A program made the position numbers and the translations under genes. The notes under the pieces are model-generated. The model did not search any database. It saw only the letters and a list, made by a program, of their open reading frames with translations, and was not told where the DNA came from. From an uncultured Muribaculaceae bacterium (GTDB lineage Bacteria; Bacillota_I; Bacilli_A; RF39; UBA660), in the NCBI GenBank assembly GCA_964398265.1, contig CAYNLX010000002.1, positions 1-33,011 on the forward strand: a stretch of 33,011 nucleotides of DNA. The letters run 5' to 3'. Positions 1-33,011 of the stretch are shown here, one piece after another; position 1 is the stretch's first letter, and each line of letters starts with the position of its first letter.

Positions 1-241
1 GAAATATTATTATTAATGCAAGAGGTCCCCACATAATAACATACTCAAGTAATAATCCAATAGTATAAAGATTTAATAAATTACTGGCAATTTTAATTAT
101 TACTAATATCGCTATTCCTTTAAATATTAAAACCATTTTCATATTATTTCTAATATTTTTTAATATAAAATAAAATATTATCCATACCAAACTAATATCT
201 ATAATTCTTGTAAATATTGACCATATTGATGTAAAAGTCAT
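1..241 (-). CDS. cdaA: Diadenylate cyclase CdaA, 5' fragment (membrane-anchor region only; the gene runs off the left edge)
   Basis: Not in the ORF track. Manual minus-strand translation from the ATG at 241-239 gives MTFTSIWSIFTRIIDISLVWIIFYFILKNIRNNMKMVLIFKGIAILVIIKIASNLLNLYTIGLLLEYVIMWGPLALIIIF. This lines up with the three-helix N-terminus of Bacillus CdaA (..VDILLVWYVIYKL..IRGTKAVQLLKGI....WG.LAIIIIF). A GGAG RBS lies at 254-251. The catalytic DAC domain is outside the window. Confidence 0.8.
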   Translation of the reverse strand, partial: MTFTSIWSIFTRIIDISLVWIIFYFILKNIRNNMKMVLIFKGIAILVIIKIASNLLNLYTIGLLLEYVIMWGPLALIIIF

Positions 242-270
242 AACTTTTCACTCCTTTTTGATTCTTTTCT

Positions 271-299
271 ATTATAACAAATTATTTTTAATATATCTA
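271..299 (-). promoter_or_regulatory. Putative sigma-A type promoter for cdaA (extended -10)
   Basis: Minus strand reads TAGATA (299-294), 17 nt, TATAAT (276-271), with TG at 279-278 giving TGtTATAAT. It sits about 30 nt upstream of the cdaA ATG. Confidence 0.5.
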
Positions 300-323
300 G
301 ATGCAAATGAAAAAACAAACTAA

Positions 324-611
324 TTATAGTTTGTTTTCTTTATTATCTGGTATTTCATCTATTACAACCGGTTCTTCATACATTTCTTTTTTTATTTCTT
401 TTTCACTTGGCTTTTTTTCTGATACAATTTCATTTATTGGTTTATCTTCGCTTATCTCTATAACGTTATTATTTGTTTCTTTTGTATTTTTTGATATATT
501 CTGTTTACTAGTGACATCAACTATATATCCAATTAATGCAAATACTAATATTACTGAAATTACTATAAACCATATATAATTATCTACAACAAAACTAATT
601 ATTCCACCCAC
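324..611 (-). CDS. Small single-pass membrane protein with a Lys/Glu-rich tail, unknown function
   Basis: 95-aa ORF with a GTG start (611-609) 6 nt downstream of AGGAGGA (624-618). It has one N-terminal hydrophobic helix (IWFIVISVILVFALIGYIV) followed by a charged low-complexity tail. No family recognised. Confidence 0.6.
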   Translation of the reverse strand: MGGIISFVVDNYIWFIVISVILVFALIGYIVDVTSKQNISKNTKETNNNVIEISEDKPINEIVSEKKPSEKEIKKEMYEEPVVIDEIPDNKENKL

Positions 612-663
612 TTTTATTCCTCCTATGTATTTTATTAATACATTATATTGATTTTATTTATTT

Positions 664-1704
664 TTATGAAATAGTTATTTTTTGTCCTTTTGGATTAATT
701 AATATATGTGTTGTACCATCATTAACAGAAATTTCTTTTCCATCTGCATCCTTGTAAATTGTTTTACTATCTCTTTTTGATTTTTCCCAAGTTATTTCCA
801 TGTATTTACCTTCAGTTATAAAATATCCTGATCCTGAGCCAATATTAAACATATTTTGTCTCCCTGATGTATCCTTAGGAATTTTATCATATTCTACACT
901 ATAAACAATAATATTTTTAGCCGCTAATTGATTTCCGCTTGTTGTTTTATGTGCTGAAGAATTAGCACTTCTTAAATAAACATTATTTGTTTCATCATAT
1001 GTAAACTTTGTATAAACACTATTAGAGAAAACAACTTTTACTTCATTAGCTACATTTTCTGGCATTGAAATAGCTTCTTCGCTATATTTTAATAATTGTG
1101 AATCATTAGATGTTGTCCTATATTTTTTTGCCTCAGCAGCTTTTAAAATCTTTTCAGTACTAGTATATGCTGTATGTTCTCCACTATGATAAGTATAATC
1201 TCTCCAAAACATATTTGAAGGATTAGCTAATCCGTTTAAATTATTAATCTTTAATGAACTAATATCGCTTTGTGCTTGTGGACTCCATCCATAGTGTACG
1301 TATATTGCATCATTTTCCATAACATAATCTAAATAATAATGTCTTGAACTTCTAACTGGTCCAATTTGTTTAACATTAACATCCTTAAATACAGCCATTA
1401 ATCTTGTTAAACCGCCCTCAACCAAAAATTCATATAATATATGTGCTTTCTCAATACCAGTTTGGGGTCTAGCAGCGCTTACATTATCGATCATTACTGC
1501 TATAGGTCTTGCATTACTACTTTCATCAATTATTTTAATATTACTCTTCTTTTCTTCATTTCCGTTTGGAGTTAATTTATCTATTTTTTCTTTAATATCT
1601 TCCTTATTAAACCATCCTAATATTATTCCAATTATTAGAACTGCTACTACTAAAAAAATAATTCCTCCTATTAGTTTTATAAAATTTTTCTTTTTTGCTT
1701 TCAT
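664..1704 (-). CDS. DUF3048 family (YerB-like) membrane-anchored protein
   Basis: 346 aa with an N-terminal anchor (FIKLIGGIIFLVVAVLIIGIILG). The core motifs RPIAVMIDNVSAARPQTGIEKAHILYEFLVEGGLTRLMAVF and RSSRHYYLDY are typical of DUF3048 proteins. RBS AAGGAAGAG lies upstream of the ATG at 1704. Confidence 0.8.
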   Translation of the reverse strand: MKAKKKNFIKLIGGIIFLVVAVLIIGIILGWFNKEDIKEKIDKLTPNGNEEKKSNIKIIDESSNARPIAVMIDNVSAARPQTGIEKAHILYEFLVEGGLTRLMAVFKDVNVKQIGPVRSSRHYYLDYVMENDAIYVHYGWSPQAQSDISSLKINNLNGLANPSNMFWRDYTYHSGEHTAYTSTEKILKAAEAKKYRTTSNDSQLLKYSEEAISMPENVANEVKVVFSNSVYTKFTYDETNNVYLRSANSSAHKTTSGNQLAAKNIIVYSVEYDKIPKDTSGRQNMFNIGSGSGYFITEGKYMEITWEKSKRDSKTIYKDADGKEISVNDGTTHILINPKGQKITIS

Positions 1705-1766
1705 TTACTCACTCTTCCTTTTATATAAATATAATATAACATTTTAATTTATTTTTAAAGTATAAA

Positions 1767-1795
1767 TTGACATAGATTTCTTAAAATGATAATAT
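1767..1795 (+). promoter_or_regulatory. Putative sigma-A promoter for the TPR gene
   Basis: TTGACA (1767-1772), 17 nt, TAATAT (1790-1795), with TG at 1787-1788 (extended -10). GAAGGA RBS and the ATG at 1818 follow. Confidence 0.6.
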
Positions 1796-1817
1796 ATCTT
1801 AACAAAGAAGGACTATT

Positions 1818-3389
1818 ATGACTAAAAGTGAATTAGAAATAGAATTAAATAGAATTAATAATATAACAAACTTAGATGAAAAAATTTATGAAATAAGAGA
1901 ATTATTATCAGTAAGATTTAATTATAAATCGTTAACGTTGCTTATCGAATTATTAATAAATAGAAATAATGAAGGAGATTTATCTGAAGCAAAGAATTTA
2001 GCAAAAAATGCTTATTATGGATATAATAAAGATTATTATTTGATGTGTTTATCTAAGATTGCAAGAAAAGAAAACAATAACGAAGAAATGATTTATTATT
2101 TAGAATTAGCTATGAATACAAAATGTCGTGCTAATGCTAGTTATTTTTTGGGAAATTATTATCTTGATTTATTCAATAATTATAAAGCTGAATACTACTT
2201 TGAAATATGTTATGAAATTATTAACAAGAAAGATAAATGTATATATAATCTTGCAAAATGTAAATACTTTTTAAAAAAATTTGATGAAGCTTTAAAACTT
2301 TTTGAGGAATATATAGATATTAACGAAAATCAAAATAAAGATAAAGCATACTTATATATTGCAAGAATATTAATAGTTAAAAAAGACTATGAAAAAGCTG
2401 TTTATTATTTAAATTTAATAAAAGATACAAAAATAATGGATTTTGTTAAAGCTGAGCTTGCTAAGGTAGAAGTGGCTAAAGGCAATTATGATTTAGCAAG
2501 AGAACAATTTCTAGATATTTCAGAAAAAAATAGTAGTAAAGATTTTGCATCATATCAAATTGCTCGTAGTTATCTATTAGAAAATAAATATGATGAAGCC
2601 CTTATTATTTTAGAAAAATTAAGAAATTCTAAGGTTAGAAAATACGCTTTAATGGATCTTGCTAAAATATATAAAATTAAAAAGAATTATGAACTAGAAA
2701 AAGATTGTTATCAAGAAATATTAAAAAATGGATATGATAAATATGCACTATTTGAATTAGCAAGAGTTAGCATTGAAGAGAATGATTCTGATTTTGCAAA
2801 AAAACTATTAAATCAAATCCTTGATAATGAATATGATGAATTTACACTATTTAGATTAAGTAAAATTTATTATGATGAAGGCAAATATGAACTTGCTAAA
2901 GAATCTTTATTAAAAATAAAGAAAAAGAATAAATATGTCTTATTAGAATTAGGTAAAACAGAAATATGTTTAAAAAATATAAATGAAGCAATAAATTATT
3001 TTAATTTAATATTAAACGAACAATATGATGAATACGCAATATTGGAACTTGCAAAAACTTATAAACTGATTAACAAAGAAAAAGAGAGCTTAGACTTGTT
3101 TAATTCGCTATTATTAACTAACAGCACTTTTTTTGCTCTATATTACCTAGCTAAAATAGATATAGAAAAAAAGGATTACATAAATGCTTTAAAAAAATTG
3201 TTATTAATAGATAAAAATGGTGATCTATCTAAACTTGATTTTACACAATTATACTTATATATATCAAAATGCCAATATGAATTAAATAATATAGAATTAT
3301 CTGATTATTACTACAAAAAGCATTTAGAGTATAATCATTATGATGACTATTCAGAAAACAGAAAAAGTATTATACTATCTTTAATGTAA
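1818..3389 (+). CDS. Tetratricopeptide (TPR/Sel1-like) repeat protein, cytoplasmic, unknown function
   Basis: 523 aa built almost entirely of helical repeats of about 34-36 aa. The signature recurs as (Y/F)DE(Y/F)(A/T)(I/L)(L/F)ELAK.Y, for example YDKYALFELARV, YDEFTLFRLSKIY and YDEYAILELAKTY. No signal peptide or catalytic motif seen. Confidence 0.85.
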   Translation: MTKSELEIELNRINNITNLDEKIYEIRELLSVRFNYKSLTLLIELLINRNNEGDLSEAKNLAKNAYYGYNKDYYLMCLSKIARKENNNEEMIYYLELAMNTKCRANASYFLGNYYLDLFNNYKAEYYFEICYEIINKKDKCIYNLAKCKYFLKKFDEALKLFEEYIDINENQNKDKAYLYIARILIVKKDYEKAVYYLNLIKDTKIMDFVKAELAKVEVAKGNYDLAREQFLDISEKNSSKDFASYQIARSYLLENKYDEALIILEKLRNSKVRKYALMDLAKIYKIKKNYELEKDCYQEILKNGYDKYALFELARVSIEENDSDFAKKLLNQILDNEYDEFTLFRLSKIYYDEGKYELAKESLLKIKKKNKYVLLELGKTEICLKNINEAINYFNLILNEQYDEYAILELAKTYKLINKEKESLDLFNSLLLTNSTFFALYYLAKIDIEKKDYINALKKLLLIDKNGDLSKLDFTQLYLYISKCQYELNNIELSDYYYKKHLEYNHYDDYSENRKSIILSLM

Positions 3390-3407
3390 AATATTTTAAT
3401 ACAAAAG

Positions 3408-3440
3408 TAAAAACCGTTGACAAAAAGCGGTTTTTGTTGT
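3408..3440 (+). terminator. Weak intrinsic terminator after the TPR gene
   Basis: Stem AAAACCG (3410-3416) pairs with CGGTTTT (3428-3434) around an 11-nt loop, followed by TTTTGTTG. The stem is only 7-8 bp and AT-rich, so read-through is likely. Confidence 0.4.
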
Positions 3441-3445
3441 ATTAT
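3417..3445 (+). promoter_or_regulatory. Putative sigma-A promoter for the 3475-6634 gene pair, embedded in the terminator hairpin
   Basis: TTGACA (3417-3422), 17 nt, TATTAT (3440-3445). The AAGGGGGAA RBS and the ATG at 3475 lie downstream. Confidence 0.5.
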
Positions 3446-3474
3446 ATAGGGCAATTCACAAAGGGGGAATTAAA

Positions 3475-4527
3475 ATGACAGAGGAAGAAAGAAAAATACG
3501 TCAAGAAAAGCTTGACAAATTATTAGCTCTTTACAATGAAGAGGAAGAGGAAAATAACGAGGAAGAAATTATCGCTGTTGAAGAAACAAATGAAGAAGAA
3601 AAAGCAAATGCTTTATCTTTAAGAGAAAAATTACTTTCAATTAGCTGCGGAATAGTATCACTATTATTAATAATGACATCATTATCAACTTGTGGTCGAA
3701 AAAACAATAATTCACATTCAAGTGAAACTAGTATAGTTGAAACTACTGAAGCTATTAATTATTCATTTGATTTAGAAGAAAATATTAAGAAGAATGCAGA
3801 AATAATATTTAATTCTATAGATCAAAGTATAATTACATTTACACTTGAAGACGTTGAAGATACAATTAGATTTTTAAATGGTATTAAAACTAACAAAACC
3901 TATTCTGATATAGAATTATTAGATATGATAGATAATGTTTTATATAATGGAATGGACACATACTATGGTTCTTTAGCTAATACTATTGGGGGTGTAACTC
4001 CTATTAATGAAAATGTTCATTCAATAAATTGGGAATACTTATTTGAAAATAATAGTTTAGAACAAGTTGTTATCTATAAATTTGATTCTATATTAAATCA
4101 AATTGTTGCTAATCAAGGTAATAAAGAAGAATTAAATAAATTAGCAAATGAATTATTAACATTAGAAGTTATGTTATTAGAATCTAAAATAGAAGTAAAT
4201 GGTAAATATTTAAGTATAGATGATTTTAGCGACGGAGCTAAAGCAACATTATATTCAATAATGGATCAAAACGATAGAATATTAAAAGCTATTGGAGGAA
4301 ATAATTTCTCTGTAACTTTAGATATTGTAAATGATGTTGAAGGTACACAAACTGAAACATATTCAGCAAAATATATTATTAATAAAATTAATAAAAAAGA
4401 TTGCGTAGTTTATACTCCAGAAGGAGAAGAAGTTCCTATGGACGATCACGATAATACATTAATTAATTTATTAAAACTTCAAGAATCATTACAAAATAAT
4501 AATACATTAAAATTAACAAATAATTAA
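3475..4527 (+). CDS. Hypothetical single-pass membrane protein with an acidic cytoplasmic N-terminal tail
   Basis: 350 aa with a strong RBS (GGGGGA). The roughly 50-aa Glu-rich N-terminus (EEEEENNEEEIIAVEETNEEEK) precedes one TM helix (ISCGIVSLLLIMTSLS) and a roughly 280-aa extracytoplasmic domain with no motif I recognise. Confidence 0.8.
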   Translation: MTEEERKIRQEKLDKLLALYNEEEEENNEEEIIAVEETNEEEKANALSLREKLLSISCGIVSLLLIMTSLSTCGRKNNNSHSSETSIVETTEAINYSFDLEENIKKNAEIIFNSIDQSIITFTLEDVEDTIRFLNGIKTNKTYSDIELLDMIDNVLYNGMDTYYGSLANTIGGVTPINENVHSINWEYLFENNSLEQVVIYKFDSILNQIVANQGNKEELNKLANELLTLEVMLLESKIEVNGKYLSIDDFSDGAKATLYSIMDQNDRILKAIGGNNFSVTLDIVNDVEGTQTETYSAKYIINKINKKDCVVYTPEGEEVPMDDHDNTLINLLKLQESLQNNNTLKLTNN

Positions 4528-4540
4528 GGGGGGTAAAAAT

Positions 4541-6634
4541 ATGAACGAAATATCATTTAATTGGAAAAATATATTTACAAATTTAATATTATTAATAATA
4601 TTAGTTATAATATTAGCATTTGGTTTTAAAAATAACTTTAGTTTTAATACAAATAGTAACGTATTAATAGACAAAGTATATAACCAAAACATTCAAACAA
4701 TGAAAGATGCTGCTAAAGATTATTTCACTGTTGAAAAACTACCAAGTAATATTGGAGAAACAAAAAAATTATCATTACAAGAAATGTTAAATAAAAAATT
4801 ATTATTAAATTTTACTGATAAAAATAATAAAACATGTAATACAGAGTTTAGCAATGTTGAAGTAACAAAAATAACTGAAACTGAATATCAATTAAAAGTA
4901 ACGCTTGCATGTGGAGAACAAATAGATTACATAGTTGATACTATTGGATGTTATGATACTTGTAAAGATTGCAAAGTTGAAACAAAAACTGAATATCAAT
5001 ACACTAAGACTACTAACGGAACTAAGACTTCTTATAGTTGTCCTGAAGGATACTCATTAAATGGAAAATATTGTTATAAACAATTAGGTTCTTCTATAAA
5101 CGCAACTGCTGTTTATAGTGATGCTAACACAAAAATAACTGAAGCAAAAAAGAAAGATGATGAGTCTTACAAACTTTATACTGATTCTATAGCAAAAACT
5201 GGAGCTACAACATATAAATGTGAAAAAGGAACATTAAATAGTGATAACACTTGTACAATAAAAACAGCTACCACTATTAATGCTACACCTAACTATGCAT
5301 ATAAATGCTCTAATGGTGATTTACAATCAAATAATACTTGCAAAGTTTCTAGTACAACTGCTGCTAACGCTAACTATGCATATAAATGCTCTAATGGTGA
5401 TTTACAATCAAATAATACTTGTAAAGTTTCTAGCACAACTGCTGCTACTGCTAACTATGCATACAGATGTAATGAAGGGTCTTTAGAGGGAACAAAATGT
5501 AAAATATCTAGCACATCTACAGTTAATGCGGAAATATCAAGTTATACTTATGGAAGCTGGTATGCAGTTACTTCTTATAAAAGAACTTCTGCACTTGCAA
5601 CATATAATAATGGAACAGAAAAATTAGTTGATAACGGAACTACTAGAGAATACTCATGTGGTACTCCTACATATTGTCCAACTAAAGTAACTTATTATCA
5701 TTATACATTATATAGAAGAAGCGCTACTGCTAACTATAGTTGTTCTAATGGTACTTTATCTGGAAATTCATGTATAATATCTAGCACATCCTACAATAAT
5801 GCAGAAAAATATATTAGTAATTATTCTTGTTCTAATGGTACTTTATCTGGAAGTAATTGCATAGTAACAACTAACACAGCTGCCACTAAATACATAAAAA
5901 ATTATTCTTGTTCTAATGGTACTTTATCTGGAAGTAATTGTGTAGTAACAACTTATCCAGCTGCTACTAAATATATTAAAAATTATTCTTGTTCTAATGG
6001 TACTTTATCTGGAACAAAATGTAATGTTACTGCTAATAGTAAAGTAACTGCTACAAAAGTAATTGGTGATACAACTTATAGTTGTCCATCTGGTTACAAT
6101 GAAGAAGGAAATGGAACTAATCTTAAATGTTATGTTACAAGAACTAATAATGGTGATTATTATTGTGATAATGCAAATCAAACTTTAAAAGGAAATAAAT
6201 GTTACGAAGAAATTAAATCTGAATTGACAGGATACACTTGTAAAGATGGTTATACATTAGAAGGTAATAAATGTGTTAAAACTTGTACAAAAAAAATAGA
6301 TGCTACTGCATCAACTAAAAGTGTTTCAAATACTTCAACTAAATGGAGTACAGAAAAAACATTAAATGGTTATACTTCTACTGGAAAATATAGAATAGTA
6401 GATGAAAAAGGTAAAGTAATTAAAACTGGTACAGTTGAAGAAGCTACTAAAAAAGAAGATACTGTTGTAGAACAAACTTCGAATGATGATACTAAATTAA
6501 TGACAGTTAATACCAATACTAATACTACTCCTTCTACTATGGAATACATTATGTATGCCATCATAGTAATTGGAGTAATAATAATGGCTTTTGCCTCAAT
6601 AACAATGGTTAGAATAAAAAGATATAATAATTAA
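4541..6634 (+). CDS. Cysteine-paired repeat surface protein with an N-terminal signal-anchor and a C-terminal TM anchor
   Basis: 697 aa, RBS GGGGGG, starting 14 nt after the preceding gene. N-terminal TM is IFTNLILLIILVIILAFGF. C-terminal TM is YIMYAIIVIGVIIMAFASITMV followed by RIKRYNN. In between are 12-13 modules of the form Y.C..G.L....C (for example YSCPEGYSLNGKYC, YKCSNGDLQSNNTC, YSCSNGTLSGSNC, YTCKDGYTLEGNKC) separated by Ser/Thr/Ala-rich linkers. No LPXTG motif. Confidence 0.9.
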   Translation: MNEISFNWKNIFTNLILLIILVIILAFGFKNNFSFNTNSNVLIDKVYNQNIQTMKDAAKDYFTVEKLPSNIGETKKLSLQEMLNKKLLLNFTDKNNKTCNTEFSNVEVTKITETEYQLKVTLACGEQIDYIVDTIGCYDTCKDCKVETKTEYQYTKTTNGTKTSYSCPEGYSLNGKYCYKQLGSSINATAVYSDANTKITEAKKKDDESYKLYTDSIAKTGATTYKCEKGTLNSDNTCTIKTATTINATPNYAYKCSNGDLQSNNTCKVSSTTAANANYAYKCSNGDLQSNNTCKVSSTTAATANYAYRCNEGSLEGTKCKISSTSTVNAEISSYTYGSWYAVTSYKRTSALATYNNGTEKLVDNGTTREYSCGTPTYCPTKVTYYHYTLYRRSATANYSCSNGTLSGNSCIISSTSYNNAEKYISNYSCSNGTLSGSNCIVTTNTAATKYIKNYSCSNGTLSGSNCVVTTYPAATKYIKNYSCSNGTLSGTKCNVTANSKVTATKVIGDTTYSCPSGYNEEGNGTNLKCYVTRTNNGDYYCDNANQTLKGNKCYEEIKSELTGYTCKDGYTLEGNKCVKTCTKKIDATASTKSVSNTSTKWSTEKTLNGYTSTGKYRIVDEKGKVIKTGTVEEATKKEDTVVEQTSNDDTKLMTVNTNTNTTPSTMEYIMYAIIVIGVIIMAFASITMVRIKRYNN
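5210..5533 (+). repeat. In-frame tandem repeat, 4 x 81 bp (27-aa units, NYAYKCSNGDLQSNNTCKVSSTTAA.A type)
   Basis: Units start at 5210, 5291, 5372 and 5453. The two central units differ at 4 of 81 positions by my alignment. The outer units are more diverged but keep the Y.C..G.L....C spacing. Confidence 0.9.
5732..6061 (+). repeat. In-frame tandem repeat, 87 + 3 x 81 bp (NYSCSNGTLSG..C... type)
   Basis: Units start at 5732, 5819, 5900 and 5981. The first 34 nt (AATTATTCTTGTTCTAATGGTACTTTATCTGGAA) are identical in the last three units. Units 5819 and 5900 differ at about 8 of 81 positions. Confidence 0.9.
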
Positions 6635-6636
6635 TT

Positions 6637-6663
6637 AAGCACTAGAAAATCTAGTGCTTTTTT
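6637..6663 (+). terminator. Intrinsic terminator of the 3475-6634 unit
   Basis: AAGCACTAG (6637-6645), loop AAAAT, CTAGTGCTT (6651-6659), then a T-run. It lies 3 nt after the stop codon. Confidence 0.75.
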
Positions 6664-6665
6664 AT

Positions 6666-6687
6666 AAAAAAGATGCTAGTTAGCATC
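6666..6687 (-). terminator. Putative intrinsic terminator at the end of the minus-strand glycan operon
   Basis: Minus strand reads GATGCTAACTAGCATC (6687-6672; 6-7 bp stem containing the TAG stop at 6678-6676) followed by TTTTTT (6671-6666). It converges on the plus-strand terminator. Confidence 0.45.
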
Positions 6688-7152
6688 AATATATTCTTCA
6701 ATTGCTTTTATTATATTTTCAGTGTTTGATTTAAATCTTTTCGGTTTAAATCCTTTTGCTGCTTTTATCACATCTTCTAATTTATTAAAATCCTCTAATT
6801 TTAAAATATAACCCGATTCATAAAAATTATTTAATATTTGTAATTGATGATTATTAGTATGTTCACCATATTTTTTTAATCTCGCAGCCCCAATAATTTT
6901 TTTATTGTATTTTAATCCGGTCATTATAGATCCTACTCCAGCATGAGTTATTATAATATCACATTTTTTTATTAAATCTTCTAAATCACTATTTGATATA
7001 TAATCAAATATTTTCATTCTGTTAGATTTATATTTTGTAAAACCGGCTTGAACTATTATTTCATCTTTAAGATTTGTTTTTTCTATTGCATCTAATAATC
7101 TAGAAAATGGTTTGTCCTGGGTTCCTAATAAAACTAATATCAAAATATCCAC
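6676..7152 (-). CDS. PssE/Cps14G-type glycosyltransferase subunit (Alg13-like, GT28 C-terminal domain)
   Basis: VLLGTQDKPFSRLL near the N-terminus, then IITHAGVGSIMTGLKYNKKII....EHTNNHQLQI, which is characteristic of Cps14G/PssE/Alg13-like proteins. The track start is a GTG at 7152. A TTG at 7143-7141, 4 nt after GGGGTGGA and overlapping the upstream TGA as TTGA, would give the family-typical MILVLLGT N-terminus. Confidence 0.85.
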   Translation of the reverse strand: MDILILVLLGTQDKPFSRLLDAIEKTNLKDEIIVQAGFTKYKSNRMKIFDYISNSDLEDLIKKCDIIITHAGVGSIMTGLKYNKKIIGAARLKKYGEHTNNHQLQILNNFYESGYILKLEDFNKLEDVIKAAKGFKPKRFKSNTENIIKAIEEYIDAN

Positions 7153-7616
7153 CCCTTATATTTTGCTTTTGGATACAATTCAAGCATATTTTTCCATTGA
7201 ACTAAAAATAAATCTGCAAACTTATAAACAATTCTTCCTGTAATTGATTTTGTACTCATATTAGCCATTGTTTCAATAAATATAATTTTAGTACCAAATA
7301 ATTTCCCTATACAACACATTGGACCGGAAGTATGTGCACCAGTTGTAATAATAAATGAAGGTCTTACTTTAATATAAATAAATAAACTCTTAAAACAATT
7401 AAAAAGTAATTTTAATGGATATGTTATCATGTGATCTTTAGTTCCATACATTAAAAAACTAATACGCTTTTTATATTGCTCTTTTAAAAATAAATTGCTC
7501 TTTGTTTTTTCTGTAACAATATAATAATCGTACTTATTAAACATTTTCTTTAGTTGCATCATTTCAGTAAAATGACCGCCTGTACTAGAAATAAACATTA
7601 CTTTCTTTTTTTTCAT
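7140..7616 (-). CDS. PssD/Cps14F-type glycosyltransferase membrane-associated subunit (Alg14-like)
   Basis: 158 aa. FISSTGGHFTEMMQL matches the GGH motif of Alg14/Cps14F. It is immediately upstream of, and overlaps, the Alg13-like partner, as in the split Cps14F/G enzyme. Confidence 0.85.
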   Translation of the reverse strand: MKKKKVMFISSTGGHFTEMMQLKKMFNKYDYYIVTEKTKSNLFLKEQYKKRISFLMYGTKDHMITYPLKLLFNCFKSLFIYIKVRPSFIITTGAHTSGPMCCIGKLFGTKIIFIETMANMSTKSITGRIVYKFADLFLVQWKNMLELYPKAKYKGWIF

Positions 7617-7623
7617 TTTTCAC

Positions 7624-8739
7624 CTATTTCAATAGTTTAAGCCACTGGTTTTTAACTTTTTCGGATAAATATTCTTTTACTTTTTTCTTTGACTTATCTG
7701 AATACTTTTTTAACTCTTTTTTATTATTTAATAATTCTACTATCTTATTTGTCATTTCCTGTTTATCTCTATTCTTGACTAATATACCTGTATTTTTGAG
7801 AAGTTCCTTTGCTCCGGTAGCACTATCAAAAGCAATACAAGGTAATCCATAATTCATAGCCTCAATTAATACTAACCCGAATGATTCAGTAAATGATGTC
7901 ATCACATATAACGATGATTTTAAATACTTTTTTTCTAATTCAGTTTGACCAATAAATCCTAATAAACTTACATTGTTTTTTAAAGCATATTTATCAATTT
8001 GTTCTTCAATTCTGTTTTTTTCAGATCCATCTCCGCATATAGTTAAATGAACATCAGGTATCTCTTTTTTTACTAGATTTATTATTTCTATTAAATCATA
8101 AAAACCTTTTTCTGTTGCTAATCTTCCGACTGTTATTATATTATTGTTGTTTAATTCACTAATAATGCATGAAGATTTATCAATAACATTAGGAATATAA
8201 ATACACTTAGTATTACCTATGCGCTTATTGTAATAATTGTATAATTCTTTTGATATTGCAATATAATAATCAAAACCTTTTAATGATTTAATAACTTTAT
8301 TATTATATTTATCTGAGTCATTACAAGAGTTATGCTCACTAGCAATTTTAATAATACCTTTTCTTAAATATTTATTTATCAATCTGTTATGCTCTATCCT
8401 CGTTGATATTATTATATCGCAATTTACATTTTTTATTGCTTTTTTTATTCTATGCTTTTTTTGGAATAAAATATATATTCTTTTAAAAATTTCCTTTAAT
8501 AATAATAAATACTTTTTTGAATTCAATAATTGTCTAGCAGAATTATCATAAGGGCCAAAAGAAAACAAATAAAAAATTTTTACTTTGTTATCGATGAAAT
8601 ATGCAGGTGTTTTTTTAGTTTTATAAACTGAAATAATCTCAACGTTATAATCGCTTGATAAAATGTTAGCTAACGAAGAAACATACTTTTCTATTCCTCC
8701 ATGACCCAAATGAAGGCAAACAATAACAATTTTTTTCAT
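7624..8739 (-). CDS. Glycosyltransferase family 4 (GT-B, retaining type)
   Basis: 371 aa with VGRLATEKGFYDLIE and a canonical EX7E block (TESFGLVLIEAMNYGLPCIAFD). Its start overlaps the upstream stop as ATGA. Confidence 0.9.
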   Translation of the reverse strand: MKKIVIVCLHLGHGGIEKYVSSLANILSSDYNVEIISVYKTKKTPAYFIDNKVKIFYLFSFGPYDNSARQLLNSKKYLLLLKEIFKRIYILFQKKHRIKKAIKNVNCDIIISTRIEHNRLINKYLRKGIIKIASEHNSCNDSDKYNNKVIKSLKGFDYYIAISKELYNYYNKRIGNTKCIYIPNVIDKSSCIISELNNNNIITVGRLATEKGFYDLIEIINLVKKEIPDVHLTICGDGSEKNRIEEQIDKYALKNNVSLLGFIGQTELEKKYLKSSLYVMTSFTESFGLVLIEAMNYGLPCIAFDSATGAKELLKNTGILVKNRDKQEMTNKIVELLNNKKELKKYSDKSKKKVKEYLSEKVKNQWLKLLK

Positions 8740-9938
8740 TTTCCATCTCCATATAGTGTTATTTCATCCTCAAGTATTTTCTCTAATTCATTCATAAGTT
8801 TTTCTTTTTCAAAATGTTTTTTATAATAATTAAATCCATTTATACCATATTTTTTCCATTTATTAATCATTTTAATCTCTTCCAAAATAAGTTTTGACAT
8901 ACCTTCGGCATCTAATGAATTACAACATACACCGCATTTTGCTTCCTTAATTATATCATTTACTTCTCCACTTGCTGCACCAAAAATCGGCTTTTTTGCA
9001 AGCATATAAGATTGAATTTTTGCAGGAAGCGTATTATTTACTATTTCATTATCGTCCATAGTTATAACAAATGCATCTGCTAATTCATAAAATTTTTCCA
9101 TTTGTTCAACATTATAAAACCCATAAAAAACTACATTACTAAGATTATAGCTTTTTGCCAACTTCATACACTTTTTTTTATTTAATCCATCTCCAATAAT
9201 ATGAAAAATAATGTTTTTCTGTTTTTTTAAATAATTTGCACATTCTATTATGGTTTCTACACTTTGTGCTGGGCCAATATTACCAGCAAATACTAAATCT
9301 ATCTTATCATTGTTTGTTGTTGATTCAATACAGTAAACATCTTCAGCATATGATGGCCAATAATTTATGCTTTTTTTTATTTTAAGTACTTCATTAAAAT
9401 ATCTTTCAAACGACTTAGAACTTATAGTAATCTTATCTGCTCCATTATAAATATACTTACTATATTTCAATGCTATTTTATAAATTAAACTATTCTTTTT
9501 TATCCCACCTGCTGTTAAACTTATTGGCCACTGATCTAAACAATGAATAATGAAAGGAATTTTCTGTCTCTTTTTCACAATTATTCCAGCATGAGCCATG
9601 GATATTGGAGATAATTGAAAACAATATACTATATCAAACTCTTGATTAAGAAATAGAGCTTTCATACAAGATGTTATTAGAAAAGAAACATAGTTTAATC
9701 CCATTTTTAAAGTACTATTACCTCTGCCAACTATTCCACAGCGAATTATTTTAATTCCGTTATACGTTTCTTTTCTTTTTCTAAAAAACCTATAATCTTT
9801 TTGAATAACACCGCTTGGATAATTTGGCAATCCAGTTAAAACAGTTACACTATTTCCTTTTTTTAACAAATCTAAAGCTATATCATTTATTCTAAATTGT
9901 TCCGGATAAAAATGTTGACATATTATTAATATTCTCAT
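8736..9938 (-). CDS. WcaI-like glycosyltransferase (GT4 / GT-B)
   Basis: 400 aa. The N-terminus MRILIICQHFYPEQFRINDIALDLLKKGNSVTVLTGLPNYP is typical of WcaI-type GT-B enzymes. The C-terminal half has LPAKIQSYMLAKKPIFG. Confidence 0.8.
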   Translation of the reverse strand: MRILIICQHFYPEQFRINDIALDLLKKGNSVTVLTGLPNYPSGVIQKDYRFFRKRKETYNGIKIIRCGIVGRGNSTLKMGLNYVSFLITSCMKALFLNQEFDIVYCFQLSPISMAHAGIIVKKRQKIPFIIHCLDQWPISLTAGGIKKNSLIYKIALKYSKYIYNGADKITISSKSFERYFNEVLKIKKSINYWPSYAEDVYCIESTTNNDKIDLVFAGNIGPAQSVETIIECANYLKKQKNIIFHIIGDGLNKKKCMKLAKSYNLSNVVFYGFYNVEQMEKFYELADAFVITMDDNEIVNNTLPAKIQSYMLAKKPIFGAASGEVNDIIKEAKCGVCCNSLDAEGMSKLILEEIKMINKWKKYGINGFNYYKKHFEKEKLMNELEKILEDEITLYGDGK

Positions 9939-9945
9939 ATAAACC

Positions 9946-10278
9946 TCATTTATTACTTTTTAATATAGATATTTCCTGAATTAATTTTCTAATCCTTTTC
10001 CCTTGCTTTGATACAATAACCGTTAGTGATAACAACATAAAAATTGTCATAGCAAACAAAAATGCAAAAATAAGATTAGAGCCTGTTTTTATTCCAACAA
10101 TTTTTGTTATAAAAGATAAAAAGCCAGGAATAACGGTGAATAACAATAATAATCCAATTATAAAAAACCATAAAATTGAATACTTAATAGATATTTGATC
10201 TTTTTTTAGCATCAATAATACCACTACGGCCAACACTATTAATAATGTAAAACTAATTATAATTAACTTAATTGGCAT
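9946..10278 (-). CDS. DUF2304 small membrane protein (GacJ-like partner of polyprenyl-phosphate sugar synthases)
   Basis: 110 aa with three to four hydrophobic helices and the family-typical ISIKYSILWFFIIGLLLLF...SLTVIVSKQGKRIRKLIQEISILK. Its start overlaps the GT2 stop (TAATG). Confidence 0.75.
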   Translation of the reverse strand: MPIKLIIISFTLLIVLAVVVLLMLKKDQISIKYSILWFFIIGLLLLFTVIPGFLSFITKIVGIKTGSNLIFAFLFAMTIFMLLSLTVIVSKQGKRIRKLIQEISILKSNK

Positions 10279-10976
10279 TATTTTTCCCTCCTTATATATA
10301 TTATCAATATCGACAATACAACATTAATCATATAATAAATGTTTTTCCATGTTCTTATCGAAGATATTCCACTTTTTCTTTCTTTCATAATAACAGGTAC
10401 TTCGGTAACAGTTTTTTGTTTCCTAAGTAAAATGGTAGTAGTAACTGGTTCTGGATATTCTACAGGATATTCATTTTTAAAAATTTCTATTACTTTTTTG
10501 TTACACGCTCTAAGTCCAGATGTTGTATCATATATTTTAAAACCAGTAGTTAGTTTAATAAAGAAAGAAATTATTCTAATTCCTATACGTCTTGAAAAAG
10601 ATGATTTAAATCCCTCGTTATTATCTACAAATCTCGACCCTATTACCATATCTGCTTTATTTAATAAAATTGGTTTAATTAAGCTCTCAATCGAATTTAT
10701 ATCATGCTGTCCATCTCCATCAAATTGAATAGCAATATCATAATCGTGATCATAAGCATACTTATATCCAGTTTGAACAGCTCCACCTATTCCTAAATTA
10801 CTTACCAAACTAATATAGTTATAATTATTTATTTTACATATTTTTTCAGTATTATCTGTTGAACAATCATTAATAATTATATAATCATATTTATTATTCT
10901 TTTTTATTTCTTCAATCACCAATTTTATATTATCTTCTTCATTGTATGCAGGTATAATTAAAAGTATTTTTTTCAT
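10278..10976 (-). CDS. GT2 glycosyltransferase, polyprenyl-phosphate sugar synthase type (GtrB/CsbB/GacI-like)
   Basis: 232 aa with IIPAYNEEDNI, INDCSTDNT and FDGDGQHD motifs. Small GT-A size, with a short hydrophobic C-terminus (MINVVLSILIIYI). Coupled to the DUF2304 gene. Confidence 0.85.
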   Translation of the reverse strand: MKKILLIIPAYNEEDNIKLVIEEIKKNNKYDYIIINDCSTDNTEKICKINNYNYISLVSNLGIGGAVQTGYKYAYDHDYDIAIQFDGDGQHDINSIESLIKPILLNKADMVIGSRFVDNNEGFKSSFSRRIGIRIISFFIKLTTGFKIYDTTSGLRACNKKVIEIFKNEYPVEYPEPVTTTILLRKQKTVTEVPVIMKERKSGISSIRTWKNIYYMINVVLSILIIYIRREK

Positions 10977-10981
10977 ATTCG

Positions 10982-12856
10982 TTACTCCTCCAATTCAAAA
11001 TGAAATTTAGACTTTGTATTTTTAACAATTCTATATATTTGATCTGAATTAAGTTTTGTATTAAACATTGAAGAGTATTTATTTTCAAAATAATCATCAA
11101 TATTTAGTAAGATTATATAATCATAATCTTTATTTACCAAATTCCAAAAATCTTCCACTTCATAATCACTTGACCATTGATCAGACTCATAACATATATT
11201 TCCGATGCTCCATGGAAAATTATTTTTATTAGTCTTAATAGGAGTTAATTCATATCTCATTACCCAAAAATCAAATCCGTCGCTACATCTCGAAACTATA
11301 AAAACTGAATCTTCCTTTTTTACAATTTTTTTCACTTTTTCCCCGAGATTTACATATCTTTCCCTAATATTTTTTGAAGATATCCATGATTGTGGAGCTA
11401 ATAATGATATTGACAAATAAGATATCGGCTGTAAAGAAAAGAATACTACTAAAAATAATACACAAATACATTTTTTCGTATTAATATTTTTTATAATACT
11501 TATCACCATCAACAATAATAGTCCTATAATATATGGAGAAAAATACCTATTAAATGAAGCAAGTCTTAATGCTTCGTATTCTGAAAAAATTGAAATATAA
11601 CATGAAAACACAATTATACTATAACCCAAAAAACCAAGTAAAGATGATATTATACTACATAATATAAACCTTTTTTGATCCTTTTTGCTTTTGCTATATA
11701 TGTATCCCATTGTAAAAATAAAAATAATTAAAAAAGCTGCAATAGAAATATTAATAAAGGAATCTACCATTCTTCCATTAAATATTTCTCTTATAAAATT
11801 ACACAACACTTTTAAACGATAATCACCGGTATTAAACATAAAAATCTTTTTATAACTTGAAATCACTAAAGAAAAAGTATTAGACGATATTCCGCTTTTT
11901 TCTCCATACAATGATAAAAAGAATATCCAACTATATCTAATAAGTAATGATGGCAATAATATTAAAATATTAACTAAAATTTTTTTTACATACATAGATT
12001 TTTTCTCTAGCTTTTCAGAAAACAAAACCATAAATGACATTATCAAGAATACTAATAGCGAAAGCACGAATCCAAAGTCTTTTATTATTATTAGTGCAGA
12101 TAGAATAGTTGATAAAAACAAATAATCAAAAAAGCTTTTTTTCTTTATACAAAAGCAATAGTATAATGCTACGAAAAAATAAATACCAAGTGTAGCATCA
12201 ACATACAAGGATGAATAAGCATTCCAAATTACAAGTAATGGTAAGAAAAAAATAATTAAAACTGAAAAAATAGTTTTTATAGAAAAAACTTCTTTAAGCT
12301 TATTTACATTAGTTAATAAAATAAATAATGGAGATATAGTAAAAATACTCATCGAAAGAAACAATACTGATTCTTTATATTCTCCAAATAGTTTTAAGCA
12401 ATAATATTGAAAAATAGAAGTTCCAGACAAATAACTCTTTGCTACAATAGTAGAATCCAGGCCCGTTCCCAAATTATTTAACATAAACATATTCTTTGCG
12501 GATAAAGCCCAATGAGAAAATTCATCCCAAACGGTAGCCATTTGAGAAAAAGAGGCCCATGAGAATAATAAAAAAACAACAATAATAATAAACAATGATG
12601 GCCTAATTATCAATTGTAATAATTGCCTATTTTTTATTATTTTAACCATCATTATAATGAATGAAATAATATTTATACCTATCAAAAAATGGAAACCAAT
12701 TAAAAGATTATTAAAAGCTATACCAAATAAATATAAAAATAAAGCTTGAAATACTATTGAAAGAATAAATGTTAATTCTATTTTTTTATTAAACATAATA
12801 GAAATAAAACTACTCATATTAATTAATAATAATAATAATAATATATATCCCATCAT
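10982..12856 (-). CDS. Polytopic membrane protein, putative GT-C fold glycosyltransferase (GacL/YfhO-like role), paralog of 24525-26432
   Basis: 624 aa, more than 12 hydrophobic segments by eye and a roughly 130-aa soluble C-terminus. The acidic loop motif VWDEFSHW (D111-E112, nt 12526-12521) follows the third helix. It is alignable along its length with the 635-aa protein. Function is inferred from context (GT2 + DUF2304 directly upstream). Confidence 0.6.
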   Translation of the reverse strand: MMGYILLLLLLINMSSFISIMFNKKIELTFILSIVFQALFLYLFGIAFNNLLIGFHFLIGINIISFIIMMVKIIKNRQLLQLIIRPSLFIIIVVFLLFSWASFSQMATVWDEFSHWALSAKNMFMLNNLGTGLDSTIVAKSYLSGTSIFQYYCLKLFGEYKESVLFLSMSIFTISPLFILLTNVNKLKEVFSIKTIFSVLIIFFLPLLVIWNAYSSLYVDATLGIYFFVALYYCFCIKKKSFFDYLFLSTILSALIIIKDFGFVLSLLVFLIMSFMVLFSEKLEKKSMYVKKILVNILILLPSLLIRYSWIFFLSLYGEKSGISSNTFSLVISSYKKIFMFNTGDYRLKVLCNFIREIFNGRMVDSFINISIAAFLIIFIFTMGYIYSKSKKDQKRFILCSIISSLLGFLGYSIIVFSCYISIFSEYEALRLASFNRYFSPYIIGLLLLMVISIIKNINTKKCICVLFLVVFFSLQPISYLSISLLAPQSWISSKNIRERYVNLGEKVKKIVKKEDSVFIVSRCSDGFDFWVMRYELTPIKTNKNNFPWSIGNICYESDQWSSDYEVEDFWNLVNKDYDYIILLNIDDYFENKYSSMFNTKLNSDQIYRIVKNTKSKFHFELEE

Positions 12857-12858
12857 TT

Positions 12859-14016
12859 CTATTTCTCCTTAAATTCTTTCTTTTTTTTCTCGCAATATTT
12901 CTTCATGACCGTCAAATTATTATAGTCATAATAATATATCAATTCTTGATAAAAAGCTTCTACGCTTCCTTCCAATTCAATTTTTCTTTCATCAGAAATA
13001 TCATTTATAATACTCATTAATTTATTGTCAGTCATCTTCCTTACATTACTATTTGTTTTAGATACTTGACTATCATGAACTCTTATTGAAGAACCAAAGA
13101 CTGGAATATTAATAAAATTATAACCTTTTTTCATCATTCTATACCACATATCTTTTTCTTGAGATATTCTATCATTTTCATCAAAAAATCCACATTCATC
13201 AAAAACGTTTTTAGGAATCATTACAGATCCTCCATTAATATCTCCATATAGAATACTATATTCTGTCTTATAAAAAGATAATAAATAATTAATTGTTTTC
13301 TTATTAATAAAGTTTGTCTCGTTAATTAAAACATTATTATTAGAATTGATAATATCATATAGCATAAAGCCAATACTCTTTTTCCCAAAATTTTTAGATA
13401 AAAATTTTACTTGTTCTTCTAAAAAATTGCTTTTATAAAGATCGTCATGACTCAACCAAACAAAATACTCACCATTCATCATTCGAATACCATAATTAAT
13501 CGCTGATGATACACCACCATTTTCTTTTTCATAATAACTAATAAGATTAGGGAACTTTTTTTGATATGATTTTGCAATTTTTTTAGTTTGTCCATTGTCG
13601 TTACTACCATCGTTTACTATTATTATTTCAAAATTTCTATAGCTTTGAGATAAGGCACTTTCAATAGCAAACTTTATATAATTAGTAGCATTGTATGCGG
13701 GTATAACAATAGATATTTTTGGATTAACTTTATTATTTTCCTTCACATTGTCATATATCGCCTTATTCTCCAAAAAAACTTGTTTATTAATTCTACAAAA
13801 TTCATATGAAACCTGTTTTTTGTTATTTAACAATATTTCTTTAAATACTAATTCGAATTTATTATCATGGACATCTATTGCCTTATATATATCATTAAAT
13901 TGACTTGATAATTTTTTTTCTATTATATCTGTTGATATTTCATCATAACTTGGGTAACCAATAATTTTTAAAAAACACTTTCTAACAAATTGTTTCAATT
14001 TTTTAAAACTTCTCAT
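12859..14016 (-). CDS. GT2 glycosyltransferase with a roughly 95-aa N-terminal extension
   Basis: 385 aa with ISIVIPAYNATNYIKFAIESALSQSYRNFEIIIVNDGSNDNG...WLSHDD. Close paralog of the first domain of the next gene upstream. Confidence 0.85.
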   Translation of the reverse strand: MRSFKKLKQFVRKCFLKIIGYPSYDEISTDIIEKKLSSQFNDIYKAIDVHDNKFELVFKEILLNNKKQVSYEFCRINKQVFLENKAIYDNVKENNKVNPKISIVIPAYNATNYIKFAIESALSQSYRNFEIIIVNDGSNDNGQTKKIAKSYQKKFPNLISYYEKENGGVSSAINYGIRMMNGEYFVWLSHDDLYKSNFLEEQVKFLSKNFGKKSIGFMLYDIINSNNNVLINETNFINKKTINYLLSFYKTEYSILYGDINGGSVMIPKNVFDECGFFDENDRISQEKDMWYRMMKKGYNFINIPVFGSSIRVHDSQVSKTNSNVRKMTDNKLMSIINDISDERKIELEGSVEAFYQELIYYYDYNNLTVMKKYCEKKKKEFKEK

Positions 14017-15811
14017 TTATTTTTTTCACTACCTTTTTAATAATTCTTTTTATTGTAAAAATTGCACCATATCTCTTATATGATTCTTTTGTAACTAAAT
14101 ATAATCTTTTAATGCGTGGGATTCTTCGATTATTTTCATCCAAAGAATAAGATTGATCCGTAATTTTTAATATAGTTTTATGCTTGTTTTCTCTTACCAT
14201 TCGAATATATTCCTCTAATAAGTAAGATATTTCCATATCATATGAACTATATTCTTTATCATTCATAATATATTTAATTATCGTTTTATATCCTAAGATT
14301 TGTTTATCAATATCATATGCGGAACTACTATCTAATACATTTACGACCGAAAGCGGCTCATCAATTCCAAATAATTCTTCATTTCTAACTAGTTCAAGCC
14401 AAAAGCAAGTATCTTCTCCTATAATTAATTCTGGATTAAAACGAAAATGATTTTTTTCTAAATAATCCCTTAAAATCATAACAGTAGGAGTTGCAATACC
14501 ACAACTATATAGCATTTGAGGAATTACTATTCCCGTTTGTCTTCCACTTGGAATATATCTTGTTTCATTAAAGCCAACCCTTTTATATGATGTATGACTA
14601 ATTTTTGCACATTGTAATTCCATATCATATAATTGATCATATAATTTATTAACTACAAAATAATCATCAGAATCCAAAAAAGCAATATATTTTCCTTTTG
14701 CCATATCCATGCCGACATTTCTAGCATTGGCTGCTCCGCCATTTTTATTTAAATTAATTAACTTTATTCTAGAATTTTTATTTATTACTTTTTCCAATTT
14801 TTTCAAAGAATCCGTTGAGCAATCATTAATTAATAACAACTCCCAATTATTATGAGTTTGATTAATAACAGATTCAATAGCATTAATGGTTACATCGATT
14901 CGATTAAAAAATGGAATAACAACACTTACTTTTATTTTGTCCAAGCCTTTTTTAGTTTTTTCTACCAATTTTGAACATTCATTAACACAATATTTTTCTG
15001 CTTCATCATATGGTGTGTCGGACAAAAAGATTGCCATTCTTGAGTAGAAATTAAATTCGCTTCCTTCAAGTCTTATTCTTGCTTCTTTCGAAGTTTCTTT
15101 TATTAAGTTTGTCCATAAAACATTTCCTTCTGATTTAACTTTTTCATTTACCACAGTAACTTGACCTGAATGTGTTCTTGATTGAGCTACTATTTTAGGC
15201 ATATGAAAAAAATCAAAATAATTTTTCATTTCGTTCCATTTAACATAATCTTGAACACATCTTAAATTTTCATCAAATAATCCACATTTTTCAAAAGCTT
15301 TTTTTGGAATAAGCAAAGTTATACCATTAATTGTTCCTCTTAATAATGCGTATTCCGGCTTTTTCAACAGCATCTCATGATCCTTAATACATTCTGATAT
15401 TATTTTTCCTTTACAATCAATTAATTCATAATCTGAATAAACTATCGCATCTGGATTTTTTATTTCTTTAAGATAATTAATTTGATCTTCTATTTTATTA
15501 GGCAAATAAATGTCATCATGACTAAGCCAAGAAAAATAACTTCCCTTCATTTGTTTAATTGCTAAATTTAGTGCAGTAGATACTCCACCATTTTCTTTTT
15601 CAAAATACTTTACTGTTTTTGGATAATTCTTAACATATGATTGAGCTATTTTAGAGGTTTTTCCGTTATCATTACTTCCATCATTTACTATTATTATTTC
15701 TATATTCTTATATGTTTGTTCAAGCGCACTTTCAACAGCTTCTTTTAAATAATTTGAACCATTATACACAGGTATTATTATTGAAACCAAATATTGATTT
15801 TTATTATTCAT
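14003..15811 (-). CDS. Bifunctional glycosyltransferase with two GT2 (GT-A) domains; candidate chain-extending polymerase
   Basis: 602 aa. Domain 1 is VSIIIPVYNGSNYL...IIVNDGSNDNG...WLSHDD. Domain 2 is VSVVIPFFNRIDV...LINDCSTDS...FLDSDD. RBS GGGAGGAAG. Confidence 0.9.
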   Translation of the reverse strand: MNNKNQYLVSIIIPVYNGSNYLKEAVESALEQTYKNIEIIIVNDGSNDNGKTSKIAQSYVKNYPKTVKYFEKENGGVSTALNLAIKQMKGSYFSWLSHDDIYLPNKIEDQINYLKEIKNPDAIVYSDYELIDCKGKIISECIKDHEMLLKKPEYALLRGTINGITLLIPKKAFEKCGLFDENLRCVQDYVKWNEMKNYFDFFHMPKIVAQSRTHSGQVTVVNEKVKSEGNVLWTNLIKETSKEARIRLEGSEFNFYSRMAIFLSDTPYDEAEKYCVNECSKLVEKTKKGLDKIKVSVVIPFFNRIDVTINAIESVINQTHNNWELLLINDCSTDSLKKLEKVINKNSRIKLINLNKNGGAANARNVGMDMAKGKYIAFLDSDDYFVVNKLYDQLYDMELQCAKISHTSYKRVGFNETRYIPSGRQTGIVIPQMLYSCGIATPTVMILRDYLEKNHFRFNPELIIGEDTCFWLELVRNEELFGIDEPLSVVNVLDSSSAYDIDKQILGYKTIIKYIMNDKEYSSYDMEISYLLEEYIRMVRENKHKTILKITDQSYSLDENNRRIPRIKRLYLVTKESYKRYGAIFTIKRIIKKVVKKINEKF

Positions 15812-15855
15812 TAGATACTTCCTCCCGATAATACTATTATAACTTAATTGTCAAT

Positions 15856-15883
15856 AAAAAAAAAGAGAAAACACTATTTTCTC
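15856..15883 (-). terminator. Intrinsic terminator (or attenuating hairpin) inside the minus-strand gene array, after capG
   Basis: Minus strand reads GAGAAAA (15883-15877), loop TAGTG (contains the capG TAG stop), TTTTCTC (15871-15865), then nine T (15864-15856). Confidence 0.6.
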
Positions 15884-16995
15884 CATGTCCTATGATTCAC
15901 TATATTATAATAGCTTTGTATAATTTTAACCACTTTTTCACTTACATTTGATGATTTATAATCATTAACAGGATTCTCTTTATTTGGATCATATGAATTA
16001 ACCGCTAATTCTATTGAAGATTCAATATCTCTACAATTAGTTCCACCTAATACTACTGTTCCTGAATCTAATGCTTCGGGTCTTTCTGTACTGTTTCTTA
16101 AAGACACTGCTGGAAAATTTAATATAGCACATTCTTCTGCAATAGTACCGCTATCAGATAATACGCAAAAAGCATTTTTTTGTAAACAGTTATAATCAAA
16201 AAAATCTAAAGGTTCTAAATTTACTATTAAATCATTCAATTTAATATTATTTTCTTTTAATCTTTTTGCTGTTCTAGGATGAGTAGAAAAAATTATTGGC
16301 ATTTTATATTTTTCTGCAACACTATTTAATGATTCCATTAACTCCTTTAAAACTTCTTTGTTATCTACATTTTCTTCACGATGAGAGCTTACAACAAAGT
16401 ATTTATTTTTTTCTATATTAAGCTTTGAAAGAATACTTGAAGCATCAATACTATCTATGTTTTTATTAATAACTTCATTCATAGGAGATCCGGTTACATA
16501 TAAGAAATCATTTGTTACGCCTTCGTTTATCAAATATTGTCTTGCATTTTCAGAATAAGCTAAATTAATATCGCTAATGTGATCTACAACTCGCCTATTA
16601 ATTTCCTCAGGAACATTGAAATCAAAACATCTATTTCCAGCTTCCATATGAAAGATAGGAGTTTTTAGTCTTTTTGCTGAATATGCAGATAAACAACTAT
16701 TTGTATCGCCTAATACTAATAGACCATCTGGATTTTCCTTTTGAATAACTTCATATGTTTTTGCTATTATATTACCAACAGTCTCGCCTAAATCTTTCCC
16801 TGGAACATTTAGATAGTATTTTGGTTCTTTTAATTTAAAATTTTCAAAAAACACATCATTTAAAGTATGATCATAATTTTGCCCAGTATGAACTAAAACT
16901 AGCTCAAAATATTTATCAATAGCTTTAATTACTTCTGATAACCTAATAATTTCTGGACGCGTTCCAACTACTACCATTATTTTTAACTTCTTCAT
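15874..16995 (-). CDS. capG: UDP-2-acetamido-2,6-dideoxy-L-talose 2-epimerase (CapG/FnlC; non-hydrolysing UDP-GlcNAc 2-epimerase family)
   Basis: 373 aa that match S. aureus CapG throughout as I recall that sequence: VGTRPEIIRLS, HTGQNYD, LGDTNS, HMEAGNRCFD.NVPEEINR, STHPR and SDSGT..EE. Confidence 0.92.
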   Translation of the reverse strand: MKKLKIMVVVGTRPEIIRLSEVIKAIDKYFELVLVHTGQNYDHTLNDVFFENFKLKEPKYYLNVPGKDLGETVGNIIAKTYEVIQKENPDGLLVLGDTNSCLSAYSAKRLKTPIFHMEAGNRCFDFNVPEEINRRVVDHISDINLAYSENARQYLINEGVTNDFLYVTGSPMNEVINKNIDSIDASSILSKLNIEKNKYFVVSSHREENVDNKEVLKELMESLNSVAEKYKMPIIFSTHPRTAKRLKENNIKLNDLIVNLEPLDFFDYNCLQKNAFCVLSDSGTIAEECAILNFPAVSLRNSTERPEALDSGTVVLGGTNCRDIESSIELAVNSYDPNKENPVNDYKSSNVSEKVVKIIQSYYNIVNHRTWRK

Positions 16996-18122
16996 TTTTT
17001 TATTAACCTCCTAGTATCCTTAACCTCTTTATAATATGTATCAGGCCTTTTTTCATCATATAATTCGTTACACCAAATAACTAATATCATTTCATCGTCG
17101 CCGATATTTTCTATCTTATGAGTATATCCAACAGGAATAGTTACAACTTCAATTTTTTTGTCACTTACTTCAAAATTATAACTGTCATCGTTAACGACAC
17201 TTGAAAAAGAAATTTTTGCTTTTCCTTTTACCACTATAAAACGCTCAATTTTTGTATGATGATAATGATTTCCTCTAACTACACCAGGATTAGACACTGA
17301 AACAGAAATTTGACCAGAATCTAATGATCTAATTAATTCTGTAAAGCTGCCTCTTTGATCAATGTTCATTTTTGTACAAAGATTAGTTCTTTCTACTGGA
17401 ACATAGCTAATATAGGTAGAATATAATTTTTTTGTAAATTCATCACCTGTATTTGGAATAAAAATTGTATCGGTACATTTCTTAAAAAACAATATTTTTT
17501 CTGCCAAGTTACCTAAACTAATTTTGTAGCAAGGATTTATAAAGCACCTGTCACCTATGATTTTTGAAGGCTTGTTTCCTTCTAACAATTTTAAAAATTC
17601 ATATATAATATCATCTATATATATTAATTCTAATTCCTTATCTCTATCACTTATAGTTATTTCTTCTCCATTTGCTATATTATTACAAAAAGTTGCAACA
17701 ACAGAATTGTAATTTGGCTTACACCACTTTCCGAAAACATTATGGAACCTATATACATAAGAAGATGGTAAATTATCCAATATATAATCTTCTGCCATTT
17801 TCTTGCTTTTTCCGTAATCATTATCTAATTCTGCTTGAATGCTTGATGCAAATACGAAAGGAATATCTTTACCACTTTTTTTAACTAAATCAACTAATCT
17901 TTTTGTAAGATCAGTATTTGTTTCATAAAATTCTTTTGGATCAATTGGTCTATTTGACCCTGCTAAATGAAATATAAAGTCAATCTCTCCAATGCTTTCA
18001 ACTATATCGTTAAAATCATCGTCTACATCAAACGTTATTATCTCTAAATTTGCTACTTCACTTAAAAAGCTTAATAAGTTCTTCCCAATAAAGCCTTTAT
18101 TTCCAGTTACTAAAACTTTCAT
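16992..18122 (-). CDS. capF: CapF/FnlB reductase-epimerase (SDR domain + C-terminal cupin) of UDP-L-FucNAc synthesis
   Basis: 376 aa with GNKGFIGKNL, FGKWCKPNYNSVVATFC, DQRGSFTE, GNHYHHTK and IPVGYTHKIENIG, the hallmark CapF strings. ATGA overlaps at both ends. Confidence 0.92.
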   Translation of the reverse strand: MKVLVTGNKGFIGKNLLSFLSEVANLEIITFDVDDDFNDIVESIGEIDFIFHLAGSNRPIDPKEFYETNTDLTKRLVDLVKKSGKDIPFVFASSIQAELDNDYGKSKKMAEDYILDNLPSSYVYRFHNVFGKWCKPNYNSVVATFCNNIANGEEITISDRDKELELIYIDDIIYEFLKLLEGNKPSKIIGDRCFINPCYKISLGNLAEKILFFKKCTDTIFIPNTGDEFTKKLYSTYISYVPVERTNLCTKMNIDQRGSFTELIRSLDSGQISVSVSNPGVVRGNHYHHTKIERFIVVKGKAKISFSSVVNDDSYNFEVSDKKIEVVTIPVGYTHKIENIGDDEMILVIWCNELYDEKRPDTYYKEVKDTRRLIKK

Positions 18123-19150
18123 TTTTTATCCTCATTAAATAAGTCTAATCTTTTCAATAACTTTTTCATGCCTTCGATGTCCAATCTTTTAGTGTTATGA
18201 GAATTATACTCTTCAATCTTGTCTAAATCTTTATCTCCAGTATTTTCATATTTAGCATAATTTAAATTTCTATTATCAGCAGGAACTCGATAATAATCTC
18301 CTAAATCTTCTGCTCCAATCATTTCTTCTTTAGTTACTAAAACTTCATATAATTTTTCTCCATGTCTTGATCCAATATGCTTAATAGGAGCATCAGAATG
18401 TTTCAATTCTTTTACTGCTTGTGCTAATGTATCTATAGTAGCCGCCGGAGCTTTTTGAACAAACAAATCTCCTTGTTTTCCATTCTTAAATGCATATATT
18501 ACTAGGTCTACTGCATCATCTAATGTCATCATAAATCTTGTCATTTCTGGATTAGTTATTGTTAATGGTTTCCCTTGCTCTATTTGTTCACAAAATAAAG
18601 GTATAACAGATCCACGACTAGCCATGACATTGCCATATCTTGTTCTACATATAATAGTGCTTCCTTCTTGTAAATCTCTTCCTTTTGCAACCGCTACTTT
18701 TTCCATTAAAGCCTTACTCATTCCCATTGCATTTATTGGGTACGCAGCTTTATCAGTACTTAAAACTATTAACTTTTTTACGTTTTTATTAATTGCAGCT
18801 TCAAGAACATTATTGGTTCCTAAAATATTGGTTTGTACAGCTTGTACTGGAAAAAATTCACATGAAGGCACTTGTTTAAGTGCTGCAGCATGAAACACGA
18901 AATCTACTCCATCCATTGCATCTTCTATACTTCTATAATCCCTAACATCCCCAATATAAAATTTAACTTTTTCGTTATTAAGTGAGATACGCATATCTTC
19001 TTGCTTCTTTTCGTCCCTAGAAAAAATCCTTATTTCCTTTAAACTAGAGTCAAGAAACTTTTTTAATACTGCATTTCCAAACGATCCTGTTCCACCAGTA
19101 ATTAATAATACCTTTCCATTAAAAATATCTTCAATTTTCTTTTCTTCCAT
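18119..19150 (-). CDS. capE: UDP-GlcNAc 4,6-dehydratase/5-epimerase (CapE/FnlA)
   Basis: ITGGTGSFGNAVLKKFL, IRIFSRDEKKQ, HAAALKQVPSCEFFP, STDKAAYPINAMGMSKA, TRYGNVMASRGSVIPLF and MTRFMM. I place the start at the ATG at 19150 (MEEKKIEDIF), 8 nt after GGAGGA. The track's ATG at 19186 would overlap the ATPase gene. Confidence 0.92.
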   Translation of the reverse strand: MEEKKIEDIFNGKVLLITGGTGSFGNAVLKKFLDSSLKEIRIFSRDEKKQEDMRISLNNEKVKFYIGDVRDYRSIEDAMDGVDFVFHAAALKQVPSCEFFPVQAVQTNILGTNNVLEAAINKNVKKLIVLSTDKAAYPINAMGMSKALMEKVAVAKGRDLQEGSTIICRTRYGNVMASRGSVIPLFCEQIEQGKPLTITNPEMTRFMMTLDDAVDLVIYAFKNGKQGDLFVQKAPAATIDTLAQAVKELKHSDAPIKHIGSRHGEKLYEVLVTKEEMIGAEDLGDYYRVPADNRNLNYAKYENTGDKDLDKIEEYNSHNTKRLDIEGMKKLLKRLDLFNEDKK

Positions 19151-19167
19151 CTTTTCATATCCTCCTA

Positions 19168-19899
19168 TTAAAATTGATTTTTGCAATATTCATCACATAC
19201 TTCTTGTGTATTGCCAACCATTTTTATTCTTCCTTTATCTAACCATATTACTCTTTCACAGAGTGCCCTTATTGAATCTATCGAATGTGATACAAATAAA
19301 ACCGTTGTGCCACCCTTTATCATTTCCATCATCTTCTTTTGACTTTTTTTCTGAAAATGAATATCCCCTACCGATAATATTTCATCCACAATCAATATTT
19401 CGGGTTCCACTATCGTAGAAATAGAGAAAGCCAATTTTGCAATCATTCCTGAAGAAAAGTTTTTAAGTGGAACTTCAAGAAACTCTTCTAACTCAGAATA
19501 CTTAACAATTGATTCAAACTTATCATTAATGAACTTTTTTGAATAACCTAAAACTGCACCATTTAAATAAATATTTTCACGAGCTGTTAATTCCATATCG
19601 AAGCCAGCTCCAAGTTCTATCATTGGAGAAATAACTCCGCTTACTTTTACAGAGCCCTCAGTGGGTTTCATTACGCCACTTACAATTTTCAACAAGGTAC
19701 TTTTTCCAGCACCATTGTTACCAATTATTCCAACTACTTCGCCCGAGCTGATTGAACAATTAATATTTTTAAGTGCCCAGAAATCATCATGCTTTTTTTT
19801 ATGTTTGCCACTAAATATATCTATAAAATATTGTTTAATGCTGGCACTTTTTTCTATTCCTAGATTAAATTTCATTCCTAAATTATTAATTTCTATCAT
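19168..19899 (-). CDS. Polysaccharide/teichoic-acid export ABC transporter, ATP-binding subunit (TagH/Wzt-like, short form without a C-terminal carbohydrate-binding domain)
   Basis: Walker A GNNGAGKST, signature FSSGM, Walker B ILIVDE. The FWALKNINCSISSGEVVGIIG context is typical of TagH/Wzt. Start taken at the ATG at 19899 (MIEINNL), 5 nt after GAGGG. The track's GTG at 19911 abuts the permease stop. Confidence 0.9.
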   Translation of the reverse strand: MIEINNLGMKFNLGIEKSASIKQYFIDIFSGKHKKKHDDFWALKNINCSISSGEVVGIIGNNGAGKSTLLKIVSGVMKPTEGSVKVSGVISPMIELGAGFDMELTARENIYLNGAVLGYSKKFINDKFESIVKYSELEEFLEVPLKNFSSGMIAKLAFSISTIVEPEILIVDEILSVGDIHFQKKSQKKMMEMIKGGTTVLFVSHSIDSIRALCERVIWLDKGRIKMVGNTQEVCDEYCKNQF

Positions 19900-19911
19900 T
19901 TTTACCCTCAC

Positions 19912-20697
19912 TTACAAATGATAAATAAATTTATCTTGATTTTTTTTGAAAACTAAACATCCTATAATAAAAAACGTGACTGCATATAAACCAGATGCAA
20001 CTGTTGTTTCCATTGCAGGAGTCTTTCCTTCTAATATAATTACCCTAACAAATAATAAAAATTGATATAATGGATTTAAAACAAATATTGACTGAAGTTT
20101 TGCAGGCAATATCGAAATATCATAAAAAATTGGAGTAAAATATTGCCAAATAGTTAAAAGTATTCCATAAATATAAATCATATCTTTTAAAAACACAGAT
20201 AAAGCTGATAGTAAAAATCCTATTCCTATAGTAAAGATAAAAAGACATATAAATGCATAAGGCAATAGTAAATAGTTTACAGTAATTGGAGCACCGGTTA
20301 TTATTATTATTATTAACAAAGGTATAAGTGATAATAAAAAATTTATTCCAACAAACAAACACTTCGATAATGGAAATATATATTTAGGTAAGTAAACCTT
20401 ATTAAGCAATGGAAAGTTTGAAATAATTGATGTTAAACAAGTTGATGTTGCCTCACTAAAATAATTAAAAAGTACTAATCCTGTCATAAGATAAACTAAA
20501 AAGTTTGTTTCAGTTCCATTTAGTTTAAACAATTGAGAAAAAATGATTGAAAGAACTCCCATCATTAAAACAGGATATAACAAACTCCATAATACTCCCA
20601 ATACGCTTCTTTTATATTTCACTTTAAAATCACGAAGTATCATTTGGCTTAATAAAAAAGAATATTTTCTAAAATTGTATAATATATTTTTTATCAT
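19912..20697 (-). CDS. ABC-2 type polysaccharide/teichoic-acid export permease (TagG/Wzm-like)
   Basis: 261 aa with six hydrophobic segments. The N-terminal LSQMILRDFKVKYKRSVLGVLWSLLYP matches the ABC-2 signature. RBS GAGGAG. Confidence 0.9.
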   Translation of the reverse strand: MIKNILYNFRKYSFLLSQMILRDFKVKYKRSVLGVLWSLLYPVLMMGVLSIIFSQLFKLNGTETNFLVYLMTGLVLFNYFSEATSTCLTSIISNFPLLNKVYLPKYIFPLSKCLFVGINFLLSLIPLLIIIIITGAPITVNYLLLPYAFICLFIFTIGIGFLLSALSVFLKDMIYIYGILLTIWQYFTPIFYDISILPAKLQSIFVLNPLYQFLLFVRVIILEGKTPAMETTVASGLYAVTFFIIGCLVFKKNQDKFIYHL

Positions 20698-20789
20698 GCT
20701 ATTCTCCTCACTTTATTAGTTTAACATATTTTGTAAAAAAAAGAAAATAATATAAACATTATTAATATTAAATATGTATTATTATTTTA

Positions 20790-22403
20790 CTATCTAAAAA
20801 TAATTTTTCTTAATATCTTGCTAGACATTGGAACAATCATTTTACCAGAAATCACAATTTGTTTAGCATTTTTAACTGGTATTTTTATATTATTGTCTCC
20901 AAAAAATATATATTGATTCTTTACAAAACTTGGGGCATTTATTATTTCTTTATGCCCAATTTTTTTCACTGATTTATCGTTTTTAATTATATGTATTTTT
21001 AAATTTGCTATCGAATACCCTGACGAAGTTGAAGGATACCACTCAACATAATTAGATTTAGAAGAAATATTATACTTTTGAGTAAATCTTTTTTTGTTAT
21101 TCTCCTCCCAATCATGAATTATTCTTTGATTATTTTTAATTTCTATTAATCTTGAATCAAGTGAAATGTATGAAACTTTTTCCTTGCTTACTAAAAACTC
21201 ATTAAACAACTGATTAGCTTTATCAAGTAATTCGCTAGTTGATCCTGGAGTAACATAATTATATGATTTTCGCAATTGTTCATCATTAGCTGGCATTAAA
21301 TATTTTCCAGAAATTTCTATTTTTGTCATATTTGCGTTCTTTTTTAATGGTATATAAATATAAGGAGACATAGAATTAATAATTAAACTTTTATCGTTAT
21401 ACAAAAACGATCCAAATAAAACATTATTATTTATAATCTCTTTTTCTTTGTTTGAGTAATGTATTGTTATTACTAAATTAGATATAGAAAATCCCCAAGT
21501 AGTGCTTAACTCCCATCTAAGCATTTCTTTAGCATTTTTTATTACATATTTTTGGTAGAAGTATCCGTTTTCTATTTTGTTTATTTTTGGTTTATAAACT
21601 GAAGTTCCCTTATGTTCTAAATTGAAATTTGCCACTATTAACGAATCCAATTCAAAAGTATTAATTATTGATTTACTTTTTCCTCTTAATGCTGGATCAT
21701 ATATTCCTCTTTTGGAATAGTCCATCGAAATTCCTTCCTTTTTAAATAAAGCCTTAGTATCTTCCATCCATTGTCCAGAAAACAATCCTATTTTACCAGA
21801 GTCATATGGAATATACATTTTTTCTTTATGACTAAGAAAAAAAGCTTTATCATTTCTTATAGAATGATTTATTTTTTTATTAGAGCTCAATTCCCATTGC
21901 CATATGTTCTCATTCCTGTTTTTTAAGTAATACAAAAATTTTTTTCTATTCCATATTCCAGCTATTGCGGATAAAACTATTTTTGATTTATTATTTATTC
22001 TTTTAAATCCAGGATATAATCCTGATTCACCTATACTGGTTTGCCAAATAGTAAAAGTTGCAATACTAGTATCTAAGTTAAGCCAATTAATACATTGTTC
22101 AATTTTATTAGCATCAACAAAATCATAAAGAAAAAAATCATCTAATAGAAAAATAACGTTTTTATAATTTATTTGTGAAAGTAAATCATACATTCTTATA
22201 GTCCAATTATCATCTTTAGATTTTGGATGTATATTATTAATTGTTAATCCTTTATAACTATAATTCAAAGATTCTGTGCTTAAATAAATATCATAATTAA
22301 TATTAGGCCAGTATTTTTTTAACAATTTAAAAAAAATATCTAAAATATCTGAGTAAGCATCGCAACTTGAGACTACTAAGGCACATTTTTTACTATTTTC
22401 CAT
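20790..22403 (-). CDS. Hypothetical protein: N-terminal GT-A-like region plus two tandem roughly 100-aa C-terminal repeats
   Basis: 537 aa. N-terminus is CALVVSSCDAYSDILDIFFKLLKKYWP, with a DXD-like NVIFLLDDFF. Residues about 281-380 and 437-537 align to each other (FYQKYVIKNAKEMLRWELSTTWGFSISNLVITIHY versus FTQKYNISSKSNYVEWYPSTSSGYSIANLKIHII). RBS GGAGAA. The start overlaps the upstream stop by 1 nt. Confidence 0.75.
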   Translation of the reverse strand: MENSKKCALVVSSCDAYSDILDIFFKLLKKYWPNINYDIYLSTESLNYSYKGLTINNIHPKSKDDNWTIRMYDLLSQINYKNVIFLLDDFFLYDFVDANKIEQCINWLNLDTSIATFTIWQTSIGESGLYPGFKRINNKSKIVLSAIAGIWNRKKFLYYLKNRNENIWQWELSSNKKINHSIRNDKAFFLSHKEKMYIPYDSGKIGLFSGQWMEDTKALFKKEGISMDYSKRGIYDPALRGKSKSIINTFELDSLIVANFNLEHKGTSVYKPKINKIENGYFYQKYVIKNAKEMLRWELSTTWGFSISNLVITIHYSNKEKEIINNNVLFGSFLYNDKSLIINSMSPYIYIPLKKNANMTKIEISGKYLMPANDEQLRKSYNYVTPGSTSELLDKANQLFNEFLVSKEKVSYISLDSRLIEIKNNQRIIHDWEENNKKRFTQKYNISSKSNYVEWYPSTSSGYSIANLKIHIIKNDKSVKKIGHKEIINAPSFVKNQYIFFGDNNIKIPVKNAKQIVISGKMIVPMSSKILRKIIFR

Positions 22404-23659
22404 TATTTCTCCTTGCTTTTTTCTATTTTTTCTATTTTCTTATATAATTCTTCCATTTTTATATTAATATTATGTACATTATAATTAAGATTAATTATAT
22501 CTCTTGATAAATCGTAACCCAATGTTAAAGCGGCCATATCTTGAGAAAGACTTAAATTGTAAAAAAAATCATGTTTTTTCTTATTATATATATATTTAGA
22601 AAAACCATTTAAGTCTCCAAAAATAAATTTGACTTGTTTCTTCCTTACTAAAGAATGAATACTACTACAAAACCCTCCTATAAGTATTTTTTTGTTATTC
22701 CACAGTAACAACTCTATAGGAAATTTTTCTGGAAGTATAATTATGTTGTTGCTATTCAAAAAATCTCTTAATGTTGGATTGTCAGAAGCTGGAAATAATG
22801 GGTGAGCTTTGTAATATAATTGAAAGTCTCTTCCATAATCGTCAACAACCTTTGATATTAAATCTGAATAAATAAAACTCATTATTTCTTGATTAAAAAA
22901 CATATAAGTACCATTAATAATAAGTGCCTTTTTACTATTCTCTAATTTAGATAATATACTACTTTCTATTAAAGAACTTTCCAAAAAATCTTTTTTTAAT
23001 TTGTTTGGCAACATTTGAAACATTTTATAAAAATTTATTGATTTTAAATTTAAATTACTATATTTATTTAATTGTGTATTATTAATTAATTCTTTTAAAT
23101 TTGGAATAAGATATTCTACATTTTCTTTTTTTGATAGCATATATCCATAGTTATCAATTGTAGACATTTCTTGATTTAACTCTTCGGAATTTACATTGTT
23201 TTCCACTTTTTTAATCATATTAGACCATTTTTCTTTTTTATCATAAAAATAGTTTTCATTAACGATTCTCGCCATATATTCTGTTATATTTCCTTCAGAA
23301 ACAATAAAAATTTTCTTAATTCTTTTTGCTAATTCATTATCAGAATACAACTTAAGAATAAACTGTATTCTCGAATCATCACAATAAATATGAAAATTCA
23401 TTTCTTTATTAGTTTTATATAATTCACTAAGTTTATTTCTAATTTCATATATTTCTTTGTCAATAAATTCTTTGTCAGTTTTACTTTTTATTATATTATA
23501 TTCCACCAAATTATCAGGGTAATTCTTTTCGTTAATAAATTCTGTATAATTCTTTACAAAAATAATACTAGGGTTATTATTAATAAAAATGTTAATTTTT
23601 GAAAATAGAGATGGCAACGTCCCAAAAGCAATATATATATTGAAAACATTTGTTTTCAT
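22403..23659 (-). CDS. Putative CMP-ulosonic acid (sialyl-/Kdo-type) glycosyltransferase
   Basis: 418 aa. HP motif YYKAHPLFP (H286-P287, nt 22804-22799). An upstream acidic-Gly motif FIVSEGN fills the D/E-D/E-G position. C-terminal FPIELLLW....LIGGFCSSIHSL resembles GT52/GT38-type sialyltransferases and beta-Kdo transferases. It overlaps the kdsB-like gene as ATGA. The family assignment rests on motifs only. Confidence 0.5.
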   Translation of the reverse strand: MKTNVFNIYIAFGTLPSLFSKINIFINNNPSIIFVKNYTEFINEKNYPDNLVEYNIIKSKTDKEFIDKEIYEIRNKLSELYKTNKEMNFHIYCDDSRIQFILKLYSDNELAKRIKKIFIVSEGNITEYMARIVNENYFYDKKEKWSNMIKKVENNVNSEELNQEMSTIDNYGYMLSKKENVEYLIPNLKELINNTQLNKYSNLNLKSINFYKMFQMLPNKLKKDFLESSLIESSILSKLENSKKALIINGTYMFFNQEIMSFIYSDLISKVVDDYGRDFQLYYKAHPLFPASDNPTLRDFLNSNNIIILPEKFPIELLLWNNKKILIGGFCSSIHSLVRKKQVKFIFGDLNGFSKYIYNKKKHDFFYNLSLSQDMAALTLGYDLSRDIINLNYNVHNINIKMEELYKKIEKIEKSKEK

Positions 23660-24405
23660 AATTGCTCCTTATTATCTTGTATTCTTTTATCCATTATATC
23701 TATAATTCTTGTTAAATCCTTTGGAGAATCAACTGACATAGAATCTGATTCTACTTTAACAATTTTTATTAATTGATGATTTTCTAACAATCTAATCATC
23801 TCAAGTCCCTCTATTTTTTCTAAATTTCCCATACCAACTTTTTCAAATAAATTTAAACATTCTTTTGTATATACATATGCTCCCATGTTTTTATAATATT
23901 CAAAATTTAAATCTTCTTTTGGAAAAGGAATTGGTGATCTAGACATATATATTAGTTCATCTTTGTCATTAATAGCTAATTTTATTGTTGTTGTATTTAC
24001 TACATCAACACAATTTTTAAATTTTGTTGCTAACATTCCAGCATCATATTTTTTATTTTTAATTAAATCTTTTAATAACAAAGACACATCTTTAGGATCA
24101 ATTAATGGTTCATCACCCATTAGAACTAAATATAAATCTGCGTCTATTTTTTTTGATACTTCAATAGCTCTATCGGTTCCATTTTTATGCTCTTTTGAAG
24201 TCATGATATAGTTTATATCATATTTATCGCACACATCAGATATCCTTTTATCATCAGTTGCAACAAAGATATCAGATAACTCTGTTATTTGTTTTCCGTG
24301 ATTATATACCCACCAAATCATTGGCTTTCCACTAATATCTGCTAAAGGTTTTCCAATAAATCTGCTTGATTCATATCTTGAAGGGATTATTCCGACAATT
24401 TTCAT
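23656..24405 (-). CDS. kdsB: 3-deoxy-manno-octulosonate cytidylyltransferase family (KdsB-type CMP-sugar synthetase)
   Basis: 249 aa. IIPSRYESSRFIGKPLADISGKPMIWWV matches KdsB IIPARYASTRLPGKPL.DI.GKPMI, not the NeuA-type SKG motif. Other matches are VATDD, HKNGTDR, LMGDEPLI, G.YVY, LE.IEGLEMIRLLE and SVDSPKDL. Confidence 0.85.
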   Translation of the reverse strand: MKIVGIIPSRYESSRFIGKPLADISGKPMIWWVYNHGKQITELSDIFVATDDKRISDVCDKYDINYIMTSKEHKNGTDRAIEVSKKIDADLYLVLMGDEPLIDPKDVSLLLKDLIKNKKYDAGMLATKFKNCVDVVNTTTIKLAINDKDELIYMSRSPIPFPKEDLNFEYYKNMGAYVYTKECLNLFEKVGMGNLEKIEGLEMIRLLENHQLIKIVKVESDSMSVDSPKDLTRIIDIMDKRIQDNKEQL

Positions 24406-24431
24406 TAATTATACCTCTCTTTTTTTATTTA

Positions 24432-24460
24432 ATTATACTCTATAAACATAATTATTACAA
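24432..24460 (-). promoter_or_regulatory. Putative sigma-A promoter of the minus-strand glycan operon
   Basis: Minus strand reads TTGTAA (24460-24455), 17 nt, TATAAT (24437-24432). The AGAGAGG RBS and the ATG at 24405 lie downstream. Confidence 0.55.
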
Positions 24461-24492
24461 TATTATAAAATAATACCGAATATTTATTAGTA

Positions 24493-24501
24493 TGATATAA
24501 T
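24493..24501 (+). promoter_or_regulatory. Putative extended -10 promoter element of the divergent plus-strand unit
   Basis: TGaTATAAT (24493-24501), 23 nt upstream of the ATG at 24525. No good -35 hexamer. Confidence 0.4.
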
Positions 24502-24524
24502 ACTAATTAGGGATGTGATTATAA

Positions 24525-26432
24525 ATGCACACAGCATTATCTTTATTTATTTTGTCTATCGGAAGTATTTTTGCTAGTGTTTTTTTAGATAAGCGTTTTG
24601 AAGAAAGTATTTCTTTTACTGTCTTAAGTATAACTTTCATTCTTTTCATCTTCTATATGCTTAACATAGTTTTAATCGGATTATATACGATCTTTGCATT
24701 ACTGTTTTTACTTTTGGTTTTATCCGCAATTAAATTTTTTAAAAATAAAGAGTGTCAAAAAAAATATTTATTAAATTTTTTTACACCAGGTCTTTTAATA
24801 TTTATTTTATTATCAATAATCATATATTACATTGTTAAAGATAACTACGTAATGTATTTTGACGAATTAAGAATGTGGGCAAAATATCCAAAAAGTATTT
24901 TTTATACCAATAGATTAATGCTAGATAAATCTTTAATTTTTAGTTCAGACTATTATCCAGGCATGCCATTATTTCAATATTTTTGGTCAAAATGTGTTGC
25001 TACCTTTAAAGATTCTCATCTATATTTTAGTTATTCGATTTTTTGCTTATCGCTTATACTTCCAGTTACTAAAAAAATAACTTGGAAAAAATTTTATTTA
25101 ATTATACCTTCTTCATTTCTTCTATTTATGTTTCCCATGATATTTGCAAACAGTGGATTCGATGGACTTTACTACTATAGAACTTTGTATATTGATCCTG
25201 TTATTGGTATTACTTTTGGATTATCTCTTTTCTTGTCTACTCGTAATTTAAAAAATAATTGGTTTAATTATATTTTATTTGCTCTGTCTTTATCATCTAT
25301 ATTATTAATGAAAATAGTTGGACTAATTCTTGGTTCAGTAGTAATTTTATCTTTTCTGTTTAATCAGCTTGTTATATATAAAAATACTAGTTTAAAAATT
25401 AAAAAAAAGTTTATAAACAATTATTTGTTTTTGTTAATACCCATACTTTTATTTGCATTTACTTTTTTTTCTTGGCAAAACTTATCTGCTAAATATGGAA
25501 GTGTTAATATGGCAAACTCAATGGCAACCGGTGGAATAAAGAATGGAATTAACTTAATTTTTAATCCACAAAAAGAAGATATAGAATTTAGAGAAAGTTA
25601 TATTACGCATATTAATACAACTCCAATAATAGTAAACGATTTGTTATTCAAAGATAAACTTACATTGCCTAATATTACTTTGTTTTTTGCTTTTATAATG
25701 CTTTTATTGTTATTTTCTTGTAGAAAAAAAGATAAACAAATAATATTAAGCTCGATAGTATTTAGTATTATATCAATATTAGTATTTCTTTTGTTTTATT
25801 ATTATATATATAGCACAACTTTTAATAGAGTAATATTATGTTACGGAAGATATATTTCTCCAGTATTAGGTGGAATATCTATTTTGATTTTATACTTGCT
25901 ATTTAATACTGAAATGAAAAATAAATCTATTTCTATATTGATATATTCTATTATAACAATATTTCTGATTCATTTTTCACCAAAATTGAATAATTACAGA
26001 CTTGATGAACAAGTGAACTCCAATATTATTGAATATTCTAAAAATATTAATAAAGTTTTATCTAAATACGATGACGAAAAAAAGATTGGATTAATATATA
26101 ATTCCTGCGATACAGTATCTTTTTCTTGTATATATTATGAGCATCATCTTTCTTTGGATTTAATTGAATATAATATACAAGCCAGTGGAATGATTATTTC
26201 TGAAGCAGACCCAGCTTATTATTATACGCTAACAATAGAAAATATTAAAAGTAATGTCTTAATGAATGATTATCTTTTTGTTAATAATTATCTATTTATT
26301 TTCGAAAATGTTAATAACTTATCAAAAGAAGTTTATGATTTGTTTGGCGAAAGCTTAGAAGCTGGAGAAATATTTAAAGTTGATAGAAATGAAAAGTATA
26401 AAAATGGATTTAAATTAATAAAAATATCATAA
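24525..26432 (+). CDS. Polytopic membrane protein, putative GT-C fold glycosyltransferase; paralog of 10982-12856
   Basis: 635 aa with the same architecture as the 624-aa protein. The loop motif YFDELRMW (D113-E114, nt 24861-24866) aligns with VWDEFSHW. YYPGMPLFQYFWSKCVATFKDSHLYF aligns with YLSGTSIFQYYCLKLFGEYKESVLF. The soluble C-terminal domain is also alignable. Confidence 0.6.
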   Translation: MHTALSLFILSIGSIFASVFLDKRFEESISFTVLSITFILFIFYMLNIVLIGLYTIFALLFLLLVLSAIKFFKNKECQKKYLLNFFTPGLLIFILLSIIIYYIVKDNYVMYFDELRMWAKYPKSIFYTNRLMLDKSLIFSSDYYPGMPLFQYFWSKCVATFKDSHLYFSYSIFCLSLILPVTKKITWKKFYLIIPSSFLLFMFPMIFANSGFDGLYYYRTLYIDPVIGITFGLSLFLSTRNLKNNWFNYILFALSLSSILLMKIVGLILGSVVILSFLFNQLVIYKNTSLKIKKKFINNYLFLLIPILLFAFTFFSWQNLSAKYGSVNMANSMATGGIKNGINLIFNPQKEDIEFRESYITHINTTPIIVNDLLFKDKLTLPNITLFFAFIMLLLLFSCRKKDKQIILSSIVFSIISILVFLLFYYYIYSTTFNRVILCYGRYISPVLGGISILILYLLFNTEMKNKSISILIYSIITIFLIHFSPKLNNYRLDEQVNSNIIEYSKNINKVLSKYDDEKKIGLIYNSCDTVSFSCIYYEHHLSLDLIEYNIQASGMIISEADPAYYYTLTIENIKSNVLMNDYLFVNNYLFIFENVNNLSKEVYDLFGESLEAGEIFKVDRNEKYKNGFKLIKIS

Positions 26433-26449
26433 AGTAAAGGAAGTGAACA

Positions 26450-27604
26450 ATGCAAACACTAATCAATATTGATAATAAAAAAATAATATATTGGAGAGAT
26501 ATTCCAATTGATGTAGAAATTGGTATGTTTAGTTATTATGAAAAGTATTGTACCAATAAACTAGTTATAATTTGTCAAAAAGATTTTGATAATGCAAGAA
26601 AAAAAAGCAATTGGAATAAAAATGAAATTAATAATAGCACAAAAATATTTATTAAAAACATGGATCATGCAAATAGTTTAATTGATAAGTTCAAAAATGA
26701 TATAAATATTTTTTTCGGAATAACTGGAGTTAATCATTCTATTATAGAAATGTTAATAAAAATAAATCCTCATGCAAAGTTTTTTATTGTTGCTGAAAGG
26801 CCAAATGTTTATGGTAATTTTTTAACAAAAAAGATTAGATATATAACTAGATATACCTACTATTCAATTATGGCAAAAAGGTATCAAAAATTTTTACTTG
26901 GATATTTTTGTATAGGAAAATATGGAATAAAAACATATAAAAGTTATGGATGGTCACAAAAAAAATTATTTAATTACATGTATACTTTAAATCAGCATCC
27001 AAATTATAAAAAGGTGTTAAAAACTGATCCTTCAAAAATTAAAGTGTTATATATTGGTAGATTTCTTTTTAAAACAAAAGGTTTAGATTTAATAATAAAA
27101 GCGATGAATAAAGCTAAATATAATAATTTATTTTTAGATTTAGTTGGTGGGTATGGTAAAGATTTGCGAAAAGTTATGAAAATGATCGAACCTAATAAAA
27201 ATATTAATTACCTGGGTCAATGGAAAAATGAAGAATTATTTGAAAAAATTAATAATTATGACATTTGTATAGCCCCAAGTAGATATGATGGATGGAATTT
27301 AACTCCTAATTTAGCAATTGACTCATGTATTGGTACAATCACTACAGCTGAAGCAACAAGTGGAGAATTAATTAAATGTAGTGGTGCTGGAGTAGTCCTT
27401 GATAAAGCGAGGGTTAAAGATTTAAAAAATTTATTAGAAGAAATTGCTTTGAAAGCTCCCTTAATTGATTCATGGAAAGAAAATGCTAAAGAATATAAAG
27501 AAAAAATTAATAACGAAAAAATTTGTAGCTATTTTATCAATGTTATCAATTATTGTTATAATGATTATTATGGAAAAAGACCGGAGGAACCATGGAAAAA
27601 TTAA
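26450..27604 (+). CDS. GT-B (GT4-like) glycosyltransferase with a divergent EX7E region
   Basis: 384 aa. VLYIGRFLFKTKGLDLIIKAM and the following Rossmann-like half resemble GT4. The usual E.FG....EA block reads YDGWNLTPNLAIDS. RBS AAGGAAG. Confidence 0.6.
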   Translation: MQTLINIDNKKIIYWRDIPIDVEIGMFSYYEKYCTNKLVIICQKDFDNARKKSNWNKNEINNSTKIFIKNMDHANSLIDKFKNDINIFFGITGVNHSIIEMLIKINPHAKFFIVAERPNVYGNFLTKKIRYITRYTYYSIMAKRYQKFLLGYFCIGKYGIKTYKSYGWSQKKLFNYMYTLNQHPNYKKVLKTDPSKIKVLYIGRFLFKTKGLDLIIKAMNKAKYNNLFLDLVGGYGKDLRKVMKMIEPNKNINYLGQWKNEELFEKINNYDICIAPSRYDGWNLTPNLAIDSCIGTITTAEATSGELIKCSGAGVVLDKARVKDLKNLLEEIALKAPLIDSWKENAKEYKEKINNEKICSYFINVINYCYNDYYGKRPEEPWKN

Positions 27605-28821
27605 TTAAAAAAAACTTTAATACAATATTATATTTTATTGGAAGTTCACTTTATTCTATTATTACGATACTAATATCAATGTTTCTTACTTATTATTATC
27701 CTCAGGATATTTCACTTGCAGGAAAGTTTACTTTTGCATTTTATATTTCTTCAGTTTTTGCAACTATTGGTAACTATGGCGGAAGAATTATGCAAATATC
27801 AGATTATGATAATGATTTTTCTTCAAGCGAATATATTCGAATTAAGTATTATTCTTCAACAATAATGATGATTATAGCTTTAGTATTTTTCTTCATTAGT
27901 AATTACAGTATTGAAAAAATTTGCTTATTATTAGTATTTATGATTTATAGATTTGTAGAAAATATCATTGATTCATATTATGGAATTTGTCAAAAAAATT
28001 CCCATTTGAATAACGTTGGTATTTCTATTATTCTTAAAACAGTATTAAGCTTTGCAGGTTTTTTGGTGTTATTTATAAATACAAAAAATATGAGTTTATC
28101 TTCAATAGTTTTTATAATAATAAGCTTATTAATATTCTTTTTGTATGATACGAAAAAGGTTAAACCATTTTATAAGAAAGAGCCTATAAGAAAAGAAATG
28201 ATTTTATTAATTTTGAAAAAAAACTTTTCAGTATTTTTATCAACTTTTATTACATTAGGTTTTATGAATGTAACTAGATATTTTGTTGATATAAGGTTTA
28301 GTGAAGAAACTTTATCGATTTTTTCTTTATTAATATTACCTGCATCTTTAATAATATTATTTTCTCAAATAATTATACAGTCATATATTACTAAACTATC
28401 AACAATGTTACATAATAACGGGAAAAAGGCATTTTACAAACAAATATTTACTATTATTATTTATTTATTATTTATTGGAGCAATATTTTGCATATTAACA
28501 TATTTCTTCGGAACCTATTTAATGAATTTATTGTTTAATTATGACTTTTCTAGATATTCAACTTTCTTAGTTCTATCAATATTGTCAGGGGTTTGTTCAG
28601 GATTAGTTACATTTATTTCTACTGCATTTATTATATTAAGAAAGCTTAAGACTCAATTGTTTTGTTATTTATTTTCATTATTTATTTATATTATAATATC
28701 TTATCTAATTACTACTGGTACTTTGGCAAATTGTATGTATTCTTATTTTTTAGGATATTTAATTCAATTGATTATTATGTTAAGTGTATTTTTCCTTAAT
28801 AAAAAACAAGATTTGACTTGA
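27592..28821 (+). CDS. MOP-superfamily (Wzx/GacK-like) polysaccharide or lipid-linked sugar flippase
   Basis: 409 aa with about 12 hydrophobic segments by eye and no soluble domain. Size and topology are typical of Wzx-type proteins. It overlaps the preceding gene by 13 nt. Confidence 0.55.
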   Translation: MEKLIKKNFNTILYFIGSSLYSIITILISMFLTYYYPQDISLAGKFTFAFYISSVFATIGNYGGRIMQISDYDNDFSSSEYIRIKYYSSTIMMIIALVFFFISNYSIEKICLLLVFMIYRFVENIIDSYYGICQKNSHLNNVGISIILKTVLSFAGFLVLFINTKNMSLSSIVFIIISLLIFFLYDTKKVKPFYKKEPIRKEMILLILKKNFSVFLSTFITLGFMNVTRYFVDIRFSEETLSIFSLLILPASLIILFSQIIIQSYITKLSTMLHNNGKKAFYKQIFTIIIYLLFIGAIFCILTYFFGTYLMNLLFNYDFSRYSTFLVLSILSGVCSGLVTFISTAFIILRKLKTQLFCYLFSLFIYIIISYLITTGTLANCMYSYFLGYLIQLIIMLSVFFLNKKQDLT

Positions 28822-28865
28822 AATTATTACTATATTATAATTATAAATAGAGGAGGTTTTTTATT

Positions 28866-29984
28866 TTGGATACAAAAATAGAAAAAGAATTAAAACAAAT
28901 ATTGGAAAACTATGAATTAGGAAGTGACATTGTTTCAATTGATCCAGTAAATACAGGAATAATAAATAGTACGTTTCTTATTAAAACTAAAAATGGAGAT
29001 TATTTTATTATTCAAAAGATTAATACTGGCGTATTTTCTGAACCATATATACTTATGAAAAATATTGAACATGTAACAAATCACATAGAAAGATTTTATA
29101 GGAATAATAATGATTCTAGGCAATGTTTAAAAGTTATTAAAACTAAAGACGATGAATCATTATGCATTATTGATGATGAATTAGATGATAGACATTATTA
29201 TAGAGTATACAATTATATTAAGAATGCTGTGACATATAATAGTGTTAATGATTTAAATGTTGTTAGAAATGCAGGTATTGGTTTTGGAAATTTTGCTAAA
29301 GCATTAGATGATTATCCAATTGATGATTTAGATGAAACAATACCCAACTTTCACAATACACCTAATAGATATAAAGCACTTTTAAAAGACATTAAAATAG
29401 ATCCAAAGAATAGATCAGAACGAGTAAGTAAAGAAATACTATATTTTTTAAAGCATGAAGATGATTATGGAATTATTACTAAAGGTTTAGAAAGTGGAAT
29501 AATAAAAAGAAGAGTCACTCATAATGATACAAAAATAAATAATGTCATGATGGATGAACATTCCGGAGAATATGTATGTGTTGTAGATTTAGATACTGTT
29601 ATGCCAGGTAGTATATTATATGATTATGGTGACGGAATTAGGAGTGCTGCTTCTACTGCTAAAGACGATGAAAGAGATTTATCTCAAGTTGGATTTAATA
29701 AAGATGTGTTCTTATCATTTACGGATGGTTTTCTATCAGAAACAGCAACAATATTAAATGAATCAGAAATAAATCATATGGGTATATCCATACAACTAAT
29801 TACGACAGAGCTTGCTATGAGATTTCTAAATGATTATATTAATGGGGATACATATTTTAAGACAAGATATCCTGATCATAATTTGGTAAGAGCTAGAAAT
29901 CAACTTAAACTTGCCAATGAATTAGAGAATAATATGGATGATATAAATTATAATATTATTAAATTAGCAAAAAAATATAAGTAA
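28866..29984 (+). CDS. APH-fold sugar kinase, N-acetylhexosamine 1-kinase (NahK/LnpB)-like
   Basis: 372 aa with a TTG start 9 nt after AGGAGG (28851-28856). The catalytic block VTHNDTKINNVMMD...VVDLDTVMPGSILYDYGDGIR matches the NahK family as I remember it. Confidence 0.75.
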   Translation: MDTKIEKELKQILENYELGSDIVSIDPVNTGIINSTFLIKTKNGDYFIIQKINTGVFSEPYILMKNIEHVTNHIERFYRNNNDSRQCLKVIKTKDDESLCIIDDELDDRHYYRVYNYIKNAVTYNSVNDLNVVRNAGIGFGNFAKALDDYPIDDLDETIPNFHNTPNRYKALLKDIKIDPKNRSERVSKEILYFLKHEDDYGIITKGLESGIIKRRVTHNDTKINNVMMDEHSGEYVCVVDLDTVMPGSILYDYGDGIRSAASTAKDDERDLSQVGFNKDVFLSFTDGFLSETATILNESEINHMGISIQLITTELAMRFLNDYINGDTYFKTRYPDHNLVRARNQLKLANELENNMDDINYNIIKLAKKYK

Positions 29985-29993
29985 AGATTTCAT

Positions 29994-30019
29994 AAAAAGA
30001 TAGAAAATTCTATCTTTTT
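29994..30019. terminator. AT-rich bidirectional hairpin between convergent genes
   Basis: AAAAAGATAGA (29994-30004), loop AAAT, TCTATCTTTTT (30009-30019). T-runs on both strands. It overlaps the stop of the minus-strand gene at 30010. Confidence 0.45.
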
Positions 30020-31101
30020 ATTTTATATTTTATTATTTTTTTATTATTTAATAATCTTGAATCTTTAGGATTGATTTTTAATGCTTTATTGATATTTCTT
30101 AAAGACAGTTCGTATTTACCTTCATTAAAATAAGCTATTGATAATAAATCATAAATAGTTTCATTCCAACTAAATATTTCATTAATGTAAGTCATTTCAT
30201 GTGTAGTTATTTTTAATGCTTTATTGCAGTTTTTTATAACTTCTTTAAAATTTTTTAATCTATAAAATAATAATGATTTTTCTATATATGGATCTCTTAA
30301 ATATGGTGCTTCTTTTATCGCCTTATCTAACCATAATTCCGCTTCATCATATCTATTTAATGCAATATAACATCTTGATATAAACCTCATAGAAGCACAT
30401 CTTTCATCTTTCCATGTAGAACTATTTAACTTAAGATGTTTAATTAAAGTATCAATTGCTTTATTCCATTTTTTATTATACATATATTCTCTTCCTAAAT
30501 AATGCATATTTCTATCATTATTTGGATTCTCTTTAATAGCTAATTTTAATAGATTTAAATAAGAGCTCCTTGATTTGGTACTATCTGGATAATGATTTAA
30601 TATTATATTTTTATTTAATACGACTATTTCATTGTTTTTATTTTTTAATACTTCATGTACAGGATTAACCCACTCGTAATTATTTAAAGAGTGAATTTTA
30701 TCAGAAATATAACTTACTTTAGGCTTGTTATTTTCATTTAAGCTCCAGTTATAAATATATCTACATCTAGTAGTATTTTTTGTCCAAACTTTTTCCAATT
30801 CTATTCTCCACCCAGAAATAAATATCTCGTCTAAATCAGTACACACACAAATATCAGTATCATTTGGTATTAGTTTTAATGATTCGTTTCTGGCTATATC
30901 AAATCTCCAAGGATTTATTATTTTTGTTATTACATTTACATTGCGATTTTTTAATAAACTAATAGTCTTATCTGATGAACCAGTATCCATTACATATATT
31001 TCATCTGCTTCGCTCATAGAATCAACCCATCTATTAACAAATTTTTCTTCATTTTTGCTAATAGCATACACAATAACTTTATACTTATTCACATTAACCA
31101 A
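30010..31101 (-). CDS. GT2 (GT-A) glycosyltransferase fused to C-terminal TPR repeats
   Basis: 363 aa. VIVYAISKNEEKFVNRWVDSMSEADEIYVMDTGSSDKT, FDIARNESL and CTDLDE form the GT-A with DXD. The C-terminal roughly 170 aa are TPR-like (YLGREYMYNKKWNKAIDTL, YIALNRYDEAELWLDKAIK, AYFNEGKYELSLRNINKALKINP). The start is uncertain: TTG at 31101 overlaps the upstream gene by 8 nt, and GTG at 31092 is an alternative. No clear RBS. Confidence 0.8.
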   Translation of the reverse strand: MVNVNKYKVIVYAISKNEEKFVNRWVDSMSEADEIYVMDTGSSDKTISLLKNRNVNVITKIINPWRFDIARNESLKLIPNDTDICVCTDLDEIFISGWRIELEKVWTKNTTRCRYIYNWSLNENNKPKVSYISDKIHSLNNYEWVNPVHEVLKNKNNEIVVLNKNIILNHYPDSTKSRSSYLNLLKLAIKENPNNDRNMHYLGREYMYNKKWNKAIDTLIKHLKLNSSTWKDERCASMRFISRCYIALNRYDEAELWLDKAIKEAPYLRDPYIEKSLLFYRLKNFKEVIKNCNKALKITTHEMTYINEIFSWNETIYDLLSIAYFNEGKYELSLRNINKALKINPKDSRLLNNKKIIKYKIKR

Positions 31102-31582
31102 TTTTTAATACTGATAAAGATGAATCATGATAATTATTTGAGACTGTAGACGCATTAATTATAGTTATTTTGTCTGTATTATTAACAGTTATATTATGCT
31201 GAAGAACTATAGCTATTTGTGAAGTTCCACTTGAAACATATTCTGATGCTGTTGGAATAATTACCCCATTTACTGCTAAAGATGCTCCCCTATCACCAGA
31301 AGATGATGTATTTGCTACCAACGTACTAAATTGGATTAAATAAGTTCCTAGACTTAATATTACTGAATCAGGCGAAGTGTATGAAATAGTGCTTCCTGTC
31401 TGATTTACTATAGTTCCTAAAGAAACATTTGCTTTTGAAGCAATAGTAATAATTCCATCGTTACCTAGCAAAATACTATCTAATAATTGTACTGATCCAG
31501 TTGGACCAGTTGGGCCAGTTGGTCCTGTTTTTCCATAACATGTATAAACAAGACTTCCAGCATTAAGTTTACAATTTTCCAT
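31094..31582 (-). CDS. BclA-like collagen-repeat protein with a C1q/TNF-like C-terminal domain
   Basis: 162 aa, RBS AAGGAG. GKTGPTGPTGPTGSV gives five G-X-Y triplets, followed by a roughly 130-aa domain. Its pattern (DSVILSLGTYLIQFSTLVANTSS....SLAVNGVIIPTASEY) parallels the BclA C-terminal domain (DTFVISETGFYKITVIANTAT....TIQVNGVPVPGTGSS). Confidence 0.75.
   Translation of the reverse strand: MENCKLNAGSLVYTCYGKTGPTGPTGPTGSVQLLDSILLGNDGIITIASKANVSLGTIVNQTGSTISYTSPDSVILSLGTYLIQFSTLVANTSSSGDRGASLAVNGVIIPTASEYVSSGTSQIAIVLQHNITVNNTDKITIINASTVSNNYHDSSLSVLKIG
31490..31534 (-). repeat. Collagen-like G-X-Y triplet tract (9-bp CCAGTTGGN x3 core on the plus strand)
   Basis: The plus strand reads CCAGTTGGACCAGTTGGGCCAGTTGGTCC, which encodes GPTGPTGPT with synonymous wobble differences. 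Confidence 0.85.
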
Positions 31583-31646
31583 ATTAAAACTCCTTTTTAT
31601 ATAATATGAAAAAATAAATAAATTAGTTATTCTTGCTATTTATTAT

Positions 31647-31672
31647 ATAAAAATCAATCATTTCTGATTGAT
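31647..31672 (-). terminator. Intrinsic terminator of pepC
   Basis: Minus strand reads ATCAATCA (31672-31665), loop GAAA, TGATTGAT (31660-31653), then TTTTTA. The hairpin abuts the TAA stop. Confidence 0.6.
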
Positions 31673-32964
31673 TAAAATTTAACATCCCATTTAGATATTT
31701 TAATTACTTCTTTATTTAGAATATTTAATTGTTTTTCTGCTAGCATATTTTTATTAATTATTATTCTATAAACATATTTATTAATCCAATCATCAGTTGC
31801 AATATAATAACCATTATTGCCACATTTACTACCCCAGCTGTTTTCTATTTTCCATTTAGATACTTTATTTTCTATAATATCAGCTCCAGTTATCAACATA
31901 CAATGACAATTAGTGGTACCATTCGTTTTTAAAATAGAATTGTTATCTAATTTTAAATCTATACCAAATAGTTCTCCATATCTTTCCATTGTATCAATCC
32001 AAATACCATCTATTCTTTTAGTAGTAGTTGAGCAATAAAAACAAATTGGTTCGTGAGACTTTAATTGTTTTAAAATTAAATTTTTATATTCTTTAAAAGA
32101 AATATTTAAAACTTGGTTATCTTTTTCTCCACTTACCCTTGTACTATCTTCTTGTTCATAAACATTATTATATTTTATAACATCGTCTTGATAAGAAGAT
32201 ATCTCTACATATTGATCTAATAAATTTACTCCTATATATTTATCATAAAATTCTTTTGGAGTTAAATTTCTATCTATATGATATTTTTCTTTTTTATCAG
32301 TATATTCAAAATCTATTTTTTCTGGAGGCATTCCATAAATATTTGATACTATATTAAACGCTTCTTCCATATACTTTGTTTTAATTATTTCTATATTTTC
32401 TGGTTCAGCATCTAATTCTAAATAAAACTTCCTTAACAATCTAGATAATATTAAATTTATTTCATATGTATTAGATGAAGAAAAAGTTTCTGGAAAATTA
32501 TTATTAGGTACAATCCCATATTTATTTATTATAATGGCGAATTGTGTAAAATAGCCTCCATCTGATATTCCTTTTTCTAATAAATAGGATACATTTCTAT
32601 CATATAATCCCCTATTATCATTTTTATATGTTATTAATGTTTCTAATAAGATATTGAATCTTTCAACCTTATCATAAAAAGCAATATAACTTCCAGACAA
32701 TTCAAAACTATTTAAGTTACATTTCTTTATTACTAACTCTCTTAAAATATTTAATCCCGCAAAAGACCAGCAACGGCCTGAAAATTGTTGATCAACAACA
32801 CCGTGAGTTTTAATATTAATACTAAAGTTATATGATAGTTTTGTATCTTTATCCTGAATCAAATCAACCAATTGAACCTTATTTAATATTCTCTGTCTAA
32901 TTTTATTGCTTGAATCATCGCTATATTTCTTTCTTAAATTATTAATTTCTTCTATTTTTATCAT
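31672..32964 (-). CDS. pepC: Aminopeptidase C (bleomycin hydrolase type cysteine peptidase, family C1B)
   Basis: QQFSGRCWSFAGLN contains the active-site Cys. Other matches are HCMLITG and ENSWG, with the overall length of PepC. I place the start at the ATG at 32964 (MIKIEEINNL), 8 nt after GAGGGAA. The track's ATG at 32997 adds 11 residues and has no RBS. Confidence 0.92.
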   Translation of the reverse strand: MIKIEEINNLRKKYSDDSSNKIRQRILNKVQLVDLIQDKDTKLSYNFSINIKTHGVVDQQFSGRCWSFAGLNILRELVIKKCNLNSFELSGSYIAFYDKVERFNILLETLITYKNDNRGLYDRNVSYLLEKGISDGGYFTQFAIIINKYGIVPNNNFPETFSSSNTYEINLILSRLLRKFYLELDAEPENIEIIKTKYMEEAFNIVSNIYGMPPEKIDFEYTDKKEKYHIDRNLTPKEFYDKYIGVNLLDQYVEISSYQDDVIKYNNVYEQEDSTRVSGEKDNQVLNISFKEYKNLILKQLKSHEPICFYCSTTTKRIDGIWIDTMERYGELFGIDLKLDNNSILKTNGTTNCHCMLITGADIIENKVSKWKIENSWGSKCGNNGYYIATDDWINKYVYRIIINKNMLAEKQLNILNKEVIKISKWDVKF

Positions 32965-33011
32965 AAATTCTATTCCCTCATTGAAAAATATTATCATAAA
33001 TAAATAAAAAA

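Follow-up and report, generated by a model that had tools for sequence, protein, structure and literature searches.

A Candidate Membrane-Anchored Stalk Protein of Two-Cysteine Hairpin Modules and Its Partner Gene in Uncultured Bacilli

A Cysteine-Rich Gene and Its Proposed Role

The open reading frame at positions 4541..6634 (forward strand) of the window, as the entire analyzed DNA stretch of 33,011 nucleotides is called here, runs from ATG to TAA and encodes a protein of 697 amino acids (aa), as the original prediction had described. Its product, a candidate surface protein with arrays of cysteine hairpins, is read here as a type II (N-in, C-out) membrane-anchored stalk protein that belongs to a large, unnamed family known so far only from uncultured Bacilli with small genomes, a reading to which we assign a probability of about 0.55. 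The family itself is new; it comprises more than 1,100 sequence clusters and combines a recognizable anchor domain and a modular stalk position with a linked partner gene. The RF39-like Bacilli are uncultured and represented only by metagenomes, and their surface organization and contacts with other cells are little understood; the cysteine-hairpin subfamily provides a natural test case for large numbers of extracellular structural disulfides within a lineage of the Bacillota.

The locus is real, and near-identical copies of it occur in several independent bioreactor and wastewater metagenomes. Two contigs of 151 nt in a wastewater metatranscriptome, covering positions 4533-4830, give a weak indication that the gene is transcribed. 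Seven open reading frames in the window stop at TGA, which led to the rejection of an alternative genetic code in favor of code 11.

Cysteine Modules and Tandem Repeats

The 32 cysteines of the protein amount to 4.59% of its residues, compared to 1.33% across the other 27 open reading frames of the window. Thirteen cysteine pairs, mostly of the form Y-x-C-x-x-G-x-L-x(3-4)-C, account for 26 of them (167/178, 227/238, 256/267, 283/294, 310/320, 373/379, 401/411, 430/440, 457/467, 484/494, 515/530, 542/554, and 567/578); all peptides that had been cited in the original prediction were found among the translated residues. The predicted number of 12–13 two-cysteine modules is borne out by this count, since 12 pairs represent hairpin modules and the thirteenth, 373/379, is a short C-x5-C pair within a conserved insert. 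The accompanying statement that nearly every cysteine is paired was an overstatement; five cysteines of the N-terminal domain (C99, C124, C137, C141, and C144) and C582 stand outside the pairs. The spacing and the motif of the pairs are far beyond chance: gaps of 10–12 residues between adjacent cysteines were observed 12 times, whereas shuffled sequences averaged 2.9 such gaps and never had more than 11, and the motif [YF]-x-C-x-x-G occurred 11 times against an expectation of 0.17; neither observed value was reached by any of 20,000 shuffles of the ectodomain. Family-wide, 1,226 module instances yield the consensus Y-[TS]-C-P-x-G-[YG]-T-L-[NS]-G-[TS]-K-C, and each module holds exactly two cysteines with 9–11 residues between them.

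The modules are arranged in two arrays, delimited by the cysteine pairs and the predicted strand pattern. The first array (aa 147-320, positions 4979..5500, forward strand) contains five modules, and the second (aa 399-582, 5735..6286, forward strand) contains seven modules and the lone C582; they are separated by a conserved central beta insert (aa 321-398, 5501..5734, forward strand) with a YGSW motif and the C373-x5-C379 pair. This insert was modeled at a pLDDT of 86–95, its consensus is conserved among relatives, and its sequence was likened to part of a globular region in paralogs with only five cysteines. Two module groups are recent tandem DNA repeats with an 81-nt unit, one at 5281..5463 (2.3 copies, 94% identical), where one repeat unit equals one 27-aa module, and the other at 5819..6014 (2.4 copies, 93% identical), both on the forward strand. 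As a caveat, short-read contigs of the independent metagenomes stop exactly within both 81-nt arrays; the module copy number is therefore insecure in both, and its variation between metagenomes cannot be read. These contig breaks also give the one argument for regarding the repeat pattern as an artefact of assembly or annotation behind which no such protein exists; this explanation is effectively refuted by a frame that stays open for 2,094 nt in DNA of 24% GC, by 185 homologs with the same architecture, and by the near-identity of the sequence across several independent metagenomes. Among relatives, cysteine counts range from 5 to 58 and the middle region varies widely, so that the survey of homologs did reveal variation in module number; the count is odd in 96 of 107 relatives, equal to five N-domain cysteines plus 2n, with 31, 35, 39, and 43 as the commonest values.

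The AlphaFold2 model of the protein (mean pLDDT 78) has an all-beta ectodomain in which 66% of residues 147-631 are predicted as strand, and a pTM of 0.29, which leaves the overall shape of the protein unestablished. At 11 of the 13 cysteine pairs, the model shows a recurring pattern of a strand, a loop of four to five residues, a three-residue strand, a two-residue turn, and a long strand. The stretches originally described as linkers rich in Ser, Thr, Ala, and Asn are thus predicted to be long beta-strands and not flexible linkers. Fold searches with the whole protein against the PDB and viral structures returned only meaningless matches to long, beta-rich proteins (TM-score ~0.05), and the single protein, when compared to PDB sequences, had no match.

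Membrane Segments, N-Terminal Domain, and Family Distribution

Hydropathy analysis locates hydrophobic segments at aa 6-35 and aa 665-693, the latter followed by the tail RIKRYNN, and AlphaFold2 places helices at 8-32 and 666-696; the terminal helices and the basic tail of the original prediction are thus present. The N-terminal segment (4556..4645, forward strand) is anchor-like in appearance, with a hydrophobic stretch of ~25–30 residues in which sequence inspection found no lipobox, A-x-A site, or prepilin motif, and it is read as an uncleaved signal anchor. Among family members, the mean net charge is nearly equal on both flanks of this helix (+0.20 on the N side vs. +0.22 on the C side), so that charge bias leaves the topology unsettled. 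Also as predicted, searches with Pfam and NCBIfam found no LPXTG signal, wall-binding repeat, or enzymatic domain.

The helix is followed by a conserved domain of about 100 residues (aa 40-144, 4658..4972, forward strand) that defines the family in two alignments (A1 and A2) and contains the invariant C99 and C124, and the cluster C137/C141/C144; exactly five cysteines are found in this domain in 208 of 241 members. It begins at residue 30–70, behind the hydrophobic helix, in nearly all of 257 members examined, and its profile retrieved 1,132 cluster representatives under a cutoff of E ≤ 1e-3, of which 701 also passed E ≤ 1e-10. Towards the C-terminus, a second conserved segment, STKWSTEKTLNGYTSTGKYR (aa 598-631, 6332..6433, forward strand), marks the point where most relatives end; its core Y-x-[YK]-W-S-x(4-9)-G-[WY]-x-x-T-G-K spans aa 600-618 here and recurs in 107 of the 120 relatives listed. 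The anchor helix, the five-cysteine domain, and the C-terminal KWS...L.G[WY]..TGK motif, as gathered from sequence comparison, are the marks of this family, and the protein of the window carries all three (with the domain at ~aa 40–140 and the KWS motif). The original prediction had overlooked this N-terminal domain and C-terminal motif, as well as the partner gene described below. No Pfam or NCBIfam model exists for the family, and full-text literature searches found no published description of it.

Relatives in genome collections belong solely to metagenome-assembled genomes (MAGs) of uncultured Bacilli, "Tenericutes," or Coprovivens, apart from some records labeled as Muribaculaceae; Coprovivens has been assigned to the GTDB order RF39 (PMC8035907). 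Gut MAGs are the source of the homologs, and the 55 distinct family loci that were scanned each derive from a different MAG record. Paralogs with the same N-terminal domain carry Big_2, Flg_new, LysM, or LRR_5 domains, or Pro/Thr- or Ser/Asn-rich spacers, in place of the hairpins. Several other affiliations were tried and rejected. A phage or mobile origin was dismissed because 2.9 million viral contigs contained no relative of the N-terminal domain, and because two Coprovivens-type loci (L001 and L003) adjoin the housekeeping genes pheST and rplQ-rpoA. A pilin-like fold had been suggested by the helix-plus-sheet layout of this domain and its motif L.EM......F.D..G..C; yet when the domain model (pLDDT 85.5) was compared to the PDB with Foldseek, nothing scored below E 0.1 and the top 50 included no pilin, and the prepilin-peptidase site (G/[FM]-x-x-x-E) is absent. 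The name TraN, which JGI has attached to the relative P0018, was not upheld by the Pfam matches of the protein and 54 relatives, which include no TraN.

The Partner Gene and the Gene Neighborhood

A gene of 350 aa at 3475..4527 (forward strand) ends 13 nt ahead of the start at 4541; its product has an acidic cytoplasmic N-terminus, a transmembrane helix at aa 52-74, and an ectodomain of unknown fold. A scan for consensus sequences found a promoter-like site, TTGACA-17-TATTAT (3417..3445, forward strand), which overlaps a terminator-like hairpin (3406-3438) at the end of the TPR gene upstream. Ribosome-binding sites precede both genes (GGGGG ahead of the ATG at 3475, GGGGGG for 4541..6634), and a bidirectional terminator-like hairpin with a 10-bp stem and T-runs on both strands (6637..6659) lies between the second gene and the glycosyltransferase genes beyond. 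From the promoter-like site, the 13-nt gap, the individual ribosome-binding sites, and the shared terminator, the two genes can be identified at the level of sequence as a two-gene operon.

The gene pair is not particular to the window. A homology search with the partner of the window alone retrieved only itself; the partner family was assembled from genes neighboring the family loci, and its profile matches the window copy at E 3e-61. In 24 loci, including the window, the gene directly upstream on the same strand is a partner homolog, and the complete target genes at these loci are all cysteine-rich; the partner is present at none of nine loci where the family gene has only five cysteines. 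At a few cysteine-rich loci, the upstream gene was not recognized by the partner profile. This profile also matches J-domains (E 2e-11), and Pfam likewise detects a J-domain in relatives of the partner; most relatives carry this J-like domain, at the N-terminus, and the window copy lacks it. Of the 20 J-like domains found in partners, only one retains the HPD motif, and the window copy is without such a domain, so that the partner was rejected as a canonical DnaK co-chaperone; a DnaK-dependent role is doubtful on sequence grounds.

On the opposite strand, beyond the bidirectional terminator, the convergent neighboring genes encode an ABC-2 exporter, a cytidylyltransferase, GT2 and GT4 glycosyltransferases, and a UDP-GlcNAc 2-epimerase, and look like a pathway for wall polysaccharide. 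This arrangement gives no support to the original suggestion that the neighboring machinery may O-glycosylate the protein. Moreover, L002, the closest syntenic relative, is the only one to retain the glycosyltransferase neighborhood; in the Coprovivens-type loci L001 and L003, pheST takes the place of the glycosyltransferase genes, and rplQ-rpoA also lies alongside. A functional link to the glycosyltransferases was consequently rejected, based on the opposite strand, the intervening terminator, and the lack of conservation beyond L002.

Disulfides, Sorting Signals, and Alternative Functions

Disulfide bonding of the paired cysteines is plausible from their parity and the modeled geometry. High cysteine content in an exported protein of the Bacillota is indeed unusual, as originally stated; aerobic Firmicutes were reported by Daniels et al. 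to exclude cysteine from exported proteins rather than oxidize it (PMC2823432), which could also mean that the paired cysteines here are not bonded in vivo, but reduced or metal-binding in an array held together by its beta-sheet network. In the same direction point the probably largely anoxic habitats of the homologs (gut MAGs) and of the window (bioreactor and wastewater), and the lack of any thiol-disulfide oxidoreductase (Dsb-like) gene within the 33-kb window. The motif itself does not dictate a bond, since the two cysteines within the Sushi motif Y-x-C-x-x-G-Y-x-L-x-G...C are not bonded to each other. Against this explanation, both cysteines are strictly conserved throughout the 1,226 modules and are gained and lost in pairs, a pattern that fits structural disulfides; the geometry of the hairpins in the AlphaFold2 model agrees with the C5-C6 loop of EGF; a C-x9-11-C spacing is not a usual metal knuckle; and putative Dsb-like enzymes have been listed for anaerobic clostridia (PMC12453122). 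Unbonded cysteines thus appear somewhat unlikely, and one intramodule disulfide per cysteine pair is the most likely state.

The description of the protein as doubly anchored holds for the window, where two helices are predicted, yet it concerns a minority trait: a C-terminal hydrophobic segment occurs in 8 of the 120 relatives listed, with the window protein included, and most relatives stop at KWS...G[WY]..TGK. Here the motif is followed by a low-complexity linker (aa 632-664, 6434..6532, forward strand; pLDDT < 50), in which one metagenome has a 6-nt length variant at position 6515, and by the C-terminal helix and basic tail (aa 665-697, 6533..6631, forward strand). This tripartite layout of linker, hydrophobic stretch, and basic tail is also that of a sorting signal, so that the segment might be, in place of a permanent second anchor, a degenerate or non-canonical signal that a sortase-type enzyme would cleave, joining the distal end to peptidoglycan; it might also be a mere relic. 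In two distant relatives, P0063 and P0068, a similar segment is directly preceded by SPKTG and SPHTG, respectively, and (S/P)PxTG is the SrtB motif of Clostridioides difficile; the tail of the window protein weakly matches an LPXTG-family tail in NCBIfam (E 0.005), and RF39 genomes were reported to retain srtA/B, with peptidoglycan predicted for most of them (PMC10868615), which would bear on the window if its organism belongs to RF39. The sequence at this point is, however, only TPSTM (...NTTPSTMEY...), and matches neither LPXTG nor (S/P)PXTG; the closest relatives, P0002–P0004, are devoid of any P-x-T-G-like motif, and no sortase gene was found within the window. A sorting function is therefore judged unlikely, and the C-terminal helix is best described, from the sequences compared, as an add-on of the subgroup around the window protein that is shaped like a sorting signal and lacks the motif. 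A further alternative would turn the gene pair into a scaffold for envelope biogenesis or the cell cycle (division, wall organization, or sporulation) and not an outward-facing adhesin or stalk. Such a role could accommodate the housekeeping surroundings (pheST, rplQ-rpoA) of L001 and L003, the distribution of the 55 loci over as many MAG records, the cytoplasmic J-like domain of the partner family with its suggestion of communication across the membrane, and the unusual sporulation predicted for RF39 (PMC10868615). Yet no division or sporulation family was matched in Pfam or NCBIfam, and the wide differences in module number and middle region between close relatives, together with the adhesin-type domains of the paralogs (Big_2, Flg_new, and LRR_5), are commonly seen in surface proteins that face outward, and not in conserved machinery; the scaffold role is improbable.

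A Working Model of the Proposed Stalk

For the preferred reading, a membrane-anchored stalk, the following arrangement may be envisioned. The N-terminal helix would keep the protein in the membrane and position the ~100-aa five-cysteine domain beside it; from there, the two arrays of ~27-aa modules could extend as an elongated, beta-rich stalk, with the conserved beta insert between them and the KWS...G[WY]..TGK motif as their cap. Each module would consist of a cEGF-like short hairpin, closed by its cysteines, and subsequent long strands; the presumed intramodule disulfides would stiffen the stalk. Since the paralogs carry other spacers in the position of the hairpins, the array is most likely extracellular; it would serve as the spacer element of the family, in place of Ser/Thr/Pro linkers, Flg_new, or Big_2, and it may grow and shrink through tandem duplication. 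The originally proposed surface location gains support from the Big_2, Flg_new, and LysM domains of the paralogs and from the sortase-type signals in two relatives. The co-transcribed, single-pass partner most likely assembles with the stalk protein or helps it to mature. Within the subgroup of the window protein, the extra linker and C-terminal helix would also tether the distal end. A rod tethered at both ends, if stiff, is geometrically awkward.

A more speculative and improbable extension would cast the two genes as a dedicated system of the anaerobic, genome-reduced RF39-like Bacilli, with the J-like membrane protein as the assembler of a disulfide-stapled surface beta-fiber. In such a system, the odd fifth cysteine of the N-terminal domain might be bonded across chains to the single conserved cysteine in the ectodomain of the partner. 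If true, this system would imply an unrecognized route of extracytoplasmic oxidative folding in this lineage, and the fiber could be the main means by which these bacteria attach to other cells or a host.

Comparison With Known Systems

The partner family invites comparison with the membrane J-proteins DjlA of Escherichia coli and TopJ of Mycoplasma pneumoniae, which tether a J-type domain at the membrane; TopJ, on which a surface adhesin depends to gain its function, has an acidic region behind its J-domain. A membrane-tethered J-type domain is shared with both, and an acidic region with TopJ. Unlike DjlA and TopJ, the partner family places its J-like domain at the N-terminus, combines a single transmembrane helix with a large ectodomain, and lacks HPD in 19 of 20 cases.

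The resemblance of the modules to the EGF hairpin, as proposed originally, holds at the level of motif, consensus, and modeled strand pattern, and does not extend to a Pfam score above threshold or a fold match with a known repeat family. The window protein matched cEGF (PF12662) over aa 166-178 only, at 15.4 bits (cutoff 26.6; E 0.017); cEGF was nevertheless the commonest Pfam match of its relatives (13 of 54 at E ≤ 0.01, best E 7e-10), followed by PBCV1_P7 (10), Sushi (4), and EGF_Tme5 (4). Both cEGF and the modules have a short hairpin of two strands that two cysteines close, and both follow the motif Y-x-C-x-x-G-[YF]-x-L-x(3-5)-C; the C-x-x-G-[YF]-x-L...C hairpin of the EGF C5-C6 subdomain is evident in the module consensus and, in the model, at 11 of 13 pairs. 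The EGF core, in contrast, has six cysteines (C1-C3, C2-C4, and C5-C6) and not two, and the bacterial modules have neither its N-terminal subdomain nor a calcium-binding site and are joined by long beta-strands. Sushi/CCP modules (PF00084) contain the same strand-turn motif, Y-x-C-x-x-G-Y-x-L-x-G...C, which explains why the family profile retrieved the Sushi proteins CR2 (E 4e-18) and CR1 (E 3e-11) from the PDB by motif only, with E-values inflated by repetition; a Sushi module of ~60 aa, with four cysteines (1-3, 2-4) and a conserved Trp, differs from the ~27-aa, two-cysteine modules here, and the window protein has three Trp residues in total and no Sushi match in Pfam. The disulfide-bonded subdomain of PBCV-1 P7 (PF25636) is likewise a small hairpin stapled by cysteines, and matched the 10 relatives noted above (best E 2.4e-5) but not the window protein itself; P7 is a minor capsid protein of a giant virus and has neither an array nor a membrane anchor. 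The compact, repeatable two-cysteine beta-hairpin module has either arisen independently of the eukaryotic EGF/Sushi repertoire or been borrowed from it.

A further parallel may be found in the rod-like stalks of Gram-positive bacteria, such as the G5-E repeats of SasG and Aap, and the Rib and SHIRT domains. Like the stalk proposed here, they are built from beta-rich modules in tandem, which hold a distal part away from the cell and change in copy number via tandem duplication. Their modules are larger and free of cysteine, and the proteins are exported with a cleaved signal peptide and anchored to the wall via a C-terminal LPXTG; the family described here combines an N-terminal helix anchor and a conserved membrane-proximal domain with modules stapled by cysteines.

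Cysteine Pairs and Tandem Modules

The ORF at 4541..6634 (+ strand; ATG start, TAA stop; 697 aa) lies in DNA of ~24% GC, in an organism that uses TGA as a stop codon; it encodes 32 cysteines (4.59%), vs. an average of 1.33% across the other 27 ORFs of the window. The peptides quoted in the original prediction were all recovered; its statement that nearly every cysteine is paired holds for 26 cysteines, which form 13 sequential pairs, but not for the six outside these pairs. Twelve of the 13 follow the module pattern Y-x-C-x-x-G-x-L-x(3-4)-C or a somewhat longer version of it, and the remaining one is a C-x5-C pair within a conserved insert. None of 20,000 randomisations of the ectodomain reached the observed 12 adjacent-cysteine gaps of 10-12 residues (shuffle mean 2.9) or the observed 11 [YF]-x-C-x-x-G motifs (shuffle mean 0.17).

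Recent tandem duplication produced two of the module groups, which are encoded by DNA repeats at 5281-5463 and 5819-6014 in which each 81-nt unit specifies one 27-aa module and the units are 93-94% identical. Several independent metagenomes from bioreactors and wastewater contain near-identical sequence, at ~5x depth; the short-read contigs end within both arrays, and the module copy number there is therefore not secure. A hexanucleotide repeat (TAATAC, 3.3 copies, 6508-6527), coding for NTNTNT of the linker, carries a 6-nt deletion in one bioreactor metagenome, so that the C-terminal linker is length-polymorphic. Two short ORFs nested in other frames, at 5280-5486 (+ strand, 68 aa; repetitive through its overlap with an 81-nt array) and 6370-6564 (- strand, 64 aa), are most likely spurious. 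Support for transcription of the region is weak: two short contigs from a single wastewater metatranscriptome.

Family Architecture and Distribution

A homolog search yielded 185 relatives, the closest 47% identical, whose alignment defines three conserved parts: an N-terminal domain (aa 40-144) in which C99 and C124 are invariant and a C-x3-C-x2-4-C cluster lies at the end, a central beta insert (aa 321-398, "YG.W"), and a C-terminal motif, Y-x-Y-K-W-S-x4-L-x-G-[WY]-x-x-T-G-K-T-R (aa 598-618). All three had been missed in the original prediction. Among 1.84 billion proteins, the N-domain profile matched 1,132 cluster representatives at E<=1e-3, of which 701 also passed E<=1e-10; the domain starts at residue 30-70, behind a hydrophobic helix, in nearly all of 257 members, and contains exactly five cysteines in 208 of 241. 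This odd number, and the additional lone C582 of the window protein, could reflect an inter-chain disulfide or a metal site.

Module number varies among the homologs, as a survey suggested with the original prediction brought out: relatives contain 5 to 58 cysteines, and the total is odd (5 plus 2n; most commonly 31, 35, 39 and 43) in 96 of the 107 relatives with the C-terminal motif, which indicates that cysteines outside the N-domain are gained or lost in pairs. In members with only five cysteines, the hairpin position is taken by a low-complexity stretch rich in Ser, Asn and Thr, by Big_2 domains, or by a linker rich in Pro and Thr with a Listeria-Bacteroides repeat (Flg_new) after it; further members have LysM or BspA-type LRR domains. 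Since these replacements are extracellular, wall-spanning or adhesin-type elements, we infer an extracellular location for the part of the protein that follows the N-domain, with the hairpin arrays occupying the family's spacer or stalk position.

The genome records encoding the N-domain are all metagenome-assembled genomes (MAGs), labeled Bacilli, Candidatus Coprovivens, Tenericutes, Mollicutes, Erysipelotrichaceae or Muribaculaceae. About a dozen MAGs with a low-GC Bacilli-type locus (L004, L006, L009 and others) were deposited as "uncultured Muribaculaceae bacterium"; their gene content and neighbors match loci labeled Bacilli, and the Muribaculaceae label seems doubtful, perhaps an error made when these genomes were submitted. 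Coprovivens belongs to the GTDB order RF39 (PMC8035907); peptidoglycan is predicted for most RF39 genomes, and sortase loss was reported in RFN20 and ML615J-28 rather than RF39 (PMC10868615). Tandem paralogs exist, as shown by a "Tenericutes" MAG locus (L051, genes at 3882-5639 and 5839-7692) whose upstream gene opens with the family anchor helix and N-domain motif ("NRIFNENLLDMK").

Predicted Structure and the EGF-Like Motif

The protein had no match above threshold in Pfam or NCBIfam; the sole relevant match, cEGF, scored 15.4 bits (cutoff 26.6), and a PDB search with the single sequence gave no relative. The profile built from 54 relatives matched the complement receptors CR2 (E 4e-18) and CR1 (E 3e-11); the alignments show that it does so through a repeated strand-turn motif, Y-x-C-x-x-G-Y-x-L-x-G...C, and not through the Sushi domain, which has 60 aa and four cysteines. 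Among the same 54 relatives, 13 matched cEGF (PF12662; best E 7e-10), 10 the PBCV1_P7 "disulphide-bonded subdomain" (PF25636; 2.4e-5), and four each Sushi (PF00084; 3.6e-7) and EGF_Tme5 (PF09064; 4.8e-5). Given these matches and the module consensus across the family (T-x-Y-[TS]-C-P-x-G-[YG]-T-L-[NS]-G-[TS]-K-C, 1,226 instances; shorter class Y-x-C-x-x-G-T-L-S-G-T-K-C), the proposed likeness to EGF hairpins is upheld for the motif, although the modules themselves cannot be called EGF domains.

The AlphaFold2 model, built from the 54-sequence alignment (mean pLDDT 78, pTM 0.29), places helices mainly at both hydrophobic ends and at aa 39-61, and 66% of residues 147-631 in strands. One pattern recurs at 11 of the 13 cysteine pairs: a strand ending at the Tyr-x before the first cysteine, then a loop of 4-5 residues, a strand of three, a turn of two and, from the second cysteine on, a long strand; this predicted geometry is that of the EGF C5-C6 loop. 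The Ser/Thr/Ala/Asn-rich stretches originally read as linkers are predicted to be long strands and not loose linkers. Foldseek searches of the whole model against the PDB and viral models returned nothing meaningful. The N-domain modeled alone reached pLDDT 85.5 and pTM 0.76; its structure search gave no neighbor below E 0.1, and a pilin-like fold was rejected on this basis.

Partner Gene and Genomic Neighborhood

The upstream partner gene (3475..4527, + strand, 350 aa) stops 13 nt before the start codon of the 697-aa ORF, and a separate G-rich ribosome-binding site precedes each of the two genes. A promoter-like site (3417-3445) follows the terminator-like hairpin that closes the preceding gene, which encodes a separate 523-aa TPR protein (1818-3389), and a bidirectional terminator-like hairpin (6637-6659) follows the second gene; with the short gap, these signals make the pair look like one transcription unit. 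A partner homolog lies immediately upstream at 24 loci, the window included, where all complete family genes are cysteine-rich; the nine loci with a five-cysteine family gene all lack it.

The partner crosses the membrane once: its N-terminus is cytoplasmic and often comes with an acidic stretch, and the ectodomain beyond the single TM helix belongs to no known family and has one nearly invariant cysteine (C310 in the window partner). Most partner relatives begin with a J-type domain (Pfam DnaJ up to 46.8 bits; partner profile vs. PDB J-domains, E 2e-11), and those at loci L001, L003, L004 and L029 show the order J-type domain, acidic stretch, TM helix, ectodomain. In the window partner the J-type domain is absent altogether and appears to have been lost. 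The HPD tripeptide, which is needed for Hsp70 stimulation, is kept in one of 20 partners; for both reasons, the partner is read as a probable assembly or docking partner and not as a proven co-chaperone.

Downstream, convergent genes beyond the 6637-6659 hairpin include an Alg13/Alg14-like pair (a split glycosyltransferase), GT4 and GT2 enzymes, a UDP-GlcNAc 2-epimerase, an ABC-2 exporter pair (permease and its ATPase) and a cytidylyltransferase. They belong to a long, co-directional block (6676-24405, minus strand) that also contains DUF2304, two sugar dehydratase/epimerase genes, and three large ORFs without Pfam match (10982-12856, 20790-22403, 22403-23659), and that looks like an ABC-transporter-dependent wall-polysaccharide or teichoic-acid-like pathway; a further GT2 domain, fused to C-terminal TPR repeats, is encoded at 30010-31101 (minus strand). 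L002, which is the closest syntenic relative, keeps the glycosyltransferase adjacency, and pheST occupies this position at L001 and L003, two loci of the Coprovivens type. The suggestion that this machinery O-glycosylates the protein finds no backing: nothing links these convergent genes behind a terminator to it, and the proposed linker sites are predicted strands.

Anchoring, Probable Disulfides and Proposed Stalk Function

By hydropathy, the protein has two hydrophobic segments, at aa 6-35 and 665-693, the latter followed by an RIKRYNN tail. Double anchoring, as originally proposed, fits the window protein but not the family: most of 120 listed relatives end shortly past the C-terminal motif, and only eight, the window protein counted, continue into a second segment (P0001-P0004, which include the window protein and its closest relatives, P0049, P0063, P0068 and P0083), making this the trait of a small subgroup. 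In those of the eight whose C-terminal sequences were inspected, a basic or charged tail follows. In P0063 and P0068, SPKTG and SPHTG, which we take to be sortase-B-type sorting signals, directly precede the hydrophobic stretch; the window protein has only TPSTM at this position, its closest relatives have nothing similar, and the window encodes no sortase. The C-terminal helix may be the remnant of a sorting signal or may still function as one.

The charge bias around the first helix was of no help on topology. The protein is best read as a surface protein anchored by its N-terminus, whose hairpin arrays would make up a stalk rich in beta-strands, each module probably adding stiffness through one disulfide; the protein would be made, and probably assembled, together with its membrane partner, and could have an adhesive function. 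Aerobic Firmicutes are reported to exclude cysteine from exported proteins (PMC2823432), which makes this cysteine content notable. Alternatively, the thiols may stay reduced, consistent with a probably anoxic habitat and with a window that encodes no thiol-disulfide oxidoreductase. Were the disulfides to form, a lineage of anaerobic Bacillota would be building a surface fiber with many such bonds. Full-text literature searches found no paper describing this family, and neither a Pfam or NCBIfam model nor a structural neighbor was found for it. A repeat-built surface stalk is a familiar kind of object in Gram-positive bacteria; new here are the anchor domain, the two-cysteine module, and the partner gene.

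Follow-up and report, generated by a model that had tools for sequence, protein, structure and literature searches.

A cell-envelope polysaccharide gene cluster of an uncultured gut bacterium with predicted L-FucNAc supply, an ABC-2 exporter and a rare KdsB/GT80-like gene pair

Introduction

What kind of surface polymer is built by a gene cluster that joins predicted L-FucNAc supply and an ABC-2 exporter to a CMP-Kdo synthetase-like enzyme, and where would such a polymer be anchored? The question is raised by a 33,011-nucleotide stretch of DNA (the window), a complete metagenome contig, from an uncultured, very AT-rich (~25% GC) Gram-positive-type gut bacterium. We find that its 23-kb cluster is a real cell-envelope polysaccharide gene cluster, which includes three protein families without a name in any database, and we put at roughly 60% the reading that it encodes an ABC-transporter-dependent pathway, of the wall teichoic acid or rhamnan type, for a cell-envelope heteropolysaccharide. 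Such a pathway would follow the building logic of the streptococcal rhamnose wall polymers, with L-FucNAc and probably Kdo used instead.

Results

Architecture of the locus and its host

The open reading frames of the window agree exactly with the predicted layout of 17 co-directional minus-strand genes (6676-24405) and a divergent unit of four plus-strand genes (24525-29984; Table 1). Minus-strand genes mostly overlap or abut, as had also been claimed: 10 of the 16 junctions do so (by 13, 4, 1, 14, 4, 4, 19, 0, 1 and 4 bases), with gaps of 2-7 bases at four others and of 62 and 92 bases at the last two. One minus-strand promoter-like site of the divergent intergenic region (TTGTAA-17-TATAAT) matches the consensus at 10 of 12 positions, and terminator-like hairpins were found at four sites versus 0.1 expected. 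Just upstream of the locus lies the gene for a cysteine-rich repeat surface protein (4541-6634), and the flank also contains a DUF3048 (YerB-type) gene.

Profile annotation with Pfam and NCBIfam, together with PDB matches, upheld almost all of the predicted domain calls, namely FnlA/B/C, the ABC-2 permease and ATPase, the double GT2, the further GT2, the two GT4, PssD/PssE (Alg14/Alg13-like), GT2 plus DUF2304, the GT4-like protein, KdsB and NahK. The original inventory, mostly sound in what it listed, gave 16 items for the 17 minus-strand genes and omitted the GT-A enzyme. Also as predicted, the window's ORFs of at least 150 aa contain no rml, TagF/TagD, phosphoglycosyltransferase or LCP domain.

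The host is probably a spore-forming monoderm Firmicute: SpoIVA, SpoVIF, YpeB, SASP and CtpB genes are found near related loci, whose records carry the taxon labels 'uncultured Bacilli', 'Clostridia bacterium' and 'Clostridium sp.'.

Table 1. Genes and signals of the cluster, by position in the window
Feature	Position	Strand	Basis
Bidirectional terminator-like hairpin closing the left end of the locus	6637..6659		Stem of 10 pairs
PssE/Cps14G (Alg13-like) catalytic half	6676..7152	-	NF041548, Pfam Glyco_tran_28_C
PssD/Cps14F (Alg14-like) half of split glycosyltransferase	7140..7616	-	NF041549, Pfam Alg14
GT4 glycosyltransferase	7624..8739	-	Pfam Glycos_transf_1, E 1.7e-38
GT4 (WcaI/WbuB-like), variable region	8736..9938	-	Pfam Glycos_transf_1, E 1.6e-18
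DUF2304 small membrane protein (GacJ/WpsB/Rv3632 class activator)	9946..10278	-	Pfam DUF2304
GacI/WpsA/PpgS-like GT2; proposed polyprenyl-phosphate-HexNAc synthase	10278..10976	-	Pfam GT2, E 4.9e-24
Polytopic membrane protein, 624 aa, D111-E112 loop motif; candidate GacL-like extracytoplasmic glycosyltransferase	10982..12856	-	Position, segments
GT2, 385 aa, adjoining double GT2	12859..14016	-	Pfam Glycos_transf_2, E 6.9e-30
Two-domain GT2, 602 aa; proposed backbone polymerase	14003..15811	-	Two Glycos_transf_2 stretches, E 9e-60
FnlC/CapG non-hydrolysing UDP-HexNAc 2-epimerase	15874..16995	-	TIGR00236, Pfam
FnlB/CapF reductase with C-terminal cupin domain	16992..18122	-	NF047837, PDB
FnlA/CapE UDP-GlcNAc 4,6-dehydratase/5-epimerase	18119..19186	-	TIGR04130, Pfam
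ABC exporter ATPase (Wzt/TagH class), 247 aa	19168..19911	-	Pfam ABC_tran, NCBIfam
ABC-2 type permease (Wzm/TagG class)	19912..20697	-	Pfam, NCBIfam
GT-A fold glycosyltransferase, 537 aa, LDDFF motif; tandem pair of beta-sandwich domains at the C terminus	20790..22403	-	Predicted structure
GT-B glycosyltransferase, sialyltransferase-like fold, HP motif (KAHPLFP), long C-terminal helix, 418 aa	22403..23659	-	Predicted structure
KdsB/KpsU-type CMP-Kdo synthetase; gene 1 of minus-strand operon	23656..24405	-	Pfam, NCBIfam, PDB
Divergent intergenic region, 119 bases	24406..24524	both	Promoter-like sites each way, consensus matches only
Paralogue (635 aa) of the 624-aa membrane protein	24525..26432	+	Alignment, shared DE motif
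GT4-like glycosyltransferase	26450..27604	+	Pfam Glycos_transf_1, E 6.6e-16; C-terminal GT1 domain only
Polytopic membrane protein, 409 aa; probable Wzx/MOP-type flippase	27592..28821	+	Transitive matches
N-acetylhexosamine 1-kinase (NahK)	28866..29984	+	PDB NahK 4ocu, E 1.4e-83

A conserved core for sugar supply, export and polymerization

The claim of L-FucNAc supply through CapE/F/G-type enzymes is borne out. FnlA scores 562 bits against TIGR04130 (E 2.6e-169) versus 312 bits against PseB, with a Pfam Polysacc_synt_2 match (E 2e-103) and a real start probably at the ATG at 19150; FnlB reaches 403 bits against NF047837 (WbcJ) and matches Staphylococcus aureus Cap5F (PDB 2zkl) over its full length (E 1.3e-96); and FnlC exceeds the cut-off of TIGR00236 (wecB; 270 versus 210 bits) and matches Pfam Epimerase_2 (E 5.8e-90). 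By homology, the three enzymes produce UDP-L-FucNAc. The permease (Pfam ABC2_membrane, E 2.2e-13) has six hydrophobic segments and is closest, among NCBIfam models, to the galactan export permease Wzm/RfbD, while the top models for the ATPase are galactan Wzt/RfbE (203 bits) and TagH (183 bits); at 247 aa the ATPase is too short for an extra domain and thus lacks a C-terminal carbohydrate-binding module.

Comparison with related metagenomic loci (designated by L numbers) reveals a shared core of Fnl genes, ABC exporter, double GT2, ~625-aa membrane protein and GT2/DUF2304 pair. The double GT2 has orthologues in L002, L004 and L012 (50-53% identity) and a double-GT2 protein stands at the equivalent position in L014 and L015; the 385-aa GT2 has matches in all related loci compared. 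The ~625-aa protein is always encoded between the double GT2 and GT2/DUF2304, with the order double GT2, ~625-aa protein, GT2, DUF2304 kept in L004, L012, L014 and L015, and with two extra glycosyltransferase genes separating the ~625-aa protein from GT2/DUF2304 in L002. Its family comprises 7007 representative clusters and has no Pfam model. The original prediction classed the two members in the window as GT-C; neither Pfam nor PDB sequence searches gave them a match, and a comparison with a DUF2142 protein by hhalign was negative as well. The 624-aa member contains over 10 hydrophobic segments and ends in a soluble part; its D111-E112 loop motif is invariant, as are W116, Y142, K259, R437 and Y438. 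By position and analogy, we propose that it is a GacL-like extracytoplasmic glycosyltransferase.

The GT2/DUF2304 pair, of the GacI/GacJ type, stands beside a polytopic membrane protein. The leading NCBIfam models for this GT2 are PpgS (E 8e-25) and AglJ, and its FDGDGQ stretch corresponds to the DxDxQ motif described for WpsA/DPMS (PMC10821137). The DUF2304 protein (78.9 bits versus a cut-off of 25.5) has three hydrophobic segments, and the first base of its gene is the last of the GT2 gene; the mechanism of such GT2-small membrane protein pairs is established for GacI/GacJ (10.1101/180810) and WpsA/WpsB (PMC10821137).

Genes beyond GT2/DUF2304 differ from locus to locus (GT4s and PssDE here, Glf plus GT2 or Fkp plus GT2 elsewhere), which fits a variable side-chain region. 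The WcaI/WbuB-like GT4 (113 bits against the WcaI family model NF007640, under its cut-off) has no counterpart in L002, L004, L011 or L012, and the second GT4 has an orthologue in L002 only (46% identity). PssD and PssE exceed the cut-offs of NF041549 (171.6 versus 110 bits) and NF041548 (137.3 versus 120 bits), respectively, and the L012 PssD orthologue (55% identity) is encoded directly downstream of a PF00953 phosphoglycosyltransferase. The predicted GAC/RGP-like pathway holds for the ABC-2 exporter, the two-domain GT2 and the GacI/GacJ-type pair, but because the locus divides into a core that is conserved and a side-chain region that varies, it is at least as similar to the lactococcal rhamnan plus PSP or enterococcal Epa systems as to GAC.

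The divergent plus-strand unit

The 635-aa protein, for which Pfam and PDB searches gave no match, aligns with the 624-aa protein at 23% identity, including the DE motif common to both, and is 31% identical to the product of L002 4114-5991, which adjoins the orthologue of the 537-aa GT-A enzyme inside a one-directional cluster. The 409-aa protein has no PDB match and no Pfam match even at E 10. It does match a Streptococcus suis protein (25% identity over 364 aa; pairwise E 4e-25, database E 3e-8) that is encoded between RgpF and a DUF2142 protein and itself shows a weak Polysacc_synt match, as well as a Bacillus thuringiensis flippase (E 9e-3) that scores 46 bits against Polysacc_synt; these transitive matches tentatively suggest that it is, as originally called, probably a Wzx/MOP-type flippase. 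By homology, NahK could supply HexNAc-1-phosphate. Because it is preceded by its own strong promoter-like site (28813-28841, 11 of 12 consensus positions), NahK may lie outside the locus.

Could the two units then be independent systems, with the plus-strand genes serving another glycan or NahK acting as a plain salvage gene? Their divergent transcription and the site before NahK would fit, as would the finding that the GT4-like protein, the 409-aa protein and NahK each have no orthologue in the related loci compared. We nevertheless consider this improbable, given the paralogy of the 635- and 624-aa proteins, the one-directional setting of the L002 orthologue and the lack of another flippase candidate in the window for the minus-strand GT2/DUF2304 module. 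In other loci, moreover, this variable region encodes a small EamA-like protein or a salvage kinase (Fkp): that of L015 has a fucokinase/GDP-fucose pyrophosphorylase, a salvage-gene analogue of NahK.

A KdsB and GT80-like cassette

The cytidylyltransferase matches Pfam CTP_transf_3 (E 1.6e-45) and exceeds the cut-off of one NCBIfam KdsB subfamily model (NF003952; 236 versus 193 bits), while falling just under that of another (242.5 versus 255). Its top PDB match is the Escherichia coli capsule enzyme K-CKS (1gq9; E 4.3e-48, 35% identity), compared with ~1e-24 for LPS-type KdsB and 4e-6 for a NeuA; PseF matches at 1e-7. By homology, this KpsU-like enzyme makes a CMP-ulosonic acid, most likely CMP-Kdo.

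The neighboring 418-aa protein has no sequence match in Pfam, NCBIfam or PDB, and a search of 5.8e9 proteins retrieved 11 homologues including itself, i.e. 10 others. Its AF2 model (pLDDT 78.9) retrieves in Foldseek GT80 PmST1 first (2ihj; E 3.4e-11) and then the GT38 polysialyltransferase 5wcn, and in a profile alignment with GT80 4r9v (E 0.027) the CMP-binding HP, PxKxxxE and SS motifs coincide. The original sialyltransferase-like call is confirmed by the predicted GT80/GT38-like fold, and the gene adjoins KdsB in every homologue-bearing locus read (L002/L003/L007/L008, L004/L005/L006, L014 and L015), in line with the claimed combination of a CMP-activated ulosonic acid and a sialyltransferase-fold enzyme. 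We propose that the protein is a CMP-Kdo-dependent transferase of a new family.

Kdo is a putative identity for the acid sugar, since neither the window nor the 10 kb around the transferase gene in five related locus types contained a kdsA, kdsC or kdsD gene. The same observation, the sialyltransferases as closest structural relatives and the one KdsB model slightly under cut-off would suit enzymes handling another 2-keto-3-deoxy acid, such as a nonulosonic acid (e.g., Kdn) or a modified Kdo. This seems unlikely, however, in view of the cytidylyltransferase's preference for KdsB/KpsU over NeuA and PseF, its score above the NF003952 subfamily cut-off and the equal absence of neuB/neuC and pse/leg genes.

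Kdo is classically a Gram-negative sugar, and ABC-2 export with a KpsU-like enzyme is a feature of group 2 capsules, so that an O-antigen or group 2-like capsule locus of a diderm, with Kdo as core or linker sugar, comes into consideration. A reported Bacillus genomic island combining kds genes with kpsC (PMC4744853) was counted in its favor. We regard such a diderm origin as very unlikely: the window encodes no KpsC/S/D/E, WaaL, WaaA or Lpx domains; the 50 best structural matches of the GT80-like enzyme include none of the Kdo transferase families GT99, GT107 and GT140; and the sporulation genes flanking relatives, their Bacilli and Clostridia labels, the TagO/TagA genes of L011 and the flanking DUF3048 gene all point to a monoderm.

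The adjacent GT-A enzyme likewise has no Pfam or NCBIfam match, and its homologue search returned 13 proteins, the window's own included. The top Foldseek match of its AF2 model (pLDDT 87.4) is S. aureus TarS (5tz8; E 1.2e-8, at a TM-score of only ~0.26), followed by TarP, B4GALNT1 and WrtF, and its C-terminal halves are 37% identical to each other (E 2e-9).

Anchoring of the polymer

The L011 cluster contains TagO and TagA, a pair typical of the peptidoglycan linkage unit, and the L012 cluster has a TagO-type enzyme directly upstream of PssD/PssE. It is only from such relatives that we infer peptidoglycan anchoring; together with the shared core, they support an ABC-exported wall polymer that resembles teichoic acid and has a variable side-chain region.

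Alternatively, the same machinery could make a product not linked to peptidoglycan, such as an O-glycan of S-layer or other proteins, a lipid-anchored surface glycan or a capsule. The S-layer glycans of Paenibacillus and Geobacillus use an ABC-2 exporter route and have a capped non-reducing end, and the window combines such an exporter with a possible capping enzyme (GT80-like), has no LCP ligase and encodes the cysteine-rich surface protein next to the locus. Nonetheless, we give this alternative only an outside chance: searches of the membrane proteins turned up no O-antigen ligase or Wzy_C-type oligosaccharyltransferase domain, L011 holds the TagO/TagA pair, and LCP genes are usually unlinked in streptococci too.

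Discussion

In the favored wall-polymer pathway, undecaprenyl phosphate would be primed by a TagO/WecA-type enzyme encoded elsewhere and would receive an early sugar from the PssD/PssE split transferase. The GT2 and two-domain GT2 would then polymerize an L-FucNAc-containing backbone in the cytoplasm, where L-FucNAc, likewise a 6-deoxy-L-hexose, is proposed to take the position of L-rhamnose in the streptococcal polymers. The GT80-like enzyme would add Kdo as a non-reducing cap or branch and the TarS-matching GT-A enzyme another cytoplasmic decoration, before export of the chain by the Wzm/Wzt-type exporter. Outside the membrane, side chains would be attached by a GacI/J/K/L-type system comprising the GT2/DUF2304 pair, which would form undecaprenyl-phosphate-HexNAc, the Wzx-like 409-aa protein and the two ~625-aa polytopic proteins; the two GT4 encoded just downstream possibly extend undecaprenyl-phosphate-HexNAc, as in lactococcal PSP. 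An LCP enzyme encoded elsewhere would finally ligate the polymer to peptidoglycan. The roles given here to individual glycosyltransferases are putative, drawn from position and analogy only.

The original prediction held the combination of genes to be undescribed, and we found no description of it in the literature searched; the Kdo-free core locus type, however, recurs in metagenomes of low-GC Firmicutes. The neighborhood comparison thus bears out a shared core, to which the rare KdsB and GT80-like pair is an accessory cassette, and it is that pair, not the whole 23 kb, that is unusual.

Organization and gene content of the glycan locus

The best-supported reading of the window, an entire metagenome contig of 33,011 bases and about 25% G+C, is that it encodes an ABC-transporter-dependent wall polymer. 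A mechanical ORF list reproduces exactly the gene boundaries of the original prediction, with 17 ORFs on the minus strand (24405 to 6676) and four on the plus strand (24525-29984), and nearly all of its domain calls are upheld by Pfam, NCBIfam and PDB searches; missing from its gene list was the gene for a 537-aa protein. At ten of the 16 minus-strand junctions the genes overlap or abut; spacers of 2-7 bases separate them at four more, and the remaining two spacers measure 62 and 92 bases. FnlA and the ATPase overlap by 19 bases, probably because of an over-long TTG ORF, and an alternative FnlA start (ATG at 19150) yields a protein equal in size to its homologues. Promoter-like sites lie on both strands of the 119-base divergent spacer, and a bidirectional terminator-like hairpin of 10 pairs separates the operon from a convergent gene; an Rfam scan of the window returned zero RNA families.

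Homology identifies predicted enzymes for the supply of UDP-L-FucNAc, a CMP-Kdo-type activating enzyme, a Wzm/Wzt-class exporter, a GacI/GacJ-type lipid-sugar synthase and NahK. FnlA is of the CapE type, a UDP-GlcNAc 4,6-dehydratase/5-epimerase; its score against TIGR04130 is 250 bits above that for PseB and under the strict equivalog cut-off of 730. FnlB, a CapF-type reductase, has a two-domain Epimerase plus Polysacc_synt_C architecture in Pfam, and FnlC, a non-hydrolysing 2-epimerase, adjoins the other Fnl genes with a 4-base overlap. The adjacent permease and ATPase genes fall into the Wzm/Wzt-TagG/TagH class by Pfam and NCBIfam, and the ATPase, at 247 aa, is too short to hold a carbohydrate-binding module. 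The 232-aa GT2, whose gene overlaps that of the DUF2304 protein, combines a Pfam GT2 domain and best NCBIfam matches to PpgS and AglJ with the sequence FDGDGQ, which fits DxDxQ, a motif known from WpsA and dolichyl-phosphate-mannose synthase (PMC10821137).

As had been claimed from the sequence alone, window ORFs of at least 150 aa contain no rml, TagF/TagD, phosphoglycosyltransferase or LCP domains. In Pfam, the window has no PF00953 or PF02397 match (WecA/TagO-type initiation) and no LytR_cpsA_psr match (LCP ligase); TagF/TagB/TagD and RmlABCD/RgpF have zero Pfam or NCBIfam matches in the window, nor does it contain Capsule_synth (KpsC/KpsS) or Poly_export (KpsD/KpsE) matches of a Kps system. 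A group 2 capsule, a polyol teichoic acid and a rhamnan locus were rejected because their defining domains are absent. For five unannotated proteins, direct Pfam, NCBIfam and PDB sequence searches yielded nothing usable.

Genes and other features of the window, with their principal matches
Feature	Coordinates	Strand	Match or property
523-aa TPR protein and 350-aa acidic protein	1818-4527	+	
697-aa cysteine-rich protein	4541-6634	+	
81-base tandem DNA arrays	5281-5463, 5819-6014		93-94% matches
Terminator-like hairpin	6637-6659		
PssE	6676-7152	-	NCBIfam 137.3 bits (cut-off 120)
PssD	7140-7616	-	NCBIfam 171.6 bits (cut-off 110)
GT4	7624-8739	-	Pfam Glycos_transf_1
GT4	8736-9938	-	Pfam Glycos_transf_1
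DUF2304 protein	9946-10278	-	78.9 bits (cut-off 25.5)
GT2, 232 aa	10278-10976	-	top match PpgS
Membrane protein, 624 aa	10982-12856	-	
GT2, 385 aa	12859-14016	-	Pfam GT2
Double GT2, 602 aa	14003-15811	-	two GT2 stretches
FnlC	15874-16995	-	WecB model TIGR00236, 270 bits (cut-off 210)
FnlB	16992-18122	-	S. aureus Cap5F 2zkl, E 1.3e-96, full length including cupin domain
FnlA	18119-19186	-	TIGR04130 562 bits, E 2.6e-169; PseB 312 bits
ATPase, 247 aa	19168-19911	-	top NCBIfam matches galactan Wzt/RfbE, TagH
ABC-2 permease	19912-20697	-	top NCBIfam match mycobacterial galactan permease Wzm/RfbD
GT-A protein, 537 aa	20790-22403	-	
GT80-like protein, 418 aa	22403-23659	-	
KdsB-type cytidylyltransferase	23656-24405	-	NF003952 236 bits (cut-off 193); KpsU 1gq9, E 4.3e-48, 35% identity
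Membrane protein, 635 aa	24525-26432	+	
GT4-like	26450-27604	+	sole domain detected, C-terminal GT1
Wzx-like candidate, 409 aa	27592-28821	+	
Promoter-like site	28813-28841	+	TTGACT-17-TATAAT, 11/12 near-consensus
NahK	28866-29984	+	Bifidobacterium NahK 4ocu, E 1.4e-83, residues 10-361
GT2 fused to TPR repeats	30010-31101	-	
162-aa ORF	31094-31582	-	no matches

The convergent gene beside the operon encodes a 697-aa protein that has hydrophobic anchors at both termini and numerous repeats, rich in cysteine and about 27 residues long (NYSCSNGTLSG..C type), the gene itself containing two 81-base tandem arrays; the protein belongs to no Pfam family, lacks an LPXTG motif and may be a surface protein beside the glycan locus. 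Upstream of it, apparently in one unit, lie the genes for a TPR protein and for an acidic protein that has a single membrane segment and is without matches in the databases. At the other end, the GT2-TPR gene is preceded and overlapped by the 162-aa ORF; both converge on the plus-strand unit and may be a further glycosylation gene pair beyond the coordinates originally considered.

A KdsB-type enzyme paired with a GT80-like protein

The cytidylyltransferase exceeds the cut-off of one NCBIfam KdsB subfamily and is nearest to the capsule-specific E. coli enzyme KpsU, with far weaker matches to NeuA (4e-6) and PseF (1e-7). We found no kdsA, kdsC or kdsD in the window or within 10 kb of the looked-up gene in the related metagenomic loci L002, L004, L014 and L015, and the same 10-kb look-up detected them in none of the related loci read; this lack of nearby Kdo synthesis genes would fit a pair that handles a different ulosonic acid, an alternative we regard as improbable.

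Downstream of the cytidylyltransferase gene, and overlapping it by 4 bases, lies the gene for a 418-aa protein that has zero Pfam, NCBIfam or PDB sequence matches and whose family comprises 11 entries among 5.8 billion proteins, the window's own counted. A scan of a genome-contig collection with this family recovered two rabbit-gut MAGs only, and an exact-match look-up of the window protein a single 2-kb Logan contig. Its AlphaFold model, built from the 11-entry alignment (pLDDT 78.9), and a profile alignment reveal a GT-B fold with an HP motif and CMP-binding serines. Foldseek ranks the GT80 sialyltransferase PmST1 of Pasteurella multocida first (E 3.4e-11), followed by a GT38 polysialyltransferase, while the family profile aligns weakly with a Photobacterium GT80 enzyme (E 0.027), the aligned points being the HP motif (KAHPLFP/KGHPAGG), PxKxxxE and the CMP-domain serine pair (GGFCSS/AGIASS). 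On the strength of these structural matches and aligned motifs, the original call of a sialyltransferase-motif protein stands at the level of the fold, but membership of GT80 does not: the protein is 16-17% identical to GT80 enzymes and, judged by sequence, represents a new family and is no GT80 member. It also carries an extra C-terminal helix and has a KdsB-type partner in place of NeuA. A Kdo transferase of the GT99, GT107 or GT140 type, which are retaining beta-Kdo families (PMC12887879), was rejected, since the top 50 PDB structural matches include no member of these families, to which WbbB, KpsC and KrkA belong.

Wherever a locus that could be read contains a homologue of the 418-aa protein, that homologue adjoins a cytidylyltransferase, in either order. 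The window's protein ends in a 50-residue helix, and in the homologues the coiled-coil-like C-terminal sequence reaches as many as about 130 residues. Homologues P0002-P0011 (alignment A1) differ chiefly in the length of this segment, which is extended by anything from 0 to about 90 residues; in several of them the C-terminus is a conserved hydrophobic-basic tail, PIYPIIWIRRKIKNIKGKRK, that is missing from the window's protein. Ruler domains are a feature of the O-antigen terminators WbdD and WbbB, the WbbB ruler being a coiled coil, and the variable-length C-terminal helix of the 418-aa protein and its homologues may recall them, as a lead rather than a result. In the ABC pathway of Raoultella terrigena and Klebsiella O12, the CMP-Kdo-dependent WbbB acts on a chain completed in the cytoplasm and gives a Kdo-terminated O antigen (PMC9587256). 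WbbB is, however, a retaining GT99 beta-Kdo transferase, whereas the best matches of the 418-aa protein are inverting GT80 and GT38 enzymes; the systems differ, moreover, in the window's ATPase without a carbohydrate-binding module and its probably monoderm host.

A predicted GT-A enzyme resembling TarS in architecture

The 537-aa protein has no match in Pfam or NCBIfam, no PDB sequence match and 12 homologues besides itself. In its model (pLDDT 87.4), a GT-A domain, in which the LDDFF motif is invariant, precedes two beta-sandwich domains that are 37% identical to one another. The best full-length PDB match is the S. aureus wall-teichoic-acid glycosyltransferase TarS, and, as the global TM-score is low (0.26), the likeness is one of architecture only: both have a GT-A domain and two tandem C-terminal beta-rich domains, with no sequence similarity. 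The next structural matches, TarP, B4GALNT1 and WrtF, fall on the catalytic domain. In L002 the orthologue adjoins the counterpart of the 635-aa membrane protein, and the two may work together, although L011, a further related locus, has the 537-aa type without a 635-aa-type protein nearby.

Polytopic membrane proteins

The 624- and 635-aa proteins are paralogues (23% identical) that share an invariant D-E pair after hydrophobic segment 4 as well as W116, K259 and R437-Y438, the D-E loop being predicted to face outward by the positive-inside rule. The two proteins themselves, like profiles of 5 or 42 members, matched no Pfam model and no PDB chain, and attempts to support a GT-C fold, by hhalign against an S. 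suis DUF2142 protein and by tblastn against plasmids, were both negative. The family of these roughly 625-aa proteins counts 7007 representative clusters (50% identity) at E <=0.001 and 4325 at <=1e-30; it has no Pfam or NCBIfam model, every source-named member (Clostridia or Clostridium) is called 'hypothetical', and no bridge to a named family appeared among the 150 closest members listed. Because Pfam, PDB and hhalign comparisons gave no match, the assignment of both paralogues as putative GT-C glycosyltransferases draws on their topology, on the acidic motif of the loop and on a fixed position flanked by the double GT2 and the GT2/DUF2304 pair. GacL, for comparison, was placed in GT-C by HHpred alone (10.1101/180810).

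The 409-aa protein, for which Pfam stays empty even at an E of 10, shares 25% identity across 364 residues with an S. suis protein that itself weakly matches Polysacc_synt and whose gene sits between those of an RgpF-type rhamnan synthase and a DUF2142 protein. Together with an E of 9e-3 against a B. thuringiensis 'oligosaccharide flippase' that exceeds the Pfam cut-off, this makes a Wzx-type flippase plausible.

Related loci and the linkage of the product

Homologue look-ups brought six other locus types, of which the five measured have 25-27% G+C. The window, L002/L008 (from rabbit-gut 'uncultured Bacilli' MAGs), L004/L005, L014 and L015 have a common core of ABC-2 permease and ATPase, FnlA/B/C, the GT80-like protein with its KdsB-type partner (hereafter the Kdo pair), double GT2, GT2, an approximately 625-aa membrane protein and GT2/DUF2304. 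The region after GT2/DUF2304 differs each time, with two GT4 enzymes and PssD/E in the window, Glf and a GT2 in L004, a small EamA-like protein and then Glf in L014, and a bifunctional fucokinase/GDP-fucose pyrophosphorylase (12263-15289) and a GT2 in L015. EamA-like membrane proteins of about 120 aa directly follow GT2/DUF2304 in both L012 (14041-14400) and L014 (16912-17271), and may be flippases replacing the window's Wzx-like protein.

L012/L013, from a 'Clostridia bacterium' MAG, have the same core without the Kdo pair and end in a PF00953 TagO/WecA-type enzyme directly followed by PssD and PssE orthologues (55% and 46% identity). L011, likewise without the pair, has TagO and TagA/WecG directly upstream of its ABC exporter, together with Fnl genes, the 537-aa GT-A orthologue, a second 2-epimerase, a sulfatase/LtaS-type enzyme (18025-19536) and a 910-aa GT4-GT2 fusion. 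The sulfatase/LtaS class also includes GacH, the glycerol-phosphate transferase of streptococci. Neighbouring genes include those for SpoIVA and SpoVIF (L014), YpeB, SASP and a SleB-like hydrolase (L004) and CtpB (L011).

These contents and neighbours support a spore-forming Firmicute host, which is probably monoderm, a polymer primed on undecaprenyl-pyrophosphate-GlcNAc in the style of teichoic acids, a locus composed of a conserved and a variable part, and a Kdo pair that is a mobile accessory cassette outside the common core. A diderm O-antigen or group 2 capsule locus is unlikely: sporulation genes neighbour the related loci, the taxon labels name Bacilli and Clostridia, and no Kps, Waa or Lpx domains are present. 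The window contains no LCP enzyme or other ligase, as would suit a protein-linked or lipid-anchored product, yet Wzy_C-type transferases were not detected and the presence of TagO/TagA in L011 favours wall linkage; we hold such a product to be rather unlikely. We give a fairly low probability to a plus-strand unit independent of the minus-strand operon: none of its last three genes has an orthologue in the relatives and the near-consensus promoter-like site lies directly upstream of the NahK start, from which NahK may be transcribed on its own, but the orthologue of its first gene, encoding the 635-aa protein, is located inside the L002 cluster.

Comparison with known polysaccharide systems

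The wall polymer assigned to the window finds its closest parallels in Gram-positive rhamnose polysaccharides. Like the GAC/Rgp/Scc loci, the window combines an ABC-2 exporter (permease and ATPase), a polymerising glycosyltransferase of several domains and a GT2 plus DUF2304 (GacI/GacJ) pair; the positions of GacK and GacL are taken by its candidate Wzx-like protein and by a large polytopic membrane protein. S. pyogenes likewise encodes GacO/TagO, for initiation, and the LCP ligase outside its gacA-L locus (10.1101/180810). In contrast to GAC, the window has FnlABC instead of rmlABCD and an RgpF-type rhamnosyltransferase, adds the KdsB and GT80-like cassette and the TarS-matching GT-A enzyme, fills the GacL position from another family without a Pfam model, and has no GacH-type glycerol-phosphate transferase. 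The GAC/RGP-like organization originally proposed is borne out as architecture, and the lactococcal rhamnan plus PSP layout is closer still. In the Lactococcus Rha-CWPS (rhamnan and PSP, WpsA-J), the variable part opens with a GacI/GacJ-type pair, after which come genes for cytoplasmic glycosyltransferases, for a flippase and for at least two polytopic membrane proteins (PMC10821137). Lactococcus Rha-CWPS, enterococcal Epa and the window all place a strain-variable part after a conserved backbone part; the backbone chemistry differs from that of Lactococcus, the likeness is one of gene layout, and elongation of an undecaprenyl-phosphate-HexNAc is an analogy.

The CapE/F/G orthologues of the window stand in the same order as in S. 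aureus Cap5/8, but that capsule follows the Wzx/Wzy route rather than ABC export. Mycobacterial galactan Wzm/Wzt are the best NCBIfam matches of the exporter, and PpgS, whose partner Rv3632 is a DUF2304 protein (10.1101/180810), is that of the GT2; scores lie far under the equivalog cut-offs, however, and phylum and polymer differ from the mycobacterial galactan/GalN (Rv3779) system. CapE/F/G, TarS, WbbB and the GT80 enzymes are partial analogues. A literature search, covering few subscription journals, for Kdo or L-FucNAc wall polymers of Clostridia or Firmicutes gave no matching described polymer. Its one product was an island of the monoderm Bacillus coahuilensis in which kds genes accompany kpsC, reported without chemistry (PMC4744853). 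The same search returned no description of an L-FucNAc/ABC/GacIJ-type locus or of a GT80-like Kdo enzyme, in agreement with the earlier statement that the combination was not recognised as a described polymer type. The pathway logic is known, while the sugar chemistry and three protein families are without description.

Proposed pathway and implications

From position and analogy, PssD/E would act just after the initiating enzyme, and the GT2 and double GT2 would polymerise a backbone that contains L-FucNAc. This sugar, like L-rhamnose, is a 6-deoxy-L-hexose, and the synthases of polyrhamnose are also inverting enzymes with several domains. The GT80-like enzyme would add Kdo as a cap or branch, and the 537-aa GT-A enzyme may decorate the chain in the cytoplasm. 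After export, a lipid-linked HexNAc, perhaps after extension by both GT4 enzymes in the manner of lactococcal PSP (PMC10821137), would be flipped and then transferred by the approximately 625-aa proteins.

The presence of Kdo in a monoderm wall polymer, its capping role and the GT-C family are, at this stage, inferences about an uncultured organism. The fullest version, in which the 418-aa protein founds a new inverting, GT80-like, CMP-Kdo-dependent family with a variable coiled-coil tail that caps an L-FucNAc wall polymer in monoderm Firmicutes, is doubtful as a whole. If true, Kdo-based termination and length control, as in WbbB and WbdD, would have arisen independently in Gram-positive wall polymers and would work there without a carbohydrate-binding module in the exporter, and the approximately 625-aa proteins would be a large GT-C family outside current Pfam.

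To our knowledge, there are almost no studies of the wall polysaccharides of gut Clostridia and Erysipelotrichia-like bacteria. Such polysaccharides are major phage receptors and immune ligands. The locus points to a recurring class of polymers that would have L-FucNAc where others have rhamnose and side chains that vary by strain, with a rare subclass that would also carry Kdo, a sugar held to be a Gram-negative hallmark. Three protein families without a database model, one of them (at least about 4,000 clusters at E <=1e-30) in the position of a side-chain transferase, offer targets for enzymology and for better annotation of Firmicutes glycan loci.
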